Of a stretch of 64,000 nt of DNA, positions 1 through 64,000 are shown one piece after another. The translations under genes were made by a program, and so were the position numbers. The stretch comes from Mycobacteriales bacterium (lineage in GTDB: Bacteria > Actinomycetota > Actinomycetes > Mycobacteriales > CADCTP01). Location: contig DATBFW010000203.1 in the NCBI GenBank assembly GCA_036558285.1, forward strand, positions 2,631-66,630, written 5' to 3'. How positions within the stretch are numbered: the stretch's first letter is position 1; each line of letters starts with the position of its first letter. Below the pieces are notes generated by a model. That model did no database searches and was not told the origin of the DNA. It worked only from the letters and a program-made list of their open reading frames with translations.

Positions 1-1
1 G

Positions 2-580
2 GACGTGGTCAGGGTCGGTGAGCGCTTCCGGGTCAGCTGGGAACGCGCGGGACGGCAGGTCGCGCCGAACCTGGCCCGGTCGTCCTACGCCGTCGCGATG
101 GTGCACGGCATTCTCGGCGACGACGAGCGCCGGGCGGCCTGGGTGCGGCTGACGATCGACCTCGGCGTCGACGCCGCGGGGCTGGCCGGAGCGCAGCGCG
201 GCTGGCCCGCGGTGTTCGACGGCCTGCTCGCGCTGCATCGCGACGATCCGGCCGAGGCCGTCCGGCGGGTCGCGGGCGACATCGACGACCCCGCGCTGTT
301 CCGGGCCCTGGCGAGCATGCAGTGGCGGCCCTGGTACGCCGCGCTGTGGACCGAGGCCGCCGTGCTCGACCACCACCCCGACGCCGCCGACCGGATCGTG
401 CGGGGCCGGCACGCCGCCCGGGACAACCCGATCGCGACCGCGATGGTCGAGCGTGCCGAGGCGATCGCCGCCGGCGACCGGGACCGGCTGACCCGCCTCG
501 CGATCACCTTCGCCCAGCTCGGCTGCCCCTACCAGCAGGCGCGGACCATCCGGATCGCGCCCGGGCCGCGGCCCCGGTAG
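2..580 (+). CDS. 5'-truncated CDS; helical C-terminal region of a large ATP-binding/regulatory-type protein (function uncertain)
   Basis: Open from the window edge to TAG at 578-580 with GC3-rich codons; helical repeat-like sequence (WRPWYAALWTEAAVL...LGCPYQQART). No catalytic motif visible. Confidence 0.6.
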   Translation, partial: DVVRVGERFRVSWERAGRQVAPNLARSSYAVAMVHGILGDDERRAAWVRLTIDLGVDAAGLAGAQRGWPAVFDGLLALHRDDPAEAVRRVAGDIDDPALFRALASMQWRPWYAALWTEAAVLDHHPDAADRIVRGRHAARDNPIATAMVERAEAIAAGDRDRLTRLAITFAQLGCPYQQARTIRIAPGPRPR

Positions 581-621
581 CCGTCGACCACGATTCCGTG
601 GCTGTCGGCGGGAAAAATTGC

Positions 622-638
622 GGAAACGCTTGCAAGCG
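622..638. promoter_or_regulatory. Putative LacI-type operator: GGAAACGCTTGC overlapping perfect palindrome CGCTTGCAAGCG (627-638)
   Basis: Seen directly 55-70 bp upstream of the permease ATG; resembles LacI/CcpA AAxCGxTT operators. Confidence 0.4.
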
Positions 639-693
639 GTCTGGTTGCCTGCGATAACCGTCGCATCTACTCGTCGGGGAGTGGAGCGTCGCC

Positions 694-2334
694 ATGAGCG
701 TGACCGATACCGAGCACGGACCGGCCTCCGCGGACAAGGGCCTCAAATCCGGAGCACTCGGGCTGGTGTCCAGCGTCGTGATCGGGGTGGCGTCGACCGC
801 GCCGGCGTACAGCCTGGCGGCCACGCTGGGCTTCGTCGTGATCGCGGTCGGCGTGTACGCGCCGGCGATCATGCTGGTCGCCTTCCTGCCGATGCTGTTC
901 ATCGCCATCGCGTACGACCAGCTCAACCGGCGCGAGCCGGACTGCGGGACCACGTTCACCTGGGCGGCCAAGGCGTTCGGGCCGCGGTCGGGGTGGATGG
1001 GCGGCTGGGGCATCATCGCCGCCGACGTGATCGTGATGGCGAACCTGGCCCAGATCGCCGGGATCTACTCGTTCTCGCTGTTCGACGCCATTGGCGTCCA
1101 CAACACGCTGGCCGAGAGCACGTTCTGGACCACGGTCGTCGGCGTCGCCTGGATCGTCGTGATGACCTGGATCTGCTACCGCGGCATCGAGGTCTCGGCC
1201 CGCATGCAGTATTTCCTGCTCGGCGCCGAGGTCATCGTGCTGGTGCTGTTCGCGGTCACCGCGCTGGTCAAGGTCTACACCGGGCACGCGCCGGACGGGT
1301 CGTTGCACTTCTCCTGGTCCTGGCTGAACCCCTTCGGGGTCGGCGACCTGTCGGCGTTCTCCGACGGGCTGCTGCTTGCGGTCTTCATCTACTGGGGCTG
1401 GGACACCGCGGTCTCGGTGAACGAGGAGTCCGACGACCCGGCGAAGACGCCGGGGCGGGCCGCGGTGCTGTCCACGCTGCTGCTGCTGGCGACGTACGCG
1501 ATCGTGTCGATCGCGGCCCAGGCGTTCGCGGGGGTCGGGGACACCGGCCTCGGGCTGGCCAACCCGGACAACGCCGACGACGTGTTCGCCAGCCTCGGCG
1601 AGGCGGCGCTCGGCAGCGTCGGGGTCACCCTGCTGATCATCGCGACGCTGACGTCGGCCTCGGCGTCCACCCAGACGACGATCCTGCCGACCGCGCGGGC
1701 GACCCTGTCGATGGCGGTCTACAAGGCGATACCGCGCTCGTTCGCACGGATCCACCCGCGCTACCTCACCCCGACCGTGTCGACGATCGCGATGGGCCTG
1801 GCATCGGTGATCTTCTACGTCGCGCTGACGCTGATCTCCGGCAACGTGCTGGCCGACTCGATCACCTCGATCGGGTTGCTGATCGCCTTCTACTACGGGC
1901 TGACCGGCTTCGCCTGCGCCTGGTATTTCCGGCACGAGCTCACCGCGTCCGTCCGGGGATTCGTGATGAAGGGGTTGCTGCCGTTAGTCGGCGGGCTGAT
2001 CCTGCTCGGCGCGTTCATCCGCAGTGCCGTCGACATGTTCGCCGAGGACTACGGCGAGACGTCGTTCCGCGGCGTCGGCGGCGTGTTCCTGCTCGGCGTC
2101 GGCTCGCTGCTGCTCGGCGTGGTGCTGATGATCATCACTGAGATCGTCATGCCGGACTACTTCCGCGGCCGCACGCTCACCAAGCAGACCCATCCGGTGG
2201 TGCTACCCGAGACCCGGCTGCACACCGGGCTGCGGCTACCCGACGCCGAGGAGCCGCTGGTGATCGCCGCCGACGGCGACCCCCCGCCGGCGACCCCGCC
2301 GCCCGAGCCCGCGCCCCCGCCACGCACCCCCTGA
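694..2334 (+). CDS. APC-family amino acid/polyamine permease
   Basis: About 12-13 hydrophobic segments, TM1 motif GVASTAPAYSL, YWGWDT..SVNEE motif, RBS GGAG. Confidence 0.93.
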   Translation: MSVTDTEHGPASADKGLKSGALGLVSSVVIGVASTAPAYSLAATLGFVVIAVGVYAPAIMLVAFLPMLFIAIAYDQLNRREPDCGTTFTWAAKAFGPRSGWMGGWGIIAADVIVMANLAQIAGIYSFSLFDAIGVHNTLAESTFWTTVVGVAWIVVMTWICYRGIEVSARMQYFLLGAEVIVLVLFAVTALVKVYTGHAPDGSLHFSWSWLNPFGVGDLSAFSDGLLLAVFIYWGWDTAVSVNEESDDPAKTPGRAAVLSTLLLLATYAIVSIAAQAFAGVGDTGLGLANPDNADDVFASLGEAALGSVGVTLLIIATLTSASASTQTTILPTARATLSMAVYKAIPRSFARIHPRYLTPTVSTIAMGLASVIFYVALTLISGNVLADSITSIGLLIAFYYGLTGFACAWYFRHELTASVRGFVMKGLLPLVGGLILLGAFIRSAVDMFAEDYGETSFRGVGGVFLLGVGSLLLGVVLMIITEIVMPDYFRGRTLTKQTHPVVLPETRLHTGLRLPDAEEPLVIAADGDPPPATPPPEPAPPPRTP

Positions 2335-2364
2335 GCCGCCGGCCGCCCGCCGCCTGACGGGCTG

Positions 2365-2708
2365 TCAGCGGGACTCGGTGGCCAGCCGGACGCCGAGGCC
2401 GAGCATGACCGCGCCGGTGAAGCGTTCGAGCACCGACTGCACTCTCGGCGTCAGGATCTGCCGGGCCCGGTCCACCGCGAACGCCAGCGCGGAGAACCAG
2501 GCGACGTCCAGGACGACGATGACGCCGGCCATCGCCAAGGCGTACGGCAGCACCGGCGCGCCCGGCCGGACGAACTGCGGGAACAGCGCGATGAAGAAGA
2601 CCGCCAGCTTCGGGTTCGATGCACTGGTGACCAGCCCGGACCGCCAGCCCGCTACCCGGCCCAGCCGCAGGGCAGCGCCACGAGGAGGAACTCCGGCACC
2701 GACCGCAC
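2365..2708 (-). pseudogene. LysE/RhtB-family translocator with large internal deletion and frameshift
   Basis: GTG at 2708 (6 nt after a TACGGT -10 box) gives MRSVPEFLLVALP then a stop. Another frame gives the typical C-terminal half, SGLVTSASNPKLAVFFIALFPQF...LGVRLATESR. The span is 344 nt, not a multiple of 3, and the PGP/TM2-3 region is absent. Confidence 0.7.
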
Positions 2709-2741
2709 GGATCGACCGTAGCCGGGCTGCCGAACGGTTTG

Positions 2742-4583
2742 TCAGTCGGTGGAAGCCTGGTCGAGGTCGTGGGCGACGCGGCGGTGGGCGGCCCAGATCT
2801 CCTCGGGGAGGTCGGCGAACTGGGCGAGATGCTCCTCGCGGAAACCCATCTCCTGCCGCCACCGGTCGACGTCGATGCTCAGCAGGACGTCGAGGTCGTC
2901 GGGCGCGACCTGCACCCCGTCGAGGTCAAGCTCGTCCGGCGTGGGCAGGATGCCGACCGGCGTCCGCCGCCCGGTGACCTCGCCGTCCTTGAGCCGCAGC
3001 AGCCACAGCAGCGGTCGCAGGTTGTCGCGGTATCCGGGCCAGAGGAAGTGGCCGTCGCCGTGGTCGCGCTGGAACCAGTTGACGTGCGCGAAGATCGGCT
3101 TCTCCCGGGCGGAGTCGATGATCCGCAGCCAGTGCGCCGCGTACGCCCCTTCCGGGTAGGACAGGAACGGCCGCATCGACATCGGGTCGTAGCGCAGCTG
3201 GCCCTCGACGCCCTCGGCGGCGTAGGTCGCCTCGGCGCCGAGGGTGAGCCCGTCGTACACGCCCTCGGCGACATCGGTGATGGCGCGGATCAGCGGCTCC
3301 CGGTCGCTGGTGCGGCCGCCGAAGATGATCGCGTCGATCGGCACGCCGCGGGAGTCGTCGAAGTCCTCGGCGAGGGTGGGCACGTTGTTCAGCTGGGTGG
3401 TGAACCGGCTGTTCGGGTGCGCCCACGGGTCGTCCCGCTCGTCCGCGGTCCGGTCGCTGATCAGCGCACCGGTCCAGTCCCGCCAGCCGGCTCCCTCCGG
3501 CCTGTCCGGCGTGCGGCCCTCCCACCAGACCGCCTGGGTGTCGTCGTTGTACGCGACGTTCGTGAACAGCGTCCCGGTGCCCGGCGCCACCGAGGCCACC
3601 CCGACCGGGTTGGTCGCCTCGCTGGTGTCCCGCGCGACGCCGAACACGCCGTACTCCGGGTTGATCGCGTAGATCCGGCCGTCGTCCGGGTCGACCCGCA
3701 GCCAGGCGATGTCGTCGCCGTAGAACCGCACCTCGTACCGGTCCTCCAGGCTGGTCGGCGGCGTCATCATCGCGAGGTTGGTCTTGCCGGACGCGCTCGG
3801 AAACCCGCCGCAGACGTGGTACGTCCGGCCGGTCTGCTTGTCGACGATGCCGATGAGCATGAACTGCTCGGCCAGGAAACCCCCGGACTTCCAGCCGTCG
3901 TAGGCGGCCTGCCGCAGTCCGTGCGCGATCTTGCCGAGCAGCGCGTTGCCACCGTAGGACGAGCCGTAGTGCAGGATCGTGCGCTCGTCGGCGACGGTGA
4001 CGAAGTAGCGCTGGTCGTCCGGCGTTCCCTGGCCGAGCTTCTCCAGGTCGCCGGTGACGTGGACGCCGCGCACGAAGCTGTCCGGGTCGTCGAGCTCGTT
4101 GACGTACCGGATGCCGACCCTGGCCATCCGGATCATGTGCAGGACGACCGTGCGGTGGTCGGTCAGCTCCACGCCGGCCGCGTACGGCTCCAGCGGCGAT
4201 CCCGGCGGGGACATCAGGTAGGGCACCACATACATCGTCTTGCCGGCGGAGGCGCCGCGCATGTGCTCCTCGAGCAGCGGGGTCATCTCCGACGCCGGCC
4301 GCCAGTTGTTGTAGACGCCGCGGTCGGCCGGGTTGCTCGTCGCGACGATCGTGCGTTCCTCGGAGCGCGCCGTGTCCTTGGCGTAGCTGCGCGAGTAGTA
4401 GAGGTCCTGTCCGGCGGGCTGGATCTCGCCGGCCGCAAGCGACTCCTCGATCAACCGGTAGTCGTCGGCCGCGCTGACGACCTCGACCCTGTCCGGGCGT
4501 GTGTGCTCGGCCCACTGCCGCACGTACGCGCGGACCCGATCGTTGGTTACCCCTGCCCGGTCGAGGGCGGCGTCGACGTCCAC
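2742..4583 (-). CDS. pckG: Phosphoenolpyruvate carboxykinase (GTP), divergent clade
   Basis: Motifs GSSYGGNALLGK, FPSASGKTNLAM, GDDIAW, HPNSRFT; start chosen at GTG 4583 after a GGGAG RBS. The 1085-aa track ORF is a spurious 5' extension. Confidence 0.93.
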   Translation of the reverse strand: MDVDAALDRAGVTNDRVRAYVRQWAEHTRPDRVEVVSAADDYRLIEESLAAGEIQPAGQDLYYSRSYAKDTARSEERTIVATSNPADRGVYNNWRPASEMTPLLEEHMRGASAGKTMYVVPYLMSPPGSPLEPYAAGVELTDHRTVVLHMIRMARVGIRYVNELDDPDSFVRGVHVTGDLEKLGQGTPDDQRYFVTVADERTILHYGSSYGGNALLGKIAHGLRQAAYDGWKSGGFLAEQFMLIGIVDKQTGRTYHVCGGFPSASGKTNLAMMTPPTSLEDRYEVRFYGDDIAWLRVDPDDGRIYAINPEYGVFGVARDTSEATNPVGVASVAPGTGTLFTNVAYNDDTQAVWWEGRTPDRPEGAGWRDWTGALISDRTADERDDPWAHPNSRFTTQLNNVPTLAEDFDDSRGVPIDAIIFGGRTSDREPLIRAITDVAEGVYDGLTLGAEATYAAEGVEGQLRYDPMSMRPFLSYPEGAYAAHWLRIIDSAREKPIFAHVNWFQRDHGDGHFLWPGYRDNLRPLLWLLRLKDGEVTGRRTPVGILPTPDELDLDGVQVAPDDLDVLLSIDVDRWRQEMGFREEHLAQFADLPEEIWAAHRRVAHDLDQASTD

Positions 4584-4721
4584 CTGCGCGCTCCCATCCG
4601 CGATCGCCGTCGATCGCGTGTGTTCCCACGACACTAGGGCACCGATCGCCGGCTTGGCCTCGCGGCCTGCGCCATCTGGCGGTACATCACACGGTCTGAT
4701 CCGGTCAAGGAGACTGGTGGG

Positions 4722-5879
4722 GTGTCCCGCCGACCGCAGGCCGCCGTCACCCTCGCCGAGCTGGCCGAGGATCCGCACCCGGTCTGGGCGCGGCTGCGCC
4801 GGCACGGCGAGGTGGTCCGGGTTGCCGAGCTCGGCGGCTGGGTCACGCTGACCCGGGCGGCGGCCACCCGGGTGATGCGGGACGCGCGGACGTTCACCGT
4901 CGCCGACCCCCGGTTCTCCACCGGGCGGATCGTCGGTCCGAGCATGCTGTCCACCGACGGCGCCCCGCACGCCGCGCACCGCCGGCCGTGGGCGGAGGTG
5001 TTCAAGCCGGCTCCGGTACGCGACCGGTTCACCGGGCCGGTGCGGGACGAGGTGGCCCGGCTGCTCGACCGGCTCGCCGTCGCGCCGGCACCGGACCTGC
5101 GGACCGGGCTGGCCGCGCCGCTGGCGACGGCTGCGATGGGTGCGGCGCTCGGCCTCGACGGGCTGCAGGTCGCCCAGGTGCTCGACTGGTACCGGGCGAT
5201 GGTCGCCGGCGTGGACACGGTCAGCCGCGGCGGCGACCCGCCCGCGGCCGCGTTGCGGGCGGTGGACGCGATCCGCGACCACGTCGAGCGGACCCTGCGC
5301 CGGCCGGCCCGGGACACGGTGCTCACGGCCGCGGCCGCCGGCGGCACCGACGCCCGGCTGCTCGCCGCGGACGTGGCGATCCTGCTGTTCGGCGGGGTGG
5401 ATACCGCGGAGAGCATGACCGCGATCGCCGCGTACCACCTGCTGACCCACCCCGCCGCGCTGGACGAGGTGCGGGCCGATCCCGCGCTGCTGCCCGGTGC
5501 GATCCAGGAGTCGCTGCGGCTGGAGCCCGCCGCCACCCGGGTGGACCGCTACGCGACCGCCGACGCCGAGGTCGCCGGAGCCGCGATCCGGGCCGGCGAC
5601 CTTGTCGTCGTCTCGCTGTCGGCCGCCGGCCGGGACCCCGGCGTGTTCGCCGACCCCGACCGGTACGACATCCACCGGCGCAACGCGGCCGATCACCTCG
5701 CCTTCGCCGTCGGCCCGCACTACTGCCTCGGCGTGCACCTGACGACGCTGCAGACCACGCTCGCGCTCGGCCTGCTGCTCGACCGCTTCCCCGGCATCCA
5801 CGCCGCCGGTCCACTGCCACCGGTCACCGGCTTCGTCTTCCGCAAACCGGCCTCCGTACCCGTCGCCCTCGGATCCTGA
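4722..5879 (+). CDS. Cytochrome P450
   Basis: I-helix FGGVDT, ExxR (ESLR), heme ligand HLAFAVGPHYCLG. Confidence 0.95.
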   Translation: MSRRPQAAVTLAELAEDPHPVWARLRRHGEVVRVAELGGWVTLTRAAATRVMRDARTFTVADPRFSTGRIVGPSMLSTDGAPHAAHRRPWAEVFKPAPVRDRFTGPVRDEVARLLDRLAVAPAPDLRTGLAAPLATAAMGAALGLDGLQVAQVLDWYRAMVAGVDTVSRGGDPPAAALRAVDAIRDHVERTLRRPARDTVLTAAAAGGTDARLLAADVAILLFGGVDTAESMTAIAAYHLLTHPAALDEVRADPALLPGAIQESLRLEPAATRVDRYATADAEVAGAAIRAGDLVVVSLSAAGRDPGVFADPDRYDIHRRNAADHLAFAVGPHYCLGVHLTTLQTTLALGLLLDRFPGIHAAGPLPPVTGFVFRKPASVPVALGS

Positions 5880-5887
5880 GGCCGCGG

Positions 5888-6784
5888 TCAGCGGCTCCGG
5901 ACGAGCCCCTCCGCGACGGTCGCGAGCTGGGCGGCCGTGAGCGGTGCCGGCATGCCGTGGCTGCACACCGCGACGCCGGTGCGGGCGGTCTCGGTCCACA
6001 CCAGGCAGCGGGCGTCGTCGAACCGGGGGTACTGCCGGAAGACCGCCGGATGACCGCGGACCGTCGACCGGGCGAGCACCTGGATCGGGCCGGGTCCCTT
6101 CGGGTCGACGCCCGGCTGCCCAGCCGGTCCCTGCATGACTTCGAGGTAGGTGTCCTGGTCCGGTCCGGAGTAGACGGACCGGGTCAGACCGGGCGCCTGG
6201 GGGTCGTCCTCGACCGTGGGGTGATCGGCGTAGCCGTCGGGCAGCACGGTCGCGTGCAGCCGGGTGTCGGTCAGCAGCACGCGAACGTCCCGGCCGTCCT
6301 GCACGACCTGTCTGGTCCCCAGCGGACGGGCGAGGTGGACGAGGAACCGTCCACCGGCACGGCCGTCACCGGCACAGGCGACATTCGACCCGCCGCTCCG
6401 GTCGACGTACGTGGTGGCGGCGAGGGTGACCGTCCGGTCGTCCTGGCCGACGAGCCGGACGTCCGTCCACGGGTGGCACGGATCCGGCCCGGTCCGGTTC
6501 TCGTTGCCCGCCAGCACCAGCAGCGTGGTCGCGCCCCGATCGGTGGCCTGCACCCAGACGATCGGCGTCGCATCCTCCCGGTGCACGGTCTTGCCCTTGA
6601 TCGTCAGCTCCGCCGGGACCGCCTTTCCCGCCGAGGCACCGCCCGATCCGGTCAGCGCCCTCGCCGCCAGCAGGGCGCCGCCGGCGACGATCAGCACCGC
6701 CACCGCGCTGAGCGCGACCTGCACCCGGCTGCGCCGCCTGCGCACTCCGACGGTCGCGCGCTGACCGTCCGTACCTGTCGCCAT
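5888..6784 (-). CDS. Membrane-anchored extracytoplasmic hypothetical protein
   Basis: Basic N-terminus, one TM helix, Cys-containing outer domain; C-terminus of the LTAAQLATVAEGL type. Confidence 0.65.
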   Translation of the reverse strand: MATGTDGQRATVGVRRRRSRVQVALSAVAVLIVAGGALLAARALTGSGGASAGKAVPAELTIKGKTVHREDATPIVWVQATDRGATTLLVLAGNENRTGPDPCHPWTDVRLVGQDDRTVTLAATTYVDRSGGSNVACAGDGRAGGRFLVHLARPLGTRQVVQDGRDVRVLLTDTRLHATVLPDGYADHPTVEDDPQAPGLTRSVYSGPDQDTYLEVMQGPAGQPGVDPKGPGPIQVLARSTVRGHPAVFRQYPRFDDARCLVWTETARTGVAVCSHGMPAPLTAAQLATVAEGLVRSR

Positions 6785-6842
6785 GGGGCACAGACGCGAC
6801 CGGAGCTCGGCCGGTTCCCGTGGGTCCGGCTAGCCTGACCCG

Positions 6843-7436
6843 GTGCTGCCGCCTGCCGGTCTGCGGACCGTGGTCCTCGTGCACGGCGGGCTCTGGGAGG
6901 ACATGGACGCCGAGCGGTTCTGGGTCCGGCCGGGCGTGGTCGGCGCGCTGGAGGCGCGCGGCGTGCCCGTGCTCGCGCCGGATCGGGTGGTGCACCCGAG
7001 GTCCTGGGCCGAGGAGGTCGCGCACCTGCTCCCGCTGCTGCCGGACGAGCCGGTCACGCTGGTCGGCGGGTCCAACGGGTGCTCGGTCGCGGCCCGGGTG
7101 GCGGTCGAGCACCCCGACCGCGTCGGGCGGCTGGTGCTCGCCTGGCCGGCGAGCGCCGGCAACACCGAGGTCGACACGCTCTACCTGGCGGCCGGCGTGC
7201 CGCCCGAGCTGCTGGCGGGGGAGACGCTGCGCGGCCTGTCCGACGTCGAGCTGGCCGAGCTGCGGCTCCCGGTCGCGGTGCTTCCCGGCCCGGCCGACCG
7301 GTACCACGAACGGTCCACAGTGGACACCCTGCTGGCGCTGCTCGCCGGCGCGGTCGAGCTGCCACCGAGCCCGGAGCCGCCGCGGCCCGGGTTCGCGCCC
7401 TACGCGGCCGCCGTGGCCGCCGCGCTGCTGGGCTGA
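6843..7436 (+). CDS. Alpha/beta hydrolase
   Basis: VVLVHGG oxyanion motif and nucleophile elbow GGSNG; GTG lies 6 nt after TAGCCT. Confidence 0.85.
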   Translation: MLPPAGLRTVVLVHGGLWEDMDAERFWVRPGVVGALEARGVPVLAPDRVVHPRSWAEEVAHLLPLLPDEPVTLVGGSNGCSVAARVAVEHPDRVGRLVLAWPASAGNTEVDTLYLAAGVPPELLAGETLRGLSDVELAELRLPVAVLPGPADRYHERSTVDTLLALLAGAVELPPSPEPPRPGFAPYAAAVAAALLG

Positions 7437-7538
7437 CCGCGCCGCCCGAGCGCGGGTCGCCTCGCTGTCGGGCCGCGACCCCGGTCCCGGTGCGCTTCCG
7501 ACGACCCGGCCCGGGTCGCTGCTGGGCCGACCGCGCCG
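7423..7538. repeat. 22-bp direct repeat (7423-7444, 7517-7538) copying the hydrolase 3' end
   Basis: cgctgctgggc(t/c)gaccgcgccg, 1 mismatch. Confidence 0.7.
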
Positions 7539-7658
7539 GCGGGTCGGTGCGGTCCGCGGGTCAGTGGGCGGACCAGGTGACGGAGTCGCCCGCTACGGGG
7601 CCGGCGGGTCGGTGTGGCCCGCGGGTCAGTGGGCGGACCAGGTGACGGAGTCGCCCGC
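7536..7658. repeat. 58-bp direct repeat (7536-7593, 7601-7658) copying the GGDEF gene 3' end
   Basis: ccggcgggtcggtg(c/t)gg(t/c)ccgcgggtcagtgggcggaccaggtgacggagtcgcccgc, 2 mismatches. Confidence 0.9.
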
Positions 7659-8372
7659 CACCGCGCGGACCTGGCGGCGCCGACCGTCCGCCGCGAACCA
7701 GCTGCCGGGATCGGCCGACTCGCGCCGGCCGGCCCGCCGAGCCGGCGCCGAGGCCAGCTGGGTCGTCTTCGCCCGGTACATCGCCGCGTCGGCGCGGTCG
7801 AGCACCTCGTCGAGGTCCGACCCCGGCGCCGCGACGACCACGCCGATCGACGCGCGGACGGCCACGTTCCATCCGCCGGCGACGTGTACGGGTGCCGAGA
7901 GCACCTCGGTGATGCGCCCGGCGGTGTCGGCGAGGCGACTGCTCGCGGCGCGCTCGGACAGTCCCGCCGGCAGGTCGACGAGCGCGACGAACTCGTCACC
8001 GCCGAGCCGGGCGACCAGCCCGGGCCCGACGACGTCGGCGAGCCGGCGCGCGACGGTGACCAGCACCTCGTCGCCGGCCCGGTGGCCGAAGGTGTCGTTG
8101 ATCCGCTTGAAGTCGTCGAGGTCCACCAGGACCGCCACCAGCGGCCGCCGGTCGGTCGCGCCGACCAGCGTCGTCCCGGCGCCGTAGAACCAGCGGCGGT
8201 TCGGCAGGCCGGTGAGGTGGTCGTGCCGGGCGGCGTGCTGCTCGGCGCACAGCTCGGCCCGGACCCGGTGCAGCTCCCGTTCGGCGGCCTTCGCCCGCCG
8301 CGCGTGCCAGATCGCGGTCAGCGCAGCCAGGACCACCAGGCCGGCGCCGATCACGGCGGCCAACGGGTCCAT
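7626..8372 (-). CDS. Membrane-anchored GGDEF diguanylate cyclase
   Basis: N-terminal TM plus coiled-coil; HDHLTGLPNRR, DLDDFKRINDTFGH, intact RLGGDEF, ADAAMYRAK. Confidence 0.93.
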   Translation of the reverse strand: MDPLAAVIGAGLVVLAALTAIWHARRAKAAERELHRVRAELCAEQHAARHDHLTGLPNRRWFYGAGTTLVGATDRRPLVAVLVDLDDFKRINDTFGHRAGDEVLVTVARRLADVVGPGLVARLGGDEFVALVDLPAGLSERAASSRLADTAGRITEVLSAPVHVAGGWNVAVRASIGVVVAAPGSDLDEVLDRADAAMYRAKTTQLASAPARRAGRRESADPGSWFAADGRRRQVRAVAGDSVTWSAH

Positions 8373-8467
8373 GGATTAGCCCTCCCCGGGACGGCGCGCG
8401 CGTCTCGCCGCCGTCCCGCCCGTGATCAACGAGCGGTGTGCCACAGCAAATGCGGAAGCACAGCCGC

Positions 8468-8485
8468 ATGCACGTGCATTAGCAT
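8468..8485. promoter_or_regulatory. Palindrome ATGCACGTGCAT abutting a TAGCAT -10-like box, in the GGDEF/DUF397 divergent region
   Basis: Perfect 12-bp palindrome at 8468-8479; a 9/12 match lies at 8820-8831. Confidence 0.55.
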
Positions 8486-8577
8486 CCTCCCGCCGTGGTC
8501 GCCTGCGCAAGCTTCGACGCGGACATATGTCCGGATCGCGGCCCGAAGCGGCGCGCACTTGCCGGTGGGAGGTGTCG

Positions 8578-8817
8578 GTGGAGCGGAGCAACGACAAGGT
8601 GCGCGCGGATGCCCCGACCGGCCTAGCGTGGCGGAAGAGCCGCAGGAGCAACCCCAGCGGCAACTGCGTCGAGCTCGCCCTGCTCCCGTCCGGGACCGGT
8701 GTCGCGGTGCGCAACTCGCGTGATCCGAACGGCCCAGCGCTCGTATACACGCGGGCAGAGATCGCCGCGTTCCTCGGCGGCGTCCAGGACGGGGACTTCG
8801 ACGACCTGCTGATCTGA
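8578..8817 (+). CDS. DUF397 family protein
   Basis: WRKSRRS..GNCVE...VAVRNSRDPNGPAL signature; RBS GGGAGG. Confidence 0.95.
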   Translation: MERSNDKVRADAPTGLAWRKSRRSNPSGNCVELALLPSGTGVAVRNSRDPNGPALVYTRAEIAAFLGGVQDGDFDDLLI

Positions 8818-8819
8818 TC

Positions 8820-8831
8820 ATGTACATGCGT
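8820..8831. promoter_or_regulatory. Second operator-like site ATGTACATGCGT upstream of the XRE gene
   Basis: 9/12 identical to the 8468 palindrome; TAGCAT -10-like box at 8876-8881. Confidence 0.45.
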
Positions 8832-8916
8832 TGATGCGAGCCGCCGAATCGCCGCGGGCGGATCACCGGTGGTCGTAGCATGATGCCGCCTGAACCCGAC
8901 ACCACGGAGGGGCGGC

Positions 8917-9795
8917 GTGACGACCGGAGGCGATGCACCCGGATCCGGGGGTGGCCCGACGGTCCTGCGCATGCTGCTCGGCGCGCATCTCCGCCGGCTC
9001 CGCGAGGCCCAAGGGGTGAGCCGGGAGGACGCCGGCTGGGAGATCCGAGCGTCCGAGTCCAAGATCAGCCGGATGGAGCTCGGCCGGGTGAGCTTCAAGG
9101 AGCGCGACGTCGACGACCTGCTCACGCTCTACGGCCTGACCGACACCGAGGAGCGGGACCGGCTGCTCTCCCTGGCCCGGCAGGCCAACACGCCCGGATG
9201 GTGGCACCGGTACGGCGACGTGCTGCCCAACTGGTTCCAGTCGTACCTCGGGCTGGAGGCGGCCGCCTCGATGATCCGCACGTACGAGGTGCAGTTCGTG
9301 CCGGGGCTGTTGCAGACCGCGGACTACGCGCGCTCGGTGGTGCTGCTCGGCCACGGCCGGGCCACGGCCGACGAACTCGATCGCCGGGTCGACCTGCGGA
9401 TGCGCCGGCAGCGGATCCTCGATCGGACGGACCCGGTGCAGCTGTGGGCCGTCATCGACGAGGCGGTGCTGCGCCGGCCGGTCGGCTCCCGGGCGACCAT
9501 GCGCGGCCAGATCGAGGCGCTGATCGACGCGACTGGCCGCAAGTCCGTCCACCTGCAGGTGCTCCCGTTCCAGGTGGGTGGGCACTCGGCGGCCGGCGGC
9601 GCGTTCAGCATCCTGCGCTTCCCGGACCAGGAGCTGCCCGACATCGTCTACGTCGAGCAGCTGTCCAGCGCGCTCTACCTGGACAAGCGCGACGACGTCG
9701 AGCTGTACGTCGACGCGATGGAGCGGCTGTGCGTGGAGGCGGACCAGCCGGAGCGCACGCCGGACACGCTGCGCCGGATCCTCAAGGACACCTGA
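8917..9795 (+). CDS. XRE-family HTH regulator with DUF5753 domain (WhiJ/Scr1-like)
   Basis: LGAHLRRLREA...SKISRMELG HTH; YLGLEAAAS, VPGLLQTADYA, IDEAVLRRPVG. Confidence 0.95.
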   Translation: MTTGGDAPGSGGGPTVLRMLLGAHLRRLREAQGVSREDAGWEIRASESKISRMELGRVSFKERDVDDLLTLYGLTDTEERDRLLSLARQANTPGWWHRYGDVLPNWFQSYLGLEAAASMIRTYEVQFVPGLLQTADYARSVVLLGHGRATADELDRRVDLRMRRQRILDRTDPVQLWAVIDEAVLRRPVGSRATMRGQIEALIDATGRKSVHLQVLPFQVGGHSAAGGAFSILRFPDQELPDIVYVEQLSSALYLDKRDDVELYVDAMERLCVEADQPERTPDTLRRILKDT

Positions 9796-9893
9796 GCCCG
9801 TACGGCCGGGTGGCCCAGGTCTGCCGCCCAGCGGATGTCCGTCGCGGGCTAGTGTTGTCCAGCGGTAGCTGTCAGAGGGCAGGGGAGGCGTTC

Positions 9894-10742
9894 GTGGCGA
9901 ACGATGCTCAGGCGGGCGGTCCGGGGCAGGACCACACGCAGATCGACACCACGGTGCCGCAGTCGGCCCGGATCTACGACTACTGGCTGGGCGGCAAGGA
10001 CAACTTCGGTCCGGACCGGGCCGTCGCCGAGGCGCTGGCGACGCAGATCCCGACCATCCGGACGATGGTGCGCTCGCAGCGGGTGTTCCTGGTCCGCGCG
10101 GTCGACTACCTGGTCCGCAAGGCGGGCATCCGCCAGTTCCTCGACATCGGCACGGGGATCCCGTCACTGGACAACGTGCACGAGGTCGCCCAGCGCATCG
10201 CCCCCGAGTGCCGGATCCTCTACGTGGACAACGACCCGATCGTGCTCGCGCACGCCAGGGCGCTGATGACCAGCACCGAGGAGGGCCGGACCGCCTTCAT
10301 CCTGGCCGACCTCCGGCAGCCCACGGACGTCCTGGCGAACCCGGCGCTGCGGGAGACGCTCGACCTCGGCCGGCCGGTCGCGCTGTTTCTCGTCGGGGTG
10401 CTGCACCACCTGCACGACTCCGACGACCCGCGCGGGATCGTCACCACGCTGCTCGACGCGCTGCCGTCCGGCAGCTACTTCGCCCTCACCCAGCCGACCG
10501 GCGACTTCGACGAGGCGGCGATGGCGGGCATGGCCGCGACCGCGGAGCGGTCCGGCATCCCGTACGTGCCGCGCAGCCGGGCCCAGGTCGAGGCCCTGCT
10601 CGACGGGCTGGAGCTGGTCGAGCCGGGGCTGGTGCCGATCCCGGCCTGGAACCCGCTCGATCTCGACTATCCCGGCAGCGCCGAGGTCGACCGCGACCCT
10701 TACAGCGTCTACGGCTGGGCCGCGGTCGCCCGCAAGCCCTGA
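9894..10742 (+). CDS. SAM-dependent methyltransferase (Methyltransf_19/DUF574 family)
   Basis: ARIYDYWLGGKDNF, GIRQFLDIGTGIP, YVDNDPIVLAHARALM; GTG after GGGGAGG. Confidence 0.95.
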   Translation: MANDAQAGGPGQDHTQIDTTVPQSARIYDYWLGGKDNFGPDRAVAEALATQIPTIRTMVRSQRVFLVRAVDYLVRKAGIRQFLDIGTGIPSLDNVHEVAQRIAPECRILYVDNDPIVLAHARALMTSTEEGRTAFILADLRQPTDVLANPALRETLDLGRPVALFLVGVLHHLHDSDDPRGIVTTLLDALPSGSYFALTQPTGDFDEAAMAGMAATAERSGIPYVPRSRAQVEALLDGLELVEPGLVPIPAWNPLDLDYPGSAEVDRDPYSVYGWAAVARKP

Positions 10743-10745
10743 GCC

Positions 10746-10976
10746 TCAGCTCGGGCGACGGGCGGTCGCCGGCGCCGAGGTGAGCCGCAGGACCTCGTGA
10801 CCGGTGTCCCAGAGCAGGGTCAGCAGGGCGCGCAGTCCGGCCTGGTCGACGCAGTCGACGGTGAGCACGCTGTCGCCGGTGCCGTCGACCGCGGAGACGG
10901 ACTCGAAGCGGGCGCTGGCCGTCTCGACCACGGCGCGGGCGAGTGGTCCCCGCACGGTCACCTCGCACCAGGTCAT
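10746..10976 (-). CDS. 76-aa conserved hypothetical protein, predicted ACT/ferredoxin-like fold
   Basis: RBS GGAGG; pattern EVTVRG...VLTVDCVDQAGLRALL...G.EVLRL. Confidence 0.75.
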   Translation of the reverse strand: MTWCEVTVRGPLARAVVETASARFESVSAVDGTGDSVLTVDCVDQAGLRALLTLLWDTGHEVLRLTSAPATARRPS

Positions 10977-11044
10977 CGCTGCTCATGTCCTCCGGCCGTC
11001 GTGGATCGGCGCGCCGTGAGCATGCGTCGACGCGGGGTCGGAGC

Positions 11045-11056
11045 GCACCACCCCGC
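11045..11056 (-). promoter_or_regulatory. GCGGGGTGGTGC site (regulon half-site variant) upstream of the 76-aa gene
   Basis: Identical 12-mer at 13502-13513; GGGTGG is followed 23 nt later by CATGCT. Confidence 0.5.
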
Positions 11057-11194
11057 GGCCGGGACCACCCGGGGTGGGGGCAGCCGCGAGGCAGTGCGAC
11101 GCCGGGGGCCGACTGTGCAGCTCGACCGCGCAACGGTCGGTGGCTGACCGGAGGGCACCGGGCCGCCTGGCCGGGAGCACTCGGGGTGGTGGGC

Positions 11195-13435
11195 TCAGAT
11201 CAGGCCGAGGGTCCTGGCCGCGGCGACGGCGTCCTGCCGGGACGTGACGCCGAGCTTCCGGTAGAGGCTCTTGTTGTACGCCTTGACCGTGTTGATCGAC
11301 AGGAACATCGCGGCCGCGATCTCCCGCTGGCTCGCGGTCCCCGGCAGCGTCCGCAGGATGGCCAGCTCGCGGTCGGTCAGCGGCTCGGCCAGCGCCCCGG
11401 ACCGGGTGGCCGACCGTACGGCGGCCCGGCCGATCCGCGCCTCCGCCCGGGCCAGCCGATCGGCCGCGTACGGGGTCACCGGCTCGTCGTCGGCGACCTC
11501 CCGGGCGCGGGCAAGGGACGACCGGGCGGCGGCCCGGTCGCCGTCCGCGAGCTCGGCGTCGGCGCGGAACACCAGCCCGAGCACGAACGGCGTCGGTCGG
11601 CCGATCGCCTCGGCCGACGCCACCGCCCCGGTGAGCACAGTCCGCGCGGTTCGGGCGTCCCCCTGCAGGTAGGACCGGCGGCCCTCGACCAGACGCAGCA
11701 GCGTGACGGCGGGCGCGGCCGCCTCGCCCCAGTCCCGCTCGGCCTGCTCGACGATCGGTCGGGCCTCGCGGAGCACGCGGTCGGCGTCGGCGCCGCGGTC
11801 GAGTTCCAGCAGCGCGAGACCGAGCAGGCCGGCGAGCTGGAGCGAGACGCCCACCGACCAGGCTCCGTCGTCCCGCCGGCGCCAGGAGTCGAGCAGGATC
11901 GGCACCGCGTCGTCGAACCGGCCGGCCCGGGCGTAGGCGCTGCCGAGCGCGGCCCGGGCGATCGCGTGCCCGGCGGTGCCGGTCCCGGTCTCCAGGTCGG
12001 CCGCCTGCTCGGCGAGCGCGATCGACCGGTCCGGATCGGCGTCCGAGGTCCCGATGACCGCGCGCATCACCAGGGCCGCCGCTCGGGCACTGTGCCAGCC
12101 GTCGAGGGCCGAGTCAGGCCCGAGGTGGCCGTCGCAGACGTCGAGCCAGTACGGGATCCGGTCGAGACGTCCGCTGGTGATCGACGCCGCGTACGCCAGC
12201 GAGAGGGCCAGCCCCGGCTTGACCGCGCCGGCCGGCAGCCGCTCGCCGAGCAGCAGGTAGGTCGCCGCGGCGCCGCGGTCGAAGAACCACGGGCCGTGCG
12301 ACTCCAGCACTGCGGCAGCCGCGGCGTGGTCGCCCGCCAGGATCAGGTGCCGAGCGGCGTCGTCGAGCCGTCCCGCGGCCGAGAACCAGTCCGCGGCCCG
12401 GCGCAGCACGCCCGCGGCATCGGCGCCGGTCCCGGCCGTACGCAGCAGGGCGTCGCGCAGCAGCCGGTGGCAGCGGTACCAGGTCCGGTCCGGGTCGAGC
12501 GCGACGATGAACAGGTCGGCCCGCTCCAGCCCGGCCAGCACCTCCGCCGAGCCGGTCACCTGCAGCGCGGCGTCGCAGAGCGGTCCGGACAGGTGGTCGA
12601 GCGGCGCGGCCCGCAGCAGCAGCTCCCGCTGGGCCGGCGTCAGCGCCGGGAGGATCTCGTCGGTGAAGTAGTCGAGCAGGTGCCGCTCGTCCCGGCGGCC
12701 CGTTCCCGAGCCGCCCCGCAGCGCCAACCCGGCCAGCTGCAGGCCGGCCGCCCAGCCCTCGGTCCGCTCCCACAGCGCGGCCGCCGTCGTCTCGTCCGGC
12801 ACCGTCCCGGACACCGCGGACACCACCGCCGCGGCTTCCGCCACCGAGAACCGGAGGTCGGCCGCCCGCAGCTCGGTCAGGTCACCCCGCGCGCGCAGCC
12901 GGGCGAGCGGCAGCGGCGGCTCGGCGCGCCCGGCTACGACGAGCCGCAATGCCGGCGGCAGGTACGCGACGAGGAACTCGACGCTCTCGTGGATCCGCGG
13001 ATCGGTCAGGACGTGGTAGTCGTCGAGCACGAGCACGTACCGGCCGGTGGCCGAAGCGACGTCGTTGAGCAGGATCGGCAGCGCCAGGTCGACCGGGTCG
13101 GTGCCGCTCGCGCCGAGCGCCTCCAGCGCGGCCGGGCCGATCTCACCGTCCAGCTCGTACAGGGCGGTCAGCAGGTAGCTCCAGAACCGCAGCGGCTCGT
13201 CGTCGCTGTCGTCGAGCGACACCCAGGCCACCCTCGTGCCGGGGCCGGGATCGGCCGCCCAGCTGCTGAGCAGGCTCGTCTTGCCCCATCCGGCCGGTGC
13301 GGCCACGACCGTGAGCCGGGTGCCGGCGGCCCGCAGCCGGTCCTCCAGCCGGCCGCGCGGGACCGCGCCGGGGCGCACCGGCGGGATCGTCCGTTTGACC
13401 GTGAGCAGCGGGCTGCCCGCTCGGTGCGGCCTCAT
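11195..13435 (-). CDS. MalT-like STAND ATPase-LuxR transcriptional regulator #1
   Basis: Walker A APAGWGKT, Walker B LVLDDYH, TEGWAAGLQLA, C-terminal LuxR HTH LTDRE...SINTVK...LYRKL. Confidence 0.95.
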   Translation of the reverse strand: MRPHRAGSPLLTVKRTIPPVRPGAVPRGRLEDRLRAAGTRLTVVAAPAGWGKTSLLSSWAADPGPGTRVAWVSLDDSDDEPLRFWSYLLTALYELDGEIGPAALEALGASGTDPVDLALPILLNDVASATGRYVLVLDDYHVLTDPRIHESVEFLVAYLPPALRLVVAGRAEPPLPLARLRARGDLTELRAADLRFSVAEAAAVVSAVSGTVPDETTAAALWERTEGWAAGLQLAGLALRGGSGTGRRDERHLLDYFTDEILPALTPAQRELLLRAAPLDHLSGPLCDAALQVTGSAEVLAGLERADLFIVALDPDRTWYRCHRLLRDALLRTAGTGADAAGVLRRAADWFSAAGRLDDAARHLILAGDHAAAAAVLESHGPWFFDRGAAATYLLLGERLPAGAVKPGLALSLAYAASITSGRLDRIPYWLDVCDGHLGPDSALDGWHSARAAALVMRAVIGTSDADPDRSIALAEQAADLETGTGTAGHAIARAALGSAYARAGRFDDAVPILLDSWRRRDDGAWSVGVSLQLAGLLGLALLELDRGADADRVLREARPIVEQAERDWGEAAAPAVTLLRLVEGRRSYLQGDARTARTVLTGAVASAEAIGRPTPFVLGLVFRADAELADGDRAAARSSLARAREVADDEPVTPYAADRLARAEARIGRAAVRSATRSGALAEPLTDRELAILRTLPGTASQREIAAAMFLSINTVKAYNKSLYRKLGVTSRQDAVAAARTLGLI

Positions 13436-13501
13436 CGCCCGCCGAGTCTGCCAGGCGGGGCGGCCCGGGGCCGGGATTCGGCACCCGGGGTGCACTTGCC
13501 G

Positions 13502-13513
13502 GCGGGGTGGTGC
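13502..13513 (+). promoter_or_regulatory. GCGGGGTGGTGC site upstream of the nitroreductase
   Basis: GGGTGG is followed 23 nt later by GACGCT (13534-13539). Confidence 0.5.
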
Positions 13514-13568
13514 GGCGGCACCCGGCCGGCCGCGACGCTCGGGCTCCCAGACGAGGCGGGGAGCGGCG

Positions 13569-14780
13569 ATGGCGACGACGGAGACGACTGCGGCGCCGGA
13601 CCGGGCCGGGGAGCCGGCGGGACGGTCGCGACGGGAGTTCCTGCGGGCGGTGGGGATCGGCGCCGCCACCGTCGCGGTGGCCGGGATCGGTGCGGCGAGC
13701 TACCGGGTCTACGACACGGCCGTGCTGGATCCGGGCGGCGGCCGGGCGTACGAGCCGTGGCGGCAGTGGCGGCAGACCCCCGGCCCGCTCGGGGCGGTGG
13801 CGGCTGCGGTGCTCGCCGCCAGCCCGCACAACACTCAGCCGTGGCAGTTCGAAATCGGCTCGGACGCCATCGACGTGTTCGTCGACCGCTCCCGCGGCAC
13901 CGGTGCGATCGACCCGCTGCGGCGGGAGCAGCACGTCGGCGTCGGCTGCGCGATCGAGAACCTCGCGCTGGCGGCCGACGCGCGCGGCCTGCGCCCGACC
14001 GTGACGCTGCTGCCCGACGGCCCCGGCGCGGCCCGGGTGGCGCGCGTCGCCCTCTCCGCCGGCGCTCCACGGCCGAGCCCGCTGTACGAGGCGATCGGCC
14101 GCCGGCACACCAACCGCGGCCCGTACGACGGCCGCCCGGTGCCGGCCGGGACGCTCGCCGCGCTGGCCGGTCCGAGCATCCCGTCGGAGCTCGGCGTGCA
14201 GTGGATCACCGACCCGGCCGACCGGGCCGCCCTCGGTCGGCTGCTGGTCGACGCCGCGGTCGCGCTGACCCAGGACGAGCAGCAGTCCCGGGACGGCTTC
14301 GCCTGGTTCCGCGGCCACGACGACGACGTGCAGCGACACCGCGACGGGCTGGTGCTGGACGGTCAGGGCCTCAGCCCGCTCGTCCTCGGCGTCGCCAAGG
14401 TGATGCCGCCCTCGTCGCGCACCGCCGGCGACGGCTTCTGGGTCACCCAGACCCGCACCGTGCACACCGCGACCGCGGCAGCGTACGGGGTGATCACGGT
14501 GGCCGATCCGGACGAGGTCCGCACCCAGCTCGACGCCGGCCGCCTGCTGCAGCGGATCCACCTCGCCGCGACCAGCCGGGGGATCGCGCTGCAGCACATG
14601 AACCAGGTCACCGAGCGCATCGACCGCGAGGCGACGAGCGGCGCAAGGGCGACGTTCGCGCCGCGGTTCGCCGCGCTGCTGCCGTCCGGGGCGGCGCCGC
14701 TGCTGACCTTCCGGGTCGGGTACGCGGTCCGCGCGGCGCGGCCGACGCCGCGGCGATCGGCCGCGGAGGTGGCCCGGTGA
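13569..14780 (+). CDS. Acg-type FMN-binding nitroreductase-like protein with twin-arginine signal
   Basis: SRREFL plus hydrophobic stretch; AASPHNTQPW, IGRRHTNRGPY, GRLLQRIHLAATSRGIA, FRVGY. Confidence 0.85.
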   Translation: MATTETTAAPDRAGEPAGRSRREFLRAVGIGAATVAVAGIGAASYRVYDTAVLDPGGGRAYEPWRQWRQTPGPLGAVAAAVLAASPHNTQPWQFEIGSDAIDVFVDRSRGTGAIDPLRREQHVGVGCAIENLALAADARGLRPTVTLLPDGPGAARVARVALSAGAPRPSPLYEAIGRRHTNRGPYDGRPVPAGTLAALAGPSIPSELGVQWITDPADRAALGRLLVDAAVALTQDEQQSRDGFAWFRGHDDDVQRHRDGLVLDGQGLSPLVLGVAKVMPPSSRTAGDGFWVTQTRTVHTATAAAYGVITVADPDEVRTQLDAGRLLQRIHLAATSRGIALQHMNQVTERIDREATSGARATFAPRFAALLPSGAAPLLTFRVGYAVRAARPTPRRSAAEVAR

Positions 14781-15448
14781 CCGCCGTCGGGCGGCGCCGG
14801 TGGGCGGCCCGGCTCGGCGTCGCCGGTGGCGCGCTCGGGATCGCTGCCGGCGCGGTGCAGGCGACCGTGGGCGCCCGCATCCCGGAGTGGACCGCCGCCA
14901 AGCAGTCGCCGGTCGCGCTGGGGCTGTTGACGGTCGGGCTGTCCGCGCTGGCGGTGCTGGCCGCGGCCCGGCAGCGCGACCCGGCGCTGTCGGTGCGGGC
15001 GCGCGCCGCCTGCGCGCTCGGCCTGGCCGGACCGGCGCTGCTGTGCCTGAGCACGGTCGGCCGGCTCTGGTACCTGCCGTGCGTGCTGCTGCTCGCCGCC
15101 GCGGCCTGCGCGGTGGACGGCTGGCGGCGGACCGCCGAGGCGGTCGCACGGGACTGGACCCGGATCCTGCTCAGCGCACTCGGCGGCTTCGAGATCCTGA
15201 TGGCCGCGGGCGCCGCTCCGGCGGTGCTGGCGGTCGGGGTGGCGGGCGGCCTCTGCCTGATCGCCGCGGCCTGGCTGCGGCCGGCGCGGCGATGGGTGCT
15301 GCCGGTCCTCCTGGTCGCCGGCACGGTGCCGTTCGCCGCGCTGGCGTGGACCGCGCTGGTCCCGGTGCTGCTCGCCGTCGCGGCGGCCGCGCTCGCCGTC
15401 CCCGTGCTGCGCGCCCGGGTCGGTGAGCACCCGGTCCCCGTCGGCTAG
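14777..15448 (+). CDS. Multi-pass membrane hypothetical protein
   Basis: GTGA overlap with the upstream gene; about 7 hydrophobic helices. Confidence 0.75.
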   Translation: MTAVGRRRWAARLGVAGGALGIAAGAVQATVGARIPEWTAAKQSPVALGLLTVGLSALAVLAAARQRDPALSVRARAACALGLAGPALLCLSTVGRLWYLPCVLLLAAAACAVDGWRRTAEAVARDWTRILLSALGGFEILMAAGAAPAVLAVGVAGGLCLIAAAWLRPARRWVLPVLLVAGTVPFAALAWTALVPVLLAVAAAALAVPVLRARVGEHPVPVG

Positions 15449-15510
15449 CGAGGTATCAGCAGGGGTAGCGGCGGCCTCCGTGTGATCAGGCACACGTCAC
15501 GGGGGCGCAC

Positions 15511-15696
15511 ATGAGCACAACGATGAAGGTCGTCATAGGCGGGGTCGGTCTCGTCGCCGTCTGGCTGGTGCTGGCGGTGACGCTGTTCAACGGCACCGGC
15601 TCGGTGCACCCCCGTCCGGACCAGCGGCCGGGCATCGTCAACTCGGTCGACGCGACCGGCGGCGCGGTCGACCCGACCCTCGACCCCCGCCCGTAG
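15511..15696 (+). CDS. Small single-TM hypothetical protein (61 aa)
   Basis: ATG after GGGGG; one hydrophobic helix. Confidence 0.55.
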   Translation: MSTTMKVVIGGVGLVAVWLVLAVTLFNGTGSVHPRPDQRPGIVNSVDATGGAVDPTLDPRP

Positions 15697-15741
15697 CCCG
15701 GTTCACCGCCGCCCTACAGGGGTGGTCCTTAACCTGAGGGT

Positions 15742-16518
15742 ATGGCGTCCGGGCCGCGAGCCGTGTCGCGACTGCGCGGTTCCCGCGGCGTGCTCGCAGC
15801 CGGCGGCGTGGTGCTCGTCCTGCTGGTCGTGGCCGTCGCAGTGCTCGCGTCCGGCGCCGGCCGGGACCGCGCGCAGGCGGCCGCGAGCCCGTCCGCGACC
15901 CCCAAGCCGACCCCGACCGTCAGCGTGCCGGATATCTTCAAGCGCGTCGGTCCCTCGGTGGCCGTCGTCCGTACCGCCCGCGGCGCGCTGGGCACCGGCG
16001 TGATCGTGGCGGCGGACGGCACCGTGCTCACCGCGAACCACGTCATCGCCGACCGCAGCGCGATCAGCCTCGTCTTCGCCGACGGTACGAAGTCGGCCGC
16101 CACGGTCGCCTCCGCGGACCCGAGGCACGACGTCGCGACGCTGGCCCCGGCGACGCTGCCGCAGCCGGTCGTGCCGGCGACGCTGGGCGGCTCGGCCGAG
16201 GTGGGCGGCGAGGTCGTCGCGATCGGCAACCCGCTCGGGCTGACCTACAGCGTCTCCTCCGGCGTGGTCTCCGCGGTGGGGCGCACCGCGACCACCAACG
16301 GGGGACGGTTCTCCGGCCTGATCCAGTTCGACGCGTCGGTAAACCCGGGCAGCTCAGGGGGGCCGCTGCTGGACGCGGACGGCAACGTGATCGGGATCGT
16401 GCTGTCCATCGCCGACCCGGGCCGGGACGACGCGTTCGCGGGCATCGCGTTCGCGGTCCCGATCGGCACCGCGCTCGGCGGCGGGCCGGGCGCCGGACCG
16501 GGCGGGCCGCAGACATGA
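15742..16518 (+). CDS. Membrane-anchored trypsin-like (S1C/HtrA-type) serine protease without PDZ
   Basis: Catalytic triad motifs LTANHVI, HDVATL, NPGSSGGPL; N-terminal TM; ATG 6 nt after TAACCT. Confidence 0.92.
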   Translation: MASGPRAVSRLRGSRGVLAAGGVVLVLLVVAVAVLASGAGRDRAQAAASPSATPKPTPTVSVPDIFKRVGPSVAVVRTARGALGTGVIVAADGTVLTANHVIADRSAISLVFADGTKSAATVASADPRHDVATLAPATLPQPVVPATLGGSAEVGGEVVAIGNPLGLTYSVSSGVVSAVGRTATTNGGRFSGLIQFDASVNPGSSGGPLLDADGNVIGIVLSIADPGRDDAFAGIAFAVPIGTALGGGPGAGPGGPQT

Positions 16519-16582
16519 CCGGGACGGCAACGACCGGGGCGTCGGCATGACCGGGCCCCAGATCGACAGTTCGGGAGGAAGC

Positions 16583-17548
16583 ATGACCCATCCGCTCGAG
16601 CAGGTGCTGTTCGAGGTCAAGCGCACGATCGTCGGGCAGGACGTCCTGCTGGAGCGGATGGCGATCGGCCTGCTCGCCGGCGGCCACCTGCTCGTCGAGG
16701 GCGTGCCCGGGCTGGCCAAGACGCTGGCGGTGAAGTCGCTGGCGGCCGCGATCGGCGGGCAGTTCCAGCGGATCCAGTTCACGCCCGACCTGGTGCCCGC
16801 CGACCTCACCGGCACCAGGGTCTACCGCCAGCACACCGGCGAGTTCGAGACCTCGCTCGGCCCGGTGTTCACCAACCTGCTGCTCGCGGACGAGATCAAC
16901 CGGGCGCCGGCGAAGGTGCAGAGCGCGCTGCTGGAGGTGATGCAGGAACGCCAGGTCACCATCGGGCGGGAGACGTTCGCGATGCCGGACCCGTTCCTGG
17001 TGATGGCGACGCAGAACCCGATCGAGTCCGAGGGCACGTTCCCGCTGCCGGAGGCGCAGGTCGACCGCTTCATGATGAAGGTCGTCGTGAGCTACCCGAG
17101 CTCGCCGGAGGAGCACGCCATCGTCGACCGGGCGCTCGAACCGCCCGGGCCCACGCAGGCGATGCTCACCCCCGAGGACCTCATCCGCATGCAGGCGACG
17201 GCGCGGCAGGTGTACGTCGACCCGGCCGTCGTCGACTACGCGGTTCGCCTGGTCACCGCGACCCGGGCGCCGGGCACGGCCGGGCTGGGCGACCTGGACC
17301 GGTACGTCACGTACGGCGCGAGCCCGCGCGCGTCCATCGCGCTCGTGCTGGGCGCGCGGGCGCTGGCGTTCCTGCGCGGGCGCGACTACGCGCTGCCGCA
17401 CGACGTACGGGAGCTGACCCTGGACGTGCTGCGGCACCGGATCGTGCTCTCGTACGAGGCGCTGGCCGACGACGTCGACCCGGACACCGTCATCGCCGGC
17501 GTGCTGGGCGCGGTCCCGGTGCCCGACGTCGCGCTGCAGGACCGCTGA
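16583..17548 (+). CDS. moxR: MoxR-family AAA+ ATPase
   Basis: EGVPGLAKT, RIQFTPDLVPAD, LADEINRAPAKVQSALLEVMQE, ATQNPIE, LPEAQVDRF. Confidence 0.96.
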   Translation: MTHPLEQVLFEVKRTIVGQDVLLERMAIGLLAGGHLLVEGVPGLAKTLAVKSLAAAIGGQFQRIQFTPDLVPADLTGTRVYRQHTGEFETSLGPVFTNLLLADEINRAPAKVQSALLEVMQERQVTIGRETFAMPDPFLVMATQNPIESEGTFPLPEAQVDRFMMKVVVSYPSSPEEHAIVDRALEPPGPTQAMLTPEDLIRMQATARQVYVDPAVVDYAVRLVTATRAPGTAGLGDLDRYVTYGASPRASIALVLGARALAFLRGRDYALPHDVRELTLDVLRHRIVLSYEALADDVDPDTVIAGVLGAVPVPDVALQDR

Positions 17549-17551
17549 GCC

Positions 17552-18439
17552 ATGGTCACGGCGCCCGAGCGGCTGCTGCTCCGGCTGGAGTGGCGGGTGA
17601 TCCGCCGGCTCGACGGGCGGGTCCAGGGCGCCTACCGCACGCCGTACCGGGGCTCTGGTCTCGACTTCGCCGGCCTGCGCGGCTACGTCGAGGAGGACGA
17701 CGCCCGGCACATCGACTGGAACGCGACCGCCCGGCTGGACGAGCCGCAGGTGCGGCAGTACACCGAGGACCGCGAGCTGACCGTCTGGCTGGTGCTCGAC
17801 CGGTCGGCGTCGATGACGGTCGGCCGGCCCGGCCACGGCAAGCACGAGGTGCTCGGCGAGCTCGCGCTGATCCTGGCCAGGCTGTTCGGCCGCGGCGGCA
17901 ACCGGGTGGGAGCCGTGCTGCACGACGGCGCGGCGGCCCGGGTCGTGCCGCCCGGTGTCGGCCGTGCCCACGCCCTGCGCATCGGGTACGAGCTGGAGCG
18001 CACGGCCGGTGCCGTCCCGGCCGCGGTCACCACCGACTTCGCGGTCATGCTCGACGCGGTCGCGTCGCTGGCCCGGCGCCGGTCGCTGATCGTCATCGTC
18101 TCCGACTTCATCGGTACGGGCGAGTGGGACAGACCGCTGCTGCGGCTGGTGCACCGGCACGACGTCGTGGCGCTGCGCGTCGTCGACGCGACCGACGACG
18201 ACCTGCCCGAGGCGGGGCTGATCGTCGTCGAGGACGCGGAGACCGGCGAGCAGATCCTGGTGGACTCCGGCGACCCGCTGTTCCGCACTCGGTTCCGGGC
18301 CGGCGTGGACACCAGGGACGCCGAGCTGTCCGGGCGGATGCGCCGGGCCGGGGTGCCGCTGCACCGGATCGACACCGACCGCGACCCGGTCGAGTCGCTG
18401 GTCGAGGTCGTCGCCGCCACCCGGTGGAGGCGGGCATGA
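17552..18439 (+). CDS. DUF58 family protein
   Basis: GSGLDFAGLRGY..DDARHIDWNATAR, LVLDRSASM. Confidence 0.93.
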   Translation: MVTAPERLLLRLEWRVIRRLDGRVQGAYRTPYRGSGLDFAGLRGYVEEDDARHIDWNATARLDEPQVRQYTEDRELTVWLVLDRSASMTVGRPGHGKHEVLGELALILARLFGRGGNRVGAVLHDGAAARVVPPGVGRAHALRIGYELERTAGAVPAAVTTDFAVMLDAVASLARRRSLIVIVSDFIGTGEWDRPLLRLVHRHDVVALRVVDATDDDLPEAGLIVVEDAETGEQILVDSGDPLFRTRFRAGVDTRDAELSGRMRRAGVPLHRIDTDRDPVESLVEVVAATRWRRA

Positions 18440-19389
18440 GGTTCACCTCGCCGTGGTGGCTCGCCGTCGGCGGACTCGTCGTGGCGGCGCTGGTGGTCGG
18501 CGCCGTGGCCGCGTCCCGCCGGCGTTCCGCGGCACTCGCGGCGGCCGGCCTGACCGCGGGCGGCCGGCGCACCACCGCCGGGCTGTGGCTGAGCATCGGC
18601 GGGCTCGCCGTGCTGGCGCTCGCGGCGGCCGGACCGGCGGCGTCCGTCCCGGTGGCGCGCGCCGCCGGGACGGTGATCGTCGCGATGGACGTGTCGAACA
18701 GCATGGCCGCCGCGGACGTCGCCCCGACCCGGCTGGCCGCGGCGAAGACGGCGGCCGGCTCGTTCATCGACGCCCAGCCGGACAGCGTCGACATCGGCGT
18801 CGTCGCCTTCCAGAACGGTGCGCTCACCACATACCGGCCCAGCGCCGACCGGGCGGCGGCCAAGACCGCGGTCGACCGGCTCAACGTCGCCGGCGGCACC
18901 TCCCTGGCCAATGCGCTGCTCACCTCGCTGTCGGCGATCACCGGCAAGAAGGTGGTGATCGGCAAGGACGGCACCGTGCCGGACATCGGGTTCTGGAACT
19001 CCGCCACGATCGTGCTGTTCTCCGACGGCGAGGACCACGGCAGCGACGAGGCCACCGCGGTGGCCGCCGAGGCCGCGGAGAAGGCCGGCGTGCACGTCGA
19101 GACCGTCGGCGTCGGCACCACCGCCGGTGCGACGGTCACCGTCGACAAGTTCCGGATCCACACCGCGCTGGACGAGGACACGCTCAGCGCCATCGCCAAG
19201 ACGACCGGCGGCTCGTACCACCCCGCGTCGGACGCCACCGAGCTCAACGGCATCGCCTCGACCATCGACCTGCGGCTGACCACCCACCGCGAGGATCTTC
19301 CGCTGGCCGGCGCCGTCACCGGGTTCGCGGTGCTGCTGCTGGTGGCCGGTGCCGTCCTCACCGTGCTGCGAACGGGGAGGCTGGTCTGA
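18436..19389 (+). CDS. VWA-domain membrane protein (BatA-like)
   Basis: MIDAS DVSNSM, GGTSL, LFSDGE; N- and C-terminal TMs; ATGA coupling. Confidence 0.92.
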   Translation: MRFTSPWWLAVGGLVVAALVVGAVAASRRRSAALAAAGLTAGGRRTTAGLWLSIGGLAVLALAAAGPAASVPVARAAGTVIVAMDVSNSMAAADVAPTRLAAAKTAAGSFIDAQPDSVDIGVVAFQNGALTTYRPSADRAAAKTAVDRLNVAGGTSLANALLTSLSAITGKKVVIGKDGTVPDIGFWNSATIVLFSDGEDHGSDEATAVAAEAAEKAGVHVETVGVGTTAGATVTVDKFRIHTALDEDTLSAIAKTTGGSYHPASDATELNGIASTIDLRLTTHREDLPLAGAVTGFAVLLLVAGAVLTVLRTGRLV

Positions 19390-20519
19390 TGTCGTTCGCG
19401 TGGCCGTCCGCGCTGCTGGCGCTGCTGGCGATCCCGCTCGTCCTCGGCGTCGCCTGGTGGACCCGGCGCCGCCGGCGCCGCTCGGCGGTCCGGGTCACCT
19501 CGGCCGCGCTGGTCCGTGCGGCGCTGCCCGGCCGGACCCTGTGGCGCCGGCGGGTGCCGGCCGCGCTGCTGGTGCTCGGATTTGCCGTGCTCGGGATCGG
19601 AGCGGCCCGCCCGCAGGCCACCGTCGCCATCCCGGCCACCTCGACGACGATCCTGCTCGCCCTCGACGTGTCCGGGTCGATGTGCTCGACCGACGTGCAG
19701 CCGAACCGGCTGACCGCCGCCGAGAAGGCCGCGGCCGACTTCATCAAGGCGCAGCCGGGCGGGGCTCGGATCGGGCTGGTCGCCTTCGCCGGGATCGCCG
19801 GCGTCCTGGTGCCGCCGACCACCGACACCAAGGCGCTGCTGGCGGCGCTGCCGAACCTGACCACCTCCCGCGGCACCGCGATCGGGCAGGCGATCCTCAC
19901 CTCGATCGACGCGATCGCCGACATCGACCCGGCGGTGTCGCCGACCGGCGTGGACGTCACCGGCGACCCGGCCGGCAGTGCGTACGCGGCGGACGTCATC
20001 GTCGTGCTCACCGACGGCGCGAACACCCAGGGCGTCGAGCCGCAGACCGCGGCCAAGCAGGCCGCCGCCCGCCGGCTGCGCGTTTACACGATCGGCTTCG
20101 GCACCACGACGCCGGCGCCGATGGTCTGCGACGCCTCGCAGATCGGCGACGGGCCGGGCGGCGGCCGGTTCGGCGGCGGCGGCCCGTTCGGCGGCGGCCC
20201 GTTCGGCGGCGGCGGCCCGTTCAGCGGACGCGGCGGCAACCCGCTGGTCGCCGACTACGACGCGCTGCGGAAGGTGGCCACGACCACCGGCGGCCAGTTC
20301 TACAGCGCGAAGGACGCCGTCCAGCTGCAGAGCGCCCTGGCCGACCTGCCGAAGGCGATCACGGTCACGCACGAGCACCGGGAACTCGCGGCCTGGTTCG
20401 CCGCCCTCGGCGGCCTGCTGATCGCCGCCGCGGTCGCGCTGTCCCTCTGGTGGAACCGCGTCCGCCACGTCCCGGCCGCATCCGCCGAAGCGCCGGCCGG
20501 CCCCGCCGCCTCACCTTGA
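19389..20519 (+). CDS. Second VWA-domain membrane protein with Gly-rich GGPFG insertion
   Basis: MIDAS DVSGSM, GTAIG, LTDGAN; TGATG coupling. Confidence 0.92.
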   Translation: MSFAWPSALLALLAIPLVLGVAWWTRRRRRRSAVRVTSAALVRAALPGRTLWRRRVPAALLVLGFAVLGIGAARPQATVAIPATSTTILLALDVSGSMCSTDVQPNRLTAAEKAAADFIKAQPGGARIGLVAFAGIAGVLVPPTTDTKALLAALPNLTTSRGTAIGQAILTSIDAIADIDPAVSPTGVDVTGDPAGSAYAADVIVVLTDGANTQGVEPQTAAKQAAARRLRVYTIGFGTTTPAPMVCDASQIGDGPGGGRFGGGGPFGGGPFGGGGPFSGRGGNPLVADYDALRKVATTTGGQFYSAKDAVQLQSALADLPKAITVTHEHRELAAWFAALGGLLIAAAVALSLWWNRVRHVPAASAEAPAGPAASP

Positions 20520-20649
20520 CCGGGCCGGCACCCTGACCCGGGTCGCCGGCCGGCCCCGCCGTCTCACCTTGACCGGGCCGGCACCCTGACCCGGGCCGCC
20601 GGCCGGCCCCGCCGCCTCACCCTGACCCGGCCGGCACCCCAGACCCGGC
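20491..20649. repeat. 53-bp tandem repeat x3 (third copy degenerate) spanning two convergent stop codons
   Basis: Units start at 20491, 20544 and 20597: cgccggccggccccgccg(c/t)ctcacc(t/c)tgacc(g/c)ggccggcaccc... Confidence 0.9.
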
Positions 20650-22251
20650 CGGCATGACTCCCGCGCGCAGGTCACCCCGCCAGGCGCGCGGTGGCCGGTC
20701 GCGGACCGCGCGGGCGATGCCCGCCAGCTCGACGATGCCGAACACCGGCACCCCGTCGTCCGGCGGAGCGGAGATCGTCCGGGTGACGACGATGGCGAGG
20801 ATCGTGGGTTCGGCCCCGGGCAGGTCCAGCAGGCCGGAGATCCGCGGCCAGTCCGACGCCGCCCAGGTCGCCTTCCGCCGGGCCTGCGCCGACGCGTGCC
20901 GGATCGTGTCCCGCATCTGGTCGGGGCCGAGGTCCTTGAAGAAGGTGAAGTCCACGTTCTTGCACTCGCCGATGACGACGACCGGACCGACGGGCCCGAT
21001 GCAGCCGCCGACCAGGTCGATCTCGCCGCAGGGAAGCGGCCTGCCGTCGATCCTGTCCACGCTCGCGGTGGTCCGGACGCCGGCGCCGGTGAGCTCGGCG
21101 GCGGCCGCGCCCTCGAACAGGCCGTGGACCGCGCGCGCCGCCGTGCGCGCGGTCGCACGCTGGTCCGTCGCGGCGTTCGAGGCGAGGTGCAGCCGCCCGG
21201 ACATCGCCGCCACCGACTGCATCGCGGCACGCAGGACCAGCCCGGCCGAGGTGATGCCGACCGGCCTGCCGGCCAGCCGGCCGTCCAGCACCGGCGTGTA
21301 CGCCAGCCAGTCGGCCTCGGCGGCCTGCACGAGCATGGCCTGGGCGGTGCGCTGGGCCGGCCGGGTGTCGGCGGAGAGGAACGAGGGCACCAGCCGGGAC
21401 CGCCACCGTTCGGCGGTGAGCACGGTGTGGCGGCCCAGCAGTCGGGTGTCCGGATCGGACGGCGCGAGGTCCACCACCGTGATGCCGACGGCGGTCGGCG
21501 GCAACTCCGCGAGGCGGACGAGCAATTCGGTCGCGGAGGCGCCGTAGACCCCGCGCTCGACCTCGTCGGTGCCGCGGATCAGTCGCTGCTGGTACGGCGG
21601 GTCGGACTCGCGGGGACGGCTGAGGTTCGCCTCGGCGGTCCACATCAGACCGGCGGTGGGCGCCAGGCGCACCGTCCCCGATCGCAGCGACGCGGCGGCG
21701 ACCATGCTCGAGGTGATCTCCCGGAGAACGTCCGAGAGCCGACGTACCGTCGAGGTCAGATCGAACATCGCCGCGGTGAACTCGTCGTCGGGAAGCTCGT
21801 CCGGCAGGCGCAGGTCGATCGGTCCCTCGCTGAGCAGGCAGGCGTAGACCTGTTGTGCGGCCAGCACGCGGTGGCTCTCCTCCGTCGACCGGGTAGCGCG
21901 CAGGCGGGCGATCACGGCGACGAGCCAGAGCAGCGACCGGTCGCGATCGGCCAGCACCAGGTCCCGCAGCGCGGAGCAGGCCGCGCTGCGGGCGATGCGG
22001 ACCCGGGCGCCGATCTCGTCGCGATCCTCCGTGTCGGACAGGTCCGCCGCCGCCGTGGGCAGCCGGCCCGCGAGCGCGGCGAGATCCGTCTCGTAGAAGT
22101 GCTCGATCTCGTCCAGGGTGTTCCATCCGCAGACCGGGCAGCGCCGGCCGGAGAAGGGCGCTGACCCGGGTGCGTCGTCGCCGGGCCAGCCGAGCGGGCC
22201 CGCGGGGCCGGCCAACGGGGCCCGGCAGCGCCGGCAGCGGGTGGCGGTCAC
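20617..22251 (-). CDS. Hypothetical protein: N-terminal Zn ribbon plus C-terminal PD-(D/E)xK nuclease-like domain
   Basis: CRRC...CPVC at the N-terminus; LFEGAAAAEL...GEIDLVG...VIGECKN near the C-terminus; GTGA overlap with the upstream gene's stop. Confidence 0.75.
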   Translation of the reverse strand: MTATRCRRCRAPLAGPAGPLGWPGDDAPGSAPFSGRRCPVCGWNTLDEIEHFYETDLAALAGRLPTAAADLSDTEDRDEIGARVRIARSAACSALRDLVLADRDRSLLWLVAVIARLRATRSTEESHRVLAAQQVYACLLSEGPIDLRLPDELPDDEFTAAMFDLTSTVRRLSDVLREITSSMVAAASLRSGTVRLAPTAGLMWTAEANLSRPRESDPPYQQRLIRGTDEVERGVYGASATELLVRLAELPPTAVGITVVDLAPSDPDTRLLGRHTVLTAERWRSRLVPSFLSADTRPAQRTAQAMLVQAAEADWLAYTPVLDGRLAGRPVGITSAGLVLRAAMQSVAAMSGRLHLASNAATDQRATARTAARAVHGLFEGAAAAELTGAGVRTTASVDRIDGRPLPCGEIDLVGGCIGPVGPVVVIGECKNVDFTFFKDLGPDQMRDTIRHASAQARRKATWAASDWPRISGLLDLPGAEPTILAIVVTRTISAPPDDGVPVFGIVELAGIARAVRDRPPRAWRGDLRAGVMPAGSGVPAGSG

Positions 22252-22655
22252 TCGAACAGCCACCAGTCCGAGTGGGAGATCTGCGAGCCGACGACCTCGA
22301 GCAGTGGCGCGTCGGGTCGCCGCCGCCAGGTGATCGCGACGTCGAAGGCGGGACCGTCGCGGTGGTCCCCGTAGCCGCGCAGCGTCGGACTCTCCTCGTC
22401 GCCACAGTCCGGGACGACGAGCACGGCCCGCAGGCTCGACTCGCCGTCGATCGCCATGGCGACCAGGGTGTCGATGGAGTCGGTGCCCCAGGCCATGCGG
22501 CCGTTCACCGACCCGTCGAGGTCCATGAACACCATGAACTGCCGGGACGCCGCGCCGCCGTCGAGCGTCCCGACCGTGACGTCGAAGGCGGCGTTCAGCA
22601 GGGTCACGACGTCCTGCTTGACCGCCGGTCCCGCTTCCTCGGTCCAGGACGCCAT
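22248..22655 (-). CDS. Small acidic hypothetical protein (135 aa)
   Basis: Strong RBS GAGGAG before ATG 22655; MASWTEEAGPAVKQDVVTLLNAAF...GDHRDGPAFDVAITWRRR; translationally coupled to the nuclease gene. Confidence 0.75.
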   Translation of the reverse strand: MASWTEEAGPAVKQDVVTLLNAAFDVTVGTLDGGAASRQFMVFMDLDGSVNGRMAWGTDSIDTLVAMAIDGESSLRAVLVVPDCGDEESPTLRGYGDHRDGPAFDVAITWRRRPDAPLLEVVGSQISHSDWWLFE

Positions 22656-23461
22656 GTCGGGCTCCTCGTGGAATCGGCCAGTTCCTCGTCCAGGATGGCG
22701 CGAACCTGCTGGTGCCGGAGGCGATCCAGGTTCACCACCCGCTGGTCGCCGGAAACCCGGGCGGAGCGCTCGAGGAGCCGGACGAGGATCCGGAGGTTCG
22801 CCCCCGCGGCGATGAGCCGGTCCCACCGGAACGGGTCGTCGGGCACGGCGGCGAGGAACTCGTCGAGCTCGTGGAACCAGCGCTGGAACTGCTGGTCGTT
22901 TGCGTACCGCAGGCAGAACGCGGAGAACTCCAGCACCGCGTCGTCGCCGTCCTGCCGGACGATGCTCACCTCGCCCATCGCCGTGAACAGCCGGCGGGGC
23001 ACGGTCGAGCGCTCCACGGCCTCGTCGTCGGTCCAGCGGAAGTAGTGGAAGCTCGACATCGCCCGGAACAGCCCGTTGACGGCCCGGTCGAGCCGCCGGC
23101 CGCCGTCCGAGTGCTCGATCGCGATGAAGCCGAGCCGTCGTTCGATCAGCCTGACCCAGGCCAGGTATTCGGCGAACGAGTACAGGGTGCTGAGCCGGTA
23201 GTAGTCCGACGTGCGGTACCAGTCCTTGTCGGCGTTGCGGACGAAGTTGTTGATCTGCCGTTCGAGCGTCTCGCTCGACCGCAGCAAGGGAGTCGTGAAG
23301 CGGGCCAGCACCGCCTTGGCGTCCCGGCGCAGCCCCAGCCGCGGCCGGAAGACGTCCTCGAACAGGAACTTGGTGGCCGAGCCGATGACGCCGCCGACAA
23401 ATGCCGAGATGACGATCCAGGCGACGCTGTACTGCTCGAAGGAATCCGTGAGCCATCCCAC
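22604..23461 (-). CDS. Hypothetical protein with N-terminal TM and helical domain
   Basis: Natural amino acid composition, one TM (VAWIVISAFVGGVIG), STLYSFAEYLAW motif; overlaps the downstream gene by 52 nt. Confidence 0.75.
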   Translation of the reverse strand: MGWLTDSFEQYSVAWIVISAFVGGVIGSATKFLFEDVFRPRLGLRRDAKAVLARFTTPLLRSSETLERQINNFVRNADKDWYRTSDYYRLSTLYSFAEYLAWVRLIERRLGFIAIEHSDGGRRLDRAVNGLFRAMSSFHYFRWTDDEAVERSTVPRRLFTAMGEVSIVRQDGDDAVLEFSAFCLRYANDQQFQRWFHELDEFLAAVPDDPFRWDRLIAAGANLRILVRLLERSARVSGDQRVVNLDRLRHQQVRAILDEELADSTRSPTWRPGPRKRDRRSSRTS

Positions 23462-23582
23462 GGCGGCTACTCACGTCGATCGGAGGGACGAGGCGCCGAA
23501 GGCTACCGGGGCCCAGCCGGGCAGGGCAACGCTGCCCGCCGCCCGATACCGTGCCGGCGCGCGGGTAGGGAGGAGTGGGTCG

Positions 23583-23894
23583 ATGCAGGTGGTCACCGAA
23601 CCGTCGGGGTCCGCGGAGTTCCGGCGGTGGGTGGAGCATTTCCGGGTGCCGGCGCTGAGCGTCGGCACCTACCGGATCGTGGCGGGCGGGACCGACGACC
23701 AGCGGCCGCACGCCGAGGACGAGATCTACCTGGTCCAGGCCGGGCGGGCCCGGCTGGTCGCCGGGGACGAGTCGGTCCCGGTCGGGCCCGGGTCGGTGGT
23801 CTTCGTGCCGGCCGGCGAGGTGCACCGGTTCGTCGACGTCAGCGAGGAGCTCGAGGTCCTCGTCGTCTTCGCGCCGGCCGAGTCCAGCGGCTGA
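23583..23894 (+). CDS. Cupin-domain protein
   Basis: QRPHAEDEIYLV...G...FVPAGEVHRF; RBS GGAGGAG. Confidence 0.9.
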   Translation: MQVVTEPSGSAEFRRWVEHFRVPALSVGTYRIVAGGTDDQRPHAEDEIYLVQAGRARLVAGDESVPVGPGSVVFVPAGEVHRFVDVSEELEVLVVFAPAESSG

Positions 23895-23912
23895 CCGCGC
23901 GCCGGCCACCGG

Positions 23913-24401
23913 TCAGCGGCTCCAGCCCTCCGACGGGGTGACCGGCCGGTTCTCCGACGGCGGCTCGACCGGGCGCCCCTCGTACTGGGTCGACAGCACG
24001 ACGTGCGAGTTGATCTCGCCGTGCTTGCCGATGCGCTCGAGCAGGCCCTCCAGGTGCGCCATCGAGGCGACCCTGATCTTGAGCATCGTGCAGAAGTTGC
24101 CGCTGAGCTTGTGCACCTCGGTGACCTCGGGGTAGTCCTCGGCCGTGCTGGTGCGCAGCAGGCAACTGCCCAGCGAGCAGCGCATCTGCACGAACGCGGT
24201 GAGCGGCAGCCCGGCCTTGGCCGGGTCGACCACCGCCTGGTAGCCGGCGATCACGCCGGCCTCCTCCAACCGCCGCACCCGGTCGGCGACCGCCGGCGAG
24301 GACAGGTTCACCAGCCGGCCGAGCTGGTTGTACGACAGCCGCCCGTTCTGCTGCAGCTCGGCGAGGATCCGCCAGTCGGTCGTGTCGAGCTGTCGGTCCA
24401 T
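23913..24401 (-). CDS. Lrp/AsnC family regulator
   Basis: LDTTDWRILAELQQNGRLSY...LSSPAVADRVRRLEEAGVIAGY. Confidence 0.95.
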   Translation of the reverse strand: MDRQLDTTDWRILAELQQNGRLSYNQLGRLVNLSSPAVADRVRRLEEAGVIAGYQAVVDPAKAGLPLTAFVQMRCSLGSCLLRTSTAEDYPEVTEVHKLSGNFCTMLKIRVASMAHLEGLLERIGKHGEINSHVVLSTQYEGRPVEPPSENRPVTPSEGWSR

Positions 24402-24506
24402 CCGGAAAGCATCGCACTGGAAACGCCTTCCGAACAGCAGGCGATCCGACTCGGACGGGTTGCGCCGGCCGTTCAGTTCGCCGGCCGGTCTTCCTAGCGT
24501 TGTGGC

Positions 24507-25748
24507 ATGACCGCCGCCCCCGCTCTCGCCGGACCGCCGAGCACCGCCACCGCCACCGCCGCCCCCGCGGCCGACCAGCCGGCCCGCCGGCCGATGACGT
24601 CGATCGTGGTCGCCGCCGCGCTGATGAACGCGGCGATGGCGGTCGCCAGCGGGGTGAGCACGATCGTCGTCGCCGACCGGCTCGGCCTGGCCTGGGGCGG
24701 CGTGGCCGCGACCGCCGGCATCATCGGCACCGGCATCGGCGCGCTGGCGCTCACCCGGCTGACCGTCCGCCGTGGCCGGGGCCGGGCCCTGGCCGTCGGC
24801 TACCTGATCGGCGCGGTCGGCGCGCTCGTCGCGACCGGCGGCGCGGTCACCGACGACGTGGCCGCGCTGCTGATCGGGATGCTGCTGCTCGGGGCCGGCA
24901 ACGCCGCCGCGCAGCTGTCCCGGTACGCGGCCGCCGAGCTGCACACCGAGGACCGGCGCGGCCGGGCGATCGGCGCGGTGGTCTGGGCCGGCGCGGTCGG
25001 CGCGGTGGGCGGCCCGCTGCTGCTGGGTGCGACCGGGGCGCTGGCCGGCCGGCTCGGCTGGGCGCCGGCCGCGGGACCGTTCGCGCTGGCGATCGTGGTC
25101 ACCACGGTGGCGGCGGTGGTCTCCCGCTGGCTGCCGTACGGGTCGAAGGCGGTCACGGCCACCAACGCTCCACTGTGGACACTGCTACGCCGGCCCGCGG
25201 TCCGTTCGGCGTTCGCCGTCCTGGCCACGGCGCAGGTGCTGATGGTCGCGGTGATGACGGCCGCGCCGGTGGACATGCACCACCACGGCCAGGGCCTCGG
25301 CGCGGTCGGGCTGGTGCTGTCCGCGCACACCCTCGGGATGTTCGCGCTCTCGCCGGTCACCGGGCGGCTGGTCGACCGGCTCGGTGCGCGGCCGGTGCTC
25401 GTCGCCGGCCTGGCCGCGCTGGCCCTGGCCGCCGGTGCGGCGTCGGCCGGGCCCACCGACACCGCGTTCCGGGCCGCGGCCCTCTCGCTGCTCGGCTACG
25501 GCTGGAACCTCTGCTTCGTCGGTGGCAGCACAGCGCTGGCCGGGACCGTGCCGCCGGCCGAGCGGGCGCGGGTGGAGGGCACCGTGGACGCGGCGGTCTG
25601 GGGGCTGGCGGCGGTGGCCGGCCTGCTGTCGACCGTCGTGCTGGCGTTCGGCGGGTACGCCGTGCTGACCGCCGCGGCCGGGCTGCTCGTGCTGGTCCCG
25701 GCGGCCGCGCTGGTGTCCGCGTCCCGCGCGGTGCCCGCCCGCGGCTAG
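24507..25748 (+). CDS. MFS transporter
   Basis: 12 hydrophobic segments, GRGRAL and GRLVDRLGARPV motifs; divergent from the Lrp gene. Confidence 0.9.
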   Translation: MTAAPALAGPPSTATATAAPAADQPARRPMTSIVVAAALMNAAMAVASGVSTIVVADRLGLAWGGVAATAGIIGTGIGALALTRLTVRRGRGRALAVGYLIGAVGALVATGGAVTDDVAALLIGMLLLGAGNAAAQLSRYAAAELHTEDRRGRAIGAVVWAGAVGAVGGPLLLGATGALAGRLGWAPAAGPFALAIVVTTVAAVVSRWLPYGSKAVTATNAPLWTLLRRPAVRSAFAVLATAQVLMVAVMTAAPVDMHHHGQGLGAVGLVLSAHTLGMFALSPVTGRLVDRLGARPVLVAGLAALALAAGAASAGPTDTAFRAAALSLLGYGWNLCFVGGSTALAGTVPPAERARVEGTVDAAVWGLAAVAGLLSTVVLAFGGYAVLTAAAGLLVLVPAAALVSASRAVPARG

Positions 25749-25834
25749 CTCGTCGGCGGCCCTCACTGAATCACACCGACCTCACCGTTGATCCCGGTTC
25801 GGGCGACCCGTACCGGTCAGGCCCGGTGCCGGGC

Positions 25835-26812
25835 TCACGGGACGGTGATGACGACCTTCCCACGCGCGTGCCCGCGCTCCACGTGGCGCAGGGCCTCCGC
25901 CGTCTCGGCCATCGGGTAGGTGCGGTCGATCACCGGGGTGAGCCGGCCGTCGTCGACGTAGCCGGTGAGCGTGAGCAGGTCGGCCCGGTTCGGCTTGGAC
26001 ATGAACGGCCGCAACCGCTGCCGGACGAACCGGTCGGTGGCGGCGGCGCGGGCGATCGGCCAGAGCGGCCCGATCACGTGGCCGGGCGTGCCGCCGGCGT
26101 TGAGCAGCAGGGTTCCGGTCGGGGTGAGGGCCCGGCGCACGCGGCCCAGCGGGTGGTTGCCGACGTTGTCCAGGATCACGTCGTAGCGCACCCGGCCGTC
26201 GGTGAAGTCCTCGACCGCGTAGTCGATCGCGCGCACGGCGCCGAGTGAGCGGACCAGCTCGCGATTGCCCGCGCTGCACACGCCGGTGACCTCCGCGCCG
26301 AGCGCCGTCGCGATCTGCACCCCGTACGTGCCGACGCCGCCTGCGGCGCCGTTGATCAGCACCCGGTGGCCGGCCCGCACCCGGCCGACGTCGCGCAGTC
26401 CCTGCAGCGCGGTCAGCCCCGCCATCGGCACGGCCGCGGCCTGCTCGACGCTCAGCCGGGCCGGCTTCGGCACCATCCGGTCGGCCCTCGCCCGCGCGTA
26501 CTCGGCGAGCGCGCCGGCGCAGAAGCCCAGCACCGCGTCCCCCGGGCGCAGGTCGCCGACGTTCGCCCCGACCGCGGTCACCTCGCCGGCGGCGTCGACA
26601 CCGGCCACCAGGGCGGCCGGCCGGCGCAGCCCCATCCCGCCCATCAGCCGGGCGACGAGCGGGTCGCCGCGCACCATGTGCCAGTCGTACGGGTTGAGGG
26701 CGACGGCGGCGACCCGCACGAGCACGTCGTCCGGGCCGGGCTCGGGCTGATCAACCTCCGCCAACCGCAGCACGTCCGGTGGACCGAACCGCTCCTGGAC
26801 GATCGCCTTCAT
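25835..26812 (-). CDS. MDR-family NAD(P)-dependent oxidoreductase (quinone-reductase-like, no Zn ligands seen)
   Basis: MKAIVQERFGPPDVL, NPYDW, INGAAGGVG, GHARGKVVI. Confidence 0.92.
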   Translation of the reverse strand: MKAIVQERFGPPDVLRLAEVDQPEPGPDDVLVRVAAVALNPYDWHMVRGDPLVARLMGGMGLRRPAALVAGVDAAGEVTAVGANVGDLRPGDAVLGFCAGALAEYARARADRMVPKPARLSVEQAAAVPMAGLTALQGLRDVGRVRAGHRVLINGAAGGVGTYGVQIATALGAEVTGVCSAGNRELVRSLGAVRAIDYAVEDFTDGRVRYDVILDNVGNHPLGRVRRALTPTGTLLLNAGGTPGHVIGPLWPIARAAATDRFVRQRLRPFMSKPNRADLLTLTGYVDDGRLTPVIDRTYPMAETAEALRHVERGHARGKVVITVP

Positions 26813-26853
26813 CGGGACTCCCGCACCGCTGTCGTGGCCAGAGGCGGTCAGGT

Positions 26854-28029
26854 CTAGCAGAGCCGGAGGAGGATCGCCTGCCCCTGGCCGCCGCCGCCGC
26901 AGATGGCCGCGACGCCGAGCTCGGTGCCGCGCAGGGTCATCTCCACCGCGAGCGTCTGCACCAGCCGGAAGCCGGAGGCGCCGAGCGGGTGGCCGAGGGC
27001 GACCGCACCGCCGTTGACGTTGACCCGCTCCGGGTCGAGGCCGAGGTCCCGGGCCGAGGCGAGGACGACGCCGGCGAACGCCTCGTTGATCTCCCACAGC
27101 CCGACGTCGGCCGCGGTGAGCCCGTGCCGCTTGAGCAGCAGCCGGCTCGCCGCCGCGGGCTTGAGGTGCAGCGACGCGTCCGGACCGGCGACCGTGGCCC
27201 GGTCGACGATCTCGACGAGGGGGTGCTGGCCGGAGCGCGCGGCGAGCTGCCGGCTCATCAGCACGCCGGCCGCGGCGGCGTCGGAGAGCTGGGACGCGTT
27301 GCCGGCGGTGATCGTGCCGTCCGCGGCGAACGCCGGGCGCAGCCCGGACAGCCGTTCGAGCGTCGTGTCCGGGCGGAAGCCCTCGTCGACGTCGAGCAGG
27401 CCGGGCACCGGGACGATCTCCCGGGCGAGCCGGCCGGAGGCGGTGGCCGCGGCCGCACGCCGGTGGCTGGTCAGCGCGTACCCGTCCTGGTCGGCGCGGC
27501 TGATGCCGAGCTCGCGGTTGGCCCGGTCGGAGATCGGCCCCATCCCCGCGTCGGTCAGCGCGCACCACAGGCCGTCCCTGACCAGCAGGTCGACCAGCGC
27601 GCCGTCGCCGGTCGACCGGGCCTGCCGGACCTGTACCCCGTGCAGCGCCCGGCTCATCGACTCGAACCCGCCCACGACCGCGCAGTCGATCTCGCCCGCG
27701 CCGATCAGCGTGGCGGCCAGGCCGGTGCTGGTCATCGAGGCAAGGCAGACGTCGTTGACGGTCGTGGCCGGCACCGTGGTCGGCAGTCCGCCGCGGATGC
27801 CGGCCACCCTGGCCGGGTTCTGCCCGCTGCCGGCCTGCACGACGTTGCCGAGGAACACGTGCTCGACCGGCACCGCCGGGTCGAGGCGGGCCAGCGCGCC
27901 GGCCACCGCGAGGCCGCCGAGGTCGAGCGCCGGGACGCCGGCGAGCGCGCCGCCGAACCTCCCGACCGGGGTACGGGCGGCGCTGACCAGCACGGCCGGG
28001 CGCGCCGCCGCCGCCCTGGGTCCGCTCAC
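26854..28029 (-). CDS. Acetyl-CoA C-acyltransferase (thiolase)
   Basis: ARTPVGRFGG, NDVCLAS, EINEAFA, GHPLGASG, ICGGGGQG. Confidence 0.95.
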   Translation of the reverse strand: MSGPRAAAARPAVLVSAARTPVGRFGGALAGVPALDLGGLAVAGALARLDPAVPVEHVFLGNVVQAGSGQNPARVAGIRGGLPTTVPATTVNDVCLASMTSTGLAATLIGAGEIDCAVVGGFESMSRALHGVQVRQARSTGDGALVDLLVRDGLWCALTDAGMGPISDRANRELGISRADQDGYALTSHRRAAAATASGRLAREIVPVPGLLDVDEGFRPDTTLERLSGLRPAFAADGTITAGNASQLSDAAAAGVLMSRQLAARSGQHPLVEIVDRATVAGPDASLHLKPAAASRLLLKRHGLTAADVGLWEINEAFAGVVLASARDLGLDPERVNVNGGAVALGHPLGASGFRLVQTLAVEMTLRGTELGVAAICGGGGQGQAILLRLC

Positions 28030-29159
28030 CTGGTCATCTCCTCGACGGCGATGCGGGCCGCGGACGGGCAGCCGGCGGTGAAGCCGTAGAATGGGCCGAA
28101 GTCGCGGGTCGAGGCGAAGCCGGTCACGTACAGCCCGGCCAGCGACGTCTCGAAACCCTCGGTCAGGTCGGGGAACCCGTCGGTCACCGACACCCGGTCC
28201 AGCACGCCGGCCAGGTAGGGGACGCTCGCCAGGTCGGCCCGGTAGCCGGTGGCGAACACGACGTGGTCCGCGGTGAGCACGGTGCCGTTCGAGAGGCTCA
28301 GCGTGACGCCGGCCCCGCCGGCGACCGCGCCGGTCACCTCGGCACCGGGGTGCCGGGTCACGACGTCCGGGGCGATGCGCGGGACCAGCCAGGGCTCCAG
28401 GGTGAGCCGGCCGACCCGCCAGAAGGTGAGCGAGATCTCCTGCTGCCGCTCGGCCGGCAGCCGTCGCCACCAGCCGCGGTGGGCCAGCGTCGCGTCGAGG
28501 TAGCCGTCGACGAAGGCCCAGCTGACCTTCGCGAAGTCGGGGACGGCGTGCCGGTGCACGACGTCCACCCGCTCGGCGCCGTGGTCGCGCAGCAGCGCCG
28601 CCCACTCGTACGCGCTCTGCCGGCCGCCGATGATCGCCACCCTGGCGCCGGCGAACCGGTCGAACGCGACGATCTCGCTGGTGTGCCCGCGCCGGTCCGG
28701 CGGCACCTCGGCATACCAGCCCGGCAGGTCGACGAAGTGCTGTATGCCCGGCGCCGCCAGCACCCTGTCGGCGGCGACCGTGGCACCGTCGTCCAGCGTC
28801 GCCACGAAGCATCCGTCCACTGTGGATAGATCCGTGACCAGCCGCTCGTCGACGTCGACGCCCGTGCAGCGGCGGAACCACTCGGTGTAGTCGAGGAAGA
28901 CGCCGATCGGGATCGGGTCGAGCTGCTCCGGCCGCAGGCCGCGGTCCTCGAAGTACGCGGCGAACGTATGCTCGCCGGTGGCGTCGAGGTGCCAGTTCGG
29001 ACCGGAGCGCAGGTACATCCCGGCCGGCATGTGCTCGCGCCAGAACGACATCGGGCGGCCGACGACCGTGGTGTCGATGCCGTTGGCGCGGGCGAAGGCG
29101 GCGGCGGCGCAGGCGTACGGCCCCGCCCCGATGACCAGCAGGTCCGTCCGAGCCGACAT
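28026..29159 (-). CDS. FAD/NAD(P)-dependent oxidoreductase, class B flavin monooxygenase-like
   Basis: IGAGPY, IIGGRQSAYE, FATGY motif; GTGA-coupled to the thiolase. Confidence 0.88.
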   Translation of the reverse strand: MSARTDLLVIGAGPYACAAAAFARANGIDTTVVGRPMSFWREHMPAGMYLRSGPNWHLDATGEHTFAAYFEDRGLRPEQLDPIPIGVFLDYTEWFRRCTGVDVDERLVTDLSTVDGCFVATLDDGATVAADRVLAAPGIQHFVDLPGWYAEVPPDRRGHTSEIVAFDRFAGARVAIIGGRQSAYEWAALLRDHGAERVDVVHRHAVPDFAKVSWAFVDGYLDATLAHRGWWRRLPAERQQEISLTFWRVGRLTLEPWLVPRIAPDVVTRHPGAEVTGAVAGGAGVTLSLSNGTVLTADHVVFATGYRADLASVPYLAGVLDRVSVTDGFPDLTEGFETSLAGLYVTGFASTRDFGPFYGFTAGCPSAARIAVEEMTR

Positions 29160-29234
29160 GGCATCCCCCGAGGATCCGGCGCAGCCCGACCGTACCTCCG
29201 ATCGCCGGGACACGGACCGGATCGGGATCGCGCG

Positions 29235-29253
29235 CTATCCCGGGCCGATGACG
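29235..29253. promoter_or_regulatory. Regulon box CTATCC-cgggc-CGATGA(CG)
   Basis: Lies between the divergent FAD oxidoreductase and DUF3500 genes; 1 mismatch to consensus. Confidence 0.6.
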
Positions 29254-29263
29254 GCGCGCTACG

Positions 29264-30427
29264 GTGCGGCCCGTGGGGCTGCGCGCGCAGGACGTGTCCC
29301 CGGCCCGTGCCGTCGCGGACCGGATGGCCGAGGCGGCCCGGAGCTGGCTCGACGGGCTCGACGACGGGCAGCGCCGGATCGCGACCGGGGCGGTGCCGGC
29401 CGGCGACGCCTCCGACGCCGAGCGGCAGCGCTGGTTCTACACGCCCACCGATCACGGCGGCCTGACCATGCACCAGCAGCGGCCGGCGCAGCAGCGCGCG
29501 GCGATGCGGCTGGTCGCCAGCGGGCTGTCGACCCCGGCGTACGTCACCGTCGCCACCGTCATGGGCCTGGAGAACGTGCTGGACCAGGCCGAGGGGTTCC
29601 TGGCCCGGTTCGACCGGGAGCGCGGCCGCGACCCCGGGCTCTACTACCTGCGGGTGTTCGGCGAGCCGGGCGGCTCGGCGCCCTGGGGATGGCGGTTCGG
29701 CGGGCATCACGTCTCGCTGAACAACCTCGTGGTCGGCGGCGAGGTGGTGGCCACGACCCCGTGCTTCCTCGGCGCCGACCCGGCCGTCGCACCGCTGCTC
29801 GGCGGCGCGGCGCTGCGGCCGCTCGCGCAGGTCGAGGACCTGGCCCGGGACCTGGCCCGGTCGCTGCCGCCGGAGCTGGCCACCCGGGCCGTGCTGCTGG
29901 ACCGGGCGCCGTCGGACCTGGTCACCGCCAACCGCAGCCGGATCGAGCCAGGCAACCGGGTGATACCGCTGACCGGGATCTGGCGGGGCGCCTTCCCCGA
30001 CCCGGACGAGCAGGCGAAGCTGCAGGCCACCAGCGACGCGATCGACGCGGCCGCCGGGTACGACGACGCCGACCACGGCGTGCTCGCGTACACCGCCGCC
30101 CCGAAGGGGGTGCCGGCGCTCGAGCTCGACGGCGCCCAGCGGGAGATGCTGCGGCTGCTGCTGGGCGCCTACCTCGGTCGGGTGCCGGACGGTGTCTGCC
30201 CGCTCGACCGCTACCGCGACGACGCCGCGCTGGACGCGGTGCACTTCGCCTGGGCCGGCCCGACCGAGCCGGGCGCGCCGCACTACTACCGGCTGCAGGG
30301 ACCGCGGCTGCTGGTCGAGTGGGACAACACCCAGCGCGACGCCAACCACGCCCACTCCGTCTGGCGCGACCCGACCGCCGACTTCGGTCTGGACGTGCTC
30401 GCCGCCCACCGCGCCGCCCACCACTAA
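29264..30427 (+). CDS. DUF3500 family protein (start may be ATG 29324)
   Basis: WFYTPTDHGG, WGWRFGGHHVSLN, HYYRLQGPRLLVEWDNTQ, NHAHSVWRD. Confidence 0.9.
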   Translation: MRPVGLRAQDVSPARAVADRMAEAARSWLDGLDDGQRRIATGAVPAGDASDAERQRWFYTPTDHGGLTMHQQRPAQQRAAMRLVASGLSTPAYVTVATVMGLENVLDQAEGFLARFDRERGRDPGLYYLRVFGEPGGSAPWGWRFGGHHVSLNNLVVGGEVVATTPCFLGADPAVAPLLGGAALRPLAQVEDLARDLARSLPPELATRAVLLDRAPSDLVTANRSRIEPGNRVIPLTGIWRGAFPDPDEQAKLQATSDAIDAAAGYDDADHGVLAYTAAPKGVPALELDGAQREMLRLLLGAYLGRVPDGVCPLDRYRDDAALDAVHFAWAGPTEPGAPHYYRLQGPRLLVEWDNTQRDANHAHSVWRDPTADFGLDVLAAHRAAHH

Positions 30428-30454
30428 CGGGCCTGATCGGGCGGCGGTACGGAC

Positions 30455-31078
30455 TCAGCCGAGGATCAGGCCGACGGCGACGACGGCCATGATGACGGCG
30501 ATGGCCGCGTCGAGCGCACGCCAGGCGGCGGGGCGGGCGAAGAGCGGACGCAGCGCCGTGGCGCCGGCACCGAGCGCGCAGAACCACAGCGTGCTCGCGG
30601 TGGCCGCGCCGGCGGCGAACCACCAGCGCTGGCCGCCGCGGTCGGCGGCCACCGACCCGAGCAGCACCACCGTGTCGAGATAGACGTGCGGGTTGAGCCA
30701 GGTGAACGCGAGGCAGGTCAGCACCACGGGGACGAGCCCGCGCCGGACGACCGCGGCGTCCTCCGCGCGCAGCGCGGCGCGTTCCCGCGGGCGGACCGCG
30801 CGCCGTGCCGCGAGCAGGCCGTAGCCGAGCAGAGCCGTCGCGCCGACGATGCGGACCGCGGTGATCAGCGACGGCAGCGCGGCCAGCGCCGCACCGGCGC
30901 CCGCGACGCCGGCGGCGATGAGCACGACGTCGGATCCGATGCAGACCGCGACGACCGCGGCGATGTGGTCGCCGAGCAGGCCCTGCCGCAGGACGAACGC
31001 GTTCTGCGCGCCGATCGCGACGATCAGGGCCAGGCCGAGTCCGAGGCCGGCGGCCGCGGCGGCTGCGGAGGAGGACAC
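30455..31078 (-). CDS. lysE: LysE/ArgO amino acid exporter
   Basis: AIGAQNAFVLRQGL, TWLNPHVYLDT. Confidence 0.92.
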   Translation of the reverse strand: MSSSAAAAAAGLGLGLALIVAIGAQNAFVLRQGLLGDHIAAVVAVCIGSDVVLIAAGVAGAGAALAALPSLITAVRIVGATALLGYGLLAARRAVRPRERAALRAEDAAVVRRGLVPVVLTCLAFTWLNPHVYLDTVVLLGSVAADRGGQRWWFAAGAATASTLWFCALGAGATALRPLFARPAAWRALDAAIAVIMAVVAVGLILG

Positions 31079-31148
31079 GTCGCCACGGTAGGCAGCCGGC
31101 TTCCTGAACCCCAGCTTGAGAAACTTCAGCACCATTAGCCTGGCTCAT

Positions 31149-32030
31149 GTGGACTTGGAGCTCGACCAACTGCGGACGCTGGCGGCGATCGTGGATCACG
31201 GCAGCCTCGACGCCGCCGCCCGGGTGCTGCACGTGACGCCGTCGGCGGTCAGCCAGCGGCTGCGGGCGCTGGAGTCCGCCGCCGGGCGGGTGCTGCTCGT
31301 CCGCAGCCGGCCGGTGCAGCCGACCCCGGCCGGCGCCGCCCTGGTCAGGACCGCCCGGCAGGTCGAGCTGCTGCTCGCGGACACCACCGAGGAGCTGACC
31401 GGGACGGCCGCCGACCCGGCCCGGCCGGTGCTGGCGGTCGCGGTCGGCGGCGACTCGCTGAGCACCTGGGCACTGCCGGCGCTCGCGGCGGTCGCGGACG
31501 TCGCCTCGCTGCACGTCCGCCGCGAGGACGAGACCCGCACCAGCACGCTGCTGCGGGAGGGCACCGTGGTCGCGGCCGTGACGACCGAGGCCCGCCCGGT
31601 CCCCGGCTGCCGGGTGATCCGGCTTGGGGCGATGCGCTACCGCCCGGCCGCGGCGCCGGCGTTGGCCGAGCGCTTCTTCCCGGCCGGCGTCACGCCCGCC
31701 GCGCTCGCCCGGGCGCCGGTCGTCACCTTCGACTACGCCGACGACCTGCAGCACGCGTACGTCCGCCGGCACGGCCGGGACCTCGACCCGCCGAGCCACC
31801 AGGTGCCGTCCTCGGCCGACTTCCTGGCCGCGATCCTGCTCGGCATGGGCTGGGGGATGGTGCCCGACCTGCAGTCCGCGCCGCACTTCGGGACCGGGGC
31901 GCTGGTCGAGCTCGACCCGGGCGGCCCGGTCGACGTCGTCCTGCACTGGCAGCGCTGGGCGCTGCGGATCGCGGCCCTGGACGCGCTGACCGACGCGGTC
32001 CGGGCTGAGGCGCGCCACCAGCTGGTCTGA
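31149..32030 (+). CDS. lysG: LysR regulator, LysG/ArgP subfamily
   Basis: LHVTPSAVSQRLRALE, LLVRSRP; divergent from lysE, the classic pairing. Confidence 0.9.
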   Translation: MDLELDQLRTLAAIVDHGSLDAAARVLHVTPSAVSQRLRALESAAGRVLLVRSRPVQPTPAGAALVRTARQVELLLADTTEELTGTAADPARPVLAVAVGGDSLSTWALPALAAVADVASLHVRREDETRTSTLLREGTVVAAVTTEARPVPGCRVIRLGAMRYRPAAAPALAERFFPAGVTPAALARAPVVTFDYADDLQHAYVRRHGRDLDPPSHQVPSSADFLAAILLGMGWGMVPDLQSAPHFGTGALVELDPGGPVDVVLHWQRWALRIAALDALTDAVRAEARHQLV

Positions 32031-32033
32031 CCG

Positions 32034-32609
32034 CTACCCGTCCTTGCGCCACTCGTCGGCCAGCAGCGCGTAGCCGAGACCGTCCAGCCACCGGCCGGAC
32101 CGGTGCAGTGACTCCTGGACGGTGTGGACCTCCCGACGCATCCCGACCCGCTCCATGAGCCGCCAGGAGGCTTCGTTGTCGGCGAAGCAGTTCGCGGTCA
32201 CCCGGCGCAGGCCGAGGTCCTCGAAGCAGATCCGGATCAGCTCCCGGACCGCCTCGGAGGCGTAGCCGTGGCCGCCGTGGTCCGGGTCGAGCACCCAGCC
32301 GAGCTCGGCCTGCACCTTCTGCGCCTGCTCCAGGACCTCCGCCTGCGCCCAGCCGTCCTCGACGGTGACCATCAGGTCGCCGACGACCTCGCCGCGCAGC
32401 TCGACGACGAGCGTCTTGGCCAGCATGTGCGCGGCCTCGAACTGCCCGCGGTAGTCCTCGACGGTCCGGGGCGCCCTGATCAGCCACCGGCTCACCTCCT
32501 CGAGCCGGCGGTAGCGCCAGGTGGGCAGGAGGTCGGCGGTGGTCGCCGGGCGCAGCGTCAGCCGCGCGGTTCCGACCGGCCACGCGACCCGATCGAGCGG
32601 AGCTGCCAC
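32034..32609 (-). CDS. RimJ/RimL-type GNAT acetyltransferase
   Basis: TARLTLRP, ELGWVLDPDHGGHGYASEA, NEASWRLMERVGM. Confidence 0.92.
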   Translation of the reverse strand: MAAPLDRVAWPVGTARLTLRPATTADLLPTWRYRRLEEVSRWLIRAPRTVEDYRGQFEAAHMLAKTLVVELRGEVVGDLMVTVEDGWAQAEVLEQAQKVQAELGWVLDPDHGGHGYASEAVRELIRICFEDLGLRRVTANCFADNEASWRLMERVGMRREVHTVQESLHRSGRWLDGLGYALLADEWRKDG

Positions 32610-32650
32610 GGCCCCATCATGGCAGCCGGCACCGGATGGACCGGATGGTG

Positions 32651-34120
32651 TCAGAGGCCGGACTGCACCTCGATGCGGCCGGTGTCGGCGGCGACCTTGA
32701 GGGAGGCGTAGTCGCTCTCGTTGAGGTCCGCGTACGCCGAGGCGAACTTCGCGATCGCCCGGTCGAACCCGTCGGTCTCGCCCAGGTACGACGCGATCGC
32801 GACCCGGTCGCCGGAGCGGGCGTGCGCGCGGGCCAGCGTCCACCCGCAGAGCGCGCCGTAGACCGCCATCCCCTCGGGCACCATCTGCTCCGGGGGCAGC
32901 GACATCTTCCAGTCCCGCAGCTGGCGCAGGTAGTAGTCGCGGTCGACGGTGTCGACCCCCTTGGTGCGCTGCCAGCCGAGGAAGATGTCCGAGCTGGCCT
33001 GCATCAGCCGCTGGCCGGAGACCACCCGCTGGCCCTGGTTCGCGTACAGGCTGCGGCCGGCGTACTCCTCCAGCACCGAGGACTGTGCCTCCTTCGCCTG
33101 CAGGATGATCGGGTCGTTGTGGTCGATGCCCTCCAGCAGCAGGATCCAGGCCCTGGTCCCGACGCTGCCCACGCCGACCACCTTGCGGGCCATGTCGACC
33201 AGCCGGAACTGCTCGAGCAGGTGCCGCCGGTCGGTCGTCAGCGTGCGGCGGTACGCGGACAGCAGCGCGCCGAGCCGCCGGAACACCTCCTCCGCCTCCA
33301 GCTCCGGGAGCAGCTCGGTCACCGGAACGATCAGCGGCGGGTCGCTGACGATCCTCGCCTTGCCGTCGACGATGGTTGTGAGCTTCTCGAACGCCTGCAG
33401 GTTGTCCCTGGTCCTGGCCTTGGCGACCAGCTTCTCGGTGCGCGCGACCCGGTCCGGCCGCAGCAGCGGCTTGATCCTGGCCAGCTCGCTGTCGATGTCC
33501 AGGTGCGCGTACCAGACGTCCAGGTGGGACTGGTCGGCGAAGCCGCGCACGGCCTCCCGGTAGGACCGGGTCGCGGCGAGGACGACCGACTTGCGTTCCT
33601 TGCGCTTGAAGCCGTTCTCCCGGCCGGCCACCTCCAGGCTCGCGGCCAGCCGCTTCACGTCCCACTCGAACGGGCCAGGGAGCGTCTCGTCGAAGTCGTT
33701 CACGTCGAAGACCGCGTGCCGCTCCGGCGAGGCGAACATCCCGAAGTTGGACAGGTGCGCGTCACCGCACAGCTGGGTCCGTAGCCCGGTGGTCGGCGTG
33801 CCGGCCAGGTCGGCCGCCATGACCAGGGCCGCGCCGCGGTAGAAGGTGAACGGCGAGACGAGCATCCGCCCGTACCGGATCGGCACCAGCTCGGGCACCC
33901 GGCTGGCCGCCTGCCGTTCGAGCAACTCGACCGGATCGGCCCGCAGCGGGGACGTGTCGAGCACGGCGTGCGACTCCAGCGGGACTTCCGTGCGGGTCGC
34001 GAGGCCCCGGGCGACCCGGTCCGAGCGGCTGGCCGGTGGGCCTGGGGTGGACCGCCGGACCCGGCGCGCAGCAGGGTCGGTCACCTCGACCGTGGTCAGG
34101 ACGTCGATCTGCTTGGCCAC
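32651..34120 (-). CDS. DUF2252 family protein
   Basis: RYGRMLVSPFTFYRGAA, CGDAHLSNFG, FDVNDFDE, KVVGVGSVG, YLRQLRDWK. Confidence 0.95.
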   Translation of the reverse strand: MAKQIDVLTTVEVTDPAARRVRRSTPGPPASRSDRVARGLATRTEVPLESHAVLDTSPLRADPVELLERQAASRVPELVPIRYGRMLVSPFTFYRGAALVMAADLAGTPTTGLRTQLCGDAHLSNFGMFASPERHAVFDVNDFDETLPGPFEWDVKRLAASLEVAGRENGFKRKERKSVVLAATRSYREAVRGFADQSHLDVWYAHLDIDSELARIKPLLRPDRVARTEKLVAKARTRDNLQAFEKLTTIVDGKARIVSDPPLIVPVTELLPELEAEEVFRRLGALLSAYRRTLTTDRRHLLEQFRLVDMARKVVGVGSVGTRAWILLLEGIDHNDPIILQAKEAQSSVLEEYAGRSLYANQGQRVVSGQRLMQASSDIFLGWQRTKGVDTVDRDYYLRQLRDWKMSLPPEQMVPEGMAVYGALCGWTLARAHARSGDRVAIASYLGETDGFDRAIAKFASAYADLNESDYASLKVAADTGRIEVQSGL

Positions 34121-34170
34121 GCGAATCCCCCCTTCCCCGGTCACCGTCCGCGCCGGACGAGGCTCCGTCA

Positions 34171-34187
34171 CCATCCGTCGTGGATGA
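34171..34187. promoter_or_regulatory. Regulon box CCATCC-gtcgt-GGATGA, probably bidirectional
   Basis: 22 nt to GACGGT on the minus strand (towards DUF2252) and 22 nt to AAGGAT on the plus strand (towards ClC). Confidence 0.7.
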
Positions 34188-34249
34188 GCGACCGCGTTCA
34201 TTCGCAGTGAAGGATGCGGCGCCGCTGGCGCCCCCGGGAGGGTGAGTGC

Positions 34250-35563
34250 GTGACGGCGGCGCCCGGGCAACCCCTAGCAGTGCCGGTCACCCAGAAGCGG
34301 GAGTTCTGGGTCCTGCTGGCATACGCGGTGGTCCTGGGCGTGTTCGGCGCGTTCGCCGCGCTGATCTTCGTCGGAGTGATCACGCTCGGCGGCAAGTGGT
34401 ACAGCGATTCCGACCCCGGCTGGTTCGGCGGGCACTGGTGGTGGGTGGCAATCGCCGTGGCGGCGGGGATCGTGGTCGGGCTGGTGCGTCGCCTGACCCG
34501 GCTGCCCTGGAAGACCCCCGGCCTGTTCGACGACCTGCAGACCGGCAGCGTCGAGGTCGGGCTGGTGCCGGGGATCGCGGCCGTCTCCGCGGTGTCGCTG
34601 ATCGGCGGGGCCAGCCTCGGTCCGGAGAAGGCGCTCGGATCGATGGGTGGCGGGCTCGGCACCTGGATCGCTCGACGACGAGCGCTCAAGGCCGAGGACG
34701 CCGGGGTGACTACCCTGGCCGGGTTCGCCGGCGCCTACGGCGGGCTGTTCTCCGCCACCCTGATCGTGGTGATGCTGATCATGGAGATCGCCCGCCCGGG
34801 CGGCCAGCGGTTCGCGAAGGCCCTCGCGGCGCAGATCGTGGCCTCGAGCGTCTCCTTCGCCATCTACTTCGTCATCGCCGGCGCCGTGTTCCTGGACTAC
34901 TACCAGGTGCCGCAGTACGAGTTCAAAGACTGGCATCTCCTCGCCGGGATCCTTCTCGGCATATTCGCGGCCATCCTGGTGACGGTGCTGGCCGCGATCA
35001 CGATGGCCGCGGCGCGCCTGTTCGACCGGGTGAAGATCCCGGACATCGCCAAGTCGGTGCTGGGCGCAGTGGTCTTCGGGGTCGTGGGAGTGGCTCTGCC
35101 GCTGACCATGTTCAGCGGCGGCGACCAGCTCAAGACCGTGCTCAGCGGCGCGGGGACCCTGGGCCTCGGCCTGCTCGTCGCCACGCTCATCGGGAAGATG
35201 CTGGCCTTCGGCGTCAGCCAGGGCAGCGGTTTCGTGGGCGGACCCATCTTCCCGTCGCTGTTTATCGGCGGAACGGCCGGTGTCGTCGTCCACCACGTCA
35301 TCCCCGGGGTGCCGCTGGGCCTGGCGTTCGCCTGCGTGCTCGCGGCCACCCCGGGGGCGCTGGTGGCCGCGCCGTTCACGATGGTCCTGCTGTCCGCGTT
35401 CCTGACCCAGATCGGGGCGCTGGAGACCGCGCCGGTCCTCATCGCCGTCTTCACCGCCTTCCTCACCATGGAAGGCGTGAAGTACTTCCTGGCCAGCCGG
35501 CGGCAGGCGCGCGCGGCCGCGGCGAAACCGCCGGCGGGGGCGGAGCCGGCGCCGCCGGGTTGA
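34250..35563 (+). CDS. ClC-family chloride channel/antiporter (YfeO-like)
   Basis: GGASLGPE (gating Glu retained), GFVGGPIFPS; no CBS domains. Confidence 0.88.
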   Translation: MTAAPGQPLAVPVTQKREFWVLLAYAVVLGVFGAFAALIFVGVITLGGKWYSDSDPGWFGGHWWWVAIAVAAGIVVGLVRRLTRLPWKTPGLFDDLQTGSVEVGLVPGIAAVSAVSLIGGASLGPEKALGSMGGGLGTWIARRRALKAEDAGVTTLAGFAGAYGGLFSATLIVVMLIMEIARPGGQRFAKALAAQIVASSVSFAIYFVIAGAVFLDYYQVPQYEFKDWHLLAGILLGIFAAILVTVLAAITMAAARLFDRVKIPDIAKSVLGAVVFGVVGVALPLTMFSGGDQLKTVLSGAGTLGLGLLVATLIGKMLAFGVSQGSGFVGGPIFPSLFIGGTAGVVVHHVIPGVPLGLAFACVLAATPGALVAAPFTMVLLSAFLTQIGALETAPVLIAVFTAFLTMEGVKYFLASRRQARAAAAKPPAGAEPAPPG

Positions 35564-35682
35564 CGGCGGCCGGCACGTCACGCCGCGCCGCACGCGGCGG
35601 ACGCCGGACACGGCCAGCTGGCGCAGCCCGATGGGCGCCGTGGCGGGTTGAGGCAGGCTCGCGCGAATCGTTAGATTTCCTC

Positions 35683-37947
35683 GTGGTGGTGGCGACGTCG
35701 CGGACGGGCTCCACCGCCGGGACGGACACCGTCCCGGCGGCCGAGCTGCCGTTCGATCTCGAGACGAAGCTCCATCCACCCGTTCTCCGGCCCAGCCTGG
35801 TGCCCCGTACCGACCTGCTCGCCCTGCTGGAGGGGGCCGGGCCGGTGCCGGTGGTCGCCGTCGTCGCCCCGGCCGGGTACGGCAAGTCGACGCTGCTTGC
35901 GCAGTGGGCGGACCGCCGCCGGCCGCGCAGCGCCTGGATCTCCTGCGACGACGGCGACAACGACCCGGCGGTGCTGCTGGCCGGCCTGGCCGCGGCGCTG
36001 ACCCGGCTCGGCGCCGTGGACGCGGGGCTGGTCGCGGGCATCAGCCGGAACGCGGACGTCACCGCGGTGCCGACGCTGATGGAGGCGATCGACCCGGAGG
36101 CGGAGCCGGCCACCGTCGTGCTCGACCACGTCGAGGCGGTCGTCAACCGGGAGTGCCAGTACGTGCTGACCGAGTTCGCGCTGCGGCTGCCGTCCGGGTG
36201 GCAGGTCGTGATGGCGTCCCGGCACGCGCTGCCGCTGCCGGTGTCCCGGCTCCGGCTGCAGCGCCGGTTGGTCGAGCTGAACGCGCAGGACCTCTCGATG
36301 AGCCCGGACGAGGCGGCCACGCTGCTCGACCGGGCCGGCGTCGGGACGGCGGGGGAACGGGCGGCGACACTGGTCGAGCTCACCGAGGGCTGGCCGATCG
36401 GGCTCTACTTCGCCGGTCTCGCGCTGCGGACCGGCGACCGGCCGGTCACCGCGATCAGCTCCGGCGCCGTCGACCAGTTCGTCGACGGCTACCTGCGGGC
36501 CGAGCTGTTCGCCCAGCTGTCCCCGCCCGAGATCGCGTTCCTGACCAGGACGTCGGTGGTCGAGCGGCTCTGCGGGCCGCTGTGCGACGCCATCGTCGAC
36601 GGCGCCGGCTCCGGCCGCCTGCTGGAGGACCTGGAACGGCGGAACCTGCTGGTGATCCCGCTCGACCGGCGCCGCGAGTGGTACCGCTACCACCACCTGT
36701 TCCGGGACCTGCTGCTGGCCGAGCTGCACCGCAGCGAGCCCGAGCTCGTCGGTCGGCTGCACCTGCGCGCGGCCGACTGGCTGGAGCGCAACGGCCGGCC
36801 CGATGAGGCCATCGAGCACGCACAGGCGGCCGGCGACGTCGACCGGGTCGCCGGACTCGTGCTGGACCGGATGCAGCCGGTCTGGGCGAGCGGCCGGGTC
36901 GAGCCGGTGCTGCGCTGGATGACCTGGTTCGACCAGGGTCGCGGGATCGAGCGCTACCCGGCGATCGCCGCCCACGGCGCGCTGATCTTCGCGTTGATGG
37001 GGCGGCCCGCGGAGGCGGAGCGGCTGGCCGACGTCGCCCAGCAGGCCCCGCCGACCGCGCTGCTGCCGGACGGCAGCACGATGGGCGGCCTGCTCGCCTA
37101 CCTGCGGGCGATCCTGGCCCGCGACGGTGTCGAGGCGATGCGCCGGGACGCCGTGCTCGGCTTCGAGCAGCTCCCGCTGACCAGCCCGTACCGGGCGACC
37201 ATGCTGCACACCGAGGCCGTCTCCCACCTTCTCGACGGCGAGCCGGAGCTGGCCGACCCGCTGCTGGCCAACGCCGTGCACCACGCGGCCCGGGGCGGCG
37301 TGCTGCCGCTGGCCTCGCTCGGGCTGGCGGAGCGGTGCATCGTCGCCGCCCAGCGGGACGACTGGACCGTCGTCGACGGGTACGTCGAGCAGGCGCTGTC
37401 GATCGTGCAGGAGGGCCACTTCGAGACGTACTGGACCAGCGCGCTGGTCTACGCGTGGGCGGGCCGGGCCGCGCTGCACCGCGGCGACATGGCTGTCGCC
37501 CGGCAGTACGCGGCGCAGACTGCGCGGCTGCGCCCGCTGCTGGTCTACTCGATCCCGGTCATGCCGGTGCAGGCGCTGCTCGAGCTCGCCCGCGTCTACA
37601 TGGGACTCGGCGACTCCGGCGGTGCCGACGCCGCCCTCCGGCAGGCCGAGGACGTGCTCGCGCACCGTCCGGACCTCGGCGTGCTGCCGGAGCAGGCCGC
37701 GGCGCTGCGGGCCAACCTCGACCAGATCCTCGACGACTCGGTCGGCGCGTCGGCGCTGACCGCGGCCGAGCTGCGGCTGCTACCGCTGCTGCCGACCCAC
37801 CTGTCGCTCGGCCAGATCGCCGAGCGGCTGCACGTGTCGCACTCGACGGTGAAGACCCAGACGAACTCGATCTACCGGAAGCTGCGCGTCTCGTCCCGCG
37901 GCGACGCGGTCATCCGCTCCCGCGAGCTGGGTCTCGACCTCCACTGA
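35683..37947 (+). CDS. MalT-like STAND-LuxR regulator #2
   Basis: APAGYGKST, Walker B variant VVLDHVE, TEGWPIGL, YRYHHLF, HTH SHSTVKTQ...IYRKL. Confidence 0.95.
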   Translation: MVVATSRTGSTAGTDTVPAAELPFDLETKLHPPVLRPSLVPRTDLLALLEGAGPVPVVAVVAPAGYGKSTLLAQWADRRRPRSAWISCDDGDNDPAVLLAGLAAALTRLGAVDAGLVAGISRNADVTAVPTLMEAIDPEAEPATVVLDHVEAVVNRECQYVLTEFALRLPSGWQVVMASRHALPLPVSRLRLQRRLVELNAQDLSMSPDEAATLLDRAGVGTAGERAATLVELTEGWPIGLYFAGLALRTGDRPVTAISSGAVDQFVDGYLRAELFAQLSPPEIAFLTRTSVVERLCGPLCDAIVDGAGSGRLLEDLERRNLLVIPLDRRREWYRYHHLFRDLLLAELHRSEPELVGRLHLRAADWLERNGRPDEAIEHAQAAGDVDRVAGLVLDRMQPVWASGRVEPVLRWMTWFDQGRGIERYPAIAAHGALIFALMGRPAEAERLADVAQQAPPTALLPDGSTMGGLLAYLRAILARDGVEAMRRDAVLGFEQLPLTSPYRATMLHTEAVSHLLDGEPELADPLLANAVHHAARGGVLPLASLGLAERCIVAAQRDDWTVVDGYVEQALSIVQEGHFETYWTSALVYAWAGRAALHRGDMAVARQYAAQTARLRPLLVYSIPVMPVQALLELARVYMGLGDSGGADAALRQAEDVLAHRPDLGVLPEQAAALRANLDQILDDSVGASALTAAELRLLPLLPTHLSLGQIAERLHVSHSTVKTQTNSIYRKLRVSSRGDAVIRSRELGLDLH

Positions 37948-38446
37948 GCGCCAGTGCCTCGGCGGCACCGTGCAGCGCCTCCTGCAGCGCGGCGAGCCGA
38001 TCGGCGCTCATCGTGGTCCGCAGCGCCTGGCCGCCGTACGGCCCGAGCACGTCGACGAGCCGGTCGGTCTGCTCCTCGCCGTCGAGCGCGAGGAACAGCG
38101 CGGACGTCCCCGGGCCGAGGCGTTCGCGGATCTCGGCCTGGACGCGCCCGTCGAGCCCGCCGGCGGCGACCAGCTCCAGCAGCGCGTCGAGGCCGGCGTC
38201 GGCCTGCCGGTCCGGCGGCGGAGCGAACAGCAGGGCGAACACCAGCATCCACCCGATGCCCCAGCTCAGCTCGCCGGCGACCGGCTGGTGGTTGGTGGTC
38301 AGGTGGAACCGCCCGTCCCGGTCCCGGCGGACGACGGCCACCGTGTCCGGCTCGATCCGCAGATGCCGGACCAGCCGCTGCACCTGCTCACCGGCGGCGG
38401 CGGCGGACGTCTCGTCCCGGTAGGCGAGGACGACCAGGGTGGGCAT
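37910..38446 (-). CDS. DUF1269 family protein, divergent paralog
   Basis: LVVLAYRDE, RRDRDGRFHLTTNH, LGPGTSALF, LQEALHG; clearly homologous to 57561-58067. Confidence 0.8.
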   Translation of the reverse strand: MPTLVVLAYRDETSAAAAGEQVQRLVRHLRIEPDTVAVVRRDRDGRFHLTTNHQPVAGELSWGIGWMLVFALLFAPPPDRQADAGLDALLELVAAGGLDGRVQAEIRERLGPGTSALFLALDGEEQTDRLVDVLGPYGGQALRTTMSADRLAALQEALHGAAEALALSGGRDPARGSG

Positions 38447-38493
38447 GAGCAGCGGGGCTCCCTTCTCGGCCACGGCCGCGGCGCGGGCGACGG

Positions 38494-40740
38494 TCAGGTC
38501 GGCAGCAGGCCGAGCTCCCGTCCCCGCTCCACCGCGGCCGTCCGGGTGCCGGCACCGAGCTTCCGGTAGGTGGCAGCGACCTGCGTCTTCACCGTGTTCC
38601 GGGACACGTGCAGCTCCTCGGCGATCTCGCCGAGGGACAGGTGGGTGGGTAGCAGCTGCAGCACCCGCACCTCGGCCGCGGTCAGCGACATGGCCGTGGA
38701 CTCGTGCACCCGACCGTCGTGCCGGGACAGCCGGTCGGCCAGATCCTGCACGCGGGCCTGCAGGATCCCGTCGGTGAGCAGCCGGGACAGGTGCTGGCGG
38801 GCCTCGTCCACCCGCATCCGCGCGGCCACCGGGTCGCCCAGCTCCAGCGACACCCGGCCGAGGACGACCGCGACCTGCGCGCCGAGCCAGGGGAACGCGG
38901 CCGGCGAGGGGTCGGCGCCGAGCCGCTGCGCAGCACCGGCCAGCCGCCGGGCGGCTTCGACGTCCGACCGGCGAGCCGCGACCCAGGCGCAGACCGCGTA
39001 CGTGAGCATCGCCAGGACGCTCTCCCGCAGCTCCCCGCTCTCCACCAGGTCGTGGGAGGCCTGCGCGTGCGCCTCGGCTCCGCGCTCGCCCTGCTCCAGG
39101 GCGACCAGCGCCAGCTCGGCGTGTGCCAGCGCGGCCCCGAGCCGCTGCCCGTTCCCGTCCGGCTCGGCCGCCGCGGTCAGCTCCCGCTCCGCCGGCTGAC
39201 CGGTGAGCACGTGGGCCACCCCGAGCGCGGCGAGCGCGATCGACCGCCACGGGCTGCCGGGCAGCTCGAGCCGGACCGCCGTCCGGGCGTCCTCGACCAT
39301 CCGGTCCACCCCGAGCGGGCAGCTCAGCGCGGTGAACGTGGCGACCGCCGAGTCGAGCGAACTGCTGCCGTCCGGCAGCGGACCGGGCACGGTCGCCTTC
39401 TCCGCGCGCAGCACGCTGCTCTGCGCCCGGACCGGGTCGCCGGACAGAGCCCAGATCCAGGCGGCCGTGACTGCGACGGGTGGGCAGGCGACGAGCGTGT
39501 CGTCGTCGAGCCGGCCCAGCCAGCCGCGCACGCGGGCCAGCCGCCTCCCGCTGGGCAGGTCCTGGGCCAGGCCGTTGATCAGCCGGGCGGCGGTCAGCTC
39601 GTCCCGGCCGGCCAGGGCGTGGATGACCGCCGGCTCCGGCCGGCCCTCCCGCTCGTACCAGGCCGCCGCGCGCCGGTGCAGCCGGAACTCCTCGCCGGGC
39701 TCGCGCCGGCGCAACTCGGACAGCAGCATCTCCCCGAACAGCCGGTGGTAGCGGTACCACCCGCCGTCCCGGTCGACCGGGACGACGAACAGGCCGCGGC
39801 GCTCGGCGTCGGCGAGCCGCACCGCGGAGCCGGTGCGGTCGAGCAGCGCGTCGCACAGCGGGCCGCACATCCGCTCCAGGACCGAGGTCCGCAGCAGGAA
39901 CCGGACGCTGTCCGGTGGCTCGGCGGCGAGCAGCTCGTCCCGGAAGTAGTCGGCGATGAAGACGTCGTCGCCACCGATGGCCGCCGCGCCGCCCGCCCCG
40001 CCGGAGTCCTGCCGGCCGGCGAGCGCGGCCAGGTAGATGCCGGCGACCCAGCCCTCGGTGCGGCGCTGCACCGCTCGTACGGTGCCCGGCTCGAACCGCG
40101 ACCCGGTCGCCAGCAGCTGCCGGGTCTCGGCCTCGGAGAACTCCAGCTCCTCGTGGCCGAGCTCGGCGTACCCGGCCCCCGGCGGCAGGCCGGCCAGCGC
40201 GGGCGCGTGCCGGCTGCGGGACGCGACGGCCACTTGGACCGCGCGCGGGTTGCCGCAGTCGAGCAGGTCGCGGAGGAGGGCGACCGACTCCGGCGACAGG
40301 ACGTCCTGCACGTCGTCCAGGACCAGCAGGGCCGGCTCGCGCAGCTCGCGCAGCGCCCGCAGCAGCCGGGCCGGTGCGGTCGCCGGATCGGTGGCCGGTA
40401 TCCGGGCCAGCCGGTCGGCCGTGGCCGCCGGCATCGGCACCGGCCGGAGGGCGCCGGCGAGGTGGCCGGCGAGCCGGGCGGGGTCGTCGTCGGACGCGTC
40501 GAGGCTGACCCAGCCGACCGGCCGGCGGCCGGTCGCGGCCCACTGCCGGAGCGCGGTGGTCTTTCCGTACCCGGCCGGGGCGGCGAGCACGATCACCGGC
40601 ACCCGGCCGGCGACCGCGTCGAGGCGGGCCAGCAGCCGGCTGCGCCGCACCTGGCCGCGCCGGTCCAGGCCGGCCGCGGCGTGCTCGGAGCGCGGGTCGT
40701 CGTGGTCGCCGGCAGGCGGCCGGCCCAGCGACACGTCCAC
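38494..40740 (-). CDS. MalT-like STAND-LuxR regulator #3
   Basis: APAGYGKTT, LVLDDVQ, TEGWVAGIYLA, YRYHRLF, HTH SRNTVKTQ...YRKL. Confidence 0.95.
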   Translation of the reverse strand: MDVSLGRPPAGDHDDPRSEHAAAGLDRRGQVRRSRLLARLDAVAGRVPVIVLAAPAGYGKTTALRQWAATGRRPVGWVSLDASDDDPARLAGHLAGALRPVPMPAATADRLARIPATDPATAPARLLRALRELREPALLVLDDVQDVLSPESVALLRDLLDCGNPRAVQVAVASRSRHAPALAGLPPGAGYAELGHEELEFSEAETRQLLATGSRFEPGTVRAVQRRTEGWVAGIYLAALAGRQDSGGAGGAAAIGGDDVFIADYFRDELLAAEPPDSVRFLLRTSVLERMCGPLCDALLDRTGSAVRLADAERRGLFVVPVDRDGGWYRYHRLFGEMLLSELRRREPGEEFRLHRRAAAWYEREGRPEPAVIHALAGRDELTAARLINGLAQDLPSGRRLARVRGWLGRLDDDTLVACPPVAVTAAWIWALSGDPVRAQSSVLRAEKATVPGPLPDGSSSLDSAVATFTALSCPLGVDRMVEDARTAVRLELPGSPWRSIALAALGVAHVLTGQPAERELTAAAEPDGNGQRLGAALAHAELALVALEQGERGAEAHAQASHDLVESGELRESVLAMLTYAVCAWVAARRSDVEAARRLAGAAQRLGADPSPAAFPWLGAQVAVVLGRVSLELGDPVAARMRVDEARQHLSRLLTDGILQARVQDLADRLSRHDGRVHESTAMSLTAAEVRVLQLLPTHLSLGEIAEELHVSRNTVKTQVAATYRKLGAGTRTAAVERGRELGLLPT

Positions 40741-41064
40741 GCGGTCTCCCGTCCCTCGAACTCCCGGTTCCGGGAGAGTGCGGCAGCGCTCCCACTCGAC
40801 GCCTGGCAGAGCGTCAACGATCAGTTACTCAACCCTCCGCGCGCGGGGCCGGGCAACTTACTTCAAGAAAACATTGACTCTACCGGCTCTTTGCCAAGCG
40901 CTCTCATCGTGGCCGGGTTTGTACGCACAGTAGCGGATCGGCGGACGTTCTCTACGATCCGTGACCGAGGATCACCCAGGCCAGTTGATGAACATACCCA
41001 TCTGACGAGCAGACAATCCTTCCGTCGGGCGCCGATCGACGTCCGGGGACGACGGGGGCAAGCG

Positions 41065-43767
41065 ATGGTCGGGGACGCTTCGCACGTCAGGCTCGAACCC
41101 GCGGCGGGACCGTTGATGCTGTCCAAGCTCGATCCACCGGAGACCGGCCGCGCTGTCGTGACCCGGTCGAGGTTGATCGACCGGCTGGCCTCGGCCGCGC
41201 AGGGGCAGATCACGCTGGTCACCGCGCCGGCCGGGGCCGGGAAGACGACGCTGCTGCGGTCCTGGCTGGCCGCCGGTCGGGTGCCGGGGTTGCCGGTGTG
41301 GGTCGGGCTCGACGCGGCCGACCGGGAGTCCGGCACGTTCTGGTCGTACGTGCTGGCGGGGCTCGAGCGGGTCGGCCTCGCCCTGCCGTCCGAGGCGGAG
41401 ATCGAACCGGACGCGACGCCGGTGCATCGGCTGGCCGCCGCGCTCTACGGGCGGGCCGAGCCGATCGTGCTCGTGCTCGACGACGCCGACGTGCTTGCCG
41501 GCTCCGCGGTGCCCGAGGAGCTCGACTTCCTCGCCCGGCACACCGGGTCCGCGCTGCGACTCGTGCTGGCCGCCCGGGGCGACCCGCAGATCCACCGGCT
41601 CCGGCACCGGCTCGACGGCTCGGTCACCGACATCCGCGCGGACGACCTCGCGGCGACCGAGGCCGAGGTCCGGGAGGTTCTCGCGCTGCACGGCGTCACG
41701 CCGTCGGACGAGTGCGTCCGCGCGGTGCTGCGCCGCACCGGCGGCTGGATGGCCGGCGTCACGCTGACCGCACTGGCCGCGGTCGAGCGGTCCGGTGCCG
41801 CCGGTCCCGGCCGCGAGGACGACCGGGCGGTGGCGACCGCGGCCGACGCCGACATCGCCGACTACCTCGACGCGGAGGTGCTCGCCCTGCTGCCGGCCGC
41901 CGACATGCAGCTGCTGCTCCAGGTCGGCCTGGTCGAGCACGTGCCCGGCGCGCTCGCCGCGGAGCTGTCCGGCCGACCGGCCGCGCGGCAGGCGCTCGAC
42001 GACCTCGGCCGCCGTACCTCCCTGGTGCAGCGGTGCCGGCGGCACGACGACTGCCAGCGGATACACCCGCTGCTGGTCGGGCTGCTCGGCACCCGCCGGT
42101 CGACCGCCTCGAGCCGGCGACTGCACCGGCGGGCGGGGGAGTGGTGCGCGTCCGGCGACCGCAGCGTGGACGCCGCGGTCCACCTGGCCACCGCGCAGGA
42201 CTGGCCGGAGGCCGCGGCCGCACTGGTCAACGGGTACGCGGTCGCCCACCTCGTGGGCGGGCCGCGGGCGCGCCGGCTGCTGGCCGCGTTCGCCGGCATG
42301 CCGCCGGACAGCCGCGGCGCCCAGTCCGCGGTGGTCCTGGCGGCGGCGGCGGTCGCCCGCCGGGACGTCGAGGTCGCCGCGAAGCAGCTCGGGCGGGCCG
42401 AGGAACTGGTCGACGACGTGCCGCCGGACCGGGCCGGGGCGCTCGCGCTCGCGCTCGCGGTCGCCGGCGCCGGGCTGGCCAGGCTGTCCGGGGACGCCGA
42501 CCGGGCCATGGACGCCAGGGCCGCGCTGGACCGCGCGACCGCCGAGATCGAGGCCGGCGGCGGCTCGGCCGGCGCCGAGAGCCGGACGACCGTGCTGGCC
42601 GAGGTCGGGGCCGCGCTGCTGCGTGCCGGCCGGCTCGACGCGGCCGCCGCGACGCTCGCCGAGGACCTGGCCGAGGACGCGGCCGCCGGGCCGCCGTCGT
42701 TCGCCGCGGTGCGGTCGGTGCTGACCGGCCGGGCGGCGCTGGTCGAGGCGCTGCGCGGTCACCTGACCGTGGCGCGGGAGCTGGCCGAGCGGGCCGGCGC
42801 GGCTCCCGCCGACTTGGACGGTGCCGACGGGCGGCGCTGGCGCCACGGTCCGGTCGAGGCGCTCGCCGCGCTGGCCTGGGTCGCGGTGGAGACCGGAGCC
42901 GCCGCCGAGGCCGACCAGCCGGCCGACCGGGCCGCCGGCGGGGACGACCCGGTCGTGCCGGCCGTGCTCGGCCTGGTGCGGGCCCGGTCGCTGCGCGCGG
43001 CCGGCCAGCCGGACCAGGCCCTGTCCGTGCTGGCCGCGACCCGGCACCCAACCGGTCGGGACGCCCCGCCGGCCTGGCTGGACGGGATGCTGGTGGCCGC
43101 GACCGCCGCCGTCTGGACCGCGAGCGGCCGGCCCGAGCGGGCGCTGCAGGAGCTGGCCGACGCCGGGCACGGCGGGCCGGACGTCTGCCTCGAGACCGCC
43201 CGGGCGCACCTGGCCGGCGGCGAGGTCGAGCGGTCCACCGAGGAGGTGGCGGCCCTGCTCCGGCGGGGCGACCTGGCCCTGGGCGTACGGGTCGAGGCGT
43301 GGCTGCTGCGGGCGGAGGCTGCGCTCGCCCGGCGGGACCGGAAGGTCGCCGAGCAGGCCGCGGATCGGGCCTTGCGCACCGCGTCCGAACAGCGACTGCT
43401 CCGGCCGGTGTTGGAGGCGCCTCCGCAGCTGCGGGGCCTCCTCCAGGCAGCGGGACCCGACGTGGTCGGGTCGCGCCGCGGCACCGGTTCGGGCCGCGGT
43501 CGCCGGCCGGGCGTCGGCAGCCGTGGCGCGTCCCCACCGCTGCCCGCGCCGACGCCCGGCCGGCCCGTGGTCGTCGAACCGCTGACGGCCAGGGAGCAGG
43601 AGGTGCTCGGGTACCTGTCGGCGCTGCTGTCGACCGAGGAGATCGCCGAGCTGATGTTCGTGTCGGTCAACACCGTGAAGTCGCACGTGCGGGGCATCCT
43701 GCGCAAGCTCGGCGCGCCGCGGCGCAACGAGGCGATCCGGCGGGCGAGGGAGCTGCAGCTCGTCTGA
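41065..43767 (+). CDS. MalT-like STAND-LuxR regulator #4
   Basis: SKLDPP, APAGAGKTT, LVLDDAD, TGGWMAG, HTH LTAREQEVL...SVNTVKSH...LRKL. Confidence 0.93.
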   Translation: MVGDASHVRLEPAAGPLMLSKLDPPETGRAVVTRSRLIDRLASAAQGQITLVTAPAGAGKTTLLRSWLAAGRVPGLPVWVGLDAADRESGTFWSYVLAGLERVGLALPSEAEIEPDATPVHRLAAALYGRAEPIVLVLDDADVLAGSAVPEELDFLARHTGSALRLVLAARGDPQIHRLRHRLDGSVTDIRADDLAATEAEVREVLALHGVTPSDECVRAVLRRTGGWMAGVTLTALAAVERSGAAGPGREDDRAVATAADADIADYLDAEVLALLPAADMQLLLQVGLVEHVPGALAAELSGRPAARQALDDLGRRTSLVQRCRRHDDCQRIHPLLVGLLGTRRSTASSRRLHRRAGEWCASGDRSVDAAVHLATAQDWPEAAAALVNGYAVAHLVGGPRARRLLAAFAGMPPDSRGAQSAVVLAAAAVARRDVEVAAKQLGRAEELVDDVPPDRAGALALALAVAGAGLARLSGDADRAMDARAALDRATAEIEAGGGSAGAESRTTVLAEVGAALLRAGRLDAAAATLAEDLAEDAAAGPPSFAAVRSVLTGRAALVEALRGHLTVARELAERAGAAPADLDGADGRRWRHGPVEALAALAWVAVETGAAAEADQPADRAAGGDDPVVPAVLGLVRARSLRAAGQPDQALSVLAATRHPTGRDAPPAWLDGMLVAATAAVWTASGRPERALQELADAGHGGPDVCLETARAHLAGGEVERSTEEVAALLRRGDLALGVRVEAWLLRAEAALARRDRKVAEQAADRALRTASEQRLLRPVLEAPPQLRGLLQAAGPDVVGSRRGTGSGRGRRPGVGSRGASPPLPAPTPGRPVVVEPLTAREQEVLGYLSALLSTEEIAELMFVSVNTVKSHVRGILRKLGAPRRNEAIRRARELQLV

Positions 43768-43774
43768 GGCGCCT

Positions 43775-43793
43775 CTATCCGCCGGGGATGACG
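43775..43793. promoter_or_regulatory. Regulon box CTATCC-gccgg-GGATGA(CG) upstream of cydA
   Basis: Exact consensus, 8 nt after the LuxR #4 stop. Confidence 0.72.
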
Positions 43794-43888
43794 CGGCCCG
43801 GCACCGGCCGCTGTCTGCTTGAGCCGGCGCCGATGCCGCCCGCAGCGTGCCCGCGACGCGGGCGGCCGGAGAACGACGAGGAGTGCAG

Positions 43889-45277
43889 ATGTCCACTGTG
43901 GACCTCTCCCGGTTCCAGTTCGCGATGACGAGCATCTACCATTTCCTGTTCGTCCCGGTCACCATCGGCCTCGCCGTACTGACCGCCGTGCTGCACACCG
44001 CCTGGTATCGCAGCCGCGACGACGGCTACCTGCGGCTCACCCGGTTCTTCGGCACCCTGCTGGTCATCAACATCGCGGTCGGCGTGGTGACCGGGCTGGT
44101 GCAGGAGTTCCAGTTCGGCATGAACTGGGCCGATTACTCGCGCTTCGTCGGCGACGTGTTCGGCGCGCCGCTGGCGATCGAGGGACTGGCCGCGTTCTTC
44201 CTCGAGTCGACCTTCCTCGGCCTGTGGCTGTTCGGTTGGGGCCGGCTCTCGCCGCGGGTGCACCTGGCCACGGCCTGGCTGGTCGCGCTCGGCGCGCTGC
44301 TGTCGGCCGCGTTCATCATGGCGGCGAACTCGTGGATGCAGCACCCGGTGGGCTACCAGCTAGCCAACGGCAGGGCTGAGCTGACCAGCTTCTGGGCGGT
44401 GCTGCGGAACCCGGTCTTCCTCTGGGCCTACACCCACGTGGTGCTGGCCTCGCTGGTGACAGGTGCGACCGTGATGCTCGCCGTGTCGGCCTGGCACCTG
44501 CTGCGCCGCTCGGACGCCGACCTGTTCAGCCGGACCGCCAAGCTCTCGCTGACCGTGCTCATCCCGGGCGCACTGCTCGCCATGTTCATCGGCAGCGAGC
44601 TCGGCGTCGTGGTGACCAAGTACCAGCCGATGAAGATCGCCGCGTCCGAGGCGCAGTGGCAGACCTGCCAGCCCTGCTCGTTCTCGCTGTTCCAGGTCGG
44701 CGGCGGGAACCGGGACGAGACACCGACGAAGATCATCCAGATCCCGCACCTGCTCTCGCTGCTCGCGACCAACTCCTGGAACGGCCAGGTGCAGGGCCTC
44801 AACGAGCTGGACGCCCAGTACCAGCAGCAGTACGGGCCGAACGACTACGTGCCCAACGTGTTCGTGCAGTACTGGTCGATGCGCGGGATGGCGTACACGG
44901 CCGGGCTGCTGTTCCTGCTGTCCCTGTGGGGCGGCTGGTTACTGCGGCGCAAACGCATCCTCGACGCGCGCTGGTTCAACCGGCTGGCGGTCTGGGCCGT
45001 CCTGCTGCCGTTCATCATGAACACCGCCGGCTGGATGCTGACCGAGAACGGGCGCCAGCCCTGGATCGTGCAGGGGCTGATGCGCACCTCGGACGGGGTG
45101 TCGGGGTCGCTCGGCACCGCGACGGTGGTGACGAGCATCGTCACCTTCGGCCTGCTCTACCTGATCTTCGGCATCATCGCCTGGACCCTGATGGTCCGCT
45201 ACGCCCGCCGCCCGCTGGGGCCGGCCGAGCCCGTACCCGAGCCGGACGAGAGCCGGCCGCAGGTCGCCACCTACTGA
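43889..45277 (+). CDS. cydA: Cytochrome bd ubiquinol oxidase subunit I
   Basis: YHFLFVP, VQEFQFG, QPMKIAASE, YWSMRGM, TENGRQPW. Confidence 0.97.
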   Translation: MSTVDLSRFQFAMTSIYHFLFVPVTIGLAVLTAVLHTAWYRSRDDGYLRLTRFFGTLLVINIAVGVVTGLVQEFQFGMNWADYSRFVGDVFGAPLAIEGLAAFFLESTFLGLWLFGWGRLSPRVHLATAWLVALGALLSAAFIMAANSWMQHPVGYQLANGRAELTSFWAVLRNPVFLWAYTHVVLASLVTGATVMLAVSAWHLLRRSDADLFSRTAKLSLTVLIPGALLAMFIGSELGVVVTKYQPMKIAASEAQWQTCQPCSFSLFQVGGGNRDETPTKIIQIPHLLSLLATNSWNGQVQGLNELDAQYQQQYGPNDYVPNVFVQYWSMRGMAYTAGLLFLLSLWGGWLLRRKRILDARWFNRLAVWAVLLPFIMNTAGWMLTENGRQPWIVQGLMRTSDGVSGSLGTATVVTSIVTFGLLYLIFGIIAWTLMVRYARRPLGPAEPVPEPDESRPQVATY

Positions 45278-45290
45278 CAAGGAGCCGGCG

Positions 45291-46292
45291 ATGGACTTCG
45301 CGCTGGTCTGGTTCACGCTGGTGACCCTGCTGTGGACCGGGTTCTTCGTGCTCGAGGGGTTCGACTTCGGCGTCGGCATGCTGCACCGGCTGGTCGGCCG
45401 CACGGACGACGAGCGGCGGCTGGCGGTGAGCTCGATCGGCCCGCTCTGGGACGGCAACGAGGTCTGGCTGATCGTCGCCGGCGCCTCGATGTTCGCCGCC
45501 TTCCCCGGCTGGTACGCGACGATGTTCTCCGGCTTCTACCCGGCGCTGATCGTGTTGCTGGCCGCGCTGATCGTCCGCGGCGTCGCGATCGAATACCGCG
45601 GGCACCGGGACTCGGCGCGCTGGCGGCGGAACTGGAGCATCCTGCTCACCGCGGGCAGCCTGCTCGCGCCGCTGCTGATCGGGGTCGCCCTCGGCGACCT
45701 GTTGCGCGGCGTGCCGATCGACTCGAACCAGGAGTACACCGGCGGCTTCGTCGACATACTCACCCCGTACGGGCTGTACGTGGGCGTGACGGTGACGGTG
45801 CTGGCCGCGCTGCACGGCTCGACGTTCCTGGCGCTGAAGGTGGCGGACCCGGTCCGCGGCCGCGCCCACTCCGTGTCGGTCGTGCTGGCTCCGGTCGCCG
45901 CAGCACTCGTGGTCGGCTTCGTGATCTGGACGCAGTCGCTGGCGTCGGGCTGGGTTCCCGGCGCCCTCCCGATCCTCGCCGCGGTCGGTGCGATCGCTGC
46001 CGCCATCCTTGTGCCCCTGCACCGGGAGGCCTGGGCGTTCACCGCGACCGCCGTCGCGCTGGGCGGAACGATCGCGGCCCTGTTCGTGGAGCTGTACCCG
46101 CGGGTGATGGTGTCGAGCACCAACTCGGCGTTCGACCTCACCGTGCAGAACACGTCCTCCTCGCCGTACGCGCTGAAGGTGATGACGATCGCGGCGGCGG
46201 TGTTCCTGCCGCTGGTGCTGCTCTACCAGGGGTGGACCTACTACGTGTTCCGGCGGCGGCTGACGCTGGCCGATGCCGGCGAGGGGCTCTGA
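45291..46292 (+). CDS. cydB: Cytochrome bd oxidase subunit II
   Basis: LEGFDFGVG, IGPLWDGNEVWL, YQGWTYYVFRRR. Confidence 0.97.
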   Translation: MDFALVWFTLVTLLWTGFFVLEGFDFGVGMLHRLVGRTDDERRLAVSSIGPLWDGNEVWLIVAGASMFAAFPGWYATMFSGFYPALIVLLAALIVRGVAIEYRGHRDSARWRRNWSILLTAGSLLAPLLIGVALGDLLRGVPIDSNQEYTGGFVDILTPYGLYVGVTVTVLAALHGSTFLALKVADPVRGRAHSVSVVLAPVAAALVVGFVIWTQSLASGWVPGALPILAAVGAIAAAILVPLHREAWAFTATAVALGGTIAALFVELYPRVMVSSTNSAFDLTVQNTSSSPYALKVMTIAAAVFLPLVLLYQGWTYYVFRRRLTLADAGEGL

Positions 46293-46295
46293 CCG

Positions 46296-47999
46296 GTGCG
46301 GGCACTCGACCCCAGGCTGCTGCGGCGGACCCGGGCCGCCCGGGTGGCGCTCGGCGTGGACGTCGTGCTCGGCCTCGCCGCGACCGCCTGCGTGCTGGGC
46401 CAGGCGGTGGTGGTGGCCGCGCTGGTCGCCGGGGCGTTCGATCGCCGGCCGGTCGTCGAGCAGGGGCGGCTGCTGGCCGTGCTGGTCGGCCTCGTCGTCG
46501 CCCGGGCCGCGCTCGCCGGCTCGGTCGAGTCGGTCGGGCGGTGGGCGGCCGGCCGGGTGATGTCCGACCTCCGGCGCGCGCTGGTCCGGCACCGGCTCCG
46601 CGCGCCCGTCGGCGGCACCCGCGGTGCCGCGGACGCGTCGGGCGACCCGGTCGAGAGCGGCGAGATCGCCACCGCGGCGGTCGCCGGGGTGGACGCGCTC
46701 GAGGTCTACCTGGCCCGCTACCTGCCGCAGGTCGTGCTGGCGGTCGCGGTGCCGGTCGCGGTCCTGGCCGTCACGCTGGCGATCGACCCGACCTCCGCGG
46801 CGATCATGCTCGTCACGCTGCCGGCGATCCCGATGCTGATGGCGCTCGTCGGCCGGTTCTCCGAGGAGCGGGCCCGGGCCCGCTGGCAGGCGCTGTCCCG
46901 GCTGTCGAACCACGTCCTCGACGTGGTCCGCGGGCTGCCGACGCTGCGCGCGTACAACCGCGCCGAGGCGCAGGCGGACCTGGTCGGGGCGAGCGCCGAG
47001 CAGTACCGGCTGACCACCATGCAGGTGCTGCGGGTGTCGTTCCTGTCCGGCGCTGTGCTCGACCTGGCCGCGACGATCGGCACCGCGCTGGTCGCGGTCA
47101 CCCTCGGGGTCCGGGTGATCGACGGCGACCTCGGCCTGCAAGCGGCGCTCACCGTGCTGCTGCTCACCCCGGAGCTGTACGCGCCGATCCGCTCACTGGG
47201 CGCGCAGTATCACGCCAGCGTCGACGGGCTGGCCGCGGCCGAGCGCATCCTCGACCTGCTCGGGCCGGCAGCGCCGGCGGCCGAGACGACCGGCCGCTGC
47301 CCGGACTGGCAGGAGATCAGGCTGACCGGCGTCACCGTGGCCCGGCCCGGCCGGCCCGCTCCCGTGCTGCACGATCTCGACCTGCGGCTGCGGCGGGGTG
47401 AGGTGGTCGCACTGGTCGGGCCGAGCGGGGTGGGCAAGAGCACGGTGGCCGCCGTGCTGCTGGGACTGTGCCGACCGGACCGGGGCCGGGTCACCGTCGG
47501 CGGCGAGGACCTCGGCGTCCTCGACCCGGACTGGTGGCACCGGCAGGTCGGCTGGCTGCCGCAGCGGCCGACGATGTTCCGCGGCACCATCCGGGACAAC
47601 ATCGCCCTCGGCGACCCGCACGCGTCGCCCGAGCGGGTGGCCGAGGCGGCGCGGCTGGCCGGCGTCGACGGGTTCGTCGCCGAGCTCCGCCTCGGTTACG
47701 ACACCCGGATCGGTGCCGGCGGGCGCGGTCTGTCGGCCGGCGAGCAGCGGCGCATCGCGCTGGCCCGGGCGTTGCTGCGGGACGCGCCGCTGCTGGTGCT
47801 CGACGAGCCGACGGCCAACCTCGACCCGGAGACCGCCGCCGTCGTGTCCGCCGCGATCGCGCGGGTGGCGCCGGGGCGGGCCGTGCTGGTCGTCGAGCAC
47901 CGCCCGGACCTCGTCCCGGCCGATCGCACGGTCGTGCTCGGTCCGGCCGAGGCTCCCGTCGAGGCGCCCGCGCCCGGCCGGCCGGTGACCGTCCGATGA
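46296..47999 (+). CDS. cydD: Heme/thiol ABC exporter subunit CydD
   Basis: YLARYLPQ, GPSGVGKS, LSAGEQRRIALARA, LDEPTA. Confidence 0.93.
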   Translation: MRALDPRLLRRTRAARVALGVDVVLGLAATACVLGQAVVVAALVAGAFDRRPVVEQGRLLAVLVGLVVARAALAGSVESVGRWAAGRVMSDLRRALVRHRLRAPVGGTRGAADASGDPVESGEIATAAVAGVDALEVYLARYLPQVVLAVAVPVAVLAVTLAIDPTSAAIMLVTLPAIPMLMALVGRFSEERARARWQALSRLSNHVLDVVRGLPTLRAYNRAEAQADLVGASAEQYRLTTMQVLRVSFLSGAVLDLAATIGTALVAVTLGVRVIDGDLGLQAALTVLLLTPELYAPIRSLGAQYHASVDGLAAAERILDLLGPAAPAAETTGRCPDWQEIRLTGVTVARPGRPAPVLHDLDLRLRRGEVVALVGPSGVGKSTVAAVLLGLCRPDRGRVTVGGEDLGVLDPDWWHRQVGWLPQRPTMFRGTIRDNIALGDPHASPERVAEAARLAGVDGFVAELRLGYDTRIGAGGRGLSAGEQRRIALARALLRDAPLLVLDEPTANLDPETAAVVSAAIARVAPGRAVLVVEHRPDLVPADRTVVLGPAEAPVEAPAPGRPVTVR

Positions 48000-49663
48000 G
48001 GACGCTCGTCCGGCTGGTGCGGCTGGCCAGGCCGCCGGTCGGCCGGCTGCTGCTGTCGGTGCTGCTGGGCGCGGCCGCGGTGCTCGCCGGCGTCGGGCTG
48101 ATGACGCTGGCCGGCTACCTGATCTCGCGGTGCGCCGAGCACCCGCCGGTGCTGTCCCTGACGGTCGTCATAGTCGGCGTGCGGGCGTTCGGGATCGCCC
48201 GGCCGGTCGCCCGGTATGCCGAGCGGCTCGTCTCGCACGACCTCGCGTTCCGGGTGCTGGCCCGGACCAGGGTGACCGCCGTCCGGCAGCTGGCCGTGCG
48301 GCTTCCGGACCGGGCCGGCCGGGACCGCGACGGCGACCTGCTGGCCCGGCTGGTCGGCGACATCGACGCGACCCAGAACCTGTTCCTGCGCGGGCTCTCG
48401 CCACCGCTGGTCGCGCTGCTGAGTGGGGCGGCGTCGGTCGCCGCGGCGGCTTTGCTGCTCCCGTCCGCCGGGCTGGTGCTGGCCGCCGGGCTGCTCGCCG
48501 GCGGCGTCCTGGTGCCGGCGCTGGCGGCCGCCGCAGGCCGCAGCGGCCGGCGCCGGGCCACGGTCCGGGCCGAGCTCACCGCCGAGCTGGTCGAGCTGAT
48601 CGGCGGCGCGCCCGAGCTGGTGGTGCACGGTGCCGACCGGGCCGCCCTCGACCGGGTCGAGCGCCTGGACGGCGAGCTGGTCCGGCTCGGCCGCCGGGAC
48701 GCCGTCGCGGCCGGCCTGGTCGACGGCCTGGCACTGCTGGTGTCCGGGCTCACCGTCGCCGGCGTGCTGGCCGCCTGCGTGCACGCGGCCGGCGACGGGC
48801 GGCTGGACCGGGTCCTGGTCGCCGCGGTCACGCTGCTCGCCGCCGCGGCCTTCGAGGCCGTCGTCCCGCTGCCGGTGACCGCGCTCAGCCTGCGGGCCAC
48901 GCTCGAGTCCGGGCGGCGGCTGCTGGAGGTGGCCGACCGTCCGCCCGCGGTCCGCGACCCGGCCGTGCCCGCCGCCGTGCCGGCAACCGGGCCGCTGGAG
49001 CTCGACGGCGTGTCCCTGCGCCCGGACGACAGCGACGGCTGGGGGCTGCGCGGCGCCGAGCTCTCGCTGGCGCCGGGGCGGCACCTTGCCCTGCTCGGCC
49101 GGTCCGGCAGCGGCAAGACCACGATCGCCGAGCTGTTGGTCCGCTTCCTCGACCCGGACGGCGGGCGGGTCCGGCTGGCCGGTGCCGACCTGCCCACGCT
49201 GGCCCAGCGCGACCTGCGCGCCCGGGTCACGCTGGACCGGCAGGACGCATACCTGTTCGCCTCGACGATCCGGGAGAACGTGCGCCTGGCCCGGCCCGGA
49301 GCCGACGACGCCGCGGTCGAGGCGGCGTTGCGCCGGGCGGGACTGGGGGACTGGGTCGCCGGGTTGCCCGCCGGGCTGGACACCCCGGTGGGCGAGGACG
49401 GCGCCGCGGTGTCGGGCGGCGAGCGCCGCCGGCTGGCGCTGGCCCGGGCCTTCCTCGCCGACACCCCGGTGCTGGTGCTGGACGAGCCCACCGCGCACCT
49501 CGACCGTCCCACCGCGACGGCGCTGATGACCGACCTGATGTCCGCGACCGACGATCGCGCTGTGCTGCTCATCACCCACCGGAGCGAGGAGGCGGCGCTC
49601 ACCGACGGCGTGCTCCGGCTGCAGCGCGGACGGATCGTCGCCGAGCCTATCCGCGGCGGGTGA
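47996..49663 (+). CDS. cydC: Heme/thiol ABC exporter subunit CydC
   Basis: VRAFGIAR..ARYAERLVSHD, GRSGSGKT, VSGGERRRLA; ATGA coupling. Confidence 0.93.
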   Translation: MRTLVRLVRLARPPVGRLLLSVLLGAAAVLAGVGLMTLAGYLISRCAEHPPVLSLTVVIVGVRAFGIARPVARYAERLVSHDLAFRVLARTRVTAVRQLAVRLPDRAGRDRDGDLLARLVGDIDATQNLFLRGLSPPLVALLSGAASVAAAALLLPSAGLVLAAGLLAGGVLVPALAAAAGRSGRRRATVRAELTAELVELIGGAPELVVHGADRAALDRVERLDGELVRLGRRDAVAAGLVDGLALLVSGLTVAGVLAACVHAAGDGRLDRVLVAAVTLLAAAAFEAVVPLPVTALSLRATLESGRRLLEVADRPPAVRDPAVPAAVPATGPLELDGVSLRPDDSDGWGLRGAELSLAPGRHLALLGRSGSGKTTIAELLVRFLDPDGGRVRLAGADLPTLAQRDLRARVTLDRQDAYLFASTIRENVRLARPGADDAAVEAALRRAGLGDWVAGLPAGLDTPVGEDGAAVSGGERRRLALARAFLADTPVLVLDEPTAHLDRPTATALMTDLMSATDDRAVLLITHRSEEAALTDGVLRLQRGRIVAEPIRGG

Positions 49664-49665
49664 CG
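49647..49665. promoter_or_regulatory. Regulon box CTATCC-gcggc-GGGTGA(CG) upstream of the GMC operon, overlapping the cydC stop
   Basis: 16/19 identical to the cydA box; GAGCAT lies 23 nt downstream. Confidence 0.7.
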
Positions 49666-49739
49666 ACCCGGCCCGGTCGGGGATCCGAGCATGGCGGCAG
49701 GCCGGCCCCCCGCGAGTGGCCGACCGGACAGGAGGCGTC

Positions 49740-51323
49740 ATGACGACCGCGGTCGATCACTATGACGTGATCGTCATCGGCAGCGGAGCGGGCGGTGGCA
49801 CCCTCGCGCACCGACTCGCCCCGAGCGGGAAGCGGGTGCTGCTGCTGGAGCGGGGCGGCTACCTGCCGCGGGAGCGCGACAACTGGGACTCCGGCGAGGT
49901 CTTCGTCAAGGCGAAGTACCGCGCGCCCGAGTTCTGGTACGACCGGCACGGCAACGAGTTCCCGCCCGAGGTCAACTACTACGTCGGCGGGAACACGAAG
50001 TTCTACGGGGCGGCGCTGTTCCGGCTGCGCCCGGAGGACTTCGGCGAGCTGCAGCACCACGACGGGATCTCGCCGGCCTGGCCGATCGACTACGCCGACC
50101 TGGAGCCGTACTACACCGAGGCCGAGCACCTCTACCGGGTGCACGGCCGGCACGGGGAGGACCCGACCGAGGGCCCGTACGGGGCGGACTACGCGCACCC
50201 GCCGGTCGAGCACGAGCCGCGCATCCAGCAGCTGTCCGACGACATGGAGAAGCTCGGCCTGCGCCCGTTCCACCTGCCGATCGGGGTCGACCTCGACCAG
50301 GACGTGGACGGGTTCGCCAGCCGGGGCAGCGCGTGCATCCGCTGCGACCGGGTGGACGGGTTCCCCTGCCTGGTGCAGGCGAAGTCGGACGCGCAGGTGG
50401 TGTGCGTCGACCCGGCGGTGGCGAGCGGCGGAGTCGAGCTGCTGACCGGCGCGTACGTGGAGCGGCTGGAGACGGACCCGAGCGGCCGGTCCGTCAACGA
50501 GGTGGTCACCCGGATCGACGGGAACCCTGGGCCGGTCACGTTCAGCGCCGACGTCGTCGTGGTCTCCTGCGGCGCGGTGAACTCGGCCGCTCTGCTGCTG
50601 CGGTCCGCGACCGACGCCCACCCCAACGGCCTGGCCAACGGGTCGGACGTGGTCGGCCGCTACTACCTGCGGCACAACAACCTGGCGCTGATGGCGGTCT
50701 CCAAGGACCCGAACCCGACCCGGTTCCAGAAGACGCTGGCCCTGCACGACTGGTATTTCGGCGACGACGAGTGGCCGTACCCGCTCGGCGGCATCCAGAT
50801 GCTCGGCAAGTCCGACCTGGAGCAGATCAGGGCGGAGGCGCCGCGGTGGGCCGGCCGGGTCTCGCCGGGGATGCCGTTCGAGGTGCTCGCCCACCACGCG
50901 GTCGACTTCTGGCTCTGCGGCGAGGACCTGCCGGTGGAGACGAACCGGGTGACCCTGACCCAGGAGGGCGGGATCCAGCTGACCCTGGACGAGAAGCACA
51001 ACACCGCCGGGGTGATCCGGCTGCGCCACCACCTGCAGCAGCGGCTCGGCCGGCTGGGCATGCACGAGCACCTGCTCGAGCACAGCATCTACCTGCACAA
51101 GACCATGCCGATCGGGGCGACCGCGCACCAGGCGGGCACGGTGCGGTTCGGCACCGACCCGGCGACCTCCGCGCTCGACACCACCTGCAAGGCACACGAG
51201 CTGGACAACCTCTACGTGGTCGACACCAGCTTCTTCCCGAGCATCGGCGCGGTGAACCCGTCGCTCACGGCGATCGCGAACGCGTTGCGCGTCGGCGACC
51301 ACATCCGGGAGCGGATCTCGTAA
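49740..51323 (+). CDS. GMC-family flavoprotein oxidoreductase
   Basis: IGSGAGGG, VGGNTKFYGA, AHQAGTVRFG, VDTSFFPSIGAVNP. Confidence 0.93.
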   Translation: MTTAVDHYDVIVIGSGAGGGTLAHRLAPSGKRVLLLERGGYLPRERDNWDSGEVFVKAKYRAPEFWYDRHGNEFPPEVNYYVGGNTKFYGAALFRLRPEDFGELQHHDGISPAWPIDYADLEPYYTEAEHLYRVHGRHGEDPTEGPYGADYAHPPVEHEPRIQQLSDDMEKLGLRPFHLPIGVDLDQDVDGFASRGSACIRCDRVDGFPCLVQAKSDAQVVCVDPAVASGGVELLTGAYVERLETDPSGRSVNEVVTRIDGNPGPVTFSADVVVVSCGAVNSAALLLRSATDAHPNGLANGSDVVGRYYLRHNNLALMAVSKDPNPTRFQKTLALHDWYFGDDEWPYPLGGIQMLGKSDLEQIRAEAPRWAGRVSPGMPFEVLAHHAVDFWLCGEDLPVETNRVTLTQEGGIQLTLDEKHNTAGVIRLRHHLQQRLGRLGMHEHLLEHSIYLHKTMPIGATAHQAGTVRFGTDPATSALDTTCKAHELDNLYVVDTSFFPSIGAVNPSLTAIANALRVGDHIRERIS

Positions 51324-51334
51324 CGAGCGGAGGC

Positions 51335-52717
51335 ATGACCGTGACCGACCGAGTCGACGCCCTGGTGATCTTCGGTGCCACCGGCGACCTGGCCAAGCTG
51401 GAGACCTTCCCCGCGCTGGTGGGGCTGGTCGACCGGGGCGTGCTGGACGTCCCGGTGATCGGGGTCGCCAAGAGCGGCAAGGACCTCGAGCAGTTCCGGG
51501 CGTACGCGGAGGCGTCGCTGCGGCTGAACAAGATCGACCCGACCGGTACCGCGGCGGCGAAGATGCTCGGCCTGCTCGACTACGTCGACGGCGACCTCGA
51601 CGACGACGCGACGTACCAGGAGGTGGCGGCGAAGCTGGGCTCCGGCGCGAAGGTGCTGTTCTACCTGGAGGTGCCGCCGCCGCTGTTCGGCCGCATCGCC
51701 CGCGGCATCGGCGCGGCCGGGCTCGCCGCCGGGGCCAGGGTGATGGTGGAGAAGCCGTTCGGGACGGATCTGCGCAGCGCGCAGCAGCTGAACGCGACGC
51801 TGCACGAGATCTTCCCCGAGGACGCGGTCTACCGGGTCGACCACTGGCTCGGGCTCGAGGCGATCGAGAACGTCCTGTTCGGACGGTTCGCCAACACGAT
51901 CCTGGAGCCGCTGTTCAACCGGACGTACGTGGAGAGCATCCAGCTCACGATGGCCGAGGCGTTCGACGTCGCCGACCGGGGCCGGTTCTACGACCGCGCC
52001 GGCGCCGTCCGCGACGTGCTGCAGAACCACCTGCTCCAGGTGCTGGCGACGGCGACGGCGGAAGCACCGACCGGGACCGGCCTGGCCGCCTGGCGGGAGG
52101 CCAAGGACCAGCTGGTCAAGGGGCTGCGGCCGATGAGCCCGGCCAGCACCGTGTTCGGACAGTACGAGGGCTATCTCGACGTGGACGGGGTCGCGCCCGG
52201 GTCGACCACGGAGACGTTCGTGGCGACCCGGCTCTACCTGGACTCCTGGCGCTGGGCGGACGTCCCCATCCTCATCAGGGCGGGCAAGTGCATGCCGGTC
52301 ACGTCCACCGAGATCCAGGTCAGGTTCCGGCGGCCGCCGTACAACCTGTTCGGCCTCGAGCCGTTCGAGAACGTCAACTCGCTGCGCTTCCGCGTCTGGC
52401 CGGAGAGCAGGACCACGATCACGCTAGCCGGCCGGCACCCCGGGGTCGGGATGCGGGCCGCCCGGCGTGAGCTCGTCTTCGCCGAGGCGTCCGGTCCCGA
52501 CATGCGGCCGTACGACCGGCTCATCGGCGCGGCGCTGGACGGTGACCGATGGCTGTTCGCGCGCCAGGACACCGTCGAGACCGCGTGGACGGTGGTCGAT
52601 CCGGTGCTGGCCTCGGGCACGGTCGCCGTGCACCCCTATCCCCGGGGCAGCTGGGGACCCAAGCAAGCCGACTCGATCCTGCCGGACGGGGAAAGCTGGC
52701 ACGACCCGGTCGGCTGA
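51335..52717 (+). CDS. zwf: Glucose-6-phosphate dehydrogenase-like protein with variant substrate peptide
   Basis: GATGDLA, VEKPFG, RVDHWLGLE (canonical RIDHYLGKE), RDVLQNHLLQ, WRWADVP...RAGK. Confidence 0.85.
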   Translation: MTVTDRVDALVIFGATGDLAKLETFPALVGLVDRGVLDVPVIGVAKSGKDLEQFRAYAEASLRLNKIDPTGTAAAKMLGLLDYVDGDLDDDATYQEVAAKLGSGAKVLFYLEVPPPLFGRIARGIGAAGLAAGARVMVEKPFGTDLRSAQQLNATLHEIFPEDAVYRVDHWLGLEAIENVLFGRFANTILEPLFNRTYVESIQLTMAEAFDVADRGRFYDRAGAVRDVLQNHLLQVLATATAEAPTGTGLAAWREAKDQLVKGLRPMSPASTVFGQYEGYLDVDGVAPGSTTETFVATRLYLDSWRWADVPILIRAGKCMPVTSTEIQVRFRRPPYNLFGLEPFENVNSLRFRVWPESRTTITLAGRHPGVGMRAARRELVFAEASGPDMRPYDRLIGAALDGDRWLFARQDTVETAWTVVDPVLASGTVAVHPYPRGSWGPKQADSILPDGESWHDPVG

Positions 52718-52740
52718 CACACGCATACGGGAGGCAGAGG

Positions 52741-54156
52741 GTGAGTGACGATCGCACGCCCACCGCGGTGGTCGTGGGGGCCGGCTTCGCCGGCATCGGG
52801 GCCGCCCGCGAGCTGTCCAAGCACGGCGTGCGGGTGGTGCTGCTGGAGCGCAACGACTACCACCAGTTCCAGCCACTGCTCTACCAGGTCGCGACCGCGG
52901 AGCTGGCTCGCTCGGACGTCGCCGCCTCGCTGCGGACCTTGATGCGGCACCACGAGCTGGTCGACGTCAAGGCCGCCGACGTGGCGGCGGTGGACCCGGA
53001 GGCACGCACCGTGACCGCGGCCGACGGGACGACGTTCACCGGCGACTACCTGATCCTCGCCGCCGGCTCGCGGCCGAACTTCTTCGACACCTCCGGCGCC
53101 GACGAGCACTCGATCCCGCTGTACTCGATCAACGACGCCGAACGCCTGCGTACCAGGGTGTTCGCGGCGTTCGACGCCGCCGACCGGGACCCCTCGCTGG
53201 TCGACCGGGGCGTGATCCGGTTCGTCGTGGTCGGCGGTGGCCCGACCGGGGTCGAGGTGGCCGGTGCGCTGGCCGAGCTGATCCAGGACGTGCTGCCGCA
53301 CCAGTACCGGAGCCTGGCCGTGCGCTCGGCCAGCGTGCACCTGGTCGACCACGCGCACACCCTGCTCGGCCCGTTCTCCGACCGCGCGCACGACTACGCG
53401 GCGAAGGTGCTGCAGCGCAAGGGAGTGCGACTCCACCTCGGCACCGGCGTCGTCGAGATCACTCCGGACAAGGTCGTGCTCAGCGATGGCACCGTGCTCA
53501 CCACCCGCACGGTGATCTGGGCCGGCGGCGTGATGGCGGCCTCGCTGGCCGAGCGGACCGGACTGCCGCTCGGCCGCGGCGGGCGGATCGCGGTCGAGCA
53601 CGACCTCACCGTCGAGGACGTCCCCGGCGTGTACGCGGTGGGCGACGTCGCCAACGTGCCGGCGCCGGACGGGACTTCCTACCCGCAGCTTGGCTCGGTG
53701 GCCCTGCAGAGCGGGCAGTGGGCGGCCCGCAACGTTGTCGCCGACGTGCACGGGAAGTCCCGCAAGCCGTTCCACTACCACGACAAGGGGATCATGGCGA
53801 TGATCGGCCGCGGCGCCGCCGTCGCCGAGCTCGGCGAGCACCGGCACGAGCTGCACGGGCCGGTCGCGTTCGCGTCCTGGCTCGGCGTGCACGCGTACCT
53901 GATGAGCGGGGTCCGCAGCCGGGTGGACGCGTTCGTGTCCTGGGGCTGGGACTACTTCAGCACCAACCGCACGCCCGCGATCGTCGACCGGTCCGACGCC
54001 GGCCGCATCGACTGGGGCGACGAGGACGACGACGCCGACGACACCAAGGACGGGGATCCGCGGGCCGCCGGTGCCGACGGTCGGCCGGTCCCGGCCGACC
54101 CCGAGCCCGCGGACGACGACCACCGGCGCCAGCCGGATTCCATCCGGGCGCCGTAG
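52741..54156 (+). CDS. ndh: Type II NADH dehydrogenase
   Basis: VGAGFAG, HQFQPLLYQVAT, VVGGGPTGVEVAG, YHDKGIMAMIGR. Confidence 0.88.
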   Translation: MSDDRTPTAVVVGAGFAGIGAARELSKHGVRVVLLERNDYHQFQPLLYQVATAELARSDVAASLRTLMRHHELVDVKAADVAAVDPEARTVTAADGTTFTGDYLILAAGSRPNFFDTSGADEHSIPLYSINDAERLRTRVFAAFDAADRDPSLVDRGVIRFVVVGGGPTGVEVAGALAELIQDVLPHQYRSLAVRSASVHLVDHAHTLLGPFSDRAHDYAAKVLQRKGVRLHLGTGVVEITPDKVVLSDGTVLTTRTVIWAGGVMAASLAERTGLPLGRGGRIAVEHDLTVEDVPGVYAVGDVANVPAPDGTSYPQLGSVALQSGQWAARNVVADVHGKSRKPFHYHDKGIMAMIGRGAAVAELGEHRHELHGPVAFASWLGVHAYLMSGVRSRVDAFVSWGWDYFSTNRTPAIVDRSDAGRIDWGDEDDDADDTKDGDPRAAGADGRPVPADPEPADDDHRRQPDSIRAP

Positions 54157-54184
54157 CGCCTCCCACCGCACGAAAGGGCTCGCC

Positions 54185-56095
54185 ATGGCCGACCAGCTCA
54201 CGCCGGCAACTTCCCTGTCCATCGCCGAGCACGGCCTGATCGGCGACCTGCACACCGCGGCGCTGGTGGCGACCGACGGCACCATCGACTGGTTCTGCTG
54301 CCCGCGGTTCGACTCGCCCTCGGTGTTCGGCGCGCTGCTCGACCCGGAGAAGGGCGGCCACTGCCGGATCCGCCCGCTCGGCACGGAGTACATCACCAAG
54401 CAGCTCTACCTGCCCGACACGGCGGTGCTGATCACCCGCTTCCTGGCCGCGGACGGGGTCGGCGAGGTCGTCGACTTCATGCCGCCGGCCGGCGCCACGG
54501 CCAGCGAACAGCACCGCCTGGTCCGGATGGTGCGCTGCGTCCGCGGCGAGCTGACCTTCGAGATCGAGGTCGCGCCCCGGTTCGACTACGGCCGGCGCGA
54601 GCACACCCTGCAGCTGACCGCCGCCGGGGCGGTGTTCACCGCCGGGGACATGGGACTGACGCTGCACGCCGTCCGCGATCCGGACGACGAGCGGGTCGCC
54701 GAGGTGCGCCCGGCCGGCGAGGACCTGGTGGTGCGGTTGCCGCTGTCGGCCGGCCAGACCCGCGGGGCCATCCTCGAGTGGGGCGCCGGCCGCCCGCAGG
54801 AGGTCCGGCCCGAACAGATCGAGCGCGAGCACGCCGCGACCGTGCAGTTCTGGCGGTCCTGGCTGGCCCGCTCGACGTACCAGGGCCGGTGGCGGGAGAT
54901 GGTGCAGCGCTCGGCGATCACGCTGAAGCTGATGACCTACGCGCCCACCGGCGCGCTGGTGGCGGCCCCGACCGCGGCCCTGCCCGAGCAGGTCGGCGGC
55001 GAGCGGAACTGGGACTACCGCTACACCTGGGTCCGGGACGCGTCGTTCTCGGTACGCGCGCTGCTCGGGCTCGGGTTCGTCGACGAGGCGGCCGGGTTCG
55101 CGCTGTGGCTGCGCGACCGGGTGGCCGAGCAGGACGCGCGCAAGGACGGGCCGCCGCTGAACATCATGTACCGGGTGGACGGCTCGTCCGACCTGGTCGA
55201 GGAATCGCTCGAGCACTGGTCCGGCTACCGCGGGTCGCGCCCGGTGCGGATCGGCAACGGGGCCGCCGAGCAGCTCCAGCTGGACATCTACGGCGAGGCG
55301 TTCGACAGCATCTACGCCGCCGACCAGGTCGGCATCCAGATGGGTCACCGCGGCTGGACCGAGCTGGCCAAGGTGCTCGACTGGCTGGTGGACAACTGGG
55401 ACCAGCCCGAGGAGGGCATCTGGGAGACCCGCGGCGGCCGGAAGGACTTCACCTACGGGCGCGCGATGAGCTGGGTCGCGTTCGACCGGGCGGTGCGGCT
55501 GGCCGTCCGGTACGGCCGGCCGGCACCGCTGGAGCGGTGGGCCGCCGCCCGGGACGCGATCTACCAGCAGATCATGGACAAGGGCTGGAACGCCGACCGC
55601 GGCGCGTTCGTGCAGCACTACGGGAGCCCGGTGCTGGACTCGTCGCTGCTGCGGATGTCCCGGCTCGGCGTGATCGCACCGCTCGATCCGCAGTGGACGT
55701 CCACTTTGGACGCGATGCGGGACGAGCTGGTCAGCGACAGCCTCGTCTACCGGTACAACCCGGCGGCGTCCCCGGACGGGCTGGAGGGGGCGGAGGGCAC
55801 CTTCTCGCTGTGCACGTTCAGCTGGGTCGACGCGCTGGCCCGGTCCGAGCGCCTGGAGGAGGCCAGGCTGGTGTTCGAGAAGATGCTGACCTACGCCAAC
55901 CACGTCGGGCTCTACTCCGAGGAGATCGCCGCGACCGGGGAGCAGATCGGCAACTTCCCGCAGGCGTTCACCCACCTGTCCCTGATCGATGCCGCGCTGA
56001 CCCTGGACGCGGCGCTCGACCGCCGGTCCGGGTCCAACGGGCACCGGCCGGCCGTCCTGACCCTCGCCGCGATGGGGGACCGGGACCGGCTGTGA
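54185..56095 (+). CDS. Glycoside hydrolase family 15 (trehalase/glucoamylase-like)
   Basis: HGLIGDLHTAAL, SLPE-like ALPEQVGGERNWDYRYTWVRD, GIWETRG, LYSEE...GNFPQAFTH. Confidence 0.95.
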   Translation: MADQLTPATSLSIAEHGLIGDLHTAALVATDGTIDWFCCPRFDSPSVFGALLDPEKGGHCRIRPLGTEYITKQLYLPDTAVLITRFLAADGVGEVVDFMPPAGATASEQHRLVRMVRCVRGELTFEIEVAPRFDYGRREHTLQLTAAGAVFTAGDMGLTLHAVRDPDDERVAEVRPAGEDLVVRLPLSAGQTRGAILEWGAGRPQEVRPEQIEREHAATVQFWRSWLARSTYQGRWREMVQRSAITLKLMTYAPTGALVAAPTAALPEQVGGERNWDYRYTWVRDASFSVRALLGLGFVDEAAGFALWLRDRVAEQDARKDGPPLNIMYRVDGSSDLVEESLEHWSGYRGSRPVRIGNGAAEQLQLDIYGEAFDSIYAADQVGIQMGHRGWTELAKVLDWLVDNWDQPEEGIWETRGGRKDFTYGRAMSWVAFDRAVRLAVRYGRPAPLERWAAARDAIYQQIMDKGWNADRGAFVQHYGSPVLDSSLLRMSRLGVIAPLDPQWTSTLDAMRDELVSDSLVYRYNPAASPDGLEGAEGTFSLCTFSWVDALARSERLEEARLVFEKMLTYANHVGLYSEEIAATGEQIGNFPQAFTHLSLIDAALTLDAALDRRSGSNGHRPAVLTLAAMGDRDRL

Positions 56096-56123
56096 CCGCG
56101 CGGATCGCGCTCCGGGCGCGGCG

Positions 56124-56882
56124 ATGACCGCATCGCCGGTCCCGGAGCGCGAGGATGCGAGCGTGAGCAACCGCCACCGGGACCGGTACGAGCTGGTCTT
56201 CCTGCTGCTGGTGTCGACGTTCGTGCTGAGCGCGTTCGGGCTGCACGAGTGGGGGCGGCTGCCGGTGCTGCTGCTCTACGCGGCGGCGCTGGTGCTCGCG
56301 CTGCGGTCGTCCAGGGTGCCCGGGCCCATCTCCCGCGGCGTGCGAGTGGTGCTCGCGGTGGGCACGATCGGCATCGGGATCGGCGTGCTCGCTGCGCCCG
56401 GCGACCTCACCGAGGGCATCCTGTCGTGCTGGATCGCCGTAGTGCTGGCAACGACGATCGTCATTGTCGTCATGCGGATCGTGCACCACCGGGTGGTCAC
56501 CGGGCAGACCATCTTCGGCGCGCTGAGCGCCTACCTCATGATCGGGTTCTTCTTCTCCGCCGTCTTCACCGCGATCGACCGGCTCGGATCGGGGTCGTTC
56601 TTCGCGGGCGGGAAGGAGGCCAACTCGGCCACGATCCAATACTTCAGCTTCGTGACCTTGTCCACCACGGGCTACGGCGACTACACCGCCGCAGGTGACG
56701 CCGGTCGGTCGATGGCCGTGCTGGAGGCGCTGCTCGGGCAGATCTTCCTGGTCACGCTCGTCGCCCGGCTGGTCGCCCTGTTCGGGACAGAGAGGCCGGA
56801 GCGGCGGAGGGAGCGATCCGGCAGGCGCCTGCCCGTGGAGGCGCCCGCCGGCGACGGACCGGACGGTCCGGACGCGCCCTAG
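56124..56882 (+). CDS. Potassium channel family protein (Ion_trans_2)
   Basis: YFSFVTLSTTGYGD selectivity filter; EALLGQIFLVTLVARLV. Confidence 0.9.
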   Translation: MTASPVPEREDASVSNRHRDRYELVFLLLVSTFVLSAFGLHEWGRLPVLLLYAAALVLALRSSRVPGPISRGVRVVLAVGTIGIGIGVLAAPGDLTEGILSCWIAVVLATTIVIVVMRIVHHRVVTGQTIFGALSAYLMIGFFFSAVFTAIDRLGSGSFFAGGKEANSATIQYFSFVTLSTTGYGDYTAAGDAGRSMAVLEALLGQIFLVTLVARLVALFGTERPERRRERSGRRLPVEAPAGDGPDGPDAP

Positions 56883-57334
56883 TAGCGGCTGTGCTTCGGC
56901 TCGCGCAGCTCGCGGCCGTGCGCGATGAGGGCGTAGATCACCAGGACGTCGATCGCGATGATCAGCGTCGACCACACCGGGTACGAGGCGATGTAGGCGA
57001 AGTTCAGCACCGCGCTGACGATCGCGGCGATGACGCCGACCGTCCGGCCCCAGATGCGGCCGGAGAAGATCGCCGCGCCGGCCGCGACCAGCACGATGCC
57101 GAGGATGAGGTGCACCCAGCCCCAGGCGGTGTAGTCGACATTGACGACGAGGCCGTCCGAGCGAACCAGGTAGACCTCGTCCCGGAACAGCGCGACGAGG
57201 CCGTCGATGGCCTGGAACGCGCCGACGACGACCAGCATGACGCCGGCGAAGACGGCCCAGCCGGCCCAGCCGGTGCGCTCGGGGGCGCTGGTGTAGGTGG
57301 AGTCGGAGCTCTGAGTCGTAGGTGTGTCCGTCAC
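56879..57334 (-). CDS. DUF7144-like small membrane protein
   Basis: GWAVFAGVML...WGWVHL...YPVWSTLIIAIDVLVIYAL; RBS GAGGAG. Confidence 0.85.
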   Translation of the reverse strand: MTDTPTTQSSDSTYTSAPERTGWAGWAVFAGVMLVVVGAFQAIDGLVALFRDEVYLVRSDGLVVNVDYTAWGWVHLILGIVLVAAGAAIFSGRIWGRTVGVIAAIVSAVLNFAYIASYPVWSTLIIAIDVLVIYALIAHGRELREPKHSRY

Positions 57335-57405
57335 GGTGTGTCTCCTCGGTCTCGTGGCGCGACGGGGTCGCTGGGTGCCACCGTGGCGCGAGCGGTGCCC
57401 GACAG

Positions 57406-57424
57406 CGTCATCCGGCCCGGATAG
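57406..57424. promoter_or_regulatory. Regulon box (minus strand CTATCC-gggcc-GGATGA-CG)
   Basis: Exact consensus; CACGGT lies 22 nt downstream towards the DUF7144 gene. Confidence 0.72.
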
Positions 57425-57560
57425 TTGCCGGCCGTCCGGCCGCCGCCGCTGCCACCTCCGCCGGCCCGACCTACTCGGGGCGGACGAGGCGGACCGCCCG
57501 CCGCCGACGCTTGTATCGCGGGAGGCCACGTCCGCGACGCGGTCCAGGGAGGAGCCGGTC

Positions 57561-58067
57561 ATGTCGACGCTGATCGCCATCGGTTATCCGGACGAGACCA
57601 CGGCGAGCTCGGCCGCCGAGGAGGCCCACCGGATGGCTCGCGACCTCATCCTCGAGCCCGAGGCCATCGCGGTGATCAGCCGGGACCGCGAGGGCAAGTT
57701 CCAGGTCAGCACCAACCATCATCCGGTCGCCGGCGGCACCTCCTGGGGGATGTTCTGGGGCCTTCTGTTCGGGTTCCTGTTCTTCGTCCCTGTCTTCGGC
57801 ATGGCCGTCGGGGCGGGGCTCGGTGCGGTGATGGGTCGGGTCACGAAGACCGGCATCGACCGCCAGTTCCGCGACCAGGTCCGGGACATGCTGGAGCCGG
57901 GGACGTCGGCGCTGTTCCTGGTGGTCGACCGGGTCACGCCGGACCGGGCCGTCGAGCGGCTGCGCCGGTTCGGCGGCACCGTGCTCAAGTCCTCGCTGAG
58001 CAAGCAGGACGAGCAGGAGCTGCAGGAGGCCCTGCACGGCCGGCCCGTCCAGGCGTCGGCGTCGTGA
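57561..58067 (+). CDS. DUF1269 family protein
   Basis: LIAIGYPDE, Gly-zipper GMFWGLLFG...GAGLGA, LEPGTSALF; RBS GGAGGAG. Confidence 0.92.
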   Translation: MSTLIAIGYPDETTASSAAEEAHRMARDLILEPEAIAVISRDREGKFQVSTNHHPVAGGTSWGMFWGLLFGFLFFVPVFGMAVGAGLGAVMGRVTKTGIDRQFRDQVRDMLEPGTSALFLVVDRVTPDRAVERLRRFGGTVLKSSLSKQDEQELQEALHGRPVQASAS

Positions 58068-58080
58068 GCAGGACACCGGC

Positions 58081-58380
58081 ATGCTGAGCAACCACGAGCG
58101 CCGCGAGCTCGCCCGGATCGAGCAGGGTCTGCGCGAGGACCCGGCGTGGCGCGAGCCGCCGGCCCTGCCCGGACACACCACCTGGTTGCGTCGCTGGGGA
58201 CTGCGCCTGCTGATCGGCTTCGCCGGCCTGGTCATGACGATCGGGGTCATCACGACCGACGGTGAGCTGCTCCTGCAGGGCGTGCTGATGATGGGTGCCG
58301 CCTGCGTGTGGTGGCTGTGCCGGCAGGTCGTCGCCGCGAAGGAGGAGTCGCACTCCGCCGACCACCAACCCGAGCACTGA
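58081..58380 (+). CDS. DUF3040 family protein
   Basis: MLSNHERRELARIEQGLREDP plus two TMs. Confidence 0.85.
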   Translation: MLSNHERRELARIEQGLREDPAWREPPALPGHTTWLRRWGLRLLIGFAGLVMTIGVITTDGELLLQGVLMMGAACVWWLCRQVVAAKEESHSADHQPEH

Positions 58381-58394
58381 CCCACTCCGGATGG
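58378..58394. promoter_or_regulatory. Regulon box variant TGACCC-actcc-GGATGG upstream of the LDH-like gene
   Basis: Reverse complement CCATCC-N5-GGGTCA, 1 mismatch; overlaps the DUF3040 stop. Confidence 0.5.
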
Positions 58395-58453
58395 ACCGGC
58401 GACGACGGAAGCGGGTATGACCTGCGCGTCGTCGTCGTGCGAAGGGGTGGGCC

Positions 58454-59392
58454 GTGAAGGTCGGTGTGGTCGGAGCGGGCGCGGTCGGGGCGGCGACGGT
58501 GCTGTCGCTGATCGAGCGGGGCGGGACGTTCCGGGAGCTGGTGGTCCTGGACCGGGACCGGAAGCGGGCCGACGGCGTGGCCGTCGACATGCGCTACGCG
58601 ACCCCACTGTCCCCGACCGTCGACGTCCGGGCCGGCGACTACGACGCGCTGGCCGGCGCCGAGCTGGTGATCATCACCGCCGGCGTGAACGAGAAGACCG
58701 GCGGAGCCACCGATCGCGCCGACCCGGAGGGCAGGCGCCGGCTGCTCGACACCAACGCCGGCGTCTACCGCGACGTGGTCCCGAAGGTCGTCGCGGTCGC
58801 CCCGGAGTCGGTGCTCATGGTCGTCACCGACCCGCCCGACCCGCTGGCCGACCTGACCCGCCGGCTGGCCGGCCACGGCCGGGTCTTCTCCACCGGCACG
58901 TTGATCGACAGCCTGCGCTTCCGGGTGCACCTCGCCGAGCGGCTGCACATCCGCCCGCGGGACGTGCAGGCGATGGTGGTCGGCGAGCACGGCACGTCCG
59001 AGGTGCTGCTGTGGTCGTCCGCGCGGGTGAGCGGGATCCCGGTCCTCGACCTGCTCCGGGACGGCGACCAGCCGATCGACGAGCTGAAGGAGCAGATCGA
59101 GAACGACATCCGGTACGCGAACATCACGATCATCGAAGGCACCGGGGCCAGCCAGTACGGCATCGGCGCGGTGTCGGCGCGGCTGGCCGAGGCGGTGCTG
59201 CGGGACGAGGGCGCCGTGCTGCCGGTCGCGGCCTACTCGCCGGCCTACGACGTGACCCTGTCGCTGGTCAGCGTGCTCGGCGCCGGCGGCGTGCAGCGGA
59301 TGTACGAGCCGGAGATGACCGACGAGGAGCGCGCGGCGCTCGAGCGCAGCGCCGGGATCCTCCGCGACGCGGCCCGCCGGATCCTGGACTGA
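58454..59392 (+). CDS. Lactate/malate dehydrogenase family 2-hydroxyacid dehydrogenase with atypical specificity loop
   Basis: VGAGAVG, GTLIDSLRF, GEHG, IIEGTGASQYGIG. Confidence 0.9.
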   Translation: MKVGVVGAGAVGAATVLSLIERGGTFRELVVLDRDRKRADGVAVDMRYATPLSPTVDVRAGDYDALAGAELVIITAGVNEKTGGATDRADPEGRRRLLDTNAGVYRDVVPKVVAVAPESVLMVVTDPPDPLADLTRRLAGHGRVFSTGTLIDSLRFRVHLAERLHIRPRDVQAMVVGEHGTSEVLLWSSARVSGIPVLDLLRDGDQPIDELKEQIENDIRYANITIIEGTGASQYGIGAVSARLAEAVLRDEGAVLPVAAYSPAYDVTLSLVSVLGAGGVQRMYEPEMTDEERAALERSAGILRDAARRILD

Positions 59393-59527
59393 GGCGGCAA
59401 GCAACCAAGAGGGACGCTACCGAGGTGCCGCCCCGAGCGCATCACCCTCCGCGCGCCGGACCGGCCCGGACGGAACTGTCGTACGGGTCCCCTAGCGTCG
59501 GGGACCGACAGCGGCGAGGAGGAGATC

Positions 59528-60085
59528 ATGGATGCACCGGTGACCCAGCTCGACGAGCGGTTCAGCGATCCTCACACCGACGCGACCAGCTGGGCGCAGG
59601 CCCGCGAGGTCCTCGAAGGTGCCCAGATCAGCTGGATCTCGACCGTGCGCGCCGACGGGCGCCCGCACGTCACACCGCTGGTCGCGGTCTGGCTCGACGG
59701 CAGGATCCACTTCGCGACCGGCGCGACCGAGCAGAAGGGCGTCAACCTCGCCACCAACCCGCACGTGGTGCTGACCACCGGCTGCAACGCCTGGGACAGC
59801 AGCCTCGACGTGATGGTCGAGGGAGAGGCCCGCCGGGTGACCGACCGGGCCACGCTCGACCGGCTGGCCGCCGCCTGGGCGACCAAGTGGGACGGCAGCT
59901 GGCGGTTCGAGGTGACCGACGAGGGCTTCGGCAACACCGGCGCCAGTGCCCAGGCTCTGGTCTACGCGGTGGAGCCGACGCGGGTGCTGGCCTTCGGCCG
60001 GCGGCGGCTGGCCGAGCCGGGCGAGGACACGATGCTGGCGCGGGTGGCCTTCACGCACACCCGGCACCTACCGCCGCGGGACTGA
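59528..60085 (+). CDS. Pyridoxamine 5'-phosphate oxidase-like (split-barrel flavin/F420-binding) protein
   Basis: WISTVRADGRPHVTP, KGVNLATNPHV. Confidence 0.88.
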   Translation: MDAPVTQLDERFSDPHTDATSWAQAREVLEGAQISWISTVRADGRPHVTPLVAVWLDGRIHFATGATEQKGVNLATNPHVVLTTGCNAWDSSLDVMVEGEARRVTDRATLDRLAAAWATKWDGSWRFEVTDEGFGNTGASAQALVYAVEPTRVLAFGRRRLAEPGEDTMLARVAFTHTRHLPPRD

Positions 60086-60733
60086 GGTCGGCCGGCTCGG
60101 CAGGGCGGGCGCCGAGCGCGCGGCGTCGACGACGACCCAGGTCAGCAGCAGCACGCCGGGGATCTGGGCCAGGTGCTGCAGCGAGCGCGCGTCCAGGCCG
60201 ACCGAGGTCGGGTAGATCCCGGCCGGCAGCGCGAAGAACACCGCCGACAGCGAGAGCACCGCGATCGCGACCAGCACCCGGCCGGCCTCCGGGCGCCCCG
60301 CGTACCGGCCGTAGCACCAGAGCCCGACGATCGCCGCCATCGTCACGCTCTCGCAGAGCACCAGCGGCGCCGTCCGGCCGATGCCGACGAACCCCATCCA
60401 GGCCGCGTACGCGAGCAGACCGGCGATCCTGACCCGGATCACCACCCGGGCCAGCCGCTCGTCCAGCGTCGCCATGGCCGTCGCGGCCAGCAGGTAGGAC
60501 AGCGCCACCGCGACGAGCACCCCGACCACGACCCAGCTCAGGTCCGCCGCCCGGCGCGAGCCACTGAAGACCAGGTGGTGGGCGGCGCCGGCGAACGCCG
60601 CGGCGCCGGCCGACCACCAGATCAGCGCCCAGTAGCGGTGCACGCCGGGGGTCCACCGCAGCCGGGCCGCGCAGCCGACCAGGACCGTGCCCAGCACGAG
60701 GTCCGTGACCCCGGCCCCGACCTCGCTCATCAC
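60068..60733 (-). CDS. DUF6962-like multi-pass membrane protein
   Basis: TDLVL, GAAAFAGAAHH, LQHLAQI conserved His pattern; about 7 TMs. Confidence 0.7.
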   Translation of the reverse strand: MMSEVGAGVTDLVLGTVLVGCAARLRWTPGVHRYWALIWWSAGAAAFAGAAHHLVFSGSRRAADLSWVVVGVLVAVALSYLLAATAMATLDERLARVVIRVRIAGLLAYAAWMGFVGIGRTAPLVLCESVTMAAIVGLWCYGRYAGRPEAGRVLVAIAVLSLSAVFFALPAGIYPTSVGLDARSLQHLAQIPGVLLLTWVVVDAARSAPALPSRPTSVPRR

Positions 60734-60850
60734 CGCAGCCTAGAACCTGCGTGACCGGCGGCCTGCGTAATTCCCCGCCGCCCGCACCGCCGAGCGGCGA
60801 TCATCGGTGCGAGCAGACAGCCATCGCCGGCGACGCAGAGGAGGACAACC

Positions 60851-61897
60851 ATGCAACTCGGCATGGTCGGACTGGGACGCATGGGCTCGAACCTGGTCCG
60901 GCGGCTGATGCGGGACGGCCACGAGTGCGTCGTCTACGACGTTCGGCCCGACGCGGTACGCGGCCTGGCCGGCGAGGGCGCCACCGGCGCGGACTCGCTG
61001 GCGGACCTGGTGGCGAAGCTCGCCAAGCCCCGGGCGGTGTGGATCATGGTGCCGGCCGGCGAGATCACCCAGGCCGCCGTCGACGGCCTGGCCGCCCATC
61101 TGGAGCCGGACGACGTCATCATCGACGGCGGCAACTCCTCCTACCGCGACGACATCGCCCGCGCGGCCGCGGTCAAGGACCGCGGCATCCACTACATCGA
61201 CATCGGCACCAGCGGCGGCGTGTGGGGGCTGGACCGCGGCTTCTGCCTGATGATCGGCGGCGAGGACGCCCCGGTCACCCGGCTGCGGCCGATCTTCGCC
61301 TCGATCGCGCCCGGGGTGGCCGCGGCCGAGCGCACGCCGGGCCGCACCGGCGAGCCCGTCGACGCCGAGCACGGCTTCCTGCACTGCGGCCCGACCGGCG
61401 CGGGGCACTTCGTCAAGATGACCCACAACGGCATCGAGTACGGGATCATGGCCTCGTACGCGGAGGGCCTGAACATCCTCAAGAACGCCGACGCCGGCCT
61501 GCGCCAGCGCGACGCCGACGCGGAGACGGCGCCGCTGGAGCACCCGGAATATTACCGCTACGAGCTGGACGTCGAGGCGGTCGCCGAGGTCTGGCGGCGC
61601 GGCAGCGTGATCCAGTCCTGGCTGCTCGACCTCGCCGCCACCGCACTGCACCAGTCGCCGGAGCTGGCCGAGTTCTCCGGCACGGTCTCCGACTCCGGCG
61701 AGGGCCGGTGGACCGCGATCGCCGCCGTCGAGGAAGGGGTGCCGGCGCCGACCCTGACCGCCGCGCTCTACTCCCGGTTCGGCTCCCGCGGCCTCGACCA
61801 CTTCGCCGACCAGGTGCTCTCGGCGATGCGGCAGGGGTTCGGCGGGCACCTGGAGAAGCACGGCCTGCCGCACGACACGGGAGCGGTCAAGCCATGA
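60851..61897 (+). CDS. gnd: 6-phosphogluconate dehydrogenase (decarboxylating, short YqeC type)
   Basis: MQLGMVGLGRMG, IDGGNS, GTSGGVWG, GHFVKMTHNGIEYG, SDSGEGRW, MRQGFGGH. Confidence 0.96.
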   Translation: MQLGMVGLGRMGSNLVRRLMRDGHECVVYDVRPDAVRGLAGEGATGADSLADLVAKLAKPRAVWIMVPAGEITQAAVDGLAAHLEPDDVIIDGGNSSYRDDIARAAAVKDRGIHYIDIGTSGGVWGLDRGFCLMIGGEDAPVTRLRPIFASIAPGVAAAERTPGRTGEPVDAEHGFLHCGPTGAGHFVKMTHNGIEYGIMASYAEGLNILKNADAGLRQRDADAETAPLEHPEYYRYELDVEAVAEVWRRGSVIQSWLLDLAATALHQSPELAEFSGTVSDSGEGRWTAIAAVEEGVPAPTLTAALYSRFGSRGLDHFADQVLSAMRQGFGGHLEKHGLPHDTGAVKP

Positions 61898-62841
61898 CCG
61901 GCGAGGTGCACATGCCCGCGCTCACCGGCGCCAGCGGGTGGATCAACTCCGACCCGCTGGAGCCGGCCGACCTGCGCGGCCACGTCGTCGTCGTCGACTT
62001 CTGGACCCTGACGTGCATCAACTGGCTGCGCACCGAGCCGTACGTGCGGGCCTGGGCGCGGGCCTACCGGGACGACGGGCTGATCGTCATCGGGGTGCAC
62101 ACGCCGGAGTTCTCCTTCGAGCACGAGGTCGAGCTGGTCCGGCAGGCGACCAGGGAGCGGGACATCGACTACCCGGTCGTCGTCGACAGCGACTACGCGA
62201 TCTGGACCGCCTTCGACAACCACTACTGGCCGGCGCTCTACTTCGTCGACAAGGACGGCGTCATCCGCGACCACCACTTCGGCGAGGGCCGGTACGAGCA
62301 GTCCGAGCGGGTCATCCAGCGGCTGCTCGGGGTGGATCGGCCGCTCGTCGACGTCGAGGGCACCGGGGTCGAGGCCGAGGCCGACTGGACCGACCTGCGC
62401 ACACCGGAGACGTACGTCGGCTACGGGCGGGGCGAGCACTTCGCCTCCCCGGACGGGGCCGCGTTCGAGGAGCGCGGCAGCTACCACCTGCCGGCGAACC
62501 TGCCGCTGAACCACTGGGCGCTGTCCGGCGACTGGACGATCGGGCGGGAGAAGGCCGCGCTGGACGGCACCGCCGGCAGCATCGCGTTCCGGTTCCGCGC
62601 CCGCGACGCCAACCTCGTGCTGGACCGGTCGGCCCCGGAGCCGATCCCGTTCCGGGTGCTGCTCGACGGCGCGCCACCGGGCCCGTCGCACGGCGTGGAC
62701 GTCGACGGGGACGGCGCCGGCGTGCTCGGCGAGGGCCGGCTCTACCAGCTCGTGCGGCAGCACGACGGCGTGCGCGAGCGCACCGTGGAGATCACCTTCG
62801 ACGGCCCCGGCGCGCACGTGTACGTGTTCACGTTCGGGTGA
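61894..62841 (+). CDS. DipZ C-terminal-like thioredoxin-fold protein with CINW (CxxW) site
   Basis: DFWTLTCINW, GVHTPEF, NHYWPA, TPETYVGY, YVFTFG; ATGA-coupled to gnd. Confidence 0.88.
   Translation: MTGEVHMPALTGASGWINSDPLEPADLRGHVVVVDFWTLTCINWLRTEPYVRAWARAYRDDGLIVIGVHTPEFSFEHEVELVRQATRERDIDYPVVVDSDYAIWTAFDNHYWPALYFVDKDGVIRDHHFGEGRYEQSERVIQRLLGVDRPLVDVEGTGVEAEADWTDLRTPETYVGYGRGEHFASPDGAAFEERGSYHLPANLPLNHWALSGDWTIGREKAALDGTAGSIAFRFRARDANLVLDRSAPEPIPFRVLLDGAPPGPSHGVDVDGDGAGVLGEGRLYQLVRQHDGVRERTVEITFDGPGAHVYVFTFG

Positions 62842-64000: not shown

What the first reader, a model, noticed from the sequence alone, without database searches (positions are those of the whole stretch)
29235..58394. 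Undescribed candidate regulon: recurring C(T/C)ATCC-N5-GG(A/G)TGA box ahead of respiratory and DUF operons
Seen in sequence: six intergenic copies of a 17-bp quasi-palindrome. They are CTATCC-cgggc-CGATGA (29235), CCATCC-gtcgt-GGATGA (34171), CTATCC-gccgg-GGATGA (43775), CTATCC-gcggc-GGGTGA (49647), TCATCC-ggccc-GGATAG (57408, reverse) and TGACCC-actcc-GGATGG (58378). Four carry the same CG flank. At 34171 (both directions), 49647 and 57408 an xAxxxT hexamer (GACGGT, AAGGAT, GAGCAT, CACGGT) lies 22-23 nt beyond the box; at 43775 the equivalent hexamer is TCTGCT. That puts the box centre near -43. Established knowledge: this is class II activator geometry, and LuxR/NarL HTHs bind such dyads. 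Inference: the four co-located MalT-like STAND-LuxR proteins activate a single regulon comprising cydABDC, GMC-zwf-ndh-GH15-K+ channel, ClC, DUF2252, DUF7144/DUF1269, the LDH-like enzyme and the FMO/DUF3500 pair. I know of no described regulon with this box.
Basis: partly seen in the sequence, partly recalled or inferred. Interest (0 to 1): 0.85.

Follow-up and report, generated by a model that had tools for sequence, protein, structure and literature searches.

The report
MalT-type activator boxes, already described
The repeated 17-bp box is real and is almost certainly a promoter site for the MalT-like regulators encoded beside it, but the same box and geometry were published for Actinoplanes in 2020, so this is a new example of a known regulon type that here also covers cytochrome bd and a sugar-oxidation operon.

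Summary
CYATCC-N5-GGRTGA occurs 4 times exactly in the window (0.04 expected) and 6 times with one mismatch or none. The 4.9-Mb genome has only 3 further exact copies.

The box is not undescribed. It is the 5'-TCATCC-5nt-GGATGA-3' motif that Droste et al. 2020 (PMC7567727) found overlapping the -35 region of 17 promoters. Those promoters lie in a gene island of Actinoplanes sp. SE50/110 that is activated by a MalT-like LuxR regulator. The half-site is the E. coli MalT box GGA(T/G)GA.

Four sites are solid: 34171, 43775, 49647 and 57408. All are kept in the nearest relative. At three of them a -10-like hexamer sits 22-23 nt downstream, at 34171 in both directions, as the published geometry predicts.

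Sites 29235 and 58378 are doubtful. The site at 58378 is destroyed in the nearest relative.

The regulon extends beyond the window. A second island on another contig carries about 10 canonical boxes and two more MalT-like regulators. Relatives keep boxes upstream of their DUF2252, cydA and GMC-oxidoreductase genes.

What is new is the cargo (cydABDC and the GMC-zwf-ndh-GH15-K+ channel operon), not the mechanism.

The parts
34171..34187 (.). Box CCATCC-GTCGT-GGATGA in the divergent DUF2252/ClC intergenic region. It is nearly symmetric and is predicted to serve both directions.
   Evidence: Exact match. Kept in G003 with 2 changes. -10-like hexamers lie 22 nt away on both sides. Boxes lie upstream of DUF2252 homologues in G008, G027 and G004.
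43775..43791 (+). Box CTATCC-GCCGG-GGATGA. It lies 8 nt after the stop of regulator D and about 97 nt before the cydA ATG (43889).
   Evidence: Exact match. Kept in G003. A box lies 113 nt upstream of the 69%-identical cydA of G027. No clear -10-like hexamer at 22-23 nt.
49647..49663 (+). Box CTATCC-GCGGC-GGGTGA. Its TGA is the cydC stop codon. It is the predicted promoter site of the GMC-zwf-ndh-GH15-K+ channel operon (GMC ATG at 49740).
   Evidence: Exact match. Identical in G003. GAGCAT lies 23 nt downstream. Boxes lie upstream of GMC orthologues in G008, G001 and G027, with -10-like hexamers at 22-23 nt in G008 and G027.
57408..57424 (-). Box CTATCC-GGGCC-GGATGA (minus strand) in the 227-nt divergent region between DUF7144 and DUF1269.
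   Evidence: Exact match. Identical in G003. CACGGT lies 22 nt downstream toward DUF7144. All four DUF7144 genes of the C244 island sit in box-headed units (three directly behind a box, one second in its operon).
29235..29251 (+). Doubtful box CTATCC-CGGGC-CGATGA between the FMO-like gene and DUF3500.
   Evidence: 1 mismatch here and 2 in G003. Only 12 nt from the called DUF3500 start. No -10-like hexamer at 22-23 nt in either direction.
58378..58394 (-). Doubtful box (plus strand TGACCC-ACTCC-GGATGG) overlapping the DUF3040 stop, 71 nt before the LDH-like gene.
   Evidence: 1 mismatch. In G003 an 8-bp insertion splits the spacer and GGATGG becomes GGCTGG, while the downstream TATGAC stretch is kept.
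34143..34148 (-). -10-like GACGGT for DUF2252.
   Evidence: Offset 22 from the box. Kept in G003.
34210..34215 (+). -10-like AAGGAT for ClC. The predicted TSS near 34222 favours the 34280 start codon over 34214.
   Evidence: Offset 22. It is GGGGAT in G003.
49687..49692 (+). -10-like GAGCAT for the GMC operon.
   Evidence: Offset 23. Kept in G003 and in the duplicated promoter module of G003.
57380..57385 (-). -10-like CACGGT for DUF7144.
   Evidence: Offset 22. Kept in G003.
41158..43767 (+). Regulator D: MalT-like STAND NTPase with a C-terminal LuxR/GerE HTH, 869 aa. Best candidate for the box-binding activator.
   Evidence: Pfam GerE, AAA_22, nSTAND. Aligns to E. coli MalT residues 17-366 (26% identity, E 4e-24) and 822-893 (36%). 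Recognition helix NTVKSHVR against MalT TTIKTHIR. 44% identical over its full length to regulator F of the C244 island. Relatives of this type lie within 10 kb of perfect boxes in 5 other genomes.
38494..40740 (-). Regulator C: STAND-LuxR, 748 aa, second paralogue type, followed by a DUF1269 gene (37910-38473).
   Evidence: Pfam AAA_16, GerE. 43% identical over its full length to regulator E of the C244 island. HTH NTVKTQVAA.
35683..37947 (+). Regulator B: TPR/MalT-like LuxR, 754 aa, downstream of ClC on the same strand. It may be co-transcribed from the 34171 promoter.
   Evidence: Pfam GerE, TPR_MalT. 36-37% identical to C and E.
32651..34120 (-). DUF2252 gene, predicted target.
   Evidence: Pfam. 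Box 50 nt upstream.
34280..35563 (+). ClC-type channel or antiporter gene, predicted target.
   Evidence: Pfam Voltage_CLC.
43889..49663 (+). cydABDC operon, predicted target.
   Evidence: Pfam Cyt_bd_oxida_I and II and ABC transporter domains. ATG 43889 read from the alignment.
49740..56882 (+). Operon of GMC oxidoreductase, zwf, NDH-2-type ndh, GH15 (trehalase-like N-terminus) and a K+ channel; predicted target.
   Evidence: Pfam. Gaps between genes are 11-50 nt.
56879..57334 (-). DUF7144 gene, predicted target.
   Evidence: Pfam.
57562..58380 (+). DUF1269 (true start ATG 57562) and DUF3040. A possible target through the shared divergent region; a weak second box-like sequence CTACTC-GGGGC-GGACGA lies at 57471-57487.
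   Evidence: No -10-like hexamer at the expected spacing.

Best explanation
The boxes are binding sites for MalT-like (LAL, STAND-LuxR) transcription activators encoded in the island.

Proposed mechanism:
- Each box is two inverted GGATGA half-sites whose centres are 11 bp apart, which is one helical turn. That arrangement fits a dimer of LuxR-type HTH domains on one face of the DNA.
- The promoter-proximal half ends about 35 nt before the transcription start. The box therefore replaces the -35 element, and the bound regulator recruits RNA polymerase (class II activation).
- By analogy with E. coli MalT, an unknown ligand plus ATP would switch the STAND domain on.

Predicted targets in this window are the divergent DUF2252/ClC pair (perhaps with regulator B), cydABDC, the GMC-zwf-ndh-GH15-K+ channel operon, and DUF7144 (perhaps with DUF1269-DUF3040).

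The window holds one of at least two such islands in this genome. It is the same kind of regulon that was shown genetically in Actinoplanes sp. SE50/110.

What is shown here: the motif, its enrichment, its conservation, its spacing to -10-like hexamers, and its co-location with LAL genes.

What is inferred: binding, activation, which paralogue binds (D is the best guess), and the signal.
For: 1. Enrichment. 4 exact copies against 0.04 expected. Canonical TCATCC-N5-GGATGA with one mismatch or none occurs 19 times in the genome, against 0-1 for composition-matched controls. 18 of the 19 are non-coding (P = 6e-15).
2. Published precedent. The identical motif overlaps -35, with its 3' end 34.4 +/- 1.0 nt from 17 mapped TSS. 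Deleting malT lowers 42 of 51 island genes, and overexpressing it raises at least 39 (PMC7567727).
3. Geometry. That paper predicts a -10 hexamer starting about 22 nt after the box. xAxxxT is found at 22-23 nt in 4 of 9 box directions (P = 3e-4). It is also found at the GMC promoters of G008 and G027.
4. No sigma-70-like -35/-10 pair and no terminator lies at any box.
5. Regulators. Three MalT-like genes lie inside the boxed region. D aligns to E. coli MalT in both the NTPase and the HTH domain and shares the K-[ST]-H-[IV]-R recognition-helix pattern.
6. Replication inside the genome. The C244 island has about 10 boxes, two LAL genes orthologous in type to D and C, and boxed DUF2252, DUF7144, DUF1269 and DUF3040 genes.
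7. Conservation. All four strong boxes are kept in G003. Boxes sit upstream of DUF2252, cydA and GMC orthologues in more distant genomes whose flanks no longer align.
8. Co-location. D-type LAL genes in G001, G002, G004, G008 and G009 all lie within 10 kb of perfect boxes, although each genome has only 4-12 of them.
9. Cargo overlap with the Actinoplanes island: DUF1269, DUF2252, SHOCT, diacylglycerol kinase, dipeptidase and a pair of LAL genes.
Against: - No transcription start, binding or expression data exist for this organism. Only soil metagenome DNA runs hold the sequence.
- Direct binding of the regulator to the box was not shown even in Actinoplanes. The evidence there is genetic plus the motif.
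- The cydA box has no recognisable -10-like hexamer at the expected spacing.
- G003 is so close (87-95% identity in intergenic DNA) that box conservation there carries little weight on its own.
- The genome has at least 17 large LuxR-type regulators, so the assignment to D rather than C, B or a distant paralogue is a guess.
- Several relatives with many boxes (G027, G012, G006) gave no D-type hit at E <= 1e-20, though that search scored only 52 candidates per genome.
- Orthology of D to the Actinoplanes regulator ACSP50_3915 could not be tested.
Confidence: 0.8

Rival explanations
1. The box is a real operator but is bound by a different, smaller regulator, for example a NarL/DosR-type response regulator or the island's LysR protein. 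The LAL genes would then be bystanders.
For: - The LuxR HTH of regulator D scores about as well against VraR, DosR and GerE as against any other HTH, so HTH similarity alone does not single out LALs.
- The genome has about 10 short GerE-type proteins.
- A LysR gene lies at 31149-32030.
Against: - The half-site equals the MalT box GGA(T/G)GA (PMC7567727).
- Both islands, and five other genomes, keep D-type LAL genes next to boxes.
- The Actinoplanes genetics point to the LAL regulator.
- No LysR-type T-N11-A motif is involved. The C244 island was not seen to carry a LysR gene among the genes scanned.
Confidence: 0.1
2. The LAL protein binds the box but represses, or acts both ways, by occluding the -35 region rather than activating.
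For: A site that overlaps -35 can repress. Nothing in the sequence fixes the sign of regulation.
Against: - The boxed promoters have no -35-like element of their own.
- The Actinoplanes malT deletion lowers, and its overexpression raises, island transcripts.
- E. coli MalT is an activator (established knowledge).
Confidence: 0.06
3. The boxes are not regulatory. They would be a short dispersed repeat, hairpin or terminator remnant, or a chance cluster.
For: The dyad could form a 6-bp hairpin. Three copies touch or closely follow stop codons (43775, 49647, 58378).
Against: - There is no T-run or terminator-like structure at any box.
- Spacer and flanks are not conserved between copies, so they are not copies of a mobile repeat.
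- The spacing to -10-like hexamers is fixed.
- 18 of 19 genome copies are non-coding, and composition controls give 0-1.
Confidence: 0.03

Closest known systems
[quoted passage not shown] SE50/110 (Droste et al. 2020, PMC7567727)
   Same: - Same 17-bp dyad, TCATCC-5nt-GGATGA.
- Same predicted position (3' end about 34-35 nt from the TSS, overlapping -35).
- Regulators of the MalT-like LuxR family sit inside the island, and occur as a pair of two paralogue types.
- Many boxes are spread over a large island of poorly annotated membrane and stress-type genes.
- Shared cargo families: DUF1269, DUF2252 (in A. missouriensis), SHOCT, diacylglycerol kinase, dipeptidase and glycoside hydrolases.
- Patchy distribution that looks like horizontal transfer.
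   Different: - The host is an uncultured soil Actinomycetota lineage.
- There are two islands and at least 5 island-encoded LAL genes, against one island with two.
- The cargo here includes cydABDC, NDH-2, zwf, a GMC oxidoreductase, GH15, a K+ channel and ClC, none of which are in the Actinoplanes list.
- In this window the promoter-distal half is mostly CTATCC or CCATCC rather than TCATCC.
- No expression, TSS or genetic data exist here. Maltose dependence is unknown.
MalT regulon of Escherichia coli and Klebsiella pneumoniae (MalT box GGA(T/G)GA; as summarised in PMC7567727, and established knowledge)
   Same: - The half-site core GGATGA is identical.
- The regulator architecture is the same: STAND NTPase, helical sensor, C-terminal LuxR HTH.
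- The proximal box abuts the -35 region, and the promoters lack their own -35.
   Different: - E. coli promoters use asymmetric boxes in direct-repeat arrays plus a proximal box (from memory). Here there is a single inverted repeat with a 5-nt spacer.
- No maltose or maltodextrin genes are among the targets.
- Only 26-36% protein identity.
Known regulators of actinobacterial cydABDC and dormancy genes: Rex (operator TTGTGAA-N4-TTCACAA) and DosR/DevR (operator around GGGAC-N-GTCCC), both quoted from memory
   Same: They control cytochrome bd, alternative dehydrogenases and stress genes under redox or oxygen limitation. DosR is also a LuxR-type HTH protein, and its HTH aligns with that of regulator D.
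   Different: The operator sequences are unrelated to TCATCC-N5-GGATGA. The regulators are small (Rex, or a response regulator) rather than STAND ATPases. No Rex-like or DosR-like box was looked for here beyond noting that the consensus does not fit.

Membership tests
Actinoplanes-type MalT/LAL regulon (MRLGR type) | Box 5'-TCATCC-5nt-GGATGA-3' repeated in front of many genes of one island | tested here: met
   4 exact and 2 near copies of CYATCC-N5-GGRTGA in 29 kb. The inner 13 bp, ATCC-N5-GGAT, are palindromic. The outer positions vary (CT/CC against TC). The canonical form dominates the second island.
Actinoplanes-type MalT/LAL regulon (MRLGR type) | Box overlaps -35, with its 3' end about 34 nt from the TSS | tested here: inconclusive
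   No TSS data are available. -10-like hexamers at 22-23 nt in 4 of 9 directions (P = 3e-4) and in two relatives fit the prediction. The cydA box lacks one.
Actinoplanes-type MalT/LAL regulon (MRLGR type) | MalT-like LuxR (STAND NTPase + GerE HTH) regulator genes inside the island | tested here: met
   Regulators B, C and D lie at 35683-43767. D aligns with E. coli MalT in both domains.
Actinoplanes-type MalT/LAL regulon (MRLGR type) | Regulator orthologous to ACSP50_3915 | not testable with these tools
   The Actinoplanes protein sequence could not be fetched. The supplementary alignment is not held as text.
Actinoplanes-type MalT/LAL regulon (MRLGR type) | Shared cargo families (DUF1269, DUF2252, SHOCT, DAGK, dipeptidase, glycosidases) | tested here: met
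   The window has DUF1269 twice, DUF2252 and GH15. The C244 island has SHOCT, DUF1269, DUF2252, DAGK and an M20 peptidase. Compared with Tables S3 and S4 of the paper.
Actinoplanes-type MalT/LAL regulon (MRLGR type) | Island transcription depends on the regulator and rises on maltose | not testable with these tools
   The organism is uncultured and no RNA runs exist.
E. coli-type MalT maltose regulon | MalT box core GGA(T/G)GA at the promoter | tested here: met
   The proximal half-sites are GGATGA three times and GGGTGA once. The GGGTGA variant is outside the E. coli T/G rule.
E. coli-type MalT maltose regulon | Targets are maltose/maltodextrin uptake and catabolism genes | tested here: not met
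   No mal genes lie among the boxed operons. The same is reported for Actinoplanes.
E. coli-type MalT maltose regulon | Arrays of asymmetric boxes in direct repeat | tested here: not met
   Each promoter has a single inverted repeat. Weak second boxes occur only at 34144 and 57471.

The most novel reading that the evidence does not exclude
In this soil actinobacterial lineage the MalT-type island regulon has an unknown function even in Actinoplanes. Here it is wired to a complete alternative energy module: a GH15 trehalase-like enzyme, a GMC oxidoreductase, zwf, NDH-2, cytochrome bd with its CydDC assembly transporter, K+ and Cl- channels, and a glutamate decarboxylase elsewhere in the genome. 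The link is conserved. GMC is boxed in G000, G003, G008, G001 and G027, and cydA is boxed in G000, G003 and G027. This suggests that the whole family of MalT-box islands is a starvation, low-oxygen or acid-stress survival programme switched on by a metabolite-sensing STAND ATPase. That idea could be tested directly in cultured carriers.
Probability: 0.3. Interest if true: 0.6.

Novelty: new member of a known kind. Interest (0 to 1): 0.33.

Why it matters
For annotation, the box lets promoters and regulon members be predicted in uncultured Actinomycetota. It ties a set of DUF families (DUF2252, DUF7144, DUF1269, DUF3040) to one regulator type.

For biology, the function of the Actinoplanes island is unknown. 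Finding the same box in front of cytochrome bd, NDH-2, zwf and a storage-sugar hydrolase, conserved in several genomes, gives a concrete hypothesis: an energy-limitation or stress programme. Laboratories working on cultured carriers could test it.

It is not a new regulatory mechanism.

Tried and rejected
1. Chance or a composition artefact: rejected by shuffles and by composition-matched reversed controls.
2. Terminator or hairpin: no terminator-like sites at the boxes.
3. A separate specificity class for the CTATCC half-site. The variant is only modestly enriched in relatives. Orthologous GMC boxes read CCATCC or TCATCC in other genomes. I therefore treat positions 1-2 as low-information, not as a new operator class.
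4. Autoregulation of the LAL genes. A weight-matrix scan found no box upstream of regulators A, C or D.
5. TSS or expression evidence. Only soil metagenome DNA runs hold the sequence.
6. Naming the organism. The only named relative is 'uncultured Actinomycetota bacterium MFD04944.bin.1.194'.
7. Fetching the Actinoplanes regulator for an orthology test was not possible.
8. The genome search with the full-length regulator D failed repeatedly. The C-terminal half worked.
9. Literature on LAL control of cytochrome bd: nothing was found in the held library.

Full report
**The observation**

The pattern CYATCCNNNNNGGRTGA has 4 exact matches in the window, at 34171, 43775, 49647 and 57408 (minus strand). 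Shuffles give 0.04 expected. With one mismatch allowed there are 6 matches against 0.76 expected, which adds 29235 and 58378. The window is C203:2631-66630 of a 4.88-Mb, 264-contig, 74% G+C genome. That genome has only 7 exact matches in all. AAGGAT and GACGGT lie 22 nt either side of 34171. GAGCAT lies 23 nt after 49647. CACGGT lies 22 nt after 57408. Only TCTGCT follows 43775. In this genome's intergenic DNA an xAxxxT hexamer at one of two adjacent offsets has probability 0.042, so 4 of 9 box directions gives P = 3e-4.

**Gene map**

I called genes by codon-position G+C and ran Pfam on them. The order is:

| Coordinates | Strand | Gene |
|---|---|---|
| 28026-29159 | - | FMO-like |
| 29264-30427 | + | DUF3500 |
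| 30455-31135 | - | LysE |
| 31149-32030 | + | LysR |
| 32034-32609 | - | GNAT |
| 32651-34120 | - | DUF2252 |
| 34280-35563 | + | ClC |
| 35683-37947 | + | LAL regulator B |
| 37910-38473 | - | DUF1269 |
| 38494-40740 | - | LAL regulator C |
| 41158-43767 | + | LAL regulator D |
| 43889-49663 | + | cydABDC |
| 49740-56882 | + | GMC oxidoreductase, zwf, ndh, GH15, K+ channel |
| 56879-57334 | - | DUF7144 |
| 57562-58067 | + | DUF1269 (true start ATG 57562) |
| 58081-58380 | + | DUF3040 |
| 58466-59392 | + | LDH-like |

A fourth LAL gene, A, lies at 11195-13669, far from any box. The TGA of box 49647 is the cydC stop codon. The TGA of 58378 is the DUF3040 stop codon.

**What the box is**

A full-text search for the half-site found Droste et al. 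2020 (PMC7567727). In Actinoplanes sp. SE50/110, MEME found 5'-TCATCC-5nt-GGATGA-3' upstream of 17 mapped TSS in a 51-gene island (ACSP50_3900-3950). The 3' end of the motif lies 34.4 +/- 1.0 nt from the TSS and so overlaps -35. Deleting the island's MalT-like LuxR gene ACSP50_3915 lowered 42 of the 51 genes, and overexpressing it raised at least 39. The authors point out that the half-site is the E. coli/Klebsiella MalT box GGA(T/G)GA. They found the motif in the corresponding islands of four other Micromonosporaceae.

The island holds two MalT-like regulators, three DUF1269 genes, SHOCT, a diacylglycerol kinase, a dipeptidase and glycosidases. In A. missouriensis it also holds DUF2252. Its statement that no such regulon is described is wrong.

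That is what is seen here.

**Which of the six sites are credible**

The nearest relative is G003, an uncultured Actinomycetota MAG. It keeps 43775, 49647 and 57408 exactly, and 34171 with two changes. It is too close for this to weigh much alone, because intergenic identity is 87-95%.

Site 58378 is destroyed in G003 by an 8-bp insertion in the spacer, while the sequence downstream is kept. Site 29235 has two mismatches in G003, lies 12 nt from the DUF3500 start, and has no -10-like hexamer at the expected spacing. I count four sites as solid and two as doubtful. Membership of FMO/DUF3500 and of the LDH-like gene is therefore weak.

**The regulon is larger than the window**

I scanned the genome with the published palindrome. 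There are 19 hits with one mismatch or none, against 0-1 for composition-matched controls. Of the 19, 18 are non-coding (P = 6e-15).

About ten sites cluster on contig C244 between 18.6 and 48.9 kb. Each lies at a gene start. The genes they head are DUF6325-SHOCT-Abhydrolase_9, DUF7144 (four genes), an M20 peptidase, DUF3040, DUF2252, DUF1269, SulP-diacylglycerol kinase and YbjQ. Two more LAL genes sit among them: E (724 aa) and F (870 aa). This island resembles the Actinoplanes one even more closely than the window does.

Other good sites include the divergent region between a glutamate-decarboxylase-like gene and a BKACE gene on C58.

**Regulators**

D aligns with E. coli MalT over the NTPase domain (residues 17-366, 26% identity, E 4e-24) and over the HTH (36%). 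The island LAL genes fall into two types:

- D and F are 44% identical over their full length. Their recognition helix is VSVNTV(K/R)(S/T)HVR, which is like MalT's TTIKTHIR.
- C and E are 43% identical, and B is 35-37% identical to them. Their helix is NTVKTQVAA.

Each island therefore carries one regulator of each type, as the Actinoplanes island carries two LAL genes. I take D (and F) as the most likely box binder. That choice is inference.

**Comparative evidence**

In 30 relatives the pattern YCATCC-N5-GGATGR occurs 0-12 times per genome. The reversed control occurs about 3 times in total. In a sample of 300 genomes of the class, the perfect palindrome occurs in 44, against 4 for the control. 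It forms tight clusters in some of them.

- Boxes lie upstream of DUF2252 homologues in G008, G027 and G004, with flanks that no longer align.
- The 69%-identical cydA of G027, a genome of another family, has TCACCC-CGTCG-GGATGA 113 nt upstream.
- The same box in G027 lies 62 nt upstream of the divergent GMC gene.
- GMC orthologues of G008 and G001 (77-79% identity) also have boxes. G008 and G027 show GACGGT or CACCGT at 22-23 nt.
- D-type LAL genes in G001, G002, G004, G008 and G009 all lie within 10 kb of perfect boxes.

The cydA and GMC links are thus conserved features of this lineage's regulon and not an accident of one genome.

**Other checks**

No sigma-70-like promoter or terminator-like structure coincides with any box. 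This fits activator-dependent promoters and argues against a hairpin or terminator reading. No box lies upstream of the LAL genes themselves. No RNA data exist for this organism. Earlier notes of this scan reached the same identification for other genomes. I reached it independently from the paper.

**Verdict**

This is a real cis-regulatory motif, correctly read as a class II site for MalT-like regulators, but it is already described. It is a new member of the Actinoplanes-type MalT/LAL island regulon. The added value is the respiratory and sugar-oxidation cargo and the evidence that the regulon type is widespread in soil Actinomycetota.

Noticed in passing
genome contig C244:18600-48900 (loci L035, L036): A second, larger island with about 10 canonical TCATCC-N5-GGATGA boxes at gene starts. 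It holds two STAND-LuxR genes, DUF2252, DUF1269, DUF3040, four DUF7144 genes, SHOCT, a diacylglycerol kinase, an M20 peptidase, a P-type ATPase, SulP and YbjQ. It is very like the Actinoplanes island.
   Followed up: partly
L032:11150-11330 (G003), corresponding to window ~54100: G003 carries a duplicate of about 120 nt of the cydC-end/GMC promoter module (box, GAGCAT -10 and leader) inserted between ndh and GH15. The window lacks it. It is an example of a whole activator-dependent promoter being copied within an operon.
   Followed up: partly
window 43889-49663 and loci L049-L067: The island's cydA is 95% identical in G003 and 69% in G027 (another family), but only 42-44% identical to the best full-length cydA match in four other members of the same genus (G002, G004, G005, G010; G001 gave only a 56% partial match). 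In G027, cydA and GMC are divergent and share one box. This suggests the respiratory module moves with the island.
   Followed up: partly
genome contig C58:70606-70622: A box, CCATCC-GCAGG-GGATGA, lies in the divergent region between a glutamate-decarboxylase-like gene and a BKACE gene. The identical 17-mer is present in G003 (C1:218253). Together with ClC this hints at an acid-stress component.
   Followed up: partly
window 57471-57487 and 34144-34160: Weak second box-like sequences, CTACTC-GGGGC-GGACGA and CCGTCC-GCGCC-GGACGA, lie 46 and 10 nt from the strong boxes (63 and 27 nt start to start). The first is kept in G003. They may be auxiliary sites.
   Followed up: no
window 2742-5720 (-): The open frame around the GTP-dependent PEPCK gene is 992 aa, but the Pfam domains start at residue 399. 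The real gene is probably about 600 aa, and the long N-terminal extension is an artefact of the high-G+C open frame.
   Followed up: no
genome-wide: The genome encodes at least 17 large (over 500 aa) LuxR-type regulators. Several lie on contigs that also carry box-like sites: C48, C133, C148, C172 and C221.
   Followed up: no

Follow-up and report, generated by a model that had tools for sequence, protein, structure and literature searches.

Five genes coding for a GMC oxidoreductase, a glucose-6-phosphate dehydrogenase (zwf), a type II NADH:quinone oxidoreductase (ndh), a GH15 glucohydrolase and a small K+ channel look like one transcription unit in the 64-kb window (the whole stretch of DNA analyzed), and they are preceded by the same type of operator as the neighboring cydABDC genes. 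Apart from the channel gene, this set belongs to a newly recognized multi-phylum module of ndh, GMC, GH15, zwf and cydAB(DC), which is present in many soil bacteria and carries a MalT-type box in 21 loci. The module is apparently an undescribed, conserved cargo of a known regulon, and the function we infer for it is probably that of an inducible route burning internal sugar reserves. With moderate confidence, we favor a single activator-dependent operon under MalT-like control shared with cydABDC, predicted to feed a dedicated sugar-to-O2 branch.

Gene calling based on GC3, together with Pfam and NCBIfam searches, identified the genes of the operon, all on the plus strand: the GMC oxidoreductase (49740-51323, 527 aa; GMC_oxred_N and GMC_oxred_C), the zwf paralog (51335-52717, 460 aa; G6PD_N, G6PD_C and TIGR00871), the ndh paralog (52741-54156, 471 aa; PDB NDH-2 9mqy_A), the GH15 glucohydrolase with a trehalase-like N-domain (54185-56095, 636 aa; TREH_N and Glyco_hydro_15) and, as the last gene, the K+ channel (56124-56882, 252 aa; Ion_trans_2). 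The intergenic gaps were 11, 23, 28 and 28 nt, respectively, with a purine-rich ribosome-binding site in each. These searches confirmed an earlier sequence-only reading, which had described five co-oriented genes with gaps below 30 nt directly 3' of cydABDC. Simple scans detected no internal terminator or sigma-70-like promoter inside the five-gene operon. The 3' end of the channel gene overlaps a convergent DUF7144 gene by 4 nt. All five operon genes and the cyd genes are extra paralogs in the source genome.

The cyd genes, also on the plus strand, encode cytochrome bd subunits I and II (cydA, 43889-45277, Cyt_bd_oxida_I 1.1e-156; cydB, 45291-46292, Cyt_bd_oxida_II 2e-100), the ABC exporter for bd assembly CydD (46296-47999, ABC_membrane and ABC_tran) and the ABC exporter CydC (47996-49663, ABC_tran). 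The start of cydA was placed at the ATG at 43889, with GAGGAG as its ribosome-binding site. cydA and cydB followed by two ABC half-transporters is the arrangement expected of cytochrome bd and CydDC, and cydD was located downstream of cydAB in 30 related loci. cydD and cydC overlap by 4 nt.

The motif YATCC-N5-GGRTGA had four exact sites in the window (34172, 43776, 49648 and 57408) against 0.05 expected, and none of 100 shuffles reached four. Genome-wide, 3 exact and 16 one-mismatch boxes were counted, while about 0.06 and 3, respectively, were expected as estimated from base composition. The operator CTATCC-GCCGG-GGATGA (43775-43791) lies 98 nt ahead of the cydA ATG, in agreement with the earlier claim that cydABDC has its own box; it is of the same type as the box of the GMC operon. 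An equivalent box, CTATCCGCGGGGGATGA, precedes cydA in a genome of the same genus, G003 (L092 at 1897). The operator of the GMC operon, CTATCC-GCGGC-GGGTGA (49647-49663), covers the last codons of cydC, the stop of which falls inside GGGTGA, and is located 77 nt ahead of the GMC ATG. G003 has the identical box (L092 at 7968), and boxes occupy the corresponding place ahead of GMC in L093, L094, L096 and L097. Despite rearrangements, five genomes of the same genus and one of another family have a box ahead of GMC or of the first gene of the unit. A -10-like GAGCAT (49687-49692) was found 24-29 nt past the GMC box and, equally spaced, in L092 and L093; this would be compatible with the published spacing. 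With the motif-to-start spacing borrowed from PMC7567727, transcription is predicted to start near 43825 for cydABDC and near 49698 for the GMC operon.

By its sequence, the box is a variant of the published operator of MalT-like LuxR (LAL) activators. The regulon box seen earlier ahead of the operon is real, as the counts above indicate, but it is not a new signal. In Actinoplanes SE50/110, the operator of the MalT-like LuxR activator was defined experimentally as TCATCC-N5-GGATGA, with its 3' end about 34 nt upstream of the transcription start and overlapping the -35 region (Droste 2020, PMC7567727). Deletion of malT in that strain lowered about 40 of 51 genes, and the sole experimental data on the operator describe induction on maltose versus glucose and an increase in the course of growth (PMC7567727). 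The cydA and GMC boxes have two and three mismatches to the published motif, respectively; the left half-site is CTATCC in the window boxes and TCATCC in Actinoplanes. As in the Actinoplanes MRLGR, copies of the palindromic operator stand ahead of numerous short operons, the island includes several genes for MalT-like LuxR proteins, and the content is rearranged and patchy among relatives. Cargo in common includes DUF1269 and, in A. missouriensis, DUF2252. However, cyd, ndh, zwf, GH15 and GMC genes are all missing from the Actinoplanes regulon, whereas here and in the 21 loci the operator stands in front of a module for respiration and sugar oxidation.

Three genes for MalT-like LAL regulators are located immediately upstream of cydA. 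Regulator 1 (35683-37947, plus strand, 754 aa) has a STAND NTPase and a GerE HTH (Pfam GerE) and matched NF003420, the NCBIfam MalT model, at 5.6e-67, scoring below the equivalog cutoff. Regulator 2 (38494-40740, minus strand, 748 aa) contains AAA_16 and GerE (NF003420 1.4e-69). Regulator 3 (41065-43767, plus strand, about 900 aa with an uncertain start), the frame of which was set by the GC3 plot, ends 8 nt ahead of the cydA box; its translation starts with a MalT-type N-terminal region, contains a Walker A motif and has an HTH at the C-terminus (NF003420 1e-56; PDB MalT 8bob 3e-27). In a PDB comparison, none of the three regulators resembled the solved part of MalT in its sensor domain. MalT of E. 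coli and Klebsiella recognizes the box GGGGA(T/G)GAGG with the core GGA(T/G)GA (as quoted in PMC7567727). Both systems have STAND ATPase-LuxR regulators (NF003420 1e-56 to 1e-70 here), and a related half-site core (GGATGA/GGGTGA here); activator sites at -35 and control of alpha-glucan catabolism genes, known from MalT, are predicted for the window. In contrast, the enterobacterial sites are direct repeats and those in the window are inverted repeats, the regulators here fall below the MalT equivalog cutoff with sensor domains not recognizably similar, and the genes behind the sites here encode respiratory and oxidative enzymes instead of functions in maltodextrin uptake and phosphorolysis.

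The GMC protein resembles a flavoprotein of the FAD-glucose/fructose-dehydrogenase type and is predicted to be cytoplasmic. Its closest solved chains were B. cepacia FAD-GDH alpha (6a2u_B, 7e-31) and the Gluconobacter FDH large subunit (1e-24), with Foldseek TM values of 0.73-0.74 to these chains from a mediocre AlphaFold model (pLDDT 66). The catalytic pair His463 and Asn506 was invariant in 24 orthologs. Probably the protein carries an Fe-S cluster: its loop C199-x2-C202-x7-C210 aligns with the Cys-rich loop of 6a2u_B, and 30-32 of 32 orthologs keep these three cysteines. FAD-GDH (6A2U) and Gluconobacter FDH (7W2J) share the catalytic His/Asn pair with the GMC protein, whose cysteine loop falls at the position of their 3Fe-4S cluster, but their cysteine spacing is CC-x4-C-x3-C and the identity is only 22-24%. 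Furthermore, FAD-GDH and FDH are membrane-bound complexes, whereas neither a Tat-signal small subunit nor a cytochrome c subunit was found among the operon genes or conserved neighbors of the GMC gene. No signal peptide was detected on the GMC or GH15 protein, which fits an intracellular substrate.

With 406.8 bits, Zwf scored marginally above the TIGR00871 cutoff (400.6), and tblastn with zwf gave matches of 34-38% identity on four other contigs of the source genome, one of them at a contig end. The ndh product matched 9mqy_A, a solved actinobacterial-type NDH-2, at 1.8e-71 over residues 8-462, an alignment that includes the two dinucleotide folds and the helices at the C-terminus, and C. thermarum NDH-2 (4nwz) at 1.3e-44; the acidic residue that follows the second Rossmann strand is kept. 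Further ndh-like genes of the source genome are on C217 (34% identity) and C11 (26%). The GH15 protein matched TREH_N at 8.9e-19 and Glyco_hydro_15 at 7.8e-71. It shares TREH_N plus GH15 and the cytoplasmic location with the GH15 trehalases (archaeal TreH1 and TreH2, and that of Mycobacterium smegmatis; PMC10969515, PMC11327188). However, it reached 367 bits (1.4e-109) against the TreH1 model and 313 bits against the TreH2 model, below the cutoffs of 820 and 1000, respectively, and the nearest solved relative is distant, isomaltose glucohydrolase 5z3a only. The family also includes glucoamylases, glucodextranases and isomaltose glucohydrolases, so trehalose is only one possible substrate.

In the favored mechanism, a MalT-like sensor would be switched on by a ligand, and the operon would be transcribed from an activator-dependent promoter with the operator CTATCC-N5-GGGTGA, the cydABDC promoter being of the same kind. 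This would add a second, dedicated electron-transport branch that does not pump protons, together with its feeder enzymes. Cytoplasmic GH15 may release glucose from an alpha-glucoside reserve (trehalose, alpha-glucan or oligosaccharide), the GMC flavoprotein may oxidize sugar and pass electrons toward menaquinone, the extra Zwf would oxidize glucose-6-phosphate, the extra NDH-2 would re-oxidize NADH, and cytochrome bd, matured by CydDC, would reduce O2. By burning reserves in this way, the cell could gain energy for maintenance, balance its redox state or remove O2. We infer that the genes are co-transcribed from the given start sites and activated by the regulators next to them, and likewise which substrates and cofactors are used, that electrons flow from GMC to quinone and what physiological purpose the branch has. 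Neither glucokinase nor 6-phosphogluconolactonase is encoded among the operon genes; the unit therefore lacks steps between free glucose and Zwf, and the pathway is not self-contained, contrary to what had been proposed.

The combination of sugar release, sugar oxidation, NDH-2 and bd is a conserved linkage and not a local accident. We surveyed 80 ndh loci from Actinomycetota, Chloroflexota and Acidobacteriota, and in most of them ndh, GMC, GH15, zwf and cydAB(DC) are found together again, in varying order (cydA in 43, GMC in 43, GH15 in 32, cydB in 32 and zwf in 28). The 80 loci (1.48 Mb) hold 89 boxes, and 30 of these, spread over the 21 loci, precede a module gene by 10-260 nt. The box scan detected none in the Chloroflexia versions. 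Other versions add a glucose 1-dehydrogenase-like SDR, aldose 1-epimerase, GlgX or GH63. That the genes stay linked even where their order has changed or the regulator site has been lost argues for functional coupling.

This bears on the strongest competing explanation, that one switch controls the heterogeneous cargo of a MalT-like stress or stationary-phase island in which the genes have no common pathway, Zwf supplying NADPH, bd giving stress tolerance, and GMC and GH15 acting on unrelated substrates. The Actinoplanes regulon does mix functions: it covers DUF1269, peptidases, the arginine deiminase pathway, transporters and glucosidases, in which the authors recognized no coherent function (PMC7567727). 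Boxes in the source genome likewise precede genes for DUF2252, CLC, DUF7144, DUF1269, DUF3040, a P-type ATPase and an M20 peptidase. However, the genes are linked across classes and phyla, including box-less Chloroflexia loci, and those box-less versions substitute other glucose-releasing and glucose-oxidizing enzymes; we therefore consider co-regulation without a pathway unlikely.

We give still less weight to the sugar-fed NDH-2/bd chain being an uncoupled electron sink for the removal of O2 or oxidants, with the sugar enzymes merely supplying electrons. A chain without a proton pump, a related cydAB-zwf-ndh locus in a Frankia symbiont (L002) and the AhpC/thioredoxin-like and PNPOx-like genes nearby would suit such a sink, but it has the same mechanism as the favored reading and differs in purpose, nothing in the sequence tells such a sink apart from an energy-conserving chain, and bd itself still conserves part of the energy. 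Equally improbable is a branch triggered by low O2, redox stress or germination through a DosR- or Rex-like system with MalT-like control secondary: in mycobacteria, the classic chain for low oxygen or persistence consists of NDH-2 and cytochrome bd, and as here it combines an NADH:menaquinone oxidoreductase that pumps no protons with a bd oxidase and CydDC, but the genes here are extra paralogs linked to sugar-oxidizing enzymes, the conserved promoter element is a MalT-type box, no Rex operator was found in the window with up to 3 mismatches allowed, and no DosR-type palindrome occurs near either promoter (the window's only three weak matches are far off and fewer than chance), which leaves the previously suggested hypoxia, dormancy or germination trigger unsupported.

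The genes 3' of the operon include an LDH/MDH-like gene (58454-59392) and an NAD+-type gnd (60851-61897), both previously noted as nearby, and an AhpC/thioredoxin-like gene and a PNPOx-like gene are also near the operon. An exact MalT-type box (57408-57424) lies in the divergent DUF7144/DUF1269-DUF3040 promoter region, and a weak box with 3 mismatches (58378-58394) is located 60 nt ahead of the LDH/MDH-like gene. The window scan found no box at gnd. The sugar-to-O2 interpretation kept its operon-like unit, common operator and conserved linkage but lost the K+ channel as a core component. The channel (Ion_trans_2 4.9e-10), with the T-x-G-Y-G-D-type selectivity filter TTGYGD in its translation, stands beside ndh in just 2 of the 80 loci and, judged by this distribution, is a genus-level add-on, a lineage-specific passenger of the regulon. 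Contig C244 has a second operon with a MalT box, which contains a paralog of the channel with 52% identity, and two further MalT-like regulator genes are located on the same contig.

Because the G+C content of the window is ~74%, genes were called by third-position GC, and the calls were checked with Pfam and NCBIfam. Five plus-strand genes were identified at exactly the coordinates proposed in the sequence-only reading: a GMC oxidoreductase (49740-51323), Zwf (51335-52717; TIGR00871, 406.8 bits, cutoff 400.6), an NDH-2-like flavoprotein encoded by ndh (52741-54156), a GH15 protein with a trehalase-like N-domain (54185-56095), and an Ion_trans_2 channel with a TTGYGD filter (56124-56882). The intergenic gaps were 11, 23, 28, and 28 nt, a purine-rich ribosome-binding site was present in each of the four, and simple scans showed no internal terminator or promoter within the operon. 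The five genes are presumably co-transcribed. Upstream of the operon, Pfam identified cydA, cydB, cydD, and cydC in that order, and the start of cydA was reassigned to the ATG at 43889, which is preceded by GAGGAG. The nearby gnd gene matched the model for NAD+-dependent 6-phosphogluconate dehydrogenase above its cutoff. All five operon proteins are extra copies in their own genome (4.88 Mb, 264 contigs): tblastn detected zwf-like sequences on four further contigs, one of them at a contig end, as well as two more ndh-like genes and one additional copy each of GH15, cydA, and the channel elsewhere in the genome.

The regions upstream of cydA and GMC have CTATCC-N5-GG(A/G)TGA in common. The pattern YATCC-N5-GGRTGA had four exact sites in the window against 0.05 expected, a number reached in none of 100 shuffles, and all four were in promoter-like positions, which bears out the regulon box that had been proposed from the sequence. 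Within the window, the best match was CCATCCGTCGTGGATGA at 34171 (exact pattern at 34172); the others were found upstream of cydA (43775, exact pattern at 43776), upstream of GMC (49647, exact pattern at 49648, overlapping the last codons and stop of cydC), and at 57408, within the overlap of the longest DUF7144 and DUF1269 ORFs. Weaker copies were present at 29235 and 58378, and no box was found upstream of gnd. The looser pattern YATCC-N5-GGRTG with one mismatch was not enriched in the window (14 sites, 13.6 expected), and a generic repeat search of the window returned compositional noise and missed the box. The DUF2252 (minus strand) and CLC chloride channel (plus strand) genes at 32651-35563 form a divergent pair with the box at 34171 in common, and both genes recur beside ndh loci elsewhere. 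The weak box at 29235 lies between two divergent genes at 28026-30427, of which the minus-strand one encodes a second Pyr_redox_2 flavoprotein (395 aa) and the plus-strand one a DUF3500 protein (387 aa). At 56879-58067, DUF7144 (minus strand) and DUF1269 (plus strand) overlap by ~200 nt in their longest ORFs; their Pfam domains begin only at residues 108 and 124, and the actual start codons probably lie deeper within the ORFs, which would leave a divergent promoter region.

Boxes of this type have been described before, and the operator-regulator pair has been published. Working on Actinoplanes sp. SE50/110, Droste et al. 2020 (PMC7567727) defined the motif 5'-TCATCC-N5-GGATGA-3', at which ACSP50_3915, a MalT-like LuxR activator, acts; the 3' end of the motif precedes 17 transcription start sites by 34.4 +/- 1 nt. 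Expression of that region was higher on maltose than on glucose and climbed through growth, and the purpose of the regulon was left unsaid in this only experimental study of the operator (PMC7567727). The right half of the window box resembles the E. coli MalT box. Three large MalT-like LuxR genes were located just upstream of cydA, at 35683-37947, 38494-40740 (minus strand), and 41065-43767, the last ending 8 nt before the cydA box. They matched the NCBIfam MalT model NF003420 at 1e-57 to 1e-70, under the equivalog cutoff, and the MalT-like regulators of the window matched the MalT structure 8bob at 3e-27. Unlike the window, the Actinoplanes regulon table contains none of the module genes, that is, ndh, GMC, GH15, zwf, and cydAB.

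In the whole genome, 3 exact and 16 one-mismatch sites were found, compared with ~0.06 and ~3 by our own estimate from base composition. Seven of these 19 best boxes were on contig C244 (positions 14000-50000), so the genome holds at least two MalT-box islands. The C244 island encodes two more MalT-like STAND-ATPase/LuxR regulators of 731 and 870 aa, together with DUF2252, DUF3040, and DUF6325 proteins, an M20 peptidase, a P-type cation ATPase, and a SulP transporter. One of its box-headed operons comprises DUF3040, a 467-aa protein without a Pfam match, and a paralog of the window's K+ channel (52% identity). The left half-site was the unusual CTATCC in the three window boxes at 43775, 49647, and 57408, whereas it was the canonical TCATCC or TCCTCC in C244. 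Given at least five MalT-like paralogs, these differences may reflect paralog-specific operators.

The GMC gene was present in 6 of 12 same-genus genomes and in two genomes of other families in the order. In the same-genus genome G003, whose GMC protein is 96% identical, the whole arrangement and both boxes were kept. Its locus, L092, carries an extra box (12417-12433) between ndh and GH15, two genes that only 28 nt separate in the window; this box comes with a near-duplicate of the GMC promoter, with the common stretch 'gagcatggcggcaggcc'. G003 therefore has two MalT-box units in place of the one fused operon of the window. Four further genomes of the genus and one from another family had a different gene order, for example GH15...GMC-zwf-ndh'-cydA' or cydA divergent from GMC, but the box still preceded GMC or the first gene of the unit. 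A -10-like GAGCAT was found 24-29 nt past the box in the window, in L092, and in locus L093, a distance that would fit the published spacing. G+C was 0.69-0.73 at 44001-46000 and 50001-60000 of the window, compared with 0.75-0.79 in the flanks. The lower G+C, together with the absence of GMC from half of the same-genus genomes, would be consistent with an accessory region that was possibly acquired by transfer.

To follow the genes beyond close relatives, the ndh protein was scanned against one genome per species, giving 80 loci with 49-66% identity, and co-occurrence was determined by de novo ORF clustering and by tblastn with the window proteins. The genes ndh, cydA, GMC, cydB, GH15, cydDC, and zwf were detected in 74, 43, 43, 32, 32, 30, and 28 of the 80 loci, respectively. 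The order was zwf-GH15-GMC-ndh-cydABDC in Solirubrobacteraceae and was shuffled into other arrangements in Actinomycetes, Acidimicrobiia, Chloroflexia, and Acidobacteriota. The survey showed ndh, GMC, GH15, zwf, and cyd to be linked across phyla but not the K+ channel, which was beside ndh in only 2 of 80 loci and was rejected as a core component. Likewise, gnd, LDH, PNPOx, AhpC-like, and melibiase genes were rarely or never with ndh elsewhere and were rejected as partners. Recurrent neighbours were an SDR above the NCBIfam glucose 1-dehydrogenase subfamily cutoff (22 loci), aldose 1-epimerase (14), GlgX above its equivalog cutoff (14), an MFS transporter (13), and a GH63/MGH1-like hydrolase (11). 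Nine Chloroflexia MAG loci (L050, L052, L056, L058, L060, L063, L064, L068, and L071) carried the version ndh-GMC-MFS-SDR(glucose 1-dehydrogenase-like)-GlgX-GH63...cydAB, adjoined by an OmpR-type response regulator. With up to one mismatch allowed, 89 boxes were counted in the 80 loci (1.48 Mb), and 30 of them were 10-260 nt upstream of a module gene, in 21 loci that, judged from their titles, were mainly Actinomycetota. The genes behind these boxes were zwf (15), ndh (8), cydA (4), and others (5), and none of the loci titled Chloroflexia had a box at this threshold. That the genes stay linked through rearrangement, through the exchange of individual enzymes for functional analogues, and even where the operator has been lost speaks for a function that they share. 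The unifying theme would be that glucose is freed from alpha-glucoside reserves and oxidised, with the electrons passed to O2 via NDH-2 and cytochrome bd.

Residues 8-462 of the ndh product aligned with the solved actinobacterial-type NDH-2 9mqy (1.8e-71). Both dinucleotide folds and the C-terminal helices were kept, as was an acidic residue that follows the second Rossmann strand and that in NDH-2 enzymes suggests use of NADH and not NADPH. The GMC protein had no signal peptide, and its nearest solved relatives, by sequence and fold (TM 0.73-0.74), were the FAD/3Fe-4S catalytic subunits of two sugar dehydrogenases, the glucose dehydrogenase of B. cepacia and the fructose dehydrogenase of Gluconobacter, followed by pyranose oxidases. 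Its model was middling (pLDDT 66) and was used for fold ranking only and not for Cys geometry. His463 and Asn506 were invariant among orthologs, and C199, C202, and C210, conserved in 30-32 of 32, are located in the loop aligning with the Fe-S loop. However, the Cys spacing differs from that of the solved 3Fe-4S loop, and the small and cytochrome subunits of FAD/3Fe-4S sugar dehydrogenases were absent beside GMC. The operator and linkage results together draw attention to this uncharacterised, putative cytoplasmic GMC/Fe-S dehydrogenase family, which is likely a direct electron donor to the quinone pool, with menaquinone as the putative acceptor. The GH15 family includes trehalases (PMC10969515, PMC11327188). 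The GH15 protein of the operon is cytoplasmic, has the TREH_N architecture, and matched the archaeal TreH1 model at 1.4e-109, under its cutoff. Among solved structures, phmmer gave no match and a profile search found only isomaltose glucohydrolase and dextran dextrinase, so a structural guide to the substrate is lacking.

The best-supported reading is that the operon is activated by a MalT-like regulator and, with cydABDC, forms an inducible non-proton-pumping branch oxidising intracellular glucose-based reserves. Control by the MalT-like regulators and the signal for it, as well as the substrates and cofactors of the enzymes, are predictions; the module may serve maintenance energy, redox balance, or O2 removal. 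A pathway from trehalose or glucan through glucose and NAD(P)H to NDH-2 and bd had been proposed, and this logic is supported in part: its enzyme linkage is conserved, but the route is without glucokinase and lactonase, and the channel is a passenger. Hypoxia, dormancy exit, or germination as the trigger found no backing, since there was no Rex operator and no DosR-type palindrome near the cydA and GMC promoters, and control by Rex or DosR/OsdR was rejected. The family of every module part is known, and its physiology is predicted here; we could not find the conserved ndh-GMC-GH15-zwf-cydAB combination, or its placement under MalT-type boxes, in the searchable literature. The operator precedes a complete NDH-2/bd branch with sugar-releasing and sugar-oxidising enzymes here and in about twenty other actinobacterial loci, and the enzyme set is also linked in Chloroflexota and Acidobacteriota. 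This placement and the cross-phylum linkage lead us to propose a concrete function, the inducible oxidation of internal carbohydrate reserves, which bears on the survival of starvation and drying by soil actinomycetes.

A broader reading, which we consider rather unlikely, is that the core of the enigmatic MalT-like 'MRLGR' regulon of Actinomycetota is a programme for burning the cell's own alpha-glucoside reserves through a sensor-switched private NDH-2/bd branch, and that the module has spread over several soil phyla. Some product formed when trehalose or alpha-glucan is mobilised would be sensed by a STAND protein, which would turn on this branch. Zwf and the GMC protein would feed it, the latter as a cytoplasmic FAD/Fe-S aldose:menaquinone dehydrogenase of a single subunit that had not been recognised before.

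Elsewhere in the window, a 53-nt GC-rich unit was present in three tandem copies, 82-91% identical, at 20472-20639, beside short GGC-rich repeats at 20158-20232.
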